The notes below the pieces were generated by a model, which saw only the letters and a list, made by a program, of their open reading frames with translations, did not search any database and was not told the origin of the DNA. A stretch of 64,000 nucleotides of DNA from Haplodiscus bocki (Eukaryota): NCBI GenBank assembly GCA_965655095.1, contig OZ296658.1, forward strand, positions 89,900,001 to 89,964,000, read 5' to 3'. The position numbers and the translations under genes were made by a program. Positions 1-64,000 of the stretch are shown in pieces; positions within the stretch are counted from its first letter, which is position 1; every line of letters begins with the position of its first letter.

Positions 1-491
1 AAAATGTCGACAAGTTTCCCTTCGTAAGTGGTGTTTTTCATTACACAGAATCCCATTCCTTTGTCAAATGGGACAGCTTTCAACTTCTCTTTCGTGAGGT
101 ACTTTTTGACTTTGTTCAGCATTGGGTCTTCACGCTGTTTCTTCATTTCTTTATTGTACCAAAGTGCCAGTGCATTCACTTCATCCAAATTTTCCTTGGA
201 TGCGCCATTACTATTGAGATTATGGAGCAAACCATCTATGTCCGCAAGGAATTGGATCTCGTTGAATTTGTCCAGTATGGGATGCTTGGGTCCAAGCGAA
301 AGGTACTCCAGAATTTTTGAGGGAACCTTCAAGTCATCCAGAACTTTGACAGTATCACCGACATTGCAAAGGGGTTTGCTTTGCTTTTCAGCCAACATCT
401 GCAGCTTGTTGGCTGAAATATTAGTACCAGCTACTGTTACAGTACACTGGATTTTGTAAGTAAATGGATTTTGAGACTTGAATGGAGTCAT
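1..491 (-). CDS. Penelope-like retroelement RT ORF, N-terminal part (continues beyond the left window edge)
   Basis: The minus-strand frame from the ATG at 491 is open to the edge: MTPFKSQNPFTYKIQ...VKVLDDLKVPSKILEYLSLGPKHPILDKFNEIQFLADIDGLL...KLKAVPFDKGMGFCVMKNTTYEGKLVDI. The LSLGPK and DKG..V-M...Y..KL motifs are typical of the N-terminal region of Penelope-like RTs. It is missing from the ORF track because it has no stop in the window. Confidence 0.8.
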   Translation of the reverse strand, partial: MTPFKSQNPFTYKIQCTVTVAGTNISANKLQMLAEKQSKPLCNVGDTVKVLDDLKVPSKILEYLSLGPKHPILDKFNEIQFLADIDGLLHNLNSNGASKENLDEVNALALWYNKEMKKQREDPMLNKVKKYLTKEKLKAVPFDKGMGFCVMKNTTYEGKLVDI

Positions 492-1037
492 CTTATTTTA
501 GCTTATATGTCGGTGTTTTATTCTTCAAGAACGTACAATACAGTAGTAAAAGTAACTTTGTAACTTCATTTTGGTTTGTCTTAAACGTTTTAAACAAAAA
601 CCAATCTGATCTAAATAATTACCACAGCAACTTTTGCTTCTTTCACATTGTTTTTTCAGAATTTGCTATTTTTGAGCGTTTTCCACACTGAGTGCAAGTG
701 TTTCGTCACAAAGTGTAATTCACCTATACTGCTGACATTATACTGTATACAAACAGACACAACTTGACACTTTTGACGTCAAAATCGTGAGGACGAGACA
801 AGTGAGGAAGAGAGGTCAAAGAATGTTCCTGTAATATCCAACGTCTTCGATATGCATGTTTAAAACGGCACTCTATACACGCTTCTTATGCAGTAGCTTA
901 TTTAAAATGATACTGATATCTTTTGACAAAACAATTCATGCTGAAGTCGCCACAAAACAAGCATGGTCACCTTCATCGACTTTTATTTACAGGCGTCTTC
1001 TCAAACAGGCTTAAGCTCTGTCGTCATTCCTCTAGCT

Positions 1038-1412
1038 CAGTGGTTTTCAACCGGGGTTCCCAGAACCTTAAGGTTCCGGCAGTACAATTCAGGGGTTCCG
1101 CAGCTTCTCAATTTTAACAACGGATATATAACTTGTTATCTACACCATCTATTTAATTCTCATAGGCATACTTAAAAAAACTTCCTTTTGACTTTTCTAT
1201 AAGACTAAATGTAATTTGTTAGAGCTGGTACAATTTTGTTTTCATTTCATGTACCAACCTCCAAAAGATGAATACTTTCATGTCTTTACATTTTTTATAG
1301 TACTTTAATAAATGCTTCTGGCATAAAACAACGAGAATATTGCCCAGGGGTTCCGCGAGCCAAAAGAATGTTTCCAGGTGTTCCACTCCAGCAAAAAGGT
1401 TGAAAAGCACTG
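1038..1412. mobile_element. Non-autonomous hAT (Charlie-like) MITE
   Basis: TIRs CAGTGGTTTTCAACC / GGTTGAAAAGCACTG (14/15 match). 8-bp TSD CTCTAGCT (1030-1037) / ATCTAGCT (1413-1420) with a TCTAG core typical of Charlie targets. Subterminal GGTTCC repeats at both ends. Confidence 0.9.
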
Positions 1413-1943
1413 ATCTAGCTCATCAAAAATGCATCTCTTGCTAGAATCTGATAATATTCATCCAATAAACAACTTTCTGCAGAAATCCTGTTTGACAATA
1501 CAATCCTTGTAGGATTCTGGCAACATTTTTCCTGCAGCATACTTCTTGAAAGATGAACAACCTAGCAAAAAAGTGTTTTTTTCCAGCTACGGTCTTTTTC
1601 CTTCTGTTTTCTGACGATAAAATATCAATCAACAACTTTGTAATCACTGTTTGTCGCAGTAACGAAACACCAGAAAAGTCAAAAAATGGTTTTGGGGTAA
1701 TTAAATGGTTCCAATTGGAAGTGAAAGGAAAATTTCGAAAGCTATGTTTTCATTTGCCAGGAAGAGCGACAAATGCCAAGAAAACCAGAATTTGGGCTCT
1801 TGTTAGTCTTTATAATGTATCAAAAACCGAGCACAATCTGGCATTTCTAGACCAAGTCTTATCAAAGAATTGCAAAACTCAAACCAAAAACGAGGTCTCA
1901 AGCGTTTGGATGAAAGTCGAACAGCTACAACTTAACTGGGTAC

Positions 1944-2076
1944 CTGTATATGACGTAATAGTGGACTCCTCTGAGTGACGTCCTTTGAGTTTCTGGGCAT
2001 GCACGTGTCTCTTCAACCTATTCTGAACATCCTCGTCCATCCACTCGAACATGCCCCTCGTCATCTCTTCTATCAC
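1944..2076 (-). other. Possible isolated host-gene exon (VIEEMTRGMFEWMDEDVQNRLKRHVHAQKLKGRHSEESTITSYT)
   Basis: Stop-free, higher-GC, protein-like stretch bounded on the minus strand by ...gacag|GTG and ...TACAG|gtaccc. No homologue recognised. Confidence 0.35.
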
Positions 2077-3134
2077 CTGTCGCACAAAAGCTCAATAAAT
2101 AGAATGCTCAATAAGACACCTCGAAAATTCCGGGATACTTTCCGCCTTGCAAATTAGGGAACGAACGTTAAAAAGATGTAATTCGAACGGAAATTATTCA
2201 AGAATGGCCTTATATCTAGAAAAGTACGAACTTTTGTATTTCTCTTCAAAACAAACAAATTTGGAGACACACGATTTTTTGAAAAGAAACTTCTATATAA
2301 GACTGCTAAATTTAGAAGAATTTGATGGAAAAAAAATCAGTGTCTTTTGCCTATCTTGCAAATTTCAAGTTCAAAAACCTGAAAGTTTAATGAGTGATTT
2401 TTCTTCCATATATGGCATAGGGGCGGAAACTAACAAACTGCGATTGAAAAAAAAAGAAAACATTGTAATAGTTTGGCTTGTTTCATGCGCCCGCTACGAA
2501 AGGGTCTGACTCTGGGCGCCAATGTAGCGGATATCTTAGGCAGGCACTAGCAACAATATTTGGGGCATCGGGAAGAGAAGTAGAGAACCACGGGAAATTT
2601 TCTACGCCCCTGACGTCGTGAAATTATAACTCCCATTTCCGTGTTGGATTCTGGGAGGATGAAGAAGATTACATTGTGGATTGATATCTCACGAAACTCA
2701 AACTCATTCTACCTACTGAGACCTAAAATTGTGCAATGAACCTGTGTTGCCCTATACTCATGTTGTCGAGTCTCACTACTCAGTACCTAAAATGCTGAAA
2801 CAAAAAATTCTGTTCCTTCAATTAGGCAACTAATTAGGAATAATAGTATATACCGTTTGTTACCTAGCAGTCCGCTTTGAAAAAGGAGTAACTCTGCCAG
2901 GTAGACCATTTTTGTATTTCTGCCCAGTTGACTGGTTTCGCGTATGAGTAATTTGTGAATCGAATTTCGATAAGACTTTTGAAGTTTTGTTTTTGGTAGA
3001 ATTGCGAAAAGTCACAATCCCATAAACTTTCCATATAAAATTTAACCATATCTTGAAAAACTTTCCCCGTTAAATTTGAAAAAAGCTCCACAGATAACAA
3101 AAAAAAATGTGAAAACAAAAAAGTGAGATATCAC

Positions 3135-3339
3135 TGCTCTATAACACGGCTAAAAGTAAAATTATTCGATAGAAATTCTTATTCAACTTGATTCACAGAG
3201 TCCAAACAGTAACAGTTATGGCAAGGTTCAGCAAATAAAAGTCAAACGGCAACTCAAAGTTTATCAATGTTTACCAACATAAGGTGTTCCATAAAGAAGA
3301 AGTATGATTCGGTTACGTAACCAGAAAACCCGTAGAACA
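3135..3339 (-). repeat. 3' LTR of element B (205 bp)
   Basis: Minus strand begins TGTTCTA right after a PPT and ends TAGAGCA (imperfect terminal inverted repeat). It aligns with the 20478-20683 segment present in every satellite unit (shared GATTCACAGAG, TAAAAGTCAAAC, TCAAAGTTTA, AATGTTTAC, GGTTACGTAA). Confidence 0.85.
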
Positions 3340-3352
3340 TTCTTTTCCCTCC
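3340..3352 (-). promoter_or_regulatory. Polypurine tract of element B
   Basis: GGAGGGAAAAGAA on the minus strand, directly before the TG of the 3' LTR. Confidence 0.8.
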
Positions 3353-3399
3353 AGTTTTTTTTCAATCCGGTGCTAATCAGTATTATCAGGGAACTAATC

Positions 3400-4393
3400 G
3401 GAGTTTTCATCGTCCGAAGTCATTTTTATTAATTACTTTCGGGGCTGTTGGTTCATTTTGGGTCAAGCCTGCAAAAAAATTAAGAAAAGGTTATACTTTC
3501 AAATGTATGGTATGGTACCTAAACGTTTTGGTGGTCTAAAGTCTAGGTGAGATCTCCGTATTTTATGTATTTCGTTTACAGTGGCATCCCTATTCGCACC
3601 AATACTGTTGATTTTTTCCTATTACTTCAGTAACAGTGCCAATGCCGAGTTTTTTTTCTCCTCTTTCTAAATTCTTTAAAAGGCAGACGTGTACAGATTT
3701 CATTTAGGACCTGCTGTACCACTCAAACTCACTGTTTCCTTCGTCAGACTACACTTGTCTTATCATGACTCCAGTTTCAGCGGTTTTTAGTTCCTTTCTT
3801 TGTCTATCTCAGAAACACTCAGTATTTTCCAACAGCTCCTCTAAGTTTATGCTCGTTCGCGGACGTATACCTCTTTGTGGATTTCTCAAGAAGAAACGGC
3901 GCTGGTAAAAATTTCCAGCGTAATATATTATCTGCGATTAACGACGTGCACTTAGTACATCCTATTGGTACCTCGGTTTCTTTCTGTAGTTTCTTTTCAT
4001 TGACTTTTTATCATTCTTGTTTTCGGGAAATGGGCGAGCAAAGGTATTTGAATTTCTCACTGACCAGATTTATCGACCTTTGTTATGGGGCCTTTATCCT
4101 GAGCAACAAAGTATTTTTCTCTCGCGTGAAAGATCTTTTTTATCCGTGTGTGCCAGATCCGGCTCACTTAGATTGGAATGTGTTTCAGTGCTACTGAAAA
4201 ATTCAAGTTTGTCAAATCAGAAAAGTAGTTTTTGTCATTTTTACTTATACTGTTCTTGGTCATCTACCGAGAGGAAACTGAAATGGAGTGTTTTTCAGTC
4301 CGATGTGTATTGCGAATTCCTTTACTCTCATCAACTGATTTTGAACGGAAACATCAAACGGATTTTGGATTATGAATTTGCTATTATTGAATT
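3400..4393 (-). pseudogene. Integrase C-terminal part and pol tail of element B (degenerate)
   Basis: Minus strand reads ...NSIIAN...IHIGLKNTPFQFPLGR*PRT, resembling the TPF-x-L-x-x-GR-x-PRT integrase C-terminal motif. It continues the frame broken at 16154. Confidence 0.7.
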
Positions 4394-5831
4394 TATGACA
4401 ATCAAAGATCATCAACCAAAGAAACAACACGAATATTACAACACGAACATTTTTGAACTAATCTCCTATTCGAAAGTTTGGCGCCCACTTCAATTATTCC
4501 TAAATTAAAGAGTACCTATCATACTTCTGATCACGCCGTGTCTTGTGACAACACATTATTCCACTTTAATGAAATAAAAGTGCATATTTAAAAAACAAAG
4601 ACGATAAAAATCTGCTGCTTTAACAATCTCTTGGAGACGGCCGCCACACCACAGCTACGTCCTGTAAACGCTTTGGTAATCAACATTCCAGAACATTTCA
4701 AGGACGGACTCCAGAAACTTTTTACGACATCGATCGCACGAGATCGACAAAAATAGCCAAAATATCGTCAAAATACTAAAAAGAGAGAAAATTGATGACG
4801 CGGAGCGGGGTATAAAAGCTAGAGATCCGAAACTCTAATTTCAGTGCTCGACTCAACTATTCAAAAACCCAACATCGGCGTTCGACGTCTTTCGTGTTCA
4901 AAATTCAAAACTTTAAAATCCACATTCGACGTCTAATTTTCTTCAATCTTTAACCTTTCAAAAGAACTCCAGAAACTACAAAACTGGAGGTCTTTCTGGA
5001 ATTTTAAACATCATCATAATCTGTACAAAGAGCAACATCTTTCTGAACTTTTCGGACTTTTGGACTCTCTCAGAAGACTAAACAATCAATATTCATCAAA
5101 GACAACCCATTTCTCCATCAGCACCTCCACTCAAGAACAATGTCGTGAGTGAAATTCATTTGTTTGATAATTAAAAATTCTCATAAAAACAATTTTACCT
5201 AAATATATCGAAGTGAAAGAGAACGTATTCAACTGACTTCATAAACTTGTTTATTCCATTTTGTAACACCAAGCTTTAAACAAATCCTTTTAGTTACCCC
5301 CAAGTAGTTAAAACTACTTTACCGATTCAAGAGTAGTACAGTAATTCCAGACTCACTACTAACAAGCTAATTAGGTGACGAGAACCAGAAATGCGCATTC
5401 AAAAGGAAGGAAAAGAATTTTTTTGAGTAAAATGAAACTTGCTCAAGAAAAGACAGAACCACCACCAACAGTAGAAAAAAAAGTTGATATCAAAGAATAA
5501 AAAAGGTGCTCTAAAGGAAATAACTCGTTTTCAAGGAGTTTAATATTACTGAAATTGGCTTAATCCCAGACGGATAAAATAAGTAAAAGCCCGATTAGGT
5601 CCTGGTCCGCCAGAGACTGATTGCAAGCTGTGAGCCCAGAGATTATAAGGTACCAACGTAGCATCTCCCTGTCGAGAACCAAGTAGAACTTCCAAAGTCT
5701 GCAGTACTGACTAATGCATGATTGTGAACTGGACGTCTCGATCTTATTCCCAAGGGTGTAGAGTGATCACTATTGAGCACTTCATTGAAAAAGAAGAAAT
5801 TTAAGCCACTGCCGCATACACACACGTCACA
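4394..5831 (+). repeat. 5' LTR of element A (1438 bp)
   Basis: Direct repeat of 14713-16153. Termini TATGAC...GTCACA (probably decayed TGTGAC/GTCACA). Followed by the PBS. Confidence 0.93.
4811..4817 (+). promoter_or_regulatory. TATA box in LTR A (copy at 15126-15132)
   Basis: GGGTATAAAAGC is conserved in both LTRs about 420 bp into the LTR. Confidence 0.6.
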
Positions 5832-5836
5832 AAAAA

Positions 5837-5854
5837 TGGTGAGAAGGGTGGGAT
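5837..5854 (+). promoter_or_regulatory. Primer-binding site of element A (tRNA-Leu-like)
   Basis: TGGTGAGAAGGGTGGGAT lies 5 nt after the LTR. It is complementary to a tRNA 3' end ATCCCACCCTTCTCACCA, and the TGGTG...GTGGGAT pattern is typical of tRNA-Leu primers. Confidence 0.75.
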
Positions 5855-6079
5855 GTGTGAGATTCTGAATTTTTTCTCCCCTTTTCTTGTAAAACGTATA
5901 TCAATTGTTCTTTTAGCTTCAGTTCGCTGGTAAGTAGTAAGTCGATATGTCTTTTCAGATACAGAACGGTTAGTCTCTAAAAACTAAAGGGAAATAGTTT
6001 GCTTATTTCAAAAACAAATTGGTTGAACAAAACTTTAAAACGACGCGTTTTTGTTAAAATTCAAAAAGACTTAAGAACA

Positions 6080-7354
6080 ATGGGAATACAAAATGGCACC
6101 ATCCGGACCCAGATCAAGAGCAGCCTCGTCTAGCAGAGTTGGTGGACCGGGATTCGGCAGCGGCGGTTCGGTATCCCTCACTCCTTTTTAACCTGCCGCA
6201 CCAATTACATCAGGGGCCTCCACCGGTGCAGTTTTCACAGCACTCCCTTCAAGTTTATTGCCAGAAGCGTTCCCCGGCGAAAGAGATTTTGAAGATTAAT
6301 TGCAACAATTCACAACAGCAGCAAGAATTTCAGGTTTGCAAACAGCCACAACTGACAATCGACTGTACTATTTTGCACTTGGACTAAAAGAAAATGCACT
6401 GCGTTTCTATACAAAAATCAACGTAGCACAACAACATGATTTTGATCAAATAGTAGCAGCTTTTCGCCCAACATATACCACAAATGTTGAGGCCCGTAAG
6501 GCAAATTGAAAGCTGCTAAACAGCAGCCAAACCAAACCATTCCAGCTTTTCTTTGTGATGTACGAACGCTTGCAAAAAGGGTATATGGGACAACCAGATA
6601 TCGAAGAACAAATGGTCCTCACCAGTTTCATCGAAGGTCTCCACGATGCCCAACTCAGTTGCATTGGAACTTCGAAAGAGCAAACCAGCCAGTCCAAATG
6701 CTGCTCTTGCCCTCGCAGTTGAACTGAATGCTTTCTTGGAAAGGGATCCCAGTCTCAAATGTGGATTCCGAGCCAGAGTGAACATGCTTTCAGCCACTCC
6801 ATCTCAAACGCTGATGGCATCAACATCTAACTCACAAGATGACATGATGGGAACACTGATACAAATAACCTGCCAAGAAATTTAAAAAGCTTTACCTCAG
6901 GCAAGTCAAAACTCCTCTCATTTACGTTCTACTAGTGCCGACGGTCGTTCCGTTCGTTTTAATAGTCCGGGACCGAATAAACAAAGTGACAATTCAAATC
7001 AAAATCGTAAATACAGAAACCAAACAAATTCAAATATTGATAACGACCGATAAAATTATAATCAAAACAATAGATACAACAAGTGGCAAGCAACAAAACA
7101 ACAGATACAACAACAATCACAATACACCAAGTCAGCCACAAGGCAGAAACAACACGAACCAACAACCTTGTAGACATTGTAACAGAACAAACAACCAATC
7201 CAGAGATTGTCAAACTTGTTTCAACTCGGAAGGCCGGGACATAACTCTTAAGAGTGTCGAGCACCACAAACAAGTCAGAACAAAAGGCAACAAAATCCGA
7301 ACACCAACCAAAACCATCAGAATTTGCGGAAAACAACCAAGACCACAACACTAA
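6080..7354 (+). pseudogene. gag of element A (frameshifted)
   Basis: Fragments LQQFTTAARISG...YYFALGLKENALRFY, KAAKQQPNQTIPAFLCDVRTLAKRVY, MVLTSFIEGL, ELRKSKPASPNAALALAVEL, an Asn/Gln-rich linker, and decayed tandem zinc knuckles (CRHCNRTNNQSRDC..CFN.GRPGH..EC). Confidence 0.85.
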
Positions 7355-7479
7355 CTCCTCACAGCATTAAAATACTTTTAACTAGGCCAGTCTACGTCCC
7401 AGGGTCAACACATAGACGACACTAACGGAGCCCACTCACTCAGTTTCTTAATTCCGTAAAAGATCATCGAAGTTTTAAG

Positions 7480-7800
7480 TACAGAACTTATTTTGGAACA
7501 AACGGGTAGAAGTCGTTTGCGATAGTGGAGCGAGCGTGTCATGTCTTAGCTAAAAACTTTTCAAACGGAATAACGAAAATCATCAAGTCAAAAAACAACC
7601 AAGTACAACAAGACCCAGCACTGCATATCAGATGCCCATTCAAGCTATAGGGACAGTGGGGTCGTACCAATCCAAATAAGTCCAAAAAAAAGTACGAGCA
7701 TACATTTTACGTCTTAATTGAAGCTGCATCGGATCGTCTACTCGAATTTGATTTTCTTGAAACAAAAAAATGCGATGCATTATTTTCAGAAGCCAAATAG
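7480..7800 (+). pseudogene. Aspartic protease of element A
   Basis: VEVVCDSGASVSCLS at ~7507-7550 (DSG motif), followed by a decayed LLG.DFL-like motif near 7740. Confidence 0.85.
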
Positions 7801-8269
7801 ATAATTGACTGAAACACTCTGGTCCCACTTTACAGAAAACAGTTTGCGTTCGACCAAAAGCAAGGTTATAGAGTAGTGGCATTAGGGAAAGTCTCATTTC
7901 CACCACAACATGTTATGTTTACGCCCGGCACAATCCCTGGTCGGAGAACGCCACCAGTAGCGAGAGTCGCCTTCGCCTTGTTTGAGCCGAGCGAGCACTT
8001 CATAAATGAAGAAAACCAATAGCACAGGATGAACTGCTTAGCTTTGAAAAAGTAATAGTTCTCATCACAATAGCAAATACAAAAGATGAGTTTTAACAAA
8101 ATGCAAAGATACATTTGGATCGTCCCAACTGGTATCAGATCGTCTGATACAAAAAAAAAATCAGAAACAAGCGAAAAAATACAATGAAGTAGACCACAAG
8201 TACGACTTGAAAAACGTCAAGAGAGCTATGAGTAAAGACATAAACATTAACTGCAGGGCAGATTTTCGA

Positions 8270-9560
8270 AATTTAATAGATGACTTTAGTGATATTTTTT
8301 TCAATCAATTAAAGAGACCTCGGAAAATGCGATGCAACTAGCCATAGAATAGATGTGAAGCCGCGCTCACAACTAATTAAACTAATAAACAGAATGCCAG
8401 TGCATTACGAAAATGACTTGAAAGAAAAACTAGATGCCTTAAGACAAAAGAACTGCTCACACTTTGTCAAAGTCCATATAGTGCGCCAGCAATGCTAGTA
8501 CCGAAAAAGAATGGAAAACTACGATTAGTAAGACTATATAAAACTGAATGAAGAAACAATCAAGTCCTGCTGGCCAATACCATCAATTGAAGAAGTTTTT
8601 GATAAACTTCAAGGAAGTGCCTACTTCACAACAATAGCTTCCAATAGAAGCTGATAGCCAAAACTACAGAGCATTTCAGTACACCTTTCGGAGCATTCAA
8701 ATGGCTACGCATGCCAATGGGATTGACCGGCAGTTCAAATACATTTCAGAGTTTAATGGAACACTTGTATTTTGGACTCGCATGGAACACTACCGTACCC
8801 TACTTAGATGATTGCATCATGTTTTCAAAAACACCAGAAGAACACATTAAACGATTGCAACAAGTCTTTCAAAGATATTGCAAAGCAAATCTGAAAACAA
8901 TCCAACAAAAAGTGCTTTTTTTCAAGAGCCAGTTCAATTCCTAGGACATGTAATCAGCAAGAAAAGATTGGAAGCCGATCCGGAAAAAGTCGAAGCAGAT
9001 CAAGACCTTCCCATACCACAAAATCAAACAGATTTTAAGTCGTTCTTAGGACTTTGTCCAAACTATAGACGATACATTCAAAAATTTGCTATGATGGCAC
9101 GACCACTGCTTAAAGCTAGTGAGACTAAGGGCTCTTTACTTGGACAGAAGAAACACAAAAAGCAATTGAGAGTTCAAAGAAACACATCAACACCAATTCT
9201 CGCATTCCCAGACGTAGAAGAACCATTGATTTTGTACACTGACGCAAGTTTAACAACAACGGGAGCAGTATTGGCTCTGTACAGGACGGAAAATAACGAG
9301 CTATTTGCCACGCATCCAAGGCACTTTCAAAATCTCGAACGAACTTTTCAGAAACAAAAAGAGAACTCTCAGCGATAGTAACTGTCACACGGTACTTCAA
9401 ACATCATCTCCTCGAAAGAAGATTCAAAATTGTCACTGATCACCATGCATTGCAGTGGCTACACAACTTTAACGATCCGAAAAGATTAACAGCAAGATGG
9501 TTCGAAAAGCTAGCAGCATTTGATTATGAAGTACAACACAGACCAGGATTCCCAGGATTA
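8270..9560 (+). pseudogene. Reverse transcriptase and RNase H of element A
   Basis: SPYSAPAMLVPKKNGKLRL, MPMGLTGSSNTFQSLM, YLDD (8801-8812), QFLGHVIS, FLGLCPNYRRYI, LYTDAS, VTDHHALQWL, ARWFEKLAAFDYEVQHRPG. Several stops and frameshifts. Confidence 0.95.
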
Positions 9561-9626
9561 CCGATTGCAAGTCAAGCTACTACTTCTGAAAACGGAAAAA
9601 ACCTAGATGAACAAAAGAGAACAAAT

Positions 9627-10053
9627 TTCTTTGAACTAATTCACACAAATAGTAATCTTTTCGAAACAAAAGACTCACTTGCAAACTATAGGAAAGGCTC
9701 ACTTGCACACTTTGAAGTCATCCGATTTCAAAATGATTGCAGGAATTGCTCGAAGTTTTAAGCGTAAGTTTTCGTACAACTTTCCAGAGAGAACCAACTC
9801 TCCACTTTCTGCTCAACAAGTAGATCATCGATTCATCTACCATTTAATTATGAAAAAACAGTTTTTCCAAAAGCCAACCTATGATAATTTAAGACAGTCA
9901 CTCGAAGGGATGACAAATCATGGTAATGCACATCAAGTCACTAGAATCGGTATGCCAAAAGCCGATTGTGGACTTGATAGATTAGAATGGCACAAAGTGG
10001 AACGCCTGATCAAAGAATTCTGCGCACAGTCAAACTTTACCATCACTGTCTAT
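9627..10053 (+). pseudogene. TARG1/OARD1 (Poa1p-like) macrodomain inside pol
   Basis: NLFETKDSLA..SSDFKMIAGIARSFKRKF...RFIYHLIMKKQFFQKPTYDNLRQSLEGMTNHGNAHQVTRIGMPKADCGLDRLEWHKVERLIKEFCAQSNFTITVY is collinear with human OARD1 as recalled (GDLF..[71 protein letters not shown]). Confidence 0.9.
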
Positions 10054-10319
10054 GATCAGAACAAAAATGAACAATGGCAGAAACAGGATGAAACACCAGT
10101 ACGCTCAGCATTGTGCACAGCACAACGACAAGATAATGCCTTGTCCCAAATCATTCAGTGGATCGAACGGGGAAAAGTGCCCATACCAAAAGAAGTGCAA
10201 GGACTTCCTCGGCTCGCATGGCAACTCAGCAATCAATTCAAAAGTTCACAACTCCTCGATGGAATTTTGTGCCGAAGATTTAAAACTGGAGATAGTGAAG
10301 AGGTATTACAACAAATAGT

Positions 10320-11340
10320 ACCACCATCAATGACGCACTAAATCTTATCAACACGTCATTCCTCATAAACTGCTGGACACTTGGGAGTTGCTAAACCCTC
10401 AGAAAAAAAGGAAGATTTTATTGGCCCGGACTACAAGAAGACACGAAACCGTTTGTCAGCCGCTGTCCAGAATGTCAGAAACGTTCGGGACCGCCCACGA
10501 AAAATCATCATTCGTTGATGCAATGGCAAGCTAGCTATCCTTTTCAACACATTGGAATTGACTTCATGAGACCTTTGCCACAGTCAATTGGAAACAAACA
10601 TATACTTGTCATTGGAAATCACTTCACAAAATGGTAGGAAGCAATACCATTACCCGGTCAAATAGCTGCCACAAGTGCAAATGCTTTAGTTGATCATCGG
10701 ATCAGGCGCTTTCTTGTCCACGCAGCCTTCATATTGATCGGGCAGGAAACTTCAAATCAAAACCTTTTGAACAGTTAATGCAACACAGTCTAACGTTGCG
10801 ATTGAAAGATTGAGCAAAAAGTTACAGGACATGTTAGCGAAATGCAGGAATGAGGAAAAAAGCAATTGGTGAAAGCAACTACCCTACTTTATGATGGCCA
10901 ATCGATCATCGGTACATGAATCAACCGGATACACACTTCAGTTTCTAGTTTTTGGACAAGAATTAAGTTTGCCGCTAGATTGCATGTATCCTGACCCGCA
11001 AGAAAATGAAGCTCCTGATATTCATGAGTTTGTGTACAAAAAACAATAGGCAATTTAACGAACATTTGACCTAGTTCGATGCAACTTGAATGAAACACCA
11101 AAACGCTGAAATGCTATCTAAAGTAAGAAAGTTCATGGCCCCACAAAGAACAAAAAGTTTTGCCCTTTCATCCAGCTATCTCTGTTGGACCAACTTCTAA
11201 ATTCGCAAGCCTTTGGAAGGGACCGTATCTCATTGAAAAATGTTTGAACGACGTAACATTGAAAATCAAAGAAGAAAAATCCTCAAAACAACAAATTGTG
11301 CATTAAGATCAACTGAAACCATTCTTTGAACGTCCGGCAA
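10320..11340 (+). pseudogene. Integrase of element A
   Basis: H..GHLG, FYWPG, CPEC zinc-binding motif; IGIDFM (first D); decayed second D and E with an internal deletion near 10785; HESTGYT; WKGPY; VH..LKP. Confidence 0.92.
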
Positions 11341-11883
11341 TGCCCAATGTACCTACAAGGAACAAACTAAAACAAAAATTAGTCATCTCAACACAAAGCA
11401 GAGACACGTAAACACGTAGATGAAACACTGAATCATGTTGATTGCCTTAGTTTCTTCCCGGCGCCTTTTGATGTTTCCATGCCAATTGGAAGAGGCTCTA
11501 TAAAAGCTCCAACAAGTAGACTTACGCAAATCACTTCGTCTGCCCCGGCAAGACGAGAGGAAACGAATTCACCTCCTTTGTTCATGTTCAGGCGATCACC
11601 GGTACCAGAACCGTCTAGTCCACGAACAGAAAACGACCTTACAAAACAATTATCCACTACCCTTCAAATCGACATACAACCTCTCATACCTGACAATGCT
11701 TTCTTCCACGCAAGACAGTCACCACGCGACAACGTCCCAGAAATTGCGGACGCAGCAGCGAGGAATCTCAAGAGAACACCTCCTGCAAACACGTCTATAA
11801 CACAGTTACGACCCAACACGTCAGCACAAAGAAAAGCACAACCACTTTCTGGGTCAAATATCCGAGACATAGTAACAGGTTAA
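11340..11883 (+). pseudogene. Pro/Ser/Thr-rich C-terminal extension of pol
   Basis: The low-complexity 134-aa ORF 11479-11883 follows integrase on the same strand. Confidence 0.5.
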
Positions 11884-11979
11884 AATTCTCCGGATAGAAA
11901 AACGCGGAAACAGTCAAATGCCAATTTTACTAAAACTCCCACACAAAAGCGGAAGACACATCACACAAATAACACAGAT

Positions 11980-13987
11980 CTGCTTTCGGGATCACAACAC
12001 TACTACACATCTGCGTAATGCTTTTCACTACAAACAACATACAGTACTCCACTGTGAAAAAACAACAGCCATCAAAAATTCAACGAGAAAATGCCTTCAT
12101 TTTTAAATACCAGGTTGTAACTTCCGAAAGCGAAAGCCAAGTTCGATTGTTCTTCCCGTTTCCGACACTACCAGATGTTAACAAAGATGACGTGCATGCA
12201 ATTCTCCTCGAAAGTAATCAAAAACTCTCACGCATGAAAAACACAACAAATGGATAACATGTACAAATATCTGAAGAAAGAAACTAATGAAGCTCAACAC
12301 TCTGAGTCAGATCGCGGAATCCTTCTTCTCACCAGCATCATCCCATGGAAACCTTCGCAAAAGACGCTCAACGGATGAAGATGAACCTCACAACAGAACA
12401 CGATGGCTCATCGGTGCTGTTGCAGCACTAGCCGCTGGTACATGATTCCTCTTAGGAAAACCAATTACGGACGCGGCTTGCAATGCAATCTCCATCAATG
12501 ATTGCGATTCCACAGAAGATTTAGAACCCTAACTTGATCAAGTCACTAAACGACAAACGTCACAACAACAAGCAATTCAAAAAGTAGAAGACCAAAATAA
12601 GGAGAAACTTGCTCTACTCGGCGACAAAATTCGGTTGACCCAAGAGAGTGATGAACAAATGAAAGAAGACACGTTTTTCCTATAAGCTTGACCAAACCTG
12701 CACTCCCAAAGATGCGTTCCTCTGCTATCATTTCGAAAATGCATACCGTCACTTCTTTCAACTTTCACCAACTTTACTTGTCACAAATTGGAATATTTTA
12801 CCATCAATTTAAGGCTTTCCGTGCCGCATTCTACGCCTATGAAAATATTTCTTTTTCATTCATTTCATCTCCTGCTACTAGACACATTAAACCGCAATTC
12901 TTGCTTCCCACACAACTTGCTACAATTGTGCCAAGAGCTGGCTGCTAAAGAATTTTGTAAAGGAAGTAAACTGACATACCATCTGAATTCGGAGCCATCT
13001 TTTACGAACTGCAAATATTACTCGAAGATACACTATTGTCCAAAGGCATCTGTTTCGCCCGCAGTAACGCTATGAACTCAAAATCGCCACACAAAACGTT
13101 TTCCAAGCGGATCTTTCTATCAACCTAAGGATGACGGTAAAAGTGCATGCGTTTATCAGTTTCCGAAAACTTATGTCATGGTTGCAACAGAAAACACTAA
13201 CTTCGCGGAGTTAGCAGCGTCTACGCTACAACAATGCACGGGTAGTAACGGAATAAAACTGTGCCGCCAGGGGTTTTAGACTGCCCCAGATGAAACGCTA
13301 GTCTGCCTCATGTCGTTTTACTTTAACCAAGACATTCCCGCACTTCGAAATTGCCCCGTTTCCTCTGTCCTTCTTGCAGAAACCCCACATGCGATCCACT
13401 TGGCAAATGGTGTTCACCAACTCATTTCCCGAAACCCCACAATGGAGCTTAAAAGGGACACTAGAACAAACAGACTCACTTTATAGACTTGACTGTCAAG
13501 AATGTGTTCTTCGACCCGGCTGTGAAAGTACCATTTACATCAATCAATGCGATCTCGTCCTGTTACCAGACATCGACGCATGTAAACCGACGCCGGAACC
13601 TTACATTAATACCATCAAAGCAGCCCCTCCACTGAATCAAGTTTTTTCCAAAATGTCCAATTTGAACGACTCAACTTCCCCGGCTACTCCCGGAAATCAA
13701 TTTTCGAGAGTGTCCAATTGGAACTGACTGGAATTCCAGACGTTAGACGAACAGACCCAGAAACTTTGCAACAACTGACGGAACCAATGGTTGCACATTA
13801 CACGTCTCTCAGTCCTGCTGCAGCAGCTGCACTTGATAAATTTGTTCAGGCGAAAACTTCAATTCTGATAACCGGCGGGTCTATTATAATGTCATTTTCT
13901 TGTGCATACTCAACTTTTTCACAAACAGGCACGTGCACTTTGCTGTGCCCCACGTTCTATAAAATAGATCTGGCCAATTTAAAATAA
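11980..13987 (+). pseudogene. env-like class I fusion glycoprotein (errantivirus / baculovirus-F-like) of element A
   Basis: Signal-peptide-like AFGITTLLHICVMLFTT; furin site RKRR (12356-12367); fusion-peptide-like LIGAVAALAAGT (from 12407); heptad-like helix; Cys-rich ectodomain (QCTGSNGIKLCRQGF, CLMSFYF, LRNC, LDCQECVLRPGC); C-terminal hydrophobic TSILITGGSIIMSF. It lies 3' of pol. Confidence 0.8.
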
Positions 13988-14712
13988 ATATCAGTGTTCA
14001 ATTGATTGAGTCTGTTTTATTTCTGGATACTCTCGACCTCATCCGTGTACCAAACAAATGGGACAAAATTCAGTTCCTGGAGGTCCGATGTAATCTTTTT
14101 CACTCGTAGCGGGTCCTAAATTCTGACGGATTGCCGAGTCGAAACAAGATCGTGTCATTCCAGTTTCTCTATCCCTGTAACCGGTCGCCTGGCTAATTTT
14201 CCGGAACTTCATGCGAATTAGAACAAAAGTTTCCTGAATTTGATTTTTTATCGAACACGTTCGAATATTATAACTTGAATTGACAAATTAAAACATCCCA
14301 ATAGTGATGTTTTAGTCTACAACAATGCTTAATCTGTTCCAAAGATGTTAGCAGGCGATAGAGTAAACCTCCTCGATGACCATCAGTATCGTTGTCCTGA
14401 AATTCTTGCAACTTCTGGGCCGACTATGCTTCAGAGAACCAATCACTCCACATATCGCAGCCTTCTACGAACCCCTTCACAGTTTATTATTAGTGCCCCC
14501 GAGATGGTCACCCAATCTACCTAGAATGACCAGCCATCTTCTGCTACCGTCATCTGCTCTAGCTTGCGATATTCTGCAATGTCGGGGTCCCGCTGCTGTA
14601 CAAGCTTATCATCAAGAGCGCCCTTATTCTATGGGTGATATTCGATGGATAGCACTACACCAGCCCATCACTAGCGATCAACAATAGTTTATGGGATGCA
14701 AACTTCAAAAAG

Positions 14713-16153
14713 GACAATCAAAGATCAGCAACAAAAGAAATAACACGAAGATTAGGTCACCAACATTTTGAACTAGTTTTCCAGTCGAAAATTTGGCGCC
14801 CACTTTTAATATTCCCAAATTAGAGAGTACTTATCATACTTCTGATCACGCCGTGCCTTGTGACAACACATCACGGCACTTTAATCCAATAAGAGTGCAG
14901 ATTTGAAAAACAAAGACGATAACGATCTGGTGCTTAAACAATCTCTTGGAGATGATCGCCACACCACAGCAACGTTCTGTTAACGCTTTGGTAACCGACA
15001 TTCCAGAACATTTCAAGGACGGACTCCAGAAACTTTTTACGACATCGATTGCACGAGATCGACAAAAATAGCCAAAATATCGTCAAAATACTAAAAAGAG
15101 AGAAAATTGATGACGCGGAGCTGGGTATAAAAGCAAGAGATCCAAAACTCAAATTTCACTGCCCGACTCAACCATGCAATAACCCAACATCGGCGTTCGA
15201 CGTCTTTCGTGTTCAAAATTCAAAACTTTAAAATCCACCTTCGACGTTTAATTTTCTTCAATCTTCAACCTTTCAAAAGAACTCGAGAAACTACAAAACT
15301 GGAGGTCTTTCTGGAATTTTAAACATCATCATAATCTGTACACAGAGCAACATCTTTCTGAACTTTTCGGACTTTTGGACTCTCTCAGAAGACTAAACAA
15401 TCAATATTCATCAAAGACAACCCTTTTCTCCATCAGCACCTCCACTCAAGAACAATGTCGTGAGTGAAATTTATTTGTTTGATAAAATTTTCCTCATAAA
15501 AAAAGGTGATTAATTATATCGAAGTGAAAGAGAACGTATTCAACTGACTTCATAGACTTGTTACTGCCAATTTGTAAAATCAAGCTTTAAGCAAACCCTT
15601 TCAGTTGCCTCCAAGTAGTTAAAAGTACTTCACCGATTCAATAGTATTAGAGTAATTCCAGACTCAACACTCAAGCTAATTAAAGGACGAGAACCAGAAA
15701 CGCGCATTCCAAAGAAAGCAAAAGATTTTTTTGAGAAAAATGAAACTTGTTCAAAGTTTGCTCAAGAAAAGAGAGTTAGAACCACCACCACCAGTAGAAG
15801 AAAAAGTAGATATCAAAGAACAAAAAAGGTGCTCTAAAGGAAATAACTAGTTTGCAAGGAGTTTAATATTACTGAAATTGGCTTAACCCAGACGGATAAA
15901 ATAAGTAAAAGCCCGATTAGGTCCTGGTCCGCCAGAGACTGATTGCAAGCTGCGAGCCCAGAGACTATAAGGTACCAACGTATCATCTCCCTGTCGAGAA
16001 CCAATTAGAACTTCCAAAGTCTGCAGTACTGACTAATGCATGATTGTGAACTGGACGTCTCGATCTTATTCCCAAGGGTGTAGAGTGATCACTATTGAGC
16101 ACTTCATTGAAAAAGAAGAAATTAAAGCCACCGCCACTTACATACACTTCAGA
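14713..16153 (+). repeat. 3' LTR of element A
   Basis: Homology to the 5' LTR starts at GACAATCAAAGATCA and ends at ...CACTTCAGA, then AATT. The terminal TG and most of the PPT appear to be deleted. Confidence 0.93.
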
Positions 16154-16800
16154 AATTCTCCGCCGATTGCCTTGCGCTTTCCACTGAGACTGTTCCAGTA
16201 TGTGGTGGGTTGATAGCAATTTCAAAAAAATCTGTTTCAACCTACTTCTACTCTCAACACATCGGTCGTTTTTCATTTTCCCTGGCAGCCAATATAGCTT
16301 CCAAGGAAATTTACGACTCATCTCGAGTAGGTTGATTTGCACAACATTATGACTGGCCATTTACTGTATCCATGTGTTTCAATTAAATTATAGGTTTCGC
16401 GGCAGCACTGTTGTAAGTTTCCGGAAGAATGGATTGGTGGTTCCTGTCACAGTTCAGTTCGTACCCCTAGTTTAATTTTCAACGTCAAGTTTTTACCGGA
16501 CCCCAAAAAGGCTGTACATGAGTTGCATTTCCGTTAGATGCGTTTGAGCATTGCGGACCAGCAGGAAATAGTGCTCTCTGCGGACATCTTTGGTGGGCCT
16601 TGTTGACCCAAAAGTAAAGGATCTTCTACATGTTTCTATAAATCTTCCGGCATTACGATTCTATATACGGCAATTACCAAACCGTATCCCGCGGAAAAAA
16701 TTCTAAGAACCGGATCAATTCAAGTTTACGACACACGAGTCTTTATATCGACCATGAAGTTATATTACGCCATCTTCTGCTTGGCCTCCGTGCTTTTCAT
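16154..16800 (-). pseudogene. Integrase N-terminal and core region of element B
   Basis: Decayed G.QGPTKM...W..M...CNSCTA zinc-binding region, YSKWPV, and HTGTVSVESA helix. Confidence 0.75.
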
Positions 16801-17519
16801 CTTCGATGGTTTGACAGTATGGTTCATTTGGATATATTGTCTCATGTAGTATCGGTCTTTTGTATCAGCCAGGGGGATATTGTCGGCTAAACGCCTGATT
16901 TCTCACTCATCCAAATCGGAATTGTCCAACGTTTCTCGATATTATTGTTCTTTTCGTCTTTTTCGTAATGAATTCAAAGTAGCCACGATCACATCTAATT
17001 CATACTCCGTTCCTGAGGAGAAATTCTGAGCCAATCTCGGCTAACTCCTGCCAACCTCTTGTTTCTCGGGTCGGCGAGGTACTCAAATCTATCGGTTGAA
17101 ACTGCTGTGGAAAACAAACCAAAGATTTCCGGGTGTTTCGGCTAATTCCAGATTTTCGAGACTTTTCCTTCGTTAACATCCGGTTCGTGACTTGTTTGCT
17201 CCCTAGCGGTGGTATTGGTATTTGAATATGCAATCATTTCCCCTTCTGTAAAAGTTAAAAAAATTGAAATTTTGATCAGATTTGAAACGGTGATTATCAG
17301 ATTAGGTTATTGAGTTGTTTCCCGCGTGAAATCTTTGCTTCCAATTTTTTCAGATATTAATTGCGTCGGTCGCCTGTTTCTACTGATCGGTTTCCGGTTC
17401 GCTGTTGAAGCTATGTAACATGAATGGTCGGTGAATTTTGATTTTTTGTCAATTATCCATCCCTGTTTGTATTTGAAGTTTGGAAAGTTCGCCGGAATAT
17501 TGATAAATTCTCGTCATAT

Positions 17520-19000
17520 TTTACTGGTCGATGCTTCTTCCACTGGGTGTCTGCCTAAATATTCTAAAAAATTCAAGTGACTTCTGGAATATATTGTACT
17601 GAAACATCAGAACCTGCTGGTCTCTCCAACAATCCTGTCCGTCAAGCACTGTATTGTGCCGCGCTCAGTTTTGATAAAACTTCTAAAGCATGGTAACTGA
17701 AGTTATAATACACTGTTGTAACGTAAATTAAAAACCAAATTTTCCCACTCCCCAAAAAACTGCTATAATTTCAAGCTCCTTGGCAAACTTTTTCGGTTTC
17801 TTCTGCATATCTGCTCGCAAACGCTATTGGTGGTAGTATTTTATCATGCTGTGTTTGCTGTAGAGTCATTCCGAGTCCAGTTCACTTTGCATCTGTCATT
17901 ACACTAATGTCTCGGTCTCCAGCAAAAAAGTGCCCAACGCGGTATTTCGAGTATCATTCTATTCATTTCCGTGAAAACTTTTCTTTCATTGTGGCCCCAA
18001 ATTTTCTCCATTCTCTTGTTTGGTAAGTGTTTTAGTCAGTTTGTCTTCTTCTGAAAGTCTCAGTAAAAATTTTGCGATATAATGAGTAGTGCCAGGGAAA
18101 GACTCCAACTGATGACGGTCCTTTCAGAAATGTTATTGTTTTGCTTTTTCTTTGTTCGGTTTCATTCCCTGTTCGATTATTGCATATGCCAGTCATCTTG
18201 TTTCCTTATGAAAGTTAAACACTATTTCGCACCTGTTGTACATCCAGCTTCCTGTAGTTTCATTATTGTTACAAAAAGTTTGTTCGTTGTTCCTCTTTTC
18301 CTCTGAAAACTACTATTATATCGTCTATATAAAAGCGCCCACGCTTCAAGAACCGCACTAGAAACCGCTTTTGAGGAAAGAGCAAGAGAAAGAGACCAAA
18401 GAAGACAAGGATGGAAGTGAGAAGACATGGGGTAGAGAAACCTGACGGATAAAATGGCGAGGGAGAGGTTGGAATGCAATTGGAGAACTAGGCGGACTCC
18501 TATCACGGGATATTGCTCGACAAAGGTGAGCACTACTAATATCGTCTAATCATCCTGGATTAAGTAGGATTAGCTTAAAGAGTTCTCTAGAAAAACTGTA
18601 GGGACATCGGACAAACTGTACAACCCTCGTTTAAATCTGTGAAATCCATTCATGTTTCCCCAGTTATTGCCAAAATTCGTTTCCGGCTTGTTTGTTTACA
18701 TAACGATAATTGGTCGTATGCGTATGCAAGAAAAAGTTTCGATATTGATAATTGGCCGCTTTGCACTTCAGCCGTTTTTTCTTCGGCCATATGGTTCAAA
18801 AGACCCTCCAAGTTCGACATATGTGGTCTCCTTCCAATGCAGTTGTCATTTTAATTTCCTGAATCGAATGCAAATTCTACTGCTTTGCCATTTTCCAGAG
18901 TTACATCTACCGGAGATGCGAGATAGTGTCCATCCCCGCTTTGCACATTATCGAAGTGTCCTGCGTTCATCAATCACTTAAATTCGCTTTTCCCATATTT
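17520..19000 (-). pseudogene. RT and RNase H of element B
   Basis: Minus-strand remnants RPHMSNLE, AYAYDQL..ILAITG, RFKRGLYSLSDVPTVF, (W)LDDI, KLQEAG, LGTTHYIAKFL, VMTDA..GLGMTL, PIAFASRY, AVFWGV, YLGRHP. Confidence 0.85.
18328..18531. other. ~200-bp insertion in the RT active-site codons, flanked by a 17-19-bp duplication
   Basis: ACTACTATTATATCGTCTA (18309-18327) and ACTACTAATATCGTCTA (18532-18548) both encode DDI on the minus strand and flank unrelated purine-rich DNA. Confidence 0.7.
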
Positions 19001-19199
19001 TTGCAAGTGATACGGTATCGATCCTTGCTTTTTGATTTTATTGCAGGATATCAGGGCTATAAATGTTGGACATCGAAGTTTTTAGTTTTTCGATTAGTTT
19101 TGATTATTGTTTCAGAATTTGATAATACTTTGTTTTTTTCTGATCGGTCGCTTCAGTCATTGATAATTTTTAGCGTCCAAGTAAACACTGAAAGCCAGT

Positions 19200-20440
19200 C
19201 AACAGCACAAAATGGCATGAAATTCATTCTTTTGGTGAATAAAAGGATAAGATTCTCTTTATTACACTCATTTTCAGCTTCTACTGCAATGTTTCCGAGA
19301 AAGTGTACCAAAATTTACTGGAAGTCTTGAAACTAGTTATTTACAGGCAATAGGTTCTTGTTCATTGTTATCTCTGATCCGGCGGTATCATTGCAACCAG
19401 TGATCATGTGTCGATAACAAGGTAATCAACGTTTCCGTCAATTTTAGGGTGATTCTCAAATGATTTCTTTTGACTGTCTAGGGTTTTGCATTCGGTTATT
19501 ACATTGATGGATCGGTCTTTGTCACTTCCTGTGTTAACTCCCACTTTGTTAAATATGATTTCTTGTGGCTTTGGTTGCTGAAATTTACATCATTTCACAG
19601 AATGTCTTTTTGTTTTAGATAGTGGCATTTCTACTCTCAGGCCCAGCATTTATGGTGAAAGTTCAAGTTCGATGCGTTACGATATAATCAAGTTCTGAAC
19701 CAAGAAGAAGATGTCTCCGTGTCATTCGTGCTCCGTAGTTTCCAGCGTTTTTTTCGTTTTGGTTTTTCGTCAATTTCTTTTTTGCTGAGATTATTGCATT
19801 AAGTTTCTTTAATTTATTTATGTCGTATGTAATCTATAAATGTTCGACAATTTTCAGCAAGCCTGGGTTTTTTTCTTTCATCAGTTCGGCCCGTAACATT
19901 TCATCGGTGATTGATGAAAAGAATTCAAAAAGGAGTATTTCGGTTTTTAAAAAAGTTGCGATAGTCTTACTCGTCCTGTAAATCTATCGGATTCTCCCCA
20001 TGTGTCTCAGATACTTCCGTATAAGGTTCTTTTGCTCAGTAGAAATCTCCTCGGGAATTGTAGTTTCTTACATCTTTTCCGGAATTTATCTTTTCAATAG
20101 TTGGCATCGGTCACATAATTTGATCAGTCTGTCCGTTTTAATTTTAACGGTTCTTTTCGGTATGCAGATCTTGTGCTTTCGTCTGTTGGTTGGCGTCCCA
20201 GTACTCAAAGAAAAAGTTGTTGTACCTCTCTTCTTTTGTGTTACAGCCTATTTCAATTATTGCTTCTTATTTGAACAACGATCTCAATTCTAAAATACAT
20301 TTTATCTTCGTGTACTGCTTCAATCTTTCCAACTCTTTCCGTGGTTCAAGTTTTTGTCCCACCTGTTCTCTTAAGCGAAGAGCGTATTCGAAAATTGCTT
20401 GCGGTCATGTTTTTCTACCACCTCGGTAAGGCTTTTTTGG
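19200..20440 (-). pseudogene. gag-protease of element B (progenitor copy; also present in every satellite unit)
   Basis: Protease-like LVIDT.SLVAMIPP at ~19425-19380. In array copies there is a zinc-knuckle remnant CHY..RKGHSAKTC and gag-like KYKSRRDFYRAKQPYTEIAETHWEKLMELE (ORF 39124-39306). Confidence 0.75.
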
Positions 20441-20477
20441 TAAAAGTCAAAGTATGAAAATCCTGCTGAGTGCTACA

Positions 20478-20683
20478 TGTTCCACCCTACGGTCAAAATT
20501 TCCAAGATAATCGGTGCAAAATTCTTTTCAAATGCATTAGCAGAGAATCAAAACTGTTATGATTACGGCACGGTCCTTCAAAAAAGATTCAAACAACAAT
20601 TCAAAATTTACTAATGTTTACAAAAATATTGTTCTTCGGTAAGAAGAATGATAAGGTTACGTAATCGGACAATCTGTATAGCA
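20478..20683 (-). repeat. 5' LTR of element B (206 bp), repeated once per satellite unit
   Basis: Minus strand TGCTATAC...GGAACA, collinear with 3339-3135 and followed directly by the PBS. Confidence 0.82.
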
Positions 20684-23600
20684 AAACTCGAAAATATTCG
20701 AAAAAGCAACCGTTCAAAACGCGGTTGAAGATTGAGATGGTTCTCGACATATCATTCAAAAGAATTTTCCCATTAATTTCGCTGTTTTTCTCCTTGTTGG
20801 TTCTTGGAAAAAAATTGCATGAGCGATTTTTTCGAGTCATCTTTGATTCCTTCATTTTCAGCTGACACTGCAATGTTTACAATCTTTCAACAAAGTTTTG
20901 CGGACATCTTGAGATCTGTTATTTACTGGTAATAGGTTTTGGTCATTCTGATCTCTGTATTTCGCGGTATCATTGTAACCAGTGATAATGTGTCGATAAC
21001 AAACTATTCTACGTTTCAGTCGATTTTAGGGTTATTGTCAATTGCAATTTTTTGACTGTCAAAGGTTTTGAATTCGGTTATTATATTGATCGATCTGTCT
21101 TTGAAACTGCGTGTTAACTCCCACTTCGCTAAATATGTCGATTTTTTGTGGCTTCCGTTGCTAAAATTTACATGTTTTTGCGGAGTGTCCTTTCCTTTTA
21201 TATAGTGGCATTTTTACTCTGAAGCCCGCATTTATGGTGAAAGTTCAAGTTCGATGCTTTACAATATGTTCCAATTCTAAACCAAGAAGAAAAAATCTTC
21301 GTGCCATTCGTGCTCCGTATCTTGTAGCATTCTTTTTCGTTTTGGTTTTTCGTCAATTTGTTTTTTGCTTAGATTATTGCATTAACTTCTATGTTCTAAG
21401 TTCAAGTTTTATTTTATTTTTGTCGTACGTCATCTATACGTCTTCGACAATTTTCGGCAAGTATAGGTCGTTTTCTTTCATCAGTTCGGCCCCTAACATT
21501 TTATCGGTGATTGATATAAATCTAAAAACGAGTATTTCGGTTTTTAAAAAATTTTGGATCGCATTTCTCTTCCTCTAATTCCATCAGCTTCTCCCAATGT
21601 GTCTCAGGTATTTCCGTATAAGGCTGTTTTGCTCAGTAGAAATCTTCTTGGGAATTGTATTTTCTTTCATTTTTTCCGGAATTTATCTTTTCAATAGGAG
21701 CCATCGGTTACATAGTTTGATCTGGCTGTCCGTTTTAATTTAAACGTTTCTATTCGGTATGCAGATCTTGTGCTTTGGTCTGTTGGTTGGGGTCCCAGTA
21801 CTCAAAGAAGCTGTTGTTGTACCTCTCTTCTTTTGTGTTACAGCCTGTTTCAATTATTGCTTCTTATTTGAACAACGATCTCAATTCTAAATTACATTTT
21901 ACCTTCGTGTACTGCTTCAATCTTTCCAACTCTTTCCGTGGTTCAAGTTTTTGTCCCACCTGTTCTCTTAAGCGAAGAGCGTATTCGAAAATTGCTTGCG
22001 GTCATGTTTTTCTACCACCTCGGTAAGGCTTTTTTGGTAAAAGTCAAAGTATGAAAATCCTGCTGAGTGCTACATGTTCCACCCTACGGTCAAAATTTCC
22101 AAGATATTCGGTGCAAAATTCTTTTCAAATGCATTAGCAGAGAATCAAAACTGTTATGATTACGGCACGGTCCTTCAAAAAAGATTCAAACAACAATTCA
22201 AAATTTACTAATGTTTACAAAAATATTGTTCTTCGGTAAGAAGAATGATAAGGTTACGTAATCGGACAATCTGTATAGCAAAACTCGAAAATATCCGAAA
22301 AAGCAACCGTTCAAAACGCGGTTGAAGATTGAGATGGTTCTCGACATATCATTCAAAAGAATTTTCCCATTAATTTCGCTGTTTTCCTCCTTGTTGGTTC
22401 TTGGAAAAAAATTGCATGAGCGATTTTTTCGAGTCATCTTTGATTCCTTCATTTTCAGCTGACACTGCAATGTTTACAATCTTTCAACAAAGTTTTGCGG
22501 ACATCTTGAGATCTGTTATTTACTGGTAATAGGTTTTGGTCATTCTGATCTCTGTATTTCGCGGTATCATTGTAACCAGTGATAATGTGTCGATAACAAA
22601 CTATTCTACGTTTCAGTCGATTTTAGGGTTATTGTCAATTGCAATTTTTTGACTGTCAAAGGTTTTGAATTCGGTTATTATATTGATCGATCTGTCTTTG
22701 AAACTGCGTGTTAACTCCCACTTCGCTAAATATGTCGATTTTTTGTGGCTTCCGTTGCTAAAATTTACATGTTTTTGCGGAGTGTCCTTTCCTTTTATAT
22801 AGTGGCATTTTTACTCTGAAGCCCGCATTTATGGTGAAAGTTCAAGTTCGATGCTTTACAATATGTTCCAATTCTAAACCAAGAAGAAAAAATCTTCGTG
22901 CCATTCGTGCTCCGTATTTTGTAGCATTCTTTTTCGTTTTGGTTTTTCGTCAATTTGTTTTTTGCTTAGATTATTGCATTAACTTCTATGTTCTAAGTTC
23001 AAGTTTTATTTTATTTTTGTCGTACGTCATCTATACGTCTTCGACAATTTTCGGCAAGTATAGGTCGTTTTCTTTCATCAGTTCGGCCCCTAACATTTTA
23101 TCGGTGATTGATATAAATCTAAAAACGAGTATTTCGGTTTTTAAAAAATTTTGGATCGCATTTCTCTTCCTCTAATTCCATCAGCTTCTCCCAATGTGTC
23201 TCAGGTATTTCCGTATAAGGCTGTTTTGCTCAGTAGAAATCTTCTTGGGAATTGTATTTTCTTTCATTTTTTCCGGAATTTATCTTTTCAATAGGAGCCA
23301 TCGGTTACATAGTTTGATCTGGCTGTCCGTTTTAATTTAAACGTTTCTATTCGGTATGCAGATCTTGTGCTTTGGTCTGTTGGTTGGGGTCCCAGTACTC
23401 AAAGAAGCTGTTGTTGTACCTCTCTTCTTTTGTGTTACAGCCTGTTTCAATTATTGCTTCTTATTTGAACAACGATCTCAATTCTAAAATACATTTTACC
23501 TTCGTGTACTGCTTCAATCTTTCCAACTCTTTCCGTGGTTCTAGTTTTTCTCCCATCTGTTCTGTTAAGCGAAGCACGTATCCGGATGTTTCCTCTGGTC

Positions 23601-26600
23601 ATGTTTTTCTACAACCTCCGTAAGGCTTTTTTTGGTAAAAGTCAAAGTATGAAAATCCTGCTGAGTGCCACATGTTCCACCCTACCGTCAAAATTTCAAA
23701 GGTATTCGGTGGAAAATTCTTTTCAAATGTATTAGCAGAGAATCAAAACTGTGATAATTACGGCACGGTCCTTCAAATAAGATTCAAACAACAATTCAAA
23801 ATTTACTAATGTTTACAAAAATATTGTTCTTCGGTAAGAAGAATGATAAGGTTACGTAATCGGACAATCTGTATAGCAAAACTCGAAAATATTCGAAAAA
23901 GCAACCGTTCAAAACGCGGTTGAAGATTGAGATGGTTCTCGACATATCATTCAAAAGAATTTTCCCATTAATTTCGCTGTTTTTCTCCTTGTTGGTTCTT
24001 GGAAAAAAATTGCATGAGCGATTTTTTCGAGTCATCTTTGATTCCTTCATTTTCAGCTGACACTGCAATGTTTACAATCTTTCAACAAAGTTTTGCGGAC
24101 ATCTTGAGATCTGTTATTTACTGGTAATAGGTTTTGGTCATTCTGATCTCTGTATTTCGCGGTATCATTGTAACCAGTGATAATGTGTCGATAACAAACT
24201 ATTCTACGTTTCAGTCGATTTTAGGGTTATTGTCAATTGCAATTTTTTGACTGTCAAAGGTTTTGAATTCGGTTATTATATTGATCGATCTGTCTTTGAA
24301 ACTGCGTGTTAACTCCCACTTCGCTAAATATGTCGATTTTTTGTGGCTTCCGTTGCTAAAATTTACATGTTTTTGCGGAGTGTCCTTTCCTTTTATATAG
24401 TGGCATTTTTACTCTGAAGCCCGCATTTATGGTGAAAGTTCAAGTTCGATGCTTTACAATATGTTCCAATTCTAAACCAAGAAGAAAAAATCTTCGTGCC
24501 ATTCGTGCTCCGTATCTTGTAGCATTCTTTTTCGTTTTGGTTTTTCGTCAATTTGTTTTTTGCTTAGATTATTGCATTAACTTCTATGTTCTAAGTTCAA
24601 GTTTTATTTTATTTTTGTCGTACGTCATCTATACGTCTTCGACAATTTTCGGCAAGTATAGGTCGTTTTCTTTCATCAGTTCGGCCCCTAACATTTTATC
24701 GGTGATTGATATAAATCTAAAAACGAGTATTTCGGTTTTTAAAAAATTTTGGATCGCATTTCTCTTCCTCTAATTCCATCAGCTTCTCCCAATGTGTCTC
24801 AGGTATTTCCGTATAAGGCTGTTTTGCTCAGTAGAAATCTTCTTGGGAATTGTATTTTCTTTCATTTTTTCCGGAATTTATCTTTTCAATAGGAGCCATC
24901 GGTTACATAGTTTGATCTGGCTGTCCGTTTTAATTTAAACGTTTCTATTCGGTATGCAGATCTTGTGCTTTGGTCTGTTGGTTGGGGTCCCAGTACTCAA
25001 AGAAGCTGTTGTTGTACCTCTCTTCTTTTGTGTTACAGCCTGTTTCAATTATTGCTTCTTATTTGAACAACGATCTCAATTCTAAATTACATTTTACCTT
25101 CGTGTACTGCTTCAATCTTTCCAACTCTTTCCGTGGTTCAAGTTTTTGTCCCACCTGTTCTCTTAAGCGAAGAGCGTATTCGAAAATTGCTTGCGGTCAT
25201 GTTTTTCTACCACCTCGGTAAGGCTTTTTTGGTAAAAGTCAAAGTATGAAAATCCTGCTGAGTGCTACATGTTCCACCCTACGGTCAAAATTTCCAAGAT
25301 ATTCGGTGCAAAATTCTTTTCAAATGCATTAGCAGAGAATCAAAACTGTTATGATTACGGCACGGTCCTTCAAAAAAGATTCAAACAACAATTCAAAATT
25401 TACTAATGTTTACAAAAATATTGTTCTTCGGTAAGAAGAATGATAAGGTTACGTAATCGGACAATCTGTATAGCAAAACTCGAAAATATTCGAAAAAGCA
25501 ACCGTTCAAAACGCGGTTGAAGATTGAGATGGTTCTCGACATATCATTCAAAAGAATTTTCCCATTAATTTCGCTGTTTTCCTCCTTGTTGGTTCTTGGA
25601 AAAAAATTGCATGAGCGATTTTTTCGAGTCATCTTTGATTCCTTCATTTTCAGCTGACACTGCAATGTTTACAATCTTTCAACAAAGTTTTGCGGACATC
25701 TTGAGATCTGTTATTTACTGGTAATAGGTTTTGGTCATTCTGATCTCTGTATTTCGCGGTATCATTGTAACCAGTGATAATGTGTCGATAACAAACTATT
25801 CTACGTTTCAGTCGATTTTAGGGTTATTGTCAATTGCAATTTTTTGACTGTCAAAGGTTTTGAATTCGGTTATTATATTGATCGATCTGTCTTTGAAACT
25901 GCGTGTTAACTCCCACTTCGCTAAATATGTCGATTTTTTGTGGCTTCCGTTGCTAAAATTTACATGTTTTTGCGGAGTGTCCTTTCCTTTTATATAGTGG
26001 CATTTTTACTCTGAAGCCCGCATTTATGGTGAAAGTTCAAGTTCGATGCTTTACAATATGTTCCAATTCTAAACCAAGAAGAAAAAATCTTCGTGCCATT
26101 CGTGCTCCGTATTTTGTAGCATTCTTTTTCGTTTTGGTTTTTCGTCAATTTGTTTTTTGCTTAGATTATTGCATTAACTTCTATGTTCTAAGTTCAAGTT
26201 TTATTTTATTTTTGTCGTACGTCATCTATACGTCTTCGACAATTTTCGGCAAGTATAGGTCGTTTTCTTTCATCAGTTCGGCCCCTAACATTTTATCGGT
26301 GATTGATATAAATCTAAAAACGAGTATTTCGGTTTTTAAAAAATTTTGGATCGCATTTCTCTTCCTCTAATTCCATCAGCTTCTCCCAATGTGTCTCAGG
26401 TATTTCCGTATAAGGCTGTTTTGCTCAGTAGAAATCTTCTTGGGAATTGTATTTTCTTTCATTTTTTCCGGAATTTATCTTTTCAATAGGAGCCATCGGT
26501 TACATAGTTTGATCTGGCTGTCCGTTTTAATTTAAACGTTTCTATTCGGTATGCAGATCTTGTGCTTTGGTCTGTTGGTTGGGGTCCCAGTACTCAAAGA

Positions 26601-26980
26601 AGCTGTTGTTGTACCTCTCTTCTTTTGTGTTACAGCCTGTTTCAATTATTGCTTCTTATTTGAACAACGATCTCAATTCTAAAATACATTTTACCTTCGT
26701 GTACTGCTTCAATCTTTCCAACTCTTTCCGTGGTTCTAGTTTTTCTCCCATCTGTTCTGTTAAGCGAAGCACGTATCCGGATGTTTCCTCTGGTCATGTT
26801 TTTCTACAACCTCCGTAAGGCTTTTTTTGGTAAAAGTCAAAGTATGAAAATCCTGCTGAGTGCCACATGTTCCACCCTACCGTCAAAATTTCAAAGGTAT
26901 TCGGTGGAAAATTCTTTTCAAATGTATTAGCAGAGAATCAAAACTGTGATAATTACGGCACGGTCCTTCAAATAAGATTC
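20590..26980. repeat. Dimeric higher-order repeat, 2 x 3195 bp
   Basis: Variants alternate with a 3195-bp period: APYLVA at 21234/24429 versus APYFVA at 22831/26026; KEKNS at 20601/23796 versus KEENS at 22198/25393; the ORFs at 23535 and 26730 are identical. Confidence 0.9.
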
Positions 26981-29900
26981 AAACAACAATTCAAAATTTA
27001 CTAATGTTTACAAAAATATTGTTCTTCGGTAAGAAGAATGATAAGGTTACGTAATCGGACAATCTGTATAGCAAAACTCGAAAATATTCGAAAAAGCAAC
27101 CGTTCAAAACGCGGTTGAAGATTGAGATGGTTCTCGACATATCATTCAAAAGAATTTTCCCATTAATTTCGCTGTTTTCCTCCTTGTTGGTTCTTAGAAA
27201 AAAATTGCAAGAGCGATTTTCTCGAATCATCTTTGATTCCTTCATTTTGAGCCACAACTGCAATGTTTCCAAGCTTTCAACAGAGTTTTTCGGACATCTT
27301 GAGATCTGTTATTTACTGGTAATGGGTTTTCGGCATTCTGATCTCTTTATCCCGCGGTATCATTGTAACGAGTGATATTGTGTCGAGAACAAATTATTCT
27401 ACAATTCCTCAACTTTAGGGTCATTGTCGATTGAATTCTTTTGCCTGTCGAAGGTTTTGAATTCGATTATTACATTGATCGATCTGTGTTTGACACTGTG
27501 CGTGTTAACTCCTAGTTCGCTAATTATGTTTATTTTTTGTGGCTTTCGTTGCTAAAGCTTACATGCTTCTGCGGAGTGGCCTTTCCTTTGAAATAGTGGC
27601 ATTTTTACTCTGAGGCCCGCATTTATGGTGAAAGTTCAAGTTCGATGCGTAACAAAATGTTCCAATTCCAAACCAAGAAAAAAAATCTTCATTTCATTCG
27701 TGCTCCGTATGTTCTAGCAATTTTTTTTCGTTTTGGTTTTTCGTCAATTTGTTTTTTGCTTAAATTATTGCATTAAGTTCTATGTTCTAAGTTCATTAAG
27801 TTTTATTTTATTTTTTGTCGTACGTAATCTATAAGTCTTCGAAAATTTTCGGCAAGTATAGGTTTTTTCTTTCATCAGTTCAGCCCCTAACATTTTATCG
27901 GTGATTGATATAAATCTAAAAACGAGTATTTCGGTTTTTAAAAAAGTTCGGATCGCCTTTCTCTTCCTCTAATTCCATCAGCTTCTCCCAATGTGTCTCA
28001 GGTATTTCTGTATAAGGTTGTTTTGCTCAGTAGAAATCTCCTCGAGAAGTGTATTTTCTTTCATCTTTTCCGGATATTATCTTTTCAATAGGAGGCATCG
28101 GTTACATAATTAGATCTGTCTGTCCGTTTTAATTTTAAACGGTTCTATTCGGTATGCCGATCTTGTGCTTTGGTGTGTTCGCTGGCGTCCCAGTACTCAA
28201 AGTAAGTGTTGTTGTGCCTCTCTTCTTTTGTGTTACAGCCTATTTCAATTATTGCTTCTTATTTGAACAACGATCTCCTTTCTAAATTACAATTTATCTT
28301 TGTCTACTGCTTCAATCTTTCCAACTATTGTCGGTGTTTCTAGCTTCTGTCTCATCTGTTCTCTTAAGCGAAGAGCGTATTCGAAAATTGCTTGCAGTCA
28401 TGTTTTTCTACCACCTCGGTAAGGCTTTTCCGGTAAAAGTCAAAGTATGAAAATCCTGCCCACTGCTCCATGTTCCACCCTACGGTCAAAATTTCAAAGG
28501 TATTCAGTGGAAAACTCTTTTCAAATGGGTTCACAGGGAATCAAAACTGTGATGGTTACGGCACGGTCCTTTAAATAAGAGTCAAACAACAATTCAAAGT
28601 TTACTAATGTTTACAAAAAAATTGTTCTTCGGTAAGAAGAATGATAAGGTTACGTAATCGTACAATCTGTATAGCAAAATTCGAAAATATTTGAAGAAGC
28701 AACCGTTCAAAACACGGATGAAGATTGCGCTGGTTCTCTTCATATAATTCAAAAGAATTTTCCCATTAAATTGTCTGATTTCCTTCTTGTTGGATCTTGG
28801 AAAGAGATTGCATGAGCGATTTTTTCGAATCAACTTTGACTCCTTCATTTTCAGCTGCAACTTCAATGTTTCCAATCTTTCAACAAAGTTTTGTGGACAA
28901 CTGGAGATCTGTTATTTACTGGTAATAGGTTTTAGTCTTTCTGATCTCTTTATTCCGCGGTATCATTGTAACCAGTGATAATGTGTCGATAACAAATTAT
29001 TCTACGTTTCCGTCAATTTTAGGGCCAATGTCAATTGAATTCTTGTGACGGTCGAAGGATTTGAATTCCGTTATTACATTGATCGATCTGTCTTTGGCAC
29101 TGTGCGTGTTAACTCCTACTTCGCTAAATATGTTGATTTTTTTGTGGCTTTCGTTGCTAAAGCTTACATGCTTTTGCGGAGTGGCCTTACCCTTTGACAT
29201 AGTGGCATTTTTACTCTGAGGCCCGCAATAATGGTGAAAGTTCAAGTTCGATGCGTAACAATATGTTCGAATTCCAAACCAAGAAGAAAAAATCTTCGTG
29301 TCATTAGTGCTCCGTATTTTCTAGCATTTTTTTTCCTTTTCGTTTTTCGTCAATTTCTTTTATTGCTTAGATTATTGCATTAAGTTCTATGTTCTAAGTT
29401 CATTAGGTTTTATTTTTTCTGTCGTACGTAATCTATAACTCTTCGACAATTTTTGGCAAGTGTATGTCGTTTTCTTTCATCAGTTCGGCCGCTAACATTT
29501 CATCGGTGATTGATATAAATCTAAAAACGAATATTTCGGTTTTTAAAAAAGCTTGGATCGCCTTTCTCTTCCTCTAACTCCATCAGCTTCTCCCAATGTG
29601 TCTCAGCTATTTCTGTATAAGGTTGTTTTGCTCAGTAGAAATCTCCACGAGAAGTGTATTTTCTTTCATCTTTTCCGGGTATTATCTTTTCAATAGGAGG
29701 CATCGGTTACATAATTAGATCTGTCTGTCCGTTTTAATTTTAAACGGTTCTATTCGGTATGCCGATCTTGTGCTTTGGTGTGTTCGTTGGCGTCCCAGTA
29801 CTCAAAGAAAGTGTTGTTGTACCTCTCTTCTTTTGTGTTATAGCCTGTTTCAACTATTGCTTCTTATTTGAACAACGATCTCCTTTCTAAATTACAATTT

Positions 29901-32900
29901 ATCTTTGTGTACTGCTTCAATCTTTCCAACTATTGTCGGTGTTTCTAGCTTCTGTCCCATCTGTTCTCTTAAGCGAAAAACGTATTCGAACATTGCCTGC
30001 GGTCATGTTTTTCTACCACCTCGGTAAGGCTTTTCCGGTAAAAGTCAAAGTATGAAAATCCTGCCCACTGCTCCATGTTCCACCCTACGGTCAAAATTTC
30101 AAAGGTATTCAGTGGAAAACTCTTTTCAAATGGGTTCACAGAGAATCAAAACTGTAATGATTACGGCACGGTCCTTTGAATGAGAGTCAAACAACAATTC
30201 AAAGTTTACTAATGTTTACAAAAATATTGTTCTTCGGTAGGAAGAATGATAAGGTTACGTAATCGAACAATCTGTATAGCAAAGCTCGAGAAAATTTGAA
30301 AAAGCAATCGATCAAAACGCGGATGAATAGATTGAACTGGTTCTGGACATATCATTCAAAAGAATTTCCCCATTAATTTGGCTGTTTTCCTTCATGTTGG
30401 TTCTTAGAAAAAAAATGCATGAGCGATTTTTTCGAATCATCTTTGACTCCTTAATTTTTCAGCCACAACTGCAATGTTTCCAAGCTTTCAACAGAGTTTT
30501 TCGGACATCTTGAGATCTGTTATTTACTAGAAATGGGTTTTGGGCATTCTGATCTCTTTATCCCGCGGTATCATTGTAACGAGTGATATTGTGTCGAGAA
30601 CAAATTATTCTACGTTTCAGTCGATTTTAGGGTCATCGTCAATTGAAATTAATTGACTGTCAAAGGTTTTGAATTCAGTTATTACATTGATCGATGCCTT
30701 TGAAACTGTGCGTGTTAACTCCTATTTCGCTAAATATGTTGACTTTTTGTCGCTTCCGCTGCTAAAATTTACATGTTTTTGCGGAGTGTCCTTTCCTTTA
30801 GAAAGTGGCATTTTTACTCTGAAGCCCGCATTTATGGTGAGAGTTCAAGTTCGATCCGTTACAATATGTTCAAATTCTAAACCAAGAAGAAAAAATCTTC
30901 GTGTCTTTCGTGCTCCGTATTTTCTAGCATTTTTTTTCCTTTTCGTTTTTCGTCAATATCTTTTTTGCTTAGATTATTGCATTAAGTTCTATGTTCTAAG
31001 TTCATTAGGTTTTATTTTATTTTTATCTTACGTAATCTTAAACTCGTCGACAATTTTCGGCAAGTGTAGGTCGTTTTCTTTCACCAGTTCGGCCCCTAAC
31101 ATTTCATCGGTGATTGATATAATTCTAAAAACGAGTATTTCGGTTTTTGAAAAAGTTTGGATCGCCTTTCTCTTCCTCTAGCTCCATCAGCTTCTCCCAA
31201 TGTGTCTCAGCTATTTCTGTATAACGTTGTTCTGCTCAGTAGAAATCTCTTTAGGAATTGTATTTTCTTTCATCTTTTCCGGGATTTATCTTTTCAATAG
31301 GAGCCATCGGTTACATAATTTGATCTGTCTGTCCGTTTTAATTTAAACGCTTCTACTCGGTATGCAGATCTTGTGCTTTGGTCTGTTAGTTGGGGTCCCA
31401 GTACTCAAAGAAACTGTTGTTGTACCTCTCTTCTTTTGTGTTACAGCCTGTTTCAATTATTGCTTCTTATCTGAACAACGATCTCAATTCTAAATTACAT
31501 TTTATCTTCGTGTACTGCTTCAATCTTTCCAACTATTGTCGATGTTCCTAGTTTTTGTCCCATCTGTTCTCTTAGGCGAAGCACGTATTCGGATATTCCC
31601 TCCGGTCATGTTTTTCTACCACCTCGATAAGGCTTTTTCGGTAAAAGTCAAAGTATGAAAATCCTGCTGACTGCTCCATGTTCCACCCTACGGTCAAAAT
31701 TTCAAAGGTATTCAGTGGAAAATTCTTTTCAAATAGGTTCACAGGGAACCAAAACTGTGATGATTACGGCACGGTCCTTTATTTAAGAGTGAAACAACAA
31801 TTCAAAGTTTACTAATGTTTACAAAATTATTGTTCTTCGGTAAGAAAAATGATGAGGTTACGTAATCGGACAATCTGTATAGCAAACCTCGAGAAAATTT
31901 GAAAAAGCAACCGTTCAAAACGCGGATGAACACATTGAGCTGGTCCTCGTCATATCATTCAAAAGTATTTCCCCATTAATTTGGCTGTTTTCCTTCCTGT
32001 TGGTTCTTAGAGAAAAATTGCATGAGCAATTTTATCGAATCATTTTTGATTCCTTATTTTTTCAGCTACAACTGCAATGCTTCCAATCTTTCAACAAAGA
32101 TTTGCGGACATCTTGAGATCTGTTATTTACTGGTAATCGGTTTCGGGCATTCTGATCTCTTTATCCCGCCGTATCATTGTAACGAGTAATAATGTGTCGA
32201 TAACAAATTATTCTACGTTTCAGTCGATTTTAGAGTCATCGTCAATTGAAATTAATTGACTGTCAAAGGTTTTGAATTCAGTTATTACATTGATCGATGT
32301 CTTTGAAACTGTGCGTCTCAAGTCCTATTTCGCCATATATGTTGATTTTTTGTGGCTTCCGTTGCTAAAATTTACATGCTTTTGCGGAGTGGCCTTTCCT
32401 TTGACATAGTGGCCATATTACTCTGAAGCCCGCATTCGTGGTGAAAGTTCAAGTTCGATCCGTTACAATATGTTCAAATTCTAAACCAAGAAGAGAAAAG
32501 TCTTCGTGTCATTTGTGCTCCGCTTTGTCTAGCATTTTTTTTCGTTTTGGTTTTTCGTCGATATCTTTTTTGCTTGGATTGTTGCATTAAGTTCTGTTAT
32601 TTTATATCTGTCGTACGTAATCTACAATTGTTCGACAATTTTCGGCAAGTGTAGGTCCTTCTCTTTCATCAGTCCGGCCCCTAAAAAATTATCGGTGATT
32701 GAGGATATAAATCTAAAGACGAATATTTCGGTTTTTCAATAGAGTCTGGATCGCCTTTCTCTTCCTCTAATTCCATCAGCTTCTCCCAATGTGTCTCAGG
32801 TTCTTCCGTATAAGGCTGTTTTGCTCAGTAGAAATCTCTTCGGGATTTGCATTTTCTTTCATCTTTTCCGGAATTTATCTTTTCAATAGGAGCCATCGGT

Positions 32901-35900
32901 TACATAATTTGATCTGTCTGTCCGTTTTAATTTAAACGCTTCTACTCGGTATGCAGATCTTGTGCTTTGGTCTGTTAGTTGGGGTCCCAGTACTCAAAGA
33001 AACTGTTGTTGTACCTCTCTTCTTTTGTGTTACAGCCTATTTCAATTATTGCTTCTTATTTGAACAACGATCTCAATTCTAAAATACATTTTATCTTCGT
33101 GTACTGCTTCAATCTTTCCAACTCTTTCCGTGGTTCTAGTTTTTGTCCCATCTGTTCTCTTAGGCGAAGCACGTATTCGGATATTCTCTCCGGTCATGTT
33201 TTTCTACCAACTCGGTAAGGCTTTTTCGGTAAAAGTCAAAGTATGAAATTCCTGCTGACTGCTCCATGTTCCACCCAACGGTCAAAATTTCAAAGGTATT
33301 CAGTGGAAAATTCTTCCAAATGGGTTCACAGAGAATCAAAACTGTGATGATTACGGCACGGTCCATTAAAAAAGAGTCAAACAACGATTCGAATTTTACT
33401 AATGTTTACAAAATTATTGCTTTCCGGTAAGAAGAATGATAAGGTTACGTAATCGGACAATCTGTATAGCAAAACTCGAGAATATTTGAAAAAGAAACCG
33501 TTCAAAACGCGGATGAAGGGATTGAACTGGTTCTCGTCATATCATTCAAAAGAAATATCCCATTAATTTGGCTGTTTTCCTCCTTGTTGGTTCTTAGAAA
33601 AAAAATTGCATGATCGATTTTTTCGAGTCATCTTTGATTCCATTTTCAGCTGCAACTGCAATGATTACAGTTGTTCAACAAAGTTTTGCGGACATTTTCA
33701 GATCTGGTATTTACTGGTAATGGGTTTTGGGCATTGTGATCTCTTTATCCCGCGGTATCATTGTAACGAGTGATAATGTGTCGATAACAAATTATTCTAC
33801 GTTTCAGTCGATTTTAGGGTCATCGTCAATTGAAATTAATTGACTGTCAAAGGTTTTGAATTCAGTTACTACAATGATCGATGCCTTTGAAACTGTGCGT
33901 GTTAACTCCTATTTCGCTAAATATGTTGACTTTTTGCCGCTTCCGTTGCTAAAATTTACATGTTTTTGCGGAGTGTCCTTTCCTTTTATATACTGGCATT
34001 TTTACTCTAAAGCCCGCATTTATGGTGAAAGTTCAAGTTCGATCCGTTACAATATGTTCAAATTCTAAACCACGAAAAAAAAATCTTCGTGTCTTTCGTG
34101 CTCCGTATTTTCTAGCATTTTTTTTTCCTTTTCGCTTTTCGTCAAAATCTTTTTTGATTAGATTATTGCATTAAGTTCCATGTTCTAAGTTCATTAGGTT
34201 TTATTTTATTTTTGACTGGCGTAATCTTAAACTCGTCGACAATTTTCGGCAAGTGTAGGTCGTTTTCTTTCACCAGTTGGGCCCCTAACATTTCATCGGT
34301 GATTGATATAATTCTAAAAACGAGTATTTCGGTTTTTAAAAAAGTTTGGATCGCCTTTCTCTTCCTCTAATTCCATCAGCTTCTCCCAATGTGTCTCAGG
34401 TATTTCCGTATAAGGCTGTTTTGCTCAGTAGAAATCTCTTTAGGATTTGTATTTTCTTTCATCTTTTCCGGAATTTATCTTTTCAATAGGAGCCATCGGT
34501 TACATAATTTGATCTGTCTGTCCGTTTTAATTTAAACGCTTCTACTCGGTATGCAGATCTTGTGCTTTGGTCTGTTAGTTGCGGTCCCAGTACTCAAAGA
34601 AACTGTTGTTGTACCTCTCTTCTTTTGTGTTACAGCCCGTTTCAATTATTGCTTCTTATCTGAACAACGATCCCAATTCTAAATTACATTTTATCTTCGT
34701 GTACTGCTTCAATCTTTCCAACTATTGTCGATGTTCCTAGTTTTTGTCCCATCTGTTCTCTTAGGCGAAGCACGTATTCGGATATTCCCTCCGGTCATGT
34801 TTTTCTACCACCTCGATAGGGCTTTTTCGGTAAAAGTCAAAGTATGAAAATCTTGTTGACTGCTCCATGTTCCACCCTACGGTCAAAATTTCAAAGGTAT
34901 TCAGTGGAAAATTCTTTTCAAATAGGTTCACAGGGAACCAAAACTGTGATGGTGTGATGGTTACGGCACGGTCCTTTTTTCAAGAGTCAAACAACAATTC
35001 AAAGTTTACTAATGTTTACAAAATTATTGTTCTTCGTAAGAAAAATGATAAGGTTACGTAATCGGACAATCTGTATAGCAAACCTCGAGGAAATTGCAAA
35101 AAGCAACCGTTCAAAACGCGGATGAACACATTGAGCTGGTCCTCGTCATATCATTCAAAAGAATTTCCCCATTAATTTGGCTGTTTTCCTTCCTGTTGGT
35201 TCTTAGAGAAAAATTGCAAGAGCAATTTTATCGAATCATTTTTGATTCCTTAATTTTTCAGCTACAACTGCAATGCTTCCAATCTTTCAACAAAGATTTG
35301 CGGACATCTTGAGATCTGTTATTTACTGGTAATCGGTTTCGGGCATTCTGATCTCTTTATCCCGCGGTATCATTGTAACGAGTAATAATGTGTCGATAAC
35401 AAATTATTCTACGTTTCAGTCGATTTTAGGGTCATCGTCAATTGAAATTAATTGAGTGTCAAAGGTTTTGAATTCAGTTATTACATTGATCGATGTCTTT
35501 GAAACTGTGCGTCTCAAGTCCTATTTCGCCATATATGTTGATTTTTTGTGGCTTCCGTTGCTAAAATTTACATGCTTTTGCGGAGTGGCCTTTCCTTTGA
35601 CATAGTGGCCATATTACTCTGAAGCCCGCATTCATGGTGAAAGTTCAAGTTCGATCCGTTACAATATGTTCAAATTCTAAACCAAGAAGAGAAAAGTCTT
35701 CGTGTCATTCGTGCTCCGCTTTGTCTAGCATTTTTTTTCGTTTTGGTTTTTTGTCAATATCTTTTTTGCTTGGATTGTTGCATTAAGTTCTGTTATTTTA
35801 TATCTGTCGTACGTAATCTACAATTTGTTCGACAATTTTCGGCAAGTGTAGGTCGTTCTCTTTTATCAGTTCGGCCCCTAAAAATTTATCGGTGATTGAG

Positions 35901-38900
35901 GATATAAATCTAAAGACGAATATTTCGGTTTTTAATAGAGTTTGGATCGCCTTTCTCTTCCTCTAATTCCATCAGCTTCTCCCAATGTGTCTCGGGTTCT
36001 TCCGTATAAGGCTGTTTTGCTCAGTAGAAATCTCTTCGGGATTTGTATTTTCTTTCATCTTTTCCGGAATTTATCTTTTCAATAGGAGCCATCGGTTACA
36101 TAATTTGATCTGTCTGTCCGTTTTAATTTAAACGCTTCTACTCGGTATGCAGATCTTGTGCTTTGGTCTGTTATTTGGGGTCCCAGTACTCAAAGAAACT
36201 GTTGTTGTACCTCTCTTCTTTTGTGTTACAGCCTGTTTCAATTATAGCTTCTTATCTGAACAACGATCTCAATTCTAAATTACATTTTATCTTCGTGTAC
36301 TGCTTCAATCTTTCCAACTATTGTCGATGTTCCTAGTTTTTGTCCCATCTGTTCTCTTAAGCGAAGCACGTATTCGAATATTTCCTCCGGTCATATCTTC
36401 CTACCACCTCGGTAAGGCTTTTCGCGTAAAAGTCAAAGTATGAAAATCCGGCTGACTGCTCCATGTTCCACACTACGGTCAAAATTTCAAAGGTAATCGG
36501 TGGCAAATTCTTTTCAAATGGAGTCACAGAGAATCAAAATTGTGATGGTTACGGCACGGTTCAATAAGTAAAAGTCAAACAACAATTCAAAGTTTACTAA
36601 TGTTCACAAAAATATTGTTCTTCGGTAAGAAGAATGATAAGGTTACGTAATCGCACAATCTATATAGCAAAAATCGAAAATATTTGAAAAAACAACCGTT
36701 CAAAACGCGGATGAACAGATTGGACCGGTTCTCGACATATCATTCAAAACAATTTTCCCATTAATTTGGCTGTTTTCCTCCTAGTTGGTTCTTAGAAAAA
36801 AATTGCATGAGCGATTTTTTCGAGTCATCTTTGATTCCTTAATTTTTCAGCTACAACTGCAATGTTTCCAATCTTTCAACAAAGTTTTGCGGACATCTTG
36901 AGATCTGGCATTTACTGGTAATGGGTTTTGGGCAGTGTGATCTCTTTATCCCGCGGTATCATTGTAACGAGTGATAATGTGTCGATAACAAATTATTCAA
37001 CGTTTCAGTCGATTTTAGGGTCATCGTCAATTGAAATTAATTGCCTGTCAAAGGTTTTGAATTCAGTTACTACAATGATCGATGCCTTTGAAACTGTGCG
37101 TGTTAACTCCTATTTCGCTAAATATGTTGACTTTTTGCCGCTTCCGTTGCTAAAATTTACATGTTTTTGCGGAGTGTCCTTTCCTTTTATATACTGGCAT
37201 TTTTACTCTAAAGCCCGCATTTATGGTGAAAGTTCAAGTTCGATCCGTTACAATATGTTCAAATTCTAAACCACGAAAAAAAAACTTCGTGTCTTTCGTG
37301 CTCCGTATTTTCTAGCATTTTTTTTCGTTTTGGTTTTTCGTCAATTTGTTTTTTGCTTAGATTATTGCATTAACTTCTATGTTCTAAGTTCAAGTTTTAT
37401 TTTATTTTTGTCGTACGTCATCTATACGTCTTCGACAATTTTCGGCAAGTATAGGTCGTTTTCTTTCACCAGTTGGGCCCCTAACATTTCATCGGTGATT
37501 GATATAATTCTAAAAACGAGTATTTCGGTTTTTAAAAAAGTTTGGATCGCCTTTCTCTTCCTCTAATTCCATCAGCTTCTCCCAATGTGTCTCAGGTATT
37601 TCCGTATAAGGCTGTTTTGCTCAGTAGAAATCTCTTTAGGAATTGTATTTTCTTTCATCTTTTCCGGAATTTATCTTTTCAATAGGAGCCATCGGTTACA
37701 TAATTTGATCTGTCTGTCCGTTTTAATTCAAACGCTTCTACTCGGTATGCAGATCTTGTGCTTTGGTCTGTTAGTTGGGGTCCCAGTACTCAAAGAAACT
37801 GTTGTTGTACCTCTCTTCTTTTGTGTTACAGCCCGTTTCAATTATTGCTTCTTATCTGAACAACGATCCCAATTCTAAATTACATTTTATCTTCGTGTAC
37901 TGCTTCAATCTTTCCAACTATTGTCGATGTTCCTAGTTTTTGTCCCATCTGTTCTCTTAGGCGAAGCACGTATTCGGATATTCCCTCCGGTCATGTTTTT
38001 CTACCACCTCGATAGGGCTTTTTCGGTAAAAGTCAAAGTATGAAAATCTTGTTGACTGCTCCATGTTCCACCCTACGGTCAAAATTTCAAAGGTATTCAG
38101 TGGAAAATTCTTTTCAAATAGGTTCACAGGGAACCAAAACTGTGATGGTGTGATGGTTACGGCACGGTCCTTTTTTCAAGAGTCAAACAACAATTCAAAG
38201 TTTACTAATGTTTACAAAATTATTGTTCTTCGTAAGAAAAATGATAAGGTTACGTAATCGCACAATCTATATAGCAAAACTCGAAAATATTTGAAAAAAC
38301 AACCGTTCAAAACGCGGATGAACAGATTGGACCGGTTCTCGACATATCATTCAAAACAATTTTCCCATTAATTTGGCTGTTTTCCTCCTAGTTGGTTCTT
38401 AGAAAAAAATTGCATGAGCGATTTTTTCGAGTCATCTTTGATTCCTTAATTTTTCAGCTACAACTGCAATGTTTCCAATCTTTCAACAAAGTTTTGCGGA
38501 CATCTTGAGATCTGGTATTTACTGGTAATGGGTTTTGGGCAGTGTGATCTCTTTATCCCGCGGTATCATTGTAACGAGTGATAATGTGTCGATAACAAAT
38601 TATTCAACGTTTCAGTCGATTTTAGGGTCATCGTCAATTGAAAATAATTGCCTGTCAAAGGTTTTGAATTCAGTTATTACATTGATCGATGTCTTTGAAA
38701 CTGTGCGTGTTAACTCCTATTTCGCTAAATATGTTGACTTTTTGTGCCTTCCGTTGCTAAAACTTACATGTTTTTGCGGAGTGTCCTTTCCTTTTATATA
38801 GTGGCATTTTTACTCTGAAGCCCGCATTTATGGTGAAAGTTCAAGTTCGATGCGTAACAATATGTTCGAATTCCAAACCAAGAAGGAAAAATCTTCGTGT

Positions 38901-41900
38901 CATTCGTGCTCCGTATTTTCTAGCATTTTTTTCCTTTTCGTTTTTCGTCAATTTATTTTTTTTTGCTTAGATTATTGCATTAAGTTCTATGTTCTAATTT
39001 CATTAAGTTTCATTTTATTTTTGTCGTACGTAATCTATATCTCTTCGAACAAGGTTTGGCAAGTGTAGGTCGTTTTCTTTCATCAGTTCGGCCCCTAACA
39101 ATTTATCGGTGATTGATATAATTCTAAAAACGAGTATTTCGGTTTTTGAAAAAGTTTGGATCGCCTTTCTCTTCCTCTAATTCCATCAGCTTCTCCCAAT
39201 GTGTCTCAGCTATTTCTGTATAAGGTTGTTTTGCTCGGTAGAAATCTCTTCGGGATTTGTATTTTCTTTCATCTTTTCCGGAATTCATCTTTTCAATAAG
39301 AGGCATCGGTTACAAAATTTGATCTGTCTGTCCGCATTAATTTCAAACGGTTGTTTTCGGTATGCCAATCTTGTGCTTTGGTGTATTGATTGGGGTCCCA
39401 GTACTCAAAGAAAGTGTTGTTGTACCTCTCTTCTTTTGTGTTATAGCCTGTTTCAATTATAGCTTCCTATTTGAAAAACGATCTCAAATCTAAATTACAT
39501 TTTATCTTTGTGTACTGCTTCAATCTTTCCAACTATTGTCGGTGTTTCTAGTTTTTGTCCCATCTGTTCTCTTAGGCGAAGCACGTATTCGGATATTCTC
39601 TCCGGTCATGTTTTTCTACCACCTCGGTAAGGCTTTTCCGGTAAAAGTCAAAGTATGAAATTCCTGCTGACTGCTCCATGTTCCACCCAACGGTCAAAAT
39701 TTCAAAGGTATTCAGTGGAAAATTCTTTTCAAATGCGTTCACAGGGAATCAAAACTGTGATGATTACGGCACGGTCCTTTAAAAAAGAATCAAACAACGA
39801 TTCAAATTTTACTAATGTTTACAAAAATATTGTTCTTCGATAAGAAGAATGATAAGGTTACGTAATCGCACAATCTGTATAGCAAAACTCGAAAATATTT
39901 GAAAAAGCAACCGTTCAAAACGAGGGTGAACAGATTGAACTGGTTCTCGACATATCATTCAAAAGAATTTTTCCATTAATTTGGCTGTTTTCCTCCTTGT
40001 TGGTTCTTAAAAAAATTGCATGATCGATTTTTTCGAGTCATCTTTGATTCCTTCATTTTCAGCTGCAACTGCAATGTTTACAATCTTTTAACAAAGTTTT
40101 GCCGACATCTTCAGATCTGTTATTTACTGGTAATAGGTTTTGGTCATTCTGATCTCTTTATTTCGCGGTATCATTGTAACGAGTGATAATGTGTCGATAA
40201 CAAATTACTCTACGTTTCAGTCGATTTTAGGGTCATCGTCAATTGAAATTAATTGAGTGTCAAAGGTTTTGAATTCAGTTATTATATTGATCGATGTCTT
40301 TGAAACTGTGCGTCTCAAAACCTATTAAGCTAAATATGTTGATTTGTTGTCGCTTCCGTTGCTAAAATTTACATGTTTTTGCGGAGTGTCCTTTCCTTTT
40401 ATATAGTGGCATTTTTACTCTGAAGCCCGCATTCATGGTGAAAGTTCAAGTTCGATCCGTTACAATATGTTCAAATTCTAAACCAAGAAGAGAAAAGTCT
40501 TCGTGTCATTCGTGCTCCGCATTATCTAGCATTTTTTTCGTTTTGGTTTTTCGTCAATATCTTTTTTGCTTGGAGTGTTGCATTAAGTTCTGTTATTTTA
40601 TATCTGTCGTACAAAATGTACAATTGTTCGATTAATTTCGGCAAGTGTAGGTCGTTTTCTTTCATCAGTTCGGCCCCTAAAAATTTATCGGTGATTGAGG
40701 ATATAAATCTTAAGACGAGTATTTCGGTTTTTAAAAAAGTTTGGATCGCATTTCTCTTCCTCCAATTCCATCAGCTTCTCCCAATGTCTCTAAGGTTCTT
40801 CCGCATAAAGCTGTTTTGTTCAGTAGAAATCTCCTTGGGAATTGTATTTTCTTTCATTTTCTCCGGAAATTATCTTTTCAATAAGAGGCATCGGTTACAT
40901 AACTTGATCTTTCAGTACGCTTTAATTTCAAACGGTTCTTTTCGGTATGCCGATCTTGTGCTTTGGTGTATTGATTGGGGTCCCAGTACTCAAAGAAAGT
41001 GTTGTTGTACCTCTCTTCTTTTGTGTTATAGCCTGTTTCAATTATAGCTTCCTATTTGAACAACCATCTCATTTCTAAAGTACACTTTCCCTTTGTGTAC
41101 TGCTTCAATCTTTCCAACTATTGTCGGCGGTTCTAGTTTTTGTCCCATCTGTGCTCTTAAGCGAACCAAGTATTCGAATATTTCCTCCGGTCATGTTTTC
41201 CTACCACCTCGGTAAGGCTTTTCGCGTAAAAGTCAAAGTATGAAAATCCTGCTGACTGCTCCATGTTGCACCCTACGGTCAAAATTTCAAAGGTATTCGG
41301 TGGCAAATTCTTTTCAAATGGATTGACAGAGAATCAAAACTGTGATGGTTACGGCACGGTTCAATAAGTAAAAGTCAAACAACAATTCAAAGTTTACTAA
41401 TGTTTACAAAAATATTGTTCTTCGATAAGAAGAATGATAAGGTTACGTAATCGCACAATCTGTATAGCAAAACTCGAAAATATTTGAAAAAGCAACCGTT
41501 CAAAACGAGGGTGAACAGATTGAACTGGTTCTCGACATATCATTCAAAAGAATTTTTCCATTAATTTGGCTGTTTTCCTCCTTGTTGGTTCTTAAAAAAA
41601 TTGCATGATCGATTTTTTCGAGTCATCTTTGATTCCTTCATTTTCAGCTGCAACTGCAATGTTTACAATCTTTTAACAAAGTTTTGCCGACATCTTCAGA
41701 TCTGTTATTTACTGGTAATAGGTTTTGGTCATTCTGATCTCTTTATTTCGCGGTATCATTGTAACCAGTGATAATGTGTCGATAACAAATTATTCTACGC
41801 TTCCGTCAACTTTAGGGTCATTGTCAATTGAATTCTTTTGCCTGTCGAAGGTTTTGAATTCGGTTATTACATTGATCGATCTGTCTTTGACACTGCGCGT

Positions 41901-44900
41901 GTTAACTCCTAGTTCGCTAAATATGTTTATTTTTTGTGGCTTTCGTTGCTAAAGCTTACATGCTTTTGCGGAGTGGCCTTTCCTTTGACATAGTGGCATT
42001 TTTACTCTGAGGCCCGCATTTATGGTGAAAGTTCAAGTTCGATCCGTTACAATACGTTCAAATTCTAAACCAAGAAGAAAAAATCTTTGTGTCATTCGTG
42101 CTTCCTTTGTTCTAGTATTATTTTTCCTTTTCGTTTTTCGTCAATTTCTTTTTTTGCTTAGATTATTGCATTAAGTTCTATGTTCTAAGTTCATTAAGTT
42201 TTATTTTTTTTGTCGTACGTAATCTATAACTCTTTGACAATTTTTGGCAAGTGTATGTCGTTTTCTTTCATCAGTTCGGCCGCTAACATTTCATCGGTGA
42301 TTGATATAAATCTAAAAACGAATATTTCGGTTTTTAAAAAAGTTTGGATCGCCTTTCTCTTCCTCTAATTCCATCAGCTTCTCCCAATGTGTCTCAGCTA
42401 TTTCTGTATAAGGTTGTTTTGCTCGGTAGAAATCTCTTCGGGATTTGTATTTTCTTTCATCTTTTCCGGAATTCATCTTTTCAATAAGAGGCATCGGTTA
42501 CAAAATTTGATCTGTTTGTCCGCATTAATTTCAAACGGTTCTTTTCGGTTAGCCGATCTTGTGCTTGGGTGTGTTGGTTGGGGTCCTAGTACTCAAAGAA
42601 AGTGTTGTTGTACCTCTCTTCTTTTGTGTTATAGCCTGTTTCAATTATTGCTTCTTATTAGAACAACTATCTCATTTCTAAAGTACATTTTGCCTTTGTG
42701 TACTGCTTCAATCTTTCCAACTATTGTCGCTGGTTCTCGTTTTTGTCCCGTCTGTTCTCTTTAGCGAAGCACGTATTCGAATATTTCCTCCGGTCATGTT
42801 TTCCTACCACCTCGGTGAGGCTTTTCGCGTAAAAGTCAAAGTATGAAAATCCTGCTGACTGCTCCATGTTGCACCCTACGGTCAAAATTTCAAAGGTATT
42901 CGGTGGCAAATTCTTTTCAAATGGATTCACAGAGAATCAAAACTGTGATGGTTACGGCACGGTTCAATAAGTAAAAGTCAAACAACAATTCAAAGTTTAC
43001 TAATGTTTACAAAAAAATTGTTCTTCGATAAGAAGAATGATAAGGTTACGTAATCGGACAATCTGTATAGCAAAACTCGAGAATATTTGAAAAAGCAACC
43101 GTTCAAAACGCAGATGAACAGATTGAACTGGTTCTCGTCATATCATTCAAAAGAAATTTCCCATTAATTTGGCTGTTTTCTTCCTTGTTGGTTCTTAGAA
43201 AAAATTGCAAGAGCGATTTTTTCGAGTCATTTTTGATTCCTTATTTTTTCAGCTACAGCTGCAAAGTTTCCAATCTTTCAACAAAGTTTTGCGGACATCT
43301 TGAGATCTGTTATTCACTGGTAATGGGTTTTGGGCATTCCGATCTCTTTATCCCGCGGTATCAGTGTAACGAGTGATAATGTGTCGATAACAAATTACTC
43401 TACGTTTCAGTCGATTTTAGGGTCATCGTCAACTGAAATTAATTGACTGTCAAAGGTTTTGAATTCAGTTATTATATTCATCGATGTCTTTGAAACTGTG
43501 CGTCGCAAAACCTATTAAGCTAAATATGTTGATTTTTTGTCGCTTCCGTTGCTAAAATTTACATGTTTTTGCGGAGTGTCCTTTCCTTTTATATGGTGGC
43601 ATTTTTACTCTGAAGCCCGCATTCATGGTGAAAGTTCAAGTTCGATCCGTTACAATATGTTCAAATTCTAAACCAAGAAGAGAAAAGTCTTCGTGTCATT
43701 CGTGCTCCGCATTGTCTAGCATTTTTTTCGTTTTGGTTTTTCGTCAATATCTTTTTTGCTTGGAGTGTTGCATTAAGTTCTGTTATTTTATATCTGTCGT
43801 ACAAAATGTACAATTGTTCGATAAATTTCGGCAAGTGTAGGTCGTTTTCTTTCATCAGTTCGGCCCCTAAAAATTTATCGGTGATTGAGGATATAAATCT
43901 TAAGACGAGTATTTCGGTTTTTAAAAAAGTTTGGATCGCCTTTCTCTTCCTCTAATTCCATCAACTTCTCCCAATGTGTTTCAAGTTCTTCCGTATAAGG
44001 CTGTTTTGCTCACTAGAAATCTCTTCGGGATTTGTATTTTCTGTCATCTTTTCCGGATTTCATCTTTTCAGTAAGAGGCATCGGTTACAAAATTTGATCT
44101 GTCTGTCCGCATTAATTTCAAACGGTTGTTTTCGGTATGCCGATCTTGTGCTTTGGTGTATTGATTGGGGTCCTAGTACTCAAAGAAAGTGTTGTTGTAC
44201 CTCTCTTCTTTTGTGTTATAGCCTGTTTCAATTATAGCTTCCTATTTGAACAACCATCTCATTTCTAAAGTACACTTTCCCTTTGTGTACTCCTTCAATC
44301 TTTCCAACTATTGTCGGTGGTTCTAGTTTTTGTCCCATCTGTTCTCTTAAGCGAAGCAAGTATTCGAATATTTCCTCCGGTCATATTTTCCTACCACCTC
44401 GGTAAGGCTTTTCGCGTAAAAGTCAAAGTATGAAAATCCTGCTGACTGCTCCATGTTGCACCCTACGGTCAAAATTTCAAAGGTATTCGGTGGCAAATTC
44501 TTTTCAAATGGATTCACAGAGAATCAAAACTGTGATGGTTACGACACGGTTCAATAAGTAAAAGTCAAACAACAATTCAAAGTTTACTAATGTTTACAAA
44601 AATATTGTTCTTCGATAAGAAGAATGATAAGGTTACGTAATCGCACAATCTGTATAGCAAAACTCGAAAATATTTGAAAAAGCAACCGTTCAAAACGCGG
44701 ATGAACAGATTGAACTGGTTCTCGACATATCATTCAAAAGAATTTTCCCATTACTTTGGCTGTTTTCCTCCTTGTTGTTCTTAGAAAAAGAATTGCATGA
44801 GCGATTTTTTCGAGTCATCTTTGATTCCTTCATTTTCAGCTGCAACTGCAATGTTTACAATCTTTTAACAAAGTTTTGCCGACATCTTCAGATCTGTTAT

Positions 44901-47900
44901 TTACTGGTAATAGGTTTTGGTCATTCTGATCTTTTTATTTCGCGGTATCATTGTAACCAGTGATAATGTGTCGATAACAAATTATTCTACGCTTCCGTCA
45001 ACTTTAGGGTCATTGTCAATTGAATTCTTTTGCCTGTCGAAGGTTTTGAATTCGGTTATTAAATTGATCGATCTGTCTTTGACACTGCGCGTGTTAACTC
45101 CTAGTTCGCTAAATATGTTTATTTTTTGTGGCTTTCGTTGCTAAAGCTTACATGCTTTTGCGGAGTGGCCTTTCCTTTGACATAGTGGCATTTTTATTCT
45201 GAGGCCCGCATTTATGGTGAAAGTTCAAGTTCGATCCGTTACAATACGTTCAAATTCTAAACCAGGAAGAAAAAATCTTTGTGTCATTCGTGCTTCCTTT
45301 GTTCTAGCATTTTTTTTCCTTTTCGTTTTTCGTCAATTTCTTTTATTGCTTAGATTATTGCATTAAGTTCTATGTTCTAAGTTCATTAAGTTTTATTTTT
45401 TTGTCGTACGTAATCTATAACTCTTCGACAATTTTTGGCAAGTGTATGTCGTTTTCTTTCATCAGTTCGGCCGCTAACATTTCATCGGTGATTGATATAA
45501 ATCTAAAAACGAATATTTCGGTTTTTAAAAAAGCTTGGATCGCCTTTCTCTTCCTCTAACTCCATCAGCTTCTCCCAATGTGTCTCAGCTATTTCTGTAT
45601 AAGGTTGTTTTGCTCAGTAGAAATCTCATCGGGATTTGTATTTTCTTTCATCTTTTCCGGAATTCATCTTTTCAATAAGAGGCATCGGTTACAAAATTTG
45701 ATCTGTCTGTCCGCATTAATTTCAAACGGTTGTTTTCGGTATGCCGATCTTGTGCTTTGGTGTATTGATTGGGGTCCTAGTACTCAAAGAAAGTGTTGTT
45801 GTACCTCTCTTCTTTTGTGTTATAGCCTGTTTCAATTATAGCTTCCTATTTGAACAACCATCTCATTTCTAAAGTACACTTTCCCTTTGTGTACTCCTTC
45901 AATCTTTCCAACTATTGTCGGTGGTTCTAGTTTTTGTCCCATCTGTTCTCTTAAGCGAAGCAAGTATTCGAATATTTCCTCCGGTCATGCTTTCCTACCA
46001 CCTCGGTAAGGCTTTTCGCGTAAAAGTCAAAGTATGAAAATCCTGCTGACTGCTCCATGTTGCACCCTACGGTCAAAATTTCAAAGGTATTCGGTGGCAA
46101 TTTCTTTTCAAATGGATTCACAGAGAATCAAAACTGTGATGGTTACGGCACGGTTCAATAATTAAAAGTCAAACAACAATTCAAAGTTTACTAATGTTTA
46201 CAAAAATATTGTTCTTCGATAAGAAGAATGATAAGGTTACGTAATCGCACAATCTGTATAGCAAAACTTGAAAATATTTGAAAAAGCAACCGTTCGAAAC
46301 GCGGATGAACAGATTGAACTGGTTCTCGACATATCATTCAAAAGAATTTTCCCATTACTTTGGCTGTTTTCCTCCTTGTTGTTCTTAGAAAAAGAATTGC
46401 ATGAGCGATTTTTTCGAGTCATCTTTGATTCCTTCATTTTCAGCTGCAACTGCAATGTTTACAATCTTTTAACAAAGTTTTGCCGACATCTTCAGATCTG
46501 TTATTTACTGGTAATAGGTTTTGGTCATTCTGATCTTTTTATTTCGCGGTATCATTGTAACCAGTGATAATGTGTCGATAACAAATTATTCTACGCTTCC
46601 GTCAACTTTAGGGTCATTGTCAATTGAATTCTTCTGCCTGTCGAAGGTTTTGAATTCGGTTATTACATTGATCGATCTGTCTTTGACACTGCGCGTGTTA
46701 ACTCCTAGTTCGCTAAATATGTTTATTTTTTGTGGCTTTCGTTGCTAAAGCTTACATGCTTTTGCGGAGTGGCCTTTCCTTTGACATAGTGGCATTTTTA
46801 CTCTGAGGCCCGCATTTATGGTGAAAGTTCAAGTTCGATCCGTTACAATACGTTCAAATTCTAAAGCAAGAAGAAAAAATCTTTGTGTCATTCGTGCTTC
46901 CTTTGTTCTAGTATTACTTTTCCTTTTCGTTTTTCGTCAATTTCTTTTTTTGCTTAGATTATTGCATTAAGTTCTATGTTCTAAGTTCATTAAGTTTTAT
47001 TTTTTTTGTCGTACGTAATCTATAACTCTTCGACAATTTTTGGCAAGTGTATGTCGTTTTCTTTCATCAGTTCGGCCGCTAACATTTCATCGGTGATTGA
47101 TATAAATGGAAAAACGAATATTTCGGTTTTTAAAAAAGTTTGGATCGCCTTCCTCTTCCTCTAATTCCATCAGCTTCTCCCAATGTGTCTCAGCTATTTC
47201 TGTAAAAGGTTGTTTTGCTCAGTAGAAATCTCTTCGGGATTTGTATTTTCTTTCATCTTTTCCGGAATTCATCTTTTCAATAAGAGGCATCGGTTACAAA
47301 ATTTGATCTGTCTGTCCGCATTAATTTCAAACGGTTCTTTTCGGTATGCCGATCTTGTGCTTTGGTGTATTGATTGGGGTCCCAGTACTCAAAGAAAGTG
47401 TTGTTGTACCTCTCTTCTTTTGTGTTATAGCCTGTTTCAATTATAGCTTCCTATTTGAACAACCATCTCATTTCTAAAGTACACTTTCCCTTTGTGTACT
47501 GCTTCAATCTTTCCAACTATTGTCGGTGGTTCTAGTTTTTGTCCCATCTGTTCTCTTAAGCGAAGCAAGTATTCGAATATTTCCTCCGGTCATGTTTTCC
47601 TACCACCTCGGTAAGGCTTTTCGCGTAAAAGTCAAAGTATGAAAATCCTGCTGACTGCTCCATGTTGCACCCTACGGTCAAAATTTCAAAGGTATTCGGA
47701 GGCAAATTCTTTTCAAATGGATTCACAGAGAATCAAAACTGTGATGGTTACGGCACGGTTCAATAATTAAAAGTCAAACAACAATTCAAAGTTTACTAAT
47801 GTTTACAAAAATATTGTTCTTCGATAAGAAGAATGATAAGGTTACGTAATCGCACAATCTGTATAGCAAAACTTGAAAATATTTGAAAAAGCAACCGTTC

Positions 47901-50900
47901 GAAACGCGGATGAACAGATTGAACTGGTTCTCGACATATCATTCAAAAGAATTTTCCCATTACTTTGGCTGTTTTCCTCCTTGTTGTTCTTAGAAAAAGA
48001 ATTGCATGAGCGATTTTTTCGAGTCATCTTTGATTCCTTCATTTTCAGCTGCAACTGCAATGTTTACAATCTTTTAACAAAGTTTTGCCGACATCTTCAG
48101 ATCTGTTATTTACTGGTAATAGGTTTTGGTCATTCTGATCTTTTTATTTCGCGGTATCATTGTAACCAGTGATAATGTGTCGATAACAAATTATTCTACG
48201 CTTCCGTCAACTTTAGGGTCATTGTCAATTGAATTCTTTTGCCTGTCGAAGGTTTTGAATTCGGTTATTACATTGATCGATCTGTCTTTGACACTGCGCG
48301 TGTTAACTCCTAGTTCGCTAAATATGTTTATTTTTTGTGGCTTTCGTTGCTAAAGCTTACATGCTTTTGCGGAGTGGCCTTTCCTTTGACATAGTGGCAT
48401 TTTTACTCTGAGGCCCGCATTTATGGTGAAAGTTCAAGTTCGATCCGTTACAATACGTTCAAATTCTAAACCAAGAAGAAAAAATCTTTGTGTCATTCGT
48501 GCTTCCTTTGTTCTAGTATTACTTTTCCTTTTCGTTTTTCGTCAATTTCTTTTTTTGCTTAGATTATTGCATTAAGTTCTATGTTCTAAGTTCATTAAGT
48601 TTTATTTTTTTTTTGTCGTACGTAATCTATAACTCTTCGACAATTTTTGGCAAGTGTATGTCGTTTTCTTTCATCAGTTCGGCCGCTAACATTTCATCGG
48701 TGATTGATATAAATGGAAAAACGAATATTTCGGTTTTTAAAAAAGTTTGGATCGCCTTCCTCTTCCTCTAATTCCATCAGCTTCTCCCAATGTGTCTCAG
48801 CTATTTCTGTAAAAGGTTGTTTTGCTCAGTAGAAATCTCTTCGGGATTTGTATTTTCTTTCATCTTTTCCGGAATTCATCTTTTCAATAAGAGGCATCGG
48901 TTACAAAATTTGATCTGTCTGTCCGCATTAATTTCAAACGGTTCTTTTCGGTATGCCGATCTTGTGCTTTGGTGTATTGATTGGGGTCCCAGTACTCAAA
49001 GAAAGTGTTGTTGTACCTCTCTTCTTTTGTGTTATAGCCTGTTTCAATTATAGCTTCCTATTTGAACAACCATCTCATTTCTAAAGTACACTTTCCCTTT
49101 GTGTACTGCTTCAATCTTTCCAACTATTGTCGGTGGTTCTAGTTTTTGTCCCATCTGTTCTCTTAAGCGAAGCAAGTATTCGAATATTTCCTCCGGTCAT
49201 GTTTTCCTACCACCTCGGTAAGGCTTTTCGCGTAAAAGTCAAAGTATGAAAATCCTGCTGACTGCTCCATGTTGCACCCTACGGTCAAAATTTCAAAGGT
49301 ATTCGGTGGCAAATTCTTTTCAAATGGATTCACAGAGAATCAAAACTGTGATGGTTACGGGACGGTCCTTTAAATAAGAGTCAAACAACAATTCAAAGTT
49401 TACTAATGTTTACAAAAATATTGTTCTTCGATAAGAAGAATGATAAGGTTATGTAATCGCACAATCTGTATAGCAAAACTCGAAAATATTTGAAAAAGCA
49501 ACCGTTCAAAACGCGGATGAACAGATTGAACTGGTTCTCGACATATCATTCAAAAGAATTTTCCCATTACTTTGGCTGTTTTCCTCCTTGTTGTTCTTAG
49601 AAAAAGAATTGCATGAGCGATTTTTTCGAGTCATCTTTGATTCCTTCATTTTCAGCTGCAACTGCAATGTTTACAGTTGTTCAACAAAGTTTTGCGGACA
49701 TCTTGAGATCTGTTATTTACTGGTAATAGGTTTTGGTCATTCTGATCTCTTTATTTCGCGGTATCATTGTAACCAGTGATAATGTGTCGATAACAAATTA
49801 TTCTACGCTTCCGTCAACTTTAGGGTCATTGTCAATTGAATTCTTTTGCCTGTCGAAGGTTTTGAATTCGGTTATTACATTGATCGATCTGTCTTTGACA
49901 CTGCGCGTGTTAACTCCTAGTTCGCTAAATATGTTTATTTTTTGTGGCTTTCGTTGCTAAAGCTTACATGCTTTTGCGGAGTGGCCTTTCCTTTGACATA
50001 GTGGCATTTTTACTCTGACGCCCGCATTTATGGTGAAAGTTCAAGTTCGATCCGTTACAATACGTTCAAATTCTAAACCAAGAAGAAAAAATCTTTGTGT
50101 CATTCGTGCTTCCTTTGTTCTAGTATTATTTTTCCTTTTCGTTTTTCGTCAATTTCTTTTTTTGCTTAGAGTATTGCATTAAGTTCTATGTTCTAAGTTC
50201 ATTAAGTTTTATTTTTTTGTCGTACGTAATCTATAACTCTTCGACAATTTTTGGCAAGTGTATGTCGTTTTCTTTCATCAGTTCGGCCGCTAACATTTCA
50301 TCGGTGATTGATATAAATCGAAAAACGAATTTTTCGGTTTTTAAAAAAGTTTGGATCGCCTTTCTCTTCCTCTAATTCCATCAGCTTCTCCCAATGTGTC
50401 TCAGCTATTTCTGTATAAGGTTGTTTTGCTCAGTAGAAATCTCTTCGGGATTTGTATTTTCTTTCATCTTTTCCGGAATTCATCTTTTCAATAAGATGCA
50501 TCGGTTACAAAATTTGATCTGTCTGTCCGCATTAATTTCAAACGGTTCTTTTCGGTATGCCAATCTTGTGCTTTGGTGTATTGATTGGGGTCCCAGTACT
50601 CAAAGAAAGTGTTGTTGTACCTCTCTTCTTTTGTGTTATAGCCTGTTTCAATTATAGCTTCCTATTTGAACAACCATCTCATTTCTAAAGTACACTTTCC
50701 CTTTGTGTACTGCTTCAATCTTTCCAACTATTGTCGGTGGTTCCAGTTTTTGTCCCATCTGTTCTCTTAAGCGAAGCAAGTATTCGAATATTTCCTCCGG
50801 TCATGTTTTCCTACCACCTCGGTAAGGCTTTTCGCGTAAAAGTCAAAGTATGAAAATCCTGCTGACTGCTCCATGTTGCACCCTACGGTCAAAATTTCAA

Positions 50901-52457
50901 AGGTATTCGGTGGCAAATTCTTTTCAAATGGATTGACAGAGAATCAAAACTGTGATGGTTACGACACGGTTCAATAAGTAAAAGTCAAACAACAATTCAA
51001 AGTTTACTAATGTTTACAAAAATATTGTTCTTCGATAAGAAGAATGATAAGGTTACGTAATCGCACAATCTGTATAGCAAAACTCGAAAATATTTGAAAA
51101 AGCAACCGTTCAAAACGCGGATGAACAGATTGAACTGGTTCTCGACATATCATTCAAAAGAAATTTCCCATTACTTTGGCTGTTTTGCTCCTTGTTGTTC
51201 TTAGAAAAATAATTGCATGAGCGATTTTTTCGAGTCATCTTTGATTCCTTCATTTTCAGCTGCAACTGCAATGTTTACAATCTTTTAACAAAGTTTTGCC
51301 GACATCTTGAGATCTGTTATTTACTGGTAATAGGTTTTGGTCATTCTGATCTCTTTATTTCGCGGTATCATTGTAACCAGTGATAATGTGTCGATAACAA
51401 ATTATTCTACGCTTCCGTCAACTTTAGGGTCATTGTCAATTGAATTCTTTTGCCTGTCGAAGGTTTTGAATTCGGTTATTACATTGATCGATCTGTCTTT
51501 GACACTGCGCGTGTTAACTCCTAGTTCGCTAAATATGTTTATTTTTTGTGGCTTTCGTTGCTAAAGCTTACATGCTTTTGCGGAGTGGCCTTTCCTTTGA
51601 CATAGTGGCATTTTTACTCTGAGGCCCGCATTTATGGTGAAAGTTCAAGTTCGATCCGTTACAATACGTTCAAATTCTAAACCAGGAAGAAAAAATCTTT
51701 GTGTCATTCGTGCTTCCTTTGTTCTAGCATTTTTTTCCTTTTCGTTTTTCGTCAATTTCTTTTATTGCTTAGATTATTGCATTAAGTTCTATGTTCTAAG
51801 TTCATTAAGTTTTATTTTTTTTGTCGTACGTAATCTATAACTCTTCGACAATTTTTGGCAAGTGTATGTCGTTTTCTTTCATCAGTTCGGCCGCTAACAT
51901 TTCATCGGTGATTGATATAAATCGAAAAACGAATATTTCGGTTTTTAAAAAAGTTTGGATCGCATTCCTCTTCCTCTAATTCCATCAGCTTCTCCCAATG
52001 TGTCTCAGCTATTTCTGTATAAGGTTGTTTTGCTCAGTAGAAAACTCCTTGGGAATTGTATTTTCTTTCATCTTTTCCGGAATTTATCTTTTCAATAGGA
52101 GCCATCGGTTACAGAATTTGATCTGTCTGTCCGTTTTAATTTAAACGGTTCTGTTCGGTATGCAGATCTTATGCTTTGGTCTGTTGGTTGGGGTCCCAGT
52201 ACTCAAAGAAATTGTTGTTGTACCTCTCTTCTTTAGTGTTACAGCCTGTTTCAATTATTGCTTCTTATTTGAACAACGATCTCAATTCTAAATTACATTT
52301 TATCTTTGTGTACTGCTTCAATCTTTCCAACTATTGTCGGTGTTTCTAGTTTTTGTCCCGTCTGTTCTCTTAGGCGAAGCACGTATTCGGATATTTCCTC
52401 CGGTCATGTTTTTCTACCACATCGGTAAGGCTTTTTCGATAAAAGTCAAAGTATGAA

Positions 52458-52476
52458 AATCCCGCCGACTGCTCCA
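52458..52476 (-). promoter_or_regulatory. tRNA-Ser-type PBS of element B (well-preserved copy; the progenitor position is 20459-20477)
   Basis: TGGAGCAGTCGGCGGGATT here, and TGGAGCAGTCAGCAGGATT in most units. It abuts the LTR's terminal CA and resembles the tRNA-Ser PBS TGGCG(C/T)AGTCGG(C/T)AGGATT. Confidence 0.75.
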
Positions 52477-55400
52477 TGTTCCACCCTACGGTCAAAATTT
52501 GAAAGGTATTCAGTGGAAAATTCTTTTCAAATGGGTTCACAGGGAATAAAAACTGTGATGATTACGGCACGGTCCTTTAAATAAGAGTCAAACAACAATT
52601 CAAAGTTTACTAATGTTTACAAATTTATTGCTTTTCGGTAAGAAGAATGATAAGGTTACGTAATCGGACAATCTGTATAGCAAAACTCGAGAATATTTGG
52701 AAAAACAACCGTTCAAAACGCGGACGAACACATTGAGCTGGTTCTCATCATATCATTGAAAAGAATTTTCCCATTAATTTGGCTGTTTTCTTTCCTGTTG
52801 GTTCTTAGAAAAAAATGCAAGAGCGATTTTTTCGAGTCATTTTTGATTCCTTAATTTTTCAGCTAAAACTGCAATGTTTCCAATCTTTCAACAGAGTTTT
52901 GCGGACATCTTGAGATCTGTTATTTACTGGTAATGGGTTTTGGGCATTGTGATCTCTTTATCCCGCGGTATCATTGTAACGAGTAATAATGTGTCGAAAA
53001 CAAATTATTCTACGTTTCAGTCGATTTTAGGGTCATTGTCAATTGAACTTTTTCGCCTGTCAAAGGTTTTGAATTGAGTTATTACATTGATCGATGTCTT
53101 TGAAACTGTGCGTCTAAACTCCTATTTCGCTAAATATGTTGATTTTTTGTGGCTTCCGTTGCTAAAATTTACATGTTTTTGCGGAGTGTCCTTTCCTTTT
53201 ATGTAGTGGCAATTTTACTCTGAAGCCGCATTCATGGAGAGAGTTCAAGTTCGAGCCGTTACAATATGTTCAAATTCTAAACCAAGAAGAGAAAAGTCTT
53301 CGTGTCATTCGTGCTCCGCATTGTCTAGCATTTTTTTTCGTTCTGGTTTTTCGTCAATATCTTTTCTGCTTGGATTGTTGCATTAAGTTCTGTTATTTTA
53401 TATCTGTCGTACGTAATCTACAATTGTTCGACAATTTTCGGCAAGTGTAGGTCGTTTTCTTTCATCAGTTCGGCCCCTAAAATTTTATCGGTGATTGAGG
53501 ACATAAATCTTAAGACGAGTATTTCGGTTTTTAAAAAAGTATGGACCGCCTTTCTCTTCCTCCAATTCCATCAGCTTCTCCCAATGTGTCTAAGGTTCTT
53601 CCGCATAAAGCTGTTTTGTTCAGTAGAAATCTCCTTGGGAATTGTATTTTCTTTCATTTTCTCCGGAATTTATCTTTTCAATAAGAGGCATCGGTTACAT
53701 AATTTGATCTGTCTGTCCGTTTTAATTTCAAACGGTTCTTTTCGGTATGCCGATCTTCTCCTTTGGTGTGTTGATTGGGGTCCCAGTACTCAAAGAAAGT
53801 GTTGTTGTACCTCTCTTCTTTTGTGTTATAGCTTGTTTCAATTATAGCTACTTATTTGAACAACCATCTCATTTCTAAAGTACATTTTGCCTTTGTGTAC
53901 TGCTTCAATCTTTCCAACTAATGTCGGTGGTTCTAGTTTTTGTCCCATCTGTTCTCTTAAGCGAAGCACGTATTCGAATATTTCCTCCGGTCATGTTTTC
54001 TTACCACCTCGGTAAGGTTTTTCGCGTAAAAGTCAAAGTATGAAAATCCTGCTGACTGCTCCATGTTCCACCCTACGGTCAAAATTTCAAAGGCAATCGG
54101 TGGCAAATTCTTATCAAAATGATTCGCAGAGAATCAAAACTGTGATGGTTACGGGAGGGTTCAATAAGTAAAAGTCAAACAACAATTCAAAGTTAACTAA
54201 TGTTTACAAAAATATTGTTCTTCGGTAATAAGAATGATAAGGTTACGTAATCGCAAAATCTGTATAGCAAAACTCGAAAATATTTGAAAAAGCAACCGTT
54301 CAAAACGCGGATGAACAGATTGAACTGGTTCTCGGCATATCATTCAATAGAATTTTCCCATTAATTTGGCTGTTTTCCTCCTTGTTGGTTCTTAGAAAAA
54401 ATTGCAGGAGCGATTTTTTCGAGTCATCTTTGATTCCTTAATTTTTCAGCTACAACTCCAATGCTTCCAATCTTTCAACAAAGTTTTGCGGACATCTTGA
54501 GATCTGTTATTTACTGGTAATGGGTTTTGGGCATTCTGATCTCTTTATCCCGCGGTATCATTGTAACGAGTGATAATGTGTCGATAACAAATTATTCTAC
54601 GTTTCAGTCGATTCTAGGGTCATCGTCAATTGAAACTAATTGACTGTCAAAGGTATTGAATTCAGTTGTTACATTGATCGATGTCTTTGAAACTGTGCGT
54701 GTTAAATCCTATTTCGCTAAAAATGTTGACTTTTTGTGGCTTCCGTTGCTAAAATTTACATGTTTTTGCGGAGTGTCCTTTCGTTTTATATAGTGGCCTT
54801 TTTACTCTGAAGCCCGCATTGATGGTGAAAGTTCAAGTTCGATCCGTTACAATATGTTCCAATTCTGAACCAAAAAAAAATAAATCTTCGTGTCATTCGT
54901 ACTCCGTATTTTCTAGCATTTTTTCTACTTTTCGTTTTTCGTCAATTTCTTTTTTTGCTCAGATTATTGCATTAAGTTCTATGTTCTAAGTTCATTAAGT
55001 TTTATTTTAATTTTGTCGTACGTAATCTATAACTCGTCGACAATTTTCGGCAAGTGTAGGTCATTTTCTTTCATCAGTTCGGCCCCTAATATTTTATCGG
55101 TGATTGATATAAATCTAAAAACGAGTATTGCGGTTTTTAAAAAAGTTTGGATCGCCTTTCTCTTCCTCTAATTCCATCAGCTTCTCCCAATGTGTCTCAG
55201 GTATTTCCGCATAAAGCTGTTTTCCTCAGTAGAAATCTCGTTGGGAATTTTATTTTCTTTCATCTTTTCCGGAATTTATCTTTTCAATAGGAGCCATCGG
55301 TTACATAATTTGATCTGTCTGTCCGTTTTAATTTAAACGGTTCTGTTCGGTATGCAGATCTTGTGCTTTGGTCTGTTGGTTGGGGTCCCAGTACTCAAAG

Positions 55401-58400
55401 AAAATTTTGTTGAACCTCTCTTCCTTTGTGTTACAGCCTGTTTCAATTATTGCTTCTTATTTGAACGACGATCTCAATTCGAAATTACATTTTATCTTTG
55501 TGTACTGCTTCAATCTTTCCAACTATTGTCGGTGTTTCTAGTTTTTGTCCCATCTGTTCTCTTAGGCGAAGCACGTATTCGGATATTCCCTCCGGTCATG
55601 TTTTCCTACCACCTCGGTGAGGCTTTTCGCGTAAAAGTCAAAGTATGAAAATCCTGCTGACTGCTCCATGTTCCACCCTACGGTCGAAATTTCAAAGGCA
55701 ATCGGTGGCAAATTCTTATCAAAATGATTCACAGAGAATCAAAACTGTGATGGTTACGGGACGGTTCAATAAGTAAAAGTCAAACAACAATTCAAAGTTA
55801 ACTAATGTTTACAAAAATATTGTTCTTCGGTAAGAAGAATGATAAGGTTACGTAATCGCAAAATCTGTATAGCAAAACTCGAAAATATTTGAAAAAGCAA
55901 CCGTTCAAAACGCGGATGAACAGATTGAACTGGTTCTCGGCATATCATTCAATAGAATTTTCCCATTAATTTGGCTGTTTTCCTCCTTGTTGGTTCTTAG
56001 AAAAAATTGCAGGAGCGATTTTTTCGAGTCATCTTTGATTCCTTAATTTTTCAGCTACAACTGCAATGCTTCCAATCTTTCAACAAAGTTTTGCGGACAT
56101 CTTGAGATCTGTTATTTACTGGTAATAGGTTTTGGGCATTGTGATCTCTTTATCCCGCGGTATCATTGTAACGAGTGACAATGTGTCGAAAACAAATTAT
56201 TCTACGTTTCAGTCGATTTTAGGGTCATCGTCAATTGAAATTAATTGACTGTCAAAGGTTTTGAATTGAGTTATTACATTGATCGATGTCTTTGCAACTG
56301 TGCGTCTTAACTCCTATTTCGCTAAATATGTTGATTTTTTGTGGCTTCCGTTGCTAAAATTTACATGTTTTTGCGGAGTGTCCTTTCGTTTTATATAGTG
56401 GCCTTTTTACTCTGAAGCCCGCATTGATGGTGAAAGTTCAAGTTCGATCCGTTACAATATGTTCCAATTCTGAACCAAAAAAAAAATAAATCTTCGTGTC
56501 ATTCGTACTCCGTATTTTCTAGCATTTTTTCTACTTTTCGTTTTTCGTCAATTTCTTTTTTTGCTCAGATTATTGCATTAAGTTCTATGTTCTAAGTTCA
56601 TTAAGTTTTATTTTAATTTTGTCGTACGTAATCTATAACTCGTCGACAATTTTCGGCAAGTGTAGGTCATTTTCTTTCATCAGTTCGGCCCCTAATATTT
56701 TATCGGTGATTGATATAAATCTAAAAACGAGTATTGCGGTTTTTAAAAAAGTTTGGATCGCCTTTCTCTTCCTCTAATTCCATCAGCTTCTCCCAATGTG
56801 TCTCAGGTATTTCCGCATAAAGCTGTTTTCCTCAGTAGAAATCTCGTTGGGAATTTTATTTTCTTTCATCTTTTCCGGAATTTATCTTTTCAATAGGAGC
56901 CATCGGTTACATAATTTGATCTGTCTGTCCGTTTTAATTTAAACGGTTCTGTTCGGTATGCAGATCTTGTGCTTTGGTCTGTTGGTTGGGGTCCCAGTAC
57001 TCAAAGAAAATTTTGTTGAACCTCTCTTCCTTTGTGTTACAGCCTGTTTCAATTATTGCTTCTTATTTGAACGACGATCTCAATTCGAAATTACATTTTA
57101 TCTTTGTGTACTGCTTCAATCTTTCCAACTATTGTCGGTGTTTCTAGTTTTTGTCCCATCTGTTCTCTTAGGCGAAGCACGTATTCGAATATTTCCTCCG
57201 GTCATGTTTTCCTACCACCTCGGTGAGGCTTTTCGCGTAAAAGTCAAAGTATGAAAATCCTGCTGACTGCTCCATGTTCCACCCTACGGTCGAAATTTCA
57301 AAGGCAATCGGTGGCAAATTCTTACCAAAATGATTCACAGAGAATCAAAACTGTGATGGTTACGGGACGGTTCAATAAGTAAAAGTCAAACAACAATTCA
57401 AAGTTAACTAATGTTTACAAAAATATTGTTCTTCGGTAAGAAGAATGATAAGGTTACGTAATCGCAAAATCTGTATAGCAAAACTCGAAAATATTTGAAA
57501 AAGCAACCGTTCAAAACGCGGATGAACAGATTGAACTGGTTCTCGGCATATCATTCAATAGAATTTTCCCATTAATTTGGCTGTTTTCCTCCTTGTTGGT
57601 TCTTAGAAAAAATTGCAGGAGCGATTTTTTCGAGTCATCTTTGATTCCTTAATTTTTCAGCTACAACTGCAATGCTTCCAATCTTTCAACAAAGTTTTGC
57701 GGACATCTTGAGATCTGTTATTTACTGGTAATGGGTTTTGGGCATTCTGATCTCTTTATCCCGCGGTATCATTGTAACGAGTGATAATGTGTCGATAACA
57801 AATTATTCTACGTTTCAGTCGATTCTAGGGTCATCGTCAATTGAAACTAATTGACTGTCAAAGGTATTGAATTCAGTTGTTACATTGATCGATGTCTTTG
57901 AAACTGTGCGTGTTAAATCCTATTTCGCTAAAAATGTTGACTTTTTGTGGCTTCCGTTGCTAAAATTTACATGTTTTTGCGGAGTGTCCTTTCGTTTTAT
58001 ATAGTGGCCTTTTTACTCTGAAGCCCGCATTGATGGTGAAAGTTCAAGTTCGATCCGTTACAATATGTTCCAATTCTGAACCAAAAAAAAAATAAATCTT
58101 CGTGTCATTCGTACTCCGTATTTTCTAGCATTTTTTCTACTTTTCGTTTTTCGTCAATTTCTTTTTTTGCTCAGATTATTGCATTAAGTTCTATGTTCTA
58201 AGTTCATTAAGTTTTATTTTAATTTTGTCGTACGTAATCTATAACTCGTCGACAATTTTCGGCAAGTGTAGGTCATTTTCTTTCATCAGTTCGGCCCCTA
58301 ATATTTTATCGGTGATTGATATAAATCTAAAAACGAGTACTGCGGTTTTTAAAAAAGTTTGGATCGCCTTTCTCTTCCTCTAATTCCATCAGCTTCTCCC

Positions 58401-61400
58401 AATGTGTCTCAGGTATTTCCGCATAAAGCTGTTTTCCTCAGTAGAAATCTCGTTGGGAATTTTATTTTCTTTCATCTTTTCCGGAATTTATCTTTTCAAT
58501 AGGAGCCAACGGTTACATAATTTGATCTGTCTGTCCGTTTTAATTTAAACGGTTCTGTTCGGTATGCAGATCTTGTGCTTTGGTCTGTTGGTTGGGGTCC
58601 CAGTACTCAAAGAAAATTTTGTTGAACCTCTCTTCCTTTGTGTTACAGCCTGTTTCAATTATTGCTTCTTATTTGAACGACGATCTCAATTCGAAATTAC
58701 ATTTTATCTTTGTGTACTGCTTCAATCTTTCCAACTATTGTCGGTGTTTCTAGTTTTTGTCCCATCTGTTCTCTTAGGCGAAGCACGTATTCGGATATTC
58801 CCTCCGCTCATGTTTTTCTACCACATCGGTAAGGCTTTTTCGGTAAAAGTCAAAATCCCGCCGACTGCTCCATGTTCCACCCTACGGTCAGAATTTCAAA
58901 GGTATTCAGTGGAAAATTCTTTTCAAATGGGTTCACAGCGAATAAAAACTGTGATGATTACGGCACGGTCCTTTAAATAAGAGTCAAACAACAATTCGAA
59001 GTTTACTAATGTTTACAAAATTATTGCTTTTCGGTAAGAAGAATGATAAATTTACGTAATCGGACAACCTGTATAGCAAAACTCGAAAATATTTGAAAAA
59101 ACAACCGTTCAAAACGCGAATGAACACATTGAGCTGGTTCTCGTCATATCATTCAAAAGAATTTCCCCATCAAATTGGCTGTTTTCCTCCTTGTTGGTTC
59201 TTAGAAAAAAATGCATGAGCGATTTTTTCGAATCGCTTTGATTCCTTAATTTTTCAGCTACAACTGCAATGTTTCCAATCTTTCAACAAAGTTTTGCGGA
59301 CATCTTGAGATCTGTTATTTACTGGTAATGGGTTTTGGGCATTCTGATCTCTTTATCCCGCGGTAACATTTTAACGAGTGATAATGTGTCGATAACAAAT
59401 TATTCTACGTTTCAGTCGATTTTAGGGTCATCGTCAATTGAAATTAATTGACTGTCAAAGGTTTTCAACTGAGTTTTTACAATGATCGATGTCTTTGAAA
59501 CTGTGCGTCTCAAGTCCTATTTCGCTAAATATGTTGATTTTTTGTCGCTTCCGTTGCTAAAATTTACATGTTTTTGCGGAGTGTCCTTTCCTTTTATATA
59601 GTGGCATTTTTACTCTGCAGCCCGCATTCATAGTGAAAGTTCAAGTTCGATCCGTTACAATATGTTCAAATTCTAAACCAAGAAGAAAACAGTCTTCCTG
59701 TCATTCGTGCTCCGCATTGTCTAGCATTTTTTTTCCTTTTGGTCCTTCGTCAATATCTTTTCTGCTGGGAGTGTTGCATTAAGTTCTGTTATTTTATATC
59801 TGTCGTACGTAATCTACAATTGTTCGATAATTTTCGGCAAGTGTAGGTCGTTTTCTTTCATCAGTTGGGCCCCTAAAATTTTATCGAAGATTGAGGATAT
59901 AAATCTAAAGACGGGAATTTCGGTTTTTAAAAAAGTTTGGATCGCCTTTCTCTTCCTCTAATTCCATCAGCTTCTCCCAATGTGTCTCAGGTTCTTCCGT
60001 ATAAGGCTGTTTTGCTCAGTAATCTCTTCGGGATTTGTATTTTCTTTCATCTTTTCCGGAAATTATCTTTTCAAAAAGAGGCATCGGTTACATAACTTGA
60101 TCTTTCAGTACGCTTTAATTTCAAACGGTTCTTTTCGGTATGCCGATCTGGTGCTTTGGTGTGTTGATTAGGGTCCCAGTACTCAAAGAAAGTGTTGTTG
60201 TACCTCTCTTCTTTTGTGTTATAGCCTGTTTCAACTATTGCTTCTTATTAGAACAACGATCTCATTTCTAATTTACATTTTATCTTTGTGTACTGCTTCA
60301 ATCTTTCCAACTATTGTCGGTGTTTCTAGCTTTTGTCCCATCTGTTCTCTTAAGCGAAGCACGTATTCGAATATTTCCTCCGGTCATGTTTTCCTACCAC
60401 CTTGGTAAGGCTTTTTGCGTAAAAGTCAAAGTACGAAAATCCTGCTGTCTGCTCCATATTCCACCCTACGGTCAAAACTTCAAAGGTATTCAGTGGAAAA
60501 TTCTTTTCAAATAGGTTCACAGGGAATCAAAACTGTGATGATTACGGCACGGTCCTTTAAATAAGAGTCAAACAACAATTCAAAGTTGACTAATGTTTAC
60601 AAAATTATTGTTTTTCGGTAAGAAGAATGATAAGGTTACCTAATCGCACAACCTGTATAGCAGAACTCGAAATTATTTGAAAAAGCGACCTTTCAAAACG
60701 CGGATGAACAGATTGAACTGGTTCTCGACATATCATTCAAAAGAATTTTCCCATTAATTTGGCTGTTTTCCTCCTTGTTGGTTCTTAAAAAAATTGCATG
60801 AGCGATTTTTTCGAGTCATTTTTGATTCCTTCATTTTCAGCTGCAACTGCAATGTTTACAATCTTTCAACAAAGTTTTGCGGACATCTTGAGATCTGTTA
60901 TTTACTGGTAATAAATTTTGGTCATTCAGATCTCCTCATCCCGCGGTATCATTGTAACCAGTGACAATGTGTCGAAAACAAATTATTCTACGTTTCAGTC
61001 GATTTTAGGGTCATTGTCAATTGATTTTTTTCGCCTGTCAAAGGTTTTGAATTCAGTTATCACATTGATCGATGTCTTTGAAACTGTGCGTGTTAACTCC
61101 TACTTCGCTACATATGTTGATTTTTTGTGGCTTTCGTTGCTTAAATTTACATGTTTTTGCGGAGTGTCCTTTCCTTTAGAAAGTGGCATTTTTACTCTGA
61201 AGCCCGCATTTATGGTGAAAGTTCAAGTTCGATCCGTTACAATATGTTCAAATTCTAAACGAAGAAGAAAAAATCATCGTGTCATTCGTGCTCCGTATTT
61301 TCTAGCATTTTTTTCCTTTCCGTTTTTCGTCAATTTCTTTTTTGCTTGGATTGTTGCATTAAGTTCTGTTGTTTTTTATCTGTCGTACGTAATCTACAAT

Positions 61401-64000
61401 TGTTCGACAATTTTCGGCAAGTGTAGGTCGTTCTCTTCCATCAGTTCGGCCCCTAAAAATTTATCGGTGATTGAGGATATAAATCTAAAGACGAGTATTT
61501 CGGTTTTTAAAAAAGTTTGGATCGCCTTTCTCTTCCTCTAATTCCATCAGCTTCTCCCAACGTGTCTCAGGTTCTTCCGTATAAGGCTGTTTCGCTCAGT
61601 AGAAATCTCTTCGGGATTTGTATTTTCTTTCATCTTTTCCGGAAATTATCTTTTCAATAAGAGGCATCGGTTACGTAATTTGATCTGTCTGTCCGTTTCA
61701 ATTTCAAACGGTACTTTTCGGTATGCCGATCTTGTGCTTTGGTGTGTTGATTGGGGTCCCAGTACTCTAAGAAAGTGTTGTTGTACCTCTATTCTTTTAA
61801 GTTATAGCCTGTTTCAATTATTGCTTCTTATTAGAACAACTATCTCATTTCTAAAGTACATTTTGCCTTTGTGTACTGCTTCAATCTTTCCAACTAATGT
61901 CGCTGGTTCTAGTTTTTGTCCCATCTGTTCTCTTAAGCGAAGCACGTATTCGAATATTTCCTCCGGTCATGTTTTCCTACCACCTCGATAAGGATTTTTC
62001 GGTAAAAGTCAAAGTAAGAAAATCCTGCTGACTGCTCCATGTTCCACCCTACGGTCAAAACTTCAAAGGTATTCAGTGGAAAATTCTTTTCAAATGGGTT
62101 CACAGAGAATCAAAACTGTGATGATTACGGCACGGTACTTTAAATAAGAGTCAAACAACAATTCAATGTTAACTAATGTTTACAAAATTATTGTTTCTCG
62201 GTAAGAAGAATGATAGGGTTACGTAATCGGACAATCTGTATAGCAAAACTCGAGAATATTTGAAAAAGCAACCGTTCAAAACGAGGGTGAACAGATTGAA
62301 CTGGTTCTCGACATATCATTCAAAAGAATTTTCCCATTAATTTGGCTGTTTTCCTCCTTGTTGGTTCTTAAAAAAATTGCATGATCGATTTTTTCGAGTC
62401 ATCTTTGATTCCTTCATTTTCAGCTGCAACTGCAATGTCTAAAGTTGTTCAACAAAGTTTTGCGGACATCTTGAGATCTGTTATTTACTGGTAATGGGTT
62501 TTGGGCATTGTGATCTCTTTATCCCGCGGTATCATTGTAACGAGTGATAATGTGTCGATAACAAATTATTCTACATTTCAGTCGATTTTAGGGTCTTTGT
62601 CAATTGAACTTTTTGACTGTCAAAGGTTTTGAATTCTGTTATCACATTGATCGATGTCTTTGAAACTGTGCGTGTTAACTCCTACTTCGCTAAATATGTT
62701 GATTTTTTGTGGCTTTCGTTGCTTAAATTTACATGTTTTTGCGGAGTGTCCTTTCCTTTAGAAAGTGGCATTTTTACTCTGAAGCCCGCATTTATGGTGA
62801 AAGTTCAAGTTCGATCCGTTACAATATGTTCAAATTCTAAACCAAAAAGAAAAAATCTTCGTGTCATTCGTGCTCCGTATTTTCTAGCATTTTTTTCCTT
62901 TCCGTTTTTCTTCAATTTCATCTTTGCTTGGATTGTTGCATTAAGTTCTGTTATTTTATATCTGTCGTACGTAATCTACAATTGTTCGACAATATTCGGC
63001 AAGTGTAGGTCGTTTTCTTTCATGAGTTCGGCCCCTAAAATTTTATCGGTGATTGAGGATATAAATCTAAAGACGAGTATTTCAGTTTTTAAAAAAGTTT
63101 GGATCGCCTTTCTTTTCCTCTAATTCCATCAGCTTCTCCCAATGTGTCTCAGGTTCTTCCATATAAGGCTGTTTTGCTCACTAGAAATCTCTTCGGGATT
63201 TGTATTTTCTTTCATCTTTTCCGGAATTTATCTTTTCAATAGGAGCCATCGGTTATATAATTTGATCTGTCTGTCCGGTTTAATTTCAAACGGTTCTTTT
63301 CGGTATGCCGATCTTGTGCTTTGGTATGTTGATTGGGGTCCCAGTACTCAAAGAAAGTGTTGTTGTACCTCTTCTTTTGTGTTATAGCCTGTTTCAATTA
63401 TTGCTTCTTATTAGAACAACTATCTCATTTCTAAAGTACATTTTGCCTTTGTGTACTGCTTCAATCTTTCCAACTATTGTCGCTGGTTCTAGTTTTTGTC
63501 CCATCTGTTCTCTTAAGCGAAGCACGTATTCGAATATTTCCTCCGGTCATGTTTTCCTACCACCTCGATAAGGATTTTTCGGTAAAAGTCAAAGTATGAA
63601 AATCCTGCTGACTGCTCCATGTTCCACCCTACGGTCGAAACTTCAAAGGTATTCAGTGGAAAATTCTTTTCAAATAGGTTCACAGGGAATCAAAACTGTG
63701 ATGAATACGGCACGGTACTTTAAATAAGAGTCAAACAACAATTCAAAGTTTAGTAATGTTTATTGTTTATTAGTAAAAATTATTGTTTTTCGGTAAGAAG
63801 AATGATAGGGTTACGTAATCGGACAATCTGTATAGCAAAACTCGAGAATATTTGAAAAAGCAACCGTTCAAAACGAGGGTGAACAGATTGAACTGGTTCT
63901 CGACATATCATTCAAAAGAATTTTCCCATTAATTTGGCTGTTTTCCTCCTTGTTGGTTCTTAAAAAAATTGCATGATCGATTTTTTCGAGTCATCTTTGA

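What the first reader, a model, noticed from the sequence alone, without database searches (positions are those of the whole stretch)
19256..64000. Satellite array born from the 5' junction of an LTR retrotransposon, with the progenitor still attached
Seen: each 1.6-kb unit is ~155 bp of non-element flank + 206-bp LTR + PBS + gag + protease N-half. The first unit runs without a break into the rest of element B (RT, RNase H, IN), and its partner 3' LTR lies at 3135-3339. The unit junction falls inside the protease. The unit therefore did not arise by LTR-LTR recombination but by duplication of a segment straddling the insertion boundary, and it has amplified to at least 45 kb. Established: TE-derived satellites exist and can be centromeric. 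Inference: this is the array's point of origin, which allows its ancestry to be reconstructed directly.
Basis: partly seen in the sequence, partly recalled or inferred. Interest (0 to 1): 0.8.

Follow-up and report, generated by a model that had tools for sequence, protein, structure and literature searches.

The report
Tandem array from retrotransposon-host junction
A 1.6-kb piece of DNA spanning the edge of a dead Gypsy-type jumping gene and about 150 bases of its host DNA was copied head to tail 34 times in place. The rest of the element is still attached, which makes this a very clean but ordinary example of how mobile elements seed satellite-like repeats.

Summary
A head-to-tail array of exactly 34 units of about 1,597 bp runs from window 19268 to 9.5 kb past the window end, 54.25 kb in all.

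On the minus strand each unit contains, in order:
- 151-168 bp of host DNA
- a 206-bp TG..CA LTR
- an 18-nt primer-binding site
- a decayed gag region
- the protease N-half, with an active-site remnant V-I-D-T

Unit 1 continues without a break into the protease C-half (DWL motif), RT (YIDD) and RNase H. It then passes through a nested env-bearing Gypsy element (4397-16155) to a polypurine tract and the partner LTR at 3135-3339. Integrase could not be shown.

Four paralogous "empty sites" elsewhere in the genome show that the unit's flank and the DNA beyond the 3' LTR were once contiguous, inside an older interspersed repeat. The flank is therefore host DNA, and the two LTRs belong to one insertion.

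The unit-to-unit junction occurs only at this locus in the 1.5-Gb assembly. Both array edges show divergence gradients, as expected from in-place unequal exchange.

However, this is a single-locus array of tens of copies, not a genome-wide or demonstrably centromeric satellite. TE-derived tandem arrays are a published kind. This scan had already found similar single-locus arrays made of retrotransposon pieces on other DNA of this same genome.

The parts
2850..3134 (-). Host DNA just beyond element B's 3' LTR. It is part of an older interspersed repeat, here called R.
   Evidence: It matches R copies elsewhere at 66-74% identity. In four of those copies it lies 0-13 bp from the sequence homologous to the array unit's flank.
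3135..3339 (-). 3' LTR of element B (205 bp, TG..CA)
   Evidence: It aligns to the LTR of every unit at 67-73% identity, K2P mean 0.39. The empty-site test ties it to the 5' flank.
3340..3362 (-). Polypurine tract abutting the 3' LTR
   Evidence: A 23-nt tract with 22 purines lies directly 5' of the LTR's TG in sense orientation.
3363..4396 (-). 3' remainder of element B's internal region, decayed, with no recognisable domain
   Evidence: Assigned by its position between nested element A and the polypurine tract. Pfam finds nothing in its pieces.
4397..16155 (+). Element A, a younger env-bearing Gypsy-type element nested inside B
   Evidence: Its 1.44-kb LTRs (4397-5833 and 14713-16155) have K2P 0.092. 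tblastn with polyproteins from this genome gives Gypsy pol hits at 8447-10998 and env hits at 13121-13697.
16156..19267 (-). Single-copy internal part of element B: protease C-half, RT, RNase H and a decayed stretch where integrase should lie
   Evidence: Motifs: AVDWL at 19192-19206, YIDD at 18320-18331, IAFASR at 17810-17827 and ELEIIAV at 17758-17778. The piece at 17774-17881 hits Pfam RT_RNaseH_2 at E = 1.1e-3. There are weak colinear tblastn hits to Gypsy RT. DNA relatives elsewhere carry Gypsy RT/RH.
19268..20851 (-). Unit 1 of the array, the unit attached to B and the most divergent one
   Evidence: It is 83-89% identical to the other units. Divergence rises from 0.01-0.09 at the flank to 0.39 at the protease end. 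Short-read contigs from two samples bridge 17800-19551.
19401..19418 (-). Protease active-site remnant: V-I-D-T-stop-S in unit 1, V-I-D-T-L-S in unit 2 at the matching position
   Evidence: It lies 360 codons upstream of YIDD. The corresponding spacing in an intact Gypsy polyprotein of the same genome is 349 codons.
20460..20477 (-). Primer-binding site (unit 1 copy)
   Evidence: It starts directly after the LTR's CA. The form seen in the four other units aligned is 17/18 complementary to the 3' end, plus CCA, of tRNA-like sequences in this genome. A pattern for that tRNA 3' end gives 426 hits at up to 2 mismatches and 0 in the reversed control.
20478..20683 (-). 5' LTR copy in unit 1 (206 bp, TG..CA)
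20684..20834 (-). Host flank carried in every unit (151 bp of repeat R)
   Evidence: It is homologous to the far-end flank and to R copies elsewhere. No polypurine tract lies next to the LTR.
20835..20851 (-). Junction zone of 17 nt between the protease-derived end of one unit and the R-derived start of the next, of ambiguous origin
   Evidence: Alignment A2 and coordinates. Microhomology of 3-5 bp is possible but cannot be established.
20852..64000 (-). Units 2 to 28 (unit 28 is cut by the window end). The array continues to unit 34, ending 9,519 bp beyond the window.
   Evidence: Blocks of near-identical units exist: u2-u5, u15/u17-u20, u23-u25 and u27-u30.

Best explanation
An old Ty3/Gypsy-type LTR retrotransposon (element B, minus strand, about 5.8 kb) inserted into a copy of an older interspersed repeat (R).

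Later, a tandem duplication by illegitimate joining copied one segment. Its upstream breakpoint lay about 150 bp before B's 5' LTR, inside R. Its downstream breakpoint lay in the middle of the protease coding region. At most a few bases of microhomology were involved.

Once two copies existed, unequal exchange and gene conversion between misaligned units expanded the segment in place to 34 copies (54 kb). These processes kept the inner units alike, at K about 0.08-0.11 with blocks at 98-100% identity. The outermost half-units, which cannot be exchanged, drifted apart.

The rest of B stayed single-copy downstream of the array: the protease C-half, RT, RNase H, a decayed 3' part and the 3' LTR. 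It was later split by a younger env-bearing Gypsy element.

Shown here: the anatomy, the host origin of the flank, the pairing of the LTRs, the uniqueness of the junction and the edge gradients.

Inferred: the joining mechanism of the first duplication, unequal exchange as the means of expansion, and the relative timing. The first duplication is dated at K up to 0.39, as old within error as the insertion (LTR-LTR K 0.39). Both are about four times older than element A (K 0.09).

The array is most likely non-functional decaying DNA.
For: - Array: 34 integral units with their boundaries.
- LTR homology, primer-binding site and polypurine tract.
- Protease motifs on either side of the junction, then RT and RNase H.
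- A relative on C1 has a gag-like and an RT-like part in the same order at similar spacing, 1,418 against 1,643 bp.
- Four paralogous empty sites join the flank to the DNA beyond the 3' LTR.
- The far-end unit leaves through the flank into the remainder of R.
- The junction 30-mer is found only in this array in the whole assembly.
- No array-like relatives were found elsewhere.
- Divergence gradients at both edges and blocks of near-identical inner units.
- Short-read contigs from two samples bridge the boundary between the array and B. Their k-mer depth over the array is roughly 10-45 times that over B's single-copy part.
Against: - Gag is not confirmed by homology. Only a weak GH-A-C remnant was found.
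- Integrase was not found.
- The RNase H hit is below Pfam's curated cut-off. RT and protease rest on short motifs and weak tblastn hits at E about 0.04.
- A target-site duplication cannot be read.
- The two edge estimates for the age of the first duplication differ twofold, 0.39 against 0.19-0.21.
- The genome DNA search skips very common words and did not return the array itself, so absence of diverged arrays elsewhere is not fully proven.
- The depth figures come from contigs and are not a proper copy number.
Confidence: 0.85

Rival explanations
1. The array is a concatemer of an internally deleted element that grew by unequal recombination between LTRs (LTR-internal-LTR-internal...). On this reading the '155-bp flank' is the 3' end of the element's internal region.
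For: This is the commonest published route to tandem LTR elements (PMC12628747, PMC3648361). Each unit contains exactly one LTR.
Against: - The stretch before each unit LTR has no polypurine tract, whereas the true 3' LTR has one.
- That stretch shows no similarity to 3340-3500.
- It is homologous to an interspersed repeat whose copies continue straight into the DNA found beyond B's 3' LTR.
- The far end of the array starts with the flank, not with an LTR.
Confidence: 0.02
2. The first duplication happened as described, but expansion was by rolling-circle replication of an excised circular copy, or by replication re-initiation or template switching, rather than by unequal exchange.
For: An integral number of units with one uniform junction fits any of these. 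The same genome holds other arrays of 1.2-1.6-kb units with 14-34 copies, which could hint at a shared mechanism.
Against: - Gradients of divergence run inwards from both edges.
- Near-identical units occur in nested blocks, including a two-unit block (u2,u3 = u4,u5). Both features are the classic signature of repeated local unequal exchange and conversion over a long time.
- A single burst would give a star-like pattern.
Confidence: 0.08
3. The array, or its size, is an assembly artefact: a mis-joined or over-expanded repeat.
For: Long tandem repeats are hard to assemble. All four sequencing runs come from one study and may include the assembly's own sample.
Against: - The units differ by up to 17% and form structured blocks, so they are not copies of one read.
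- Short-read contigs from two samples cross the boundary between the array and B.
- Contig k-mer depth over the array is roughly 10-45 times that of the neighbouring single-copy DNA, in line with tens of copies.
Confidence: 0.03

Closest known systems
CRM1TR and CRM4TR tandem repeats of maize (Sharma, Wolfgruber and Presting 2013, PMC3648361)
   Same: These are local tandem arrays derived from a Ty3/Gypsy element, with a unit that includes LTR sequence plus adjoining internal sequence. They are thought to start by illegitimate recombination and grow by conversion or exchange. They are dated with nested younger retrotransposons and homogenised locus by locus.
   Different: The maize units are entirely element-derived (LTR plus UTR, joined UTR~LTR). 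Here the unit also carries about 150 bp of host DNA, gag and half of the protease, so the founding event was a segmental duplication across the insertion boundary. Here the single-copy remainder of the parent element is also still attached.
Sobo satellite of Solanum bulbocastanum (Tek et al. 2005, as described in PMC8091179 and PMC9659126)
   Same: It has a long compound monomer (4.7 kb) made of part of an LTR retrotransposon plus other genomic sequence.
   Different: Sobo monomers are up to 99% alike (PMC8091179). From my own recollection, Sobo is a large array of hundreds of kilobases, its progenitor locus with the rest of the element is not preserved, and it sits at a single locus. I could not read the original paper. 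Here the array is old, decayed and only 54 kb.
Tandem TE arrays formed by double insertion or by recombination between LTRs (McGurk and Barbash model, as summarised in PMC12628747)
   Same: A tandem dimer involving a TE serves as the substrate for expansion by unequal exchange.
   Different: Those models give units made of TE sequence only, sharing one LTR or a target-site duplication. Here each unit contains 151-168 bp of host repeat and ends inside the protease, which neither model produces.
Other single-locus arrays made of retrotransposon pieces in this same genome (earlier scan notes s1-356388 and s1-362052)
   Same: Units of 1.2-1.5 kb cut from decayed Gypsy or Copia elements were copied 14-32 times in place at one locus.
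   Different: Those units are internal coding pieces. This unit spans the boundary between element and host, which allows the empty-site proof. I did not re-examine those loci.

Membership tests
Ty3/Gypsy LTR retrotransposon (element B) | Two direct LTRs with TG..CA ends bounding one insertion | tested here: met
   The LTRs are 206 and 205 bp and 67-73% identical. Four paralogous empty sites join the two outer flanks.
Ty3/Gypsy LTR retrotransposon (element B) | Primer-binding site after the 5' LTR and polypurine tract before the 3' LTR | tested here: met
   The PBS is 17/18 complementary to the 3' end of tRNA-like sequences in this genome. A 23-nt purine tract lies at 3340-3362.
Ty3/Gypsy LTR retrotransposon (element B) | Domain order protease - RT - RNase H - integrase | tested here: inconclusive
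   Protease motifs (DT-, DWL), RT YIDD and RNase H occur in that order, with 360 codons from protease to RT. That spacing leaves no room for an integrase between them, as a Copia-type order would need. RNase H scores E = 1.1e-3, below the curated cut-off. Integrase was not detected.
Ty3/Gypsy LTR retrotransposon (element B) | Target-site duplication of 4-6 bp | tested here: inconclusive
   The bases flanking the two LTRs do not match convincingly. At about 30% divergence this is not informative.
Retrotransposon-derived tandem repeat | Head-to-tail units whose sequence is homologous to parts of a retrotransposon | tested here: met
   There are 34 units. Each has LTR homology to B's 3' LTR, a PBS and a protease remnant, and unit 1 is continuous with pol.
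Satellite DNA in the strict sense | High copy number in long arrays, usually at several loci or forming a cytological block | tested here: not met
   The junction 30-mer occurs only in this one 54-kb array. Contig k-mer depth suggests tens of copies, not thousands. No similar arrays were found elsewhere.
Centromeric satellite | Association with centromeric histone or the primary constriction | not testable with these tools
   No chromatin or cytological data were available. The array lies 1.85 Mb from the end of a 91.8-Mb contig, which proves nothing.
LTR-LTR recombination concatemer of an LTR element | Units consist of element sequence only, with the internal region's 3' end and polypurine tract before each LTR | tested here: not met
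   Host repeat R precedes each unit LTR, and there is no purine tract.

The most novel reading that the evidence does not exclude
The array may be one instance of a genome-specific process that preferentially turns segments of about 1.2-1.6 kb, often in dead retrotransposons, into arrays of 14-34 copies at single loci. Earlier scan notes record several such arrays in this genome. Here the first duplication is, within error, as old as the insertion itself (K about 0.39 for both). That could mean the founding duplication arose during repair around a fresh integration rather than at a random later time.
Probability: 0.1. Interest if true: 0.6.

Novelty: new member of a known kind. Interest (0 to 1): 0.33.

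Why it matters
Tandem repeats born from transposable elements are well documented, but the founding event is usually erased. At this locus every component survives: the host repeat that was hit, both LTRs, the duplicated segment with its junction, the single-copy remainder of the element, and a younger nested element that serves as a clock.

The locus is therefore a good textbook case, and a possible test bed for models of array growth such as edge gradients and block duplications. It does not reveal a new mechanism or a function. Similar arrays occur elsewhere in the same genome.

Tried and rejected
- Tandem Repeats Finder found nothing because its longest period is 500 bp. BLAST was used instead.
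- Pfam on stop-free pieces of the unit and of B gave nothing apart from one sub-threshold RNase H hit. Pfam on pieces of distant relatives also gave nothing.
- tblastn with intact Gypsy, BEL-like and LINE proteins from this genome detected element A clearly. On B it gave only weak colinear RT hits.
- A feature search of the ESM Atlas with a 96-aa gag-position piece returned only noise, scores 0.81 and below.
- The word-based protein search was not used because the stop-free pieces are far shorter than any polyprotein and fall outside its length window. The large profile search was not used because the cost was not justified for such short decayed pieces.
One target was the pair of LTR matches 5 kb apart on C7. 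The question of whether intact family members contain the flank was answered indirectly by the empty-site test.
- A second protease-like motif, FDSGN at 18854-18868, was considered as the real active site. It was rejected because it lies only about 180 codons before YIDD, too close for a protease-to-RT spacing.
- Microhomology at the founding junction was examined, with a possible AGAAT. It cannot be established at this level of divergence.
Full report
**Observation.**
Self-comparison shows a head-to-tail array with a period of about 1,597 bp. It starts at window 19268 and runs to the window end. Tandem Repeats Finder missed it only because its longest period is 500 bp.

The window is G000:C11:89,900,001-89,964,000 in a 1.5-Gb assembly. 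I fetched the next 120 kb and found that the array ends 9,519 bp beyond the window. It comprises exactly 34 units, 19268 to 73519 in extended coordinates, or 54.25 kb.

Inner units are 88-100% identical. Blocks of near-identical neighbours exist: u2-u5 (including a two-unit repeat), u15/u17-u20, u23-u25 and u27-u30. Unit 1, next to the single-copy DNA, is the most divergent at 83-89%.

**Anatomy of the unit and of element B.**
The sense strand is the minus strand. It is A-rich, and all motifs read on it.

*LTR.* A 205-bp stretch at 3135-3339 aligns with a 206-bp stretch in every unit. Both have TG..CA ends. Identity is 67-73%, with K2P mean 0.39 and range 0.34-0.45.

*Polypurine tract.* In sense orientation the 3135-3339 copy is directly preceded by a 23-nt purine-rich tract at 3340-3362. 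The unit copies are preceded by T-rich DNA with no such tract.

*Primer-binding site.* Directly after each unit LTR comes an 18-nt site beginning TGG. A search for the tRNA T-arm plus acceptor strand that it implies found 426 sites in this genome at up to two mismatches. The reversed control found none. The best matches differ only at the discriminator base, which gives 17/18 complementarity.

*Gag region.* About 1.1 kb follows that I take to be decayed gag. The evidence is its position, a weak GH-A-C remnant of a zinc knuckle, and 65-76% DNA similarity to the same region of dispersed relatives. No profile or feature search recognises it.

*Protease.* Near the unit's 3' end every copy reads V-I-D-T followed by a lost glycine codon. 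In unit 1 this lies at 19418-19401. Sixty-odd codons further on, already in single-copy DNA, comes A-V-D-W-L at 19206-19192, the usual C-terminal protease motif.

*RT and RNase H.* Next come F-Y-I-D-D-I-I-V (YIDD at 18331-18320) and an RNase H piece at 17881-17774. That piece matches Pfam RT_RNaseH_2 at E = 1.1e-3, below the curated cut-off.

*Spacing and family.* The protease D lies 360 codons before YIDD. In an intact Gypsy polyprotein of this genome the spacing is 349 codons. DNA relatives of this stretch elsewhere carry Gypsy RT/RNase H. One relative on C1 has the gag-like and RT-like parts in the same order at similar spacing.

*Integrase.* I could not show it.

*Nested element and size.* Between 16155 and 4397 lies a younger, plus-strand, env-bearing Gypsy element. 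Its 1.44-kb LTRs have K2P 0.092. Without it, element B measures about 5.8 kb.

**The junction.**
Homology between unit 1 and the other units ends at 19268. In the other units the corresponding point is followed by a 17-nt zone of ambiguous origin and then by the flank.

The flank is 151-168 bp long.

**Is the flank host DNA, and is 3135-3339 the partner LTR?**
This was the key test. I searched the genome with two queries: the far-end flank plus the DNA upstream of it, and the DNA just beyond the 3' LTR.

Both belong to one older interspersed repeat, R. In four copies of R the two homologous stretches lie on the same strand only 0-13 bp apart:
- C9:51,978,563-51,979,117
- C2:39,707,567-39,708,140
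- C3:110,339,371-110,339,944
- C12:58,245,772-58,246,262

These are paralogous empty sites. Everything between the flank and 3134 is one insertion into R, the flank is R and not part of B, and the two LTRs are partners.

**Locus of origin.**
- The far-end unit begins within a few bases of the start of the flank and continues upstream into the rest of R. The near end continues into pol.
- The 30-mer across the unit-to-unit junction, with up to three mismatches, occurs 30 times in the whole assembly, and all 30 are in this array.
- Similarity searches with whole units found only scattered, single, 65-79% identical LTR or gag fragments elsewhere. A caveat applies: that tool skips very common words and did not return the array itself.

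**Support from reads.**
Short-read contigs from four runs (two samples, one study) cross 17800-19551, spanning the boundary at 19268. Their k-mer depth over the array is roughly 10-45 times the depth over B's single-copy part.

That agrees with tens of copies and argues against a hidden large satellite. Contig depth is not, however, a proper copy number.

**How it grew.**
Divergence of unit 1 from the inner units rises steadily towards pol. K2P is 0.09 in the flank (0.01 against unit 2), 0.12 in the LTR, 0.14 and 0.22 in gag, and 0.39 in the protease end.

Unit 34 shows the mirror image, 0.19 in its outer flank falling to inner-unit values of 0.08-0.11.

This is what repeated unequal exchange and conversion predict. 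An exchange can replace the array-side part of an edge unit but never the part next to unique DNA.

The oldest segment dates the first duplication at K up to 0.39. Within error that is as old as the insertion (LTR-LTR 0.39) and about four times older than the nested element (0.09). The far edge gives a lower bound of about 0.2.

Both unit 1 and the other units have lost the active-site glycine codon through a shared first-base change. Element B was therefore probably already dead when it was duplicated. This last point is inference.

**Rivals.**
- An LTR-LTR concatemer of a deleted element is excluded by the host origin of the flank, the missing purine tract and the far-end structure.
- An assembly artefact is unlikely given the structured variation between units and the bridging contigs.
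- Rolling-circle or replication-based amplification cannot be excluded for individual steps, but it does not explain the edge gradients.

**Comparison with what is known.**
Reviews list satellites derived from LTR, gag or pol segments of LTR retrotransposons and the proposed mechanisms (PMC12628747, PMC9659126).

The closest worked example is CRM1TR/CRM4TR of maize. These are locally homogenised LTR-UTR arrays, started by illegitimate recombination and dated with nested elements (PMC3648361).

Compound monomers that combine part of an LTR element with other genomic sequence are known from Sobo (PMC8091179).

What is special here is that the unit spans the element-host boundary and that all the pieces of the founding locus are preserved.

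Earlier notes of this scan record other single-locus arrays made of retrotransposon pieces in this same genome, and follow-up judged them ordinary. I did not re-examine them.

**Verdict.**
The kind is known: this is a new member of a known kind, of modest interest.

It is not a satellite in the strict sense, and nothing points to a centromeric role.

Noticed in passing
window 4397-16155: A younger env-bearing Gypsy-type element is nested in B. It has 1.44-kb LTRs (K2P 0.092), pol at 8447-10998 and env at 13121-13697. Earlier notes on this window concern its pol and env.
   Followed up: partly
window 18854-18868 (minus strand): A second protease-like motif (V-x-V-x-L-x-N-G-K..F-D-S-G-N) lies about 180 codons downstream of the real active-site remnant, between protease and RT. 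It is too close to YIDD to be the protease. It may be chance or a relic of an internal duplication.
   Followed up: partly
L032-L033 (C11:89,988,482-90,000,047, beyond the window): A large inverted repeat with arms of about 4.4 kb, 98-99.7% identical, around a spacer of about 3 kb, lies some 15 kb past the far end of the array.
   Followed up: no
G000:C1:26,316,966-26,455,271 (coordinates only): Hundreds of tRNA-like 3' ends matching the element's primer-binding site are spaced about 460 or 930 bp apart. This is a large tandem tRNA-like array. The tRNA's identity was not determined.
   Followed up: no
window 2523-2800: This stretch belongs to another, more abundant interspersed repeat (over 250 first-look candidates at 70-80% identity), distinct from repeat R that received element B.
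   Followed up: no
window 17800-19551: Contigs from runs X2, X3 and X4 differ from the window at 10-15 sites in this stretch, while X1 is identical. This suggests two haplotypes of the locus within one sample and between samples.
   Followed up: no
G000:C7:17,951,443-17,956,569 (coordinates only): Two matches to the unit's LTR lie on the same strand about 5.0 kb apart. This may be a full-length member of element B's family. It could not be fetched.
   Followed up: no
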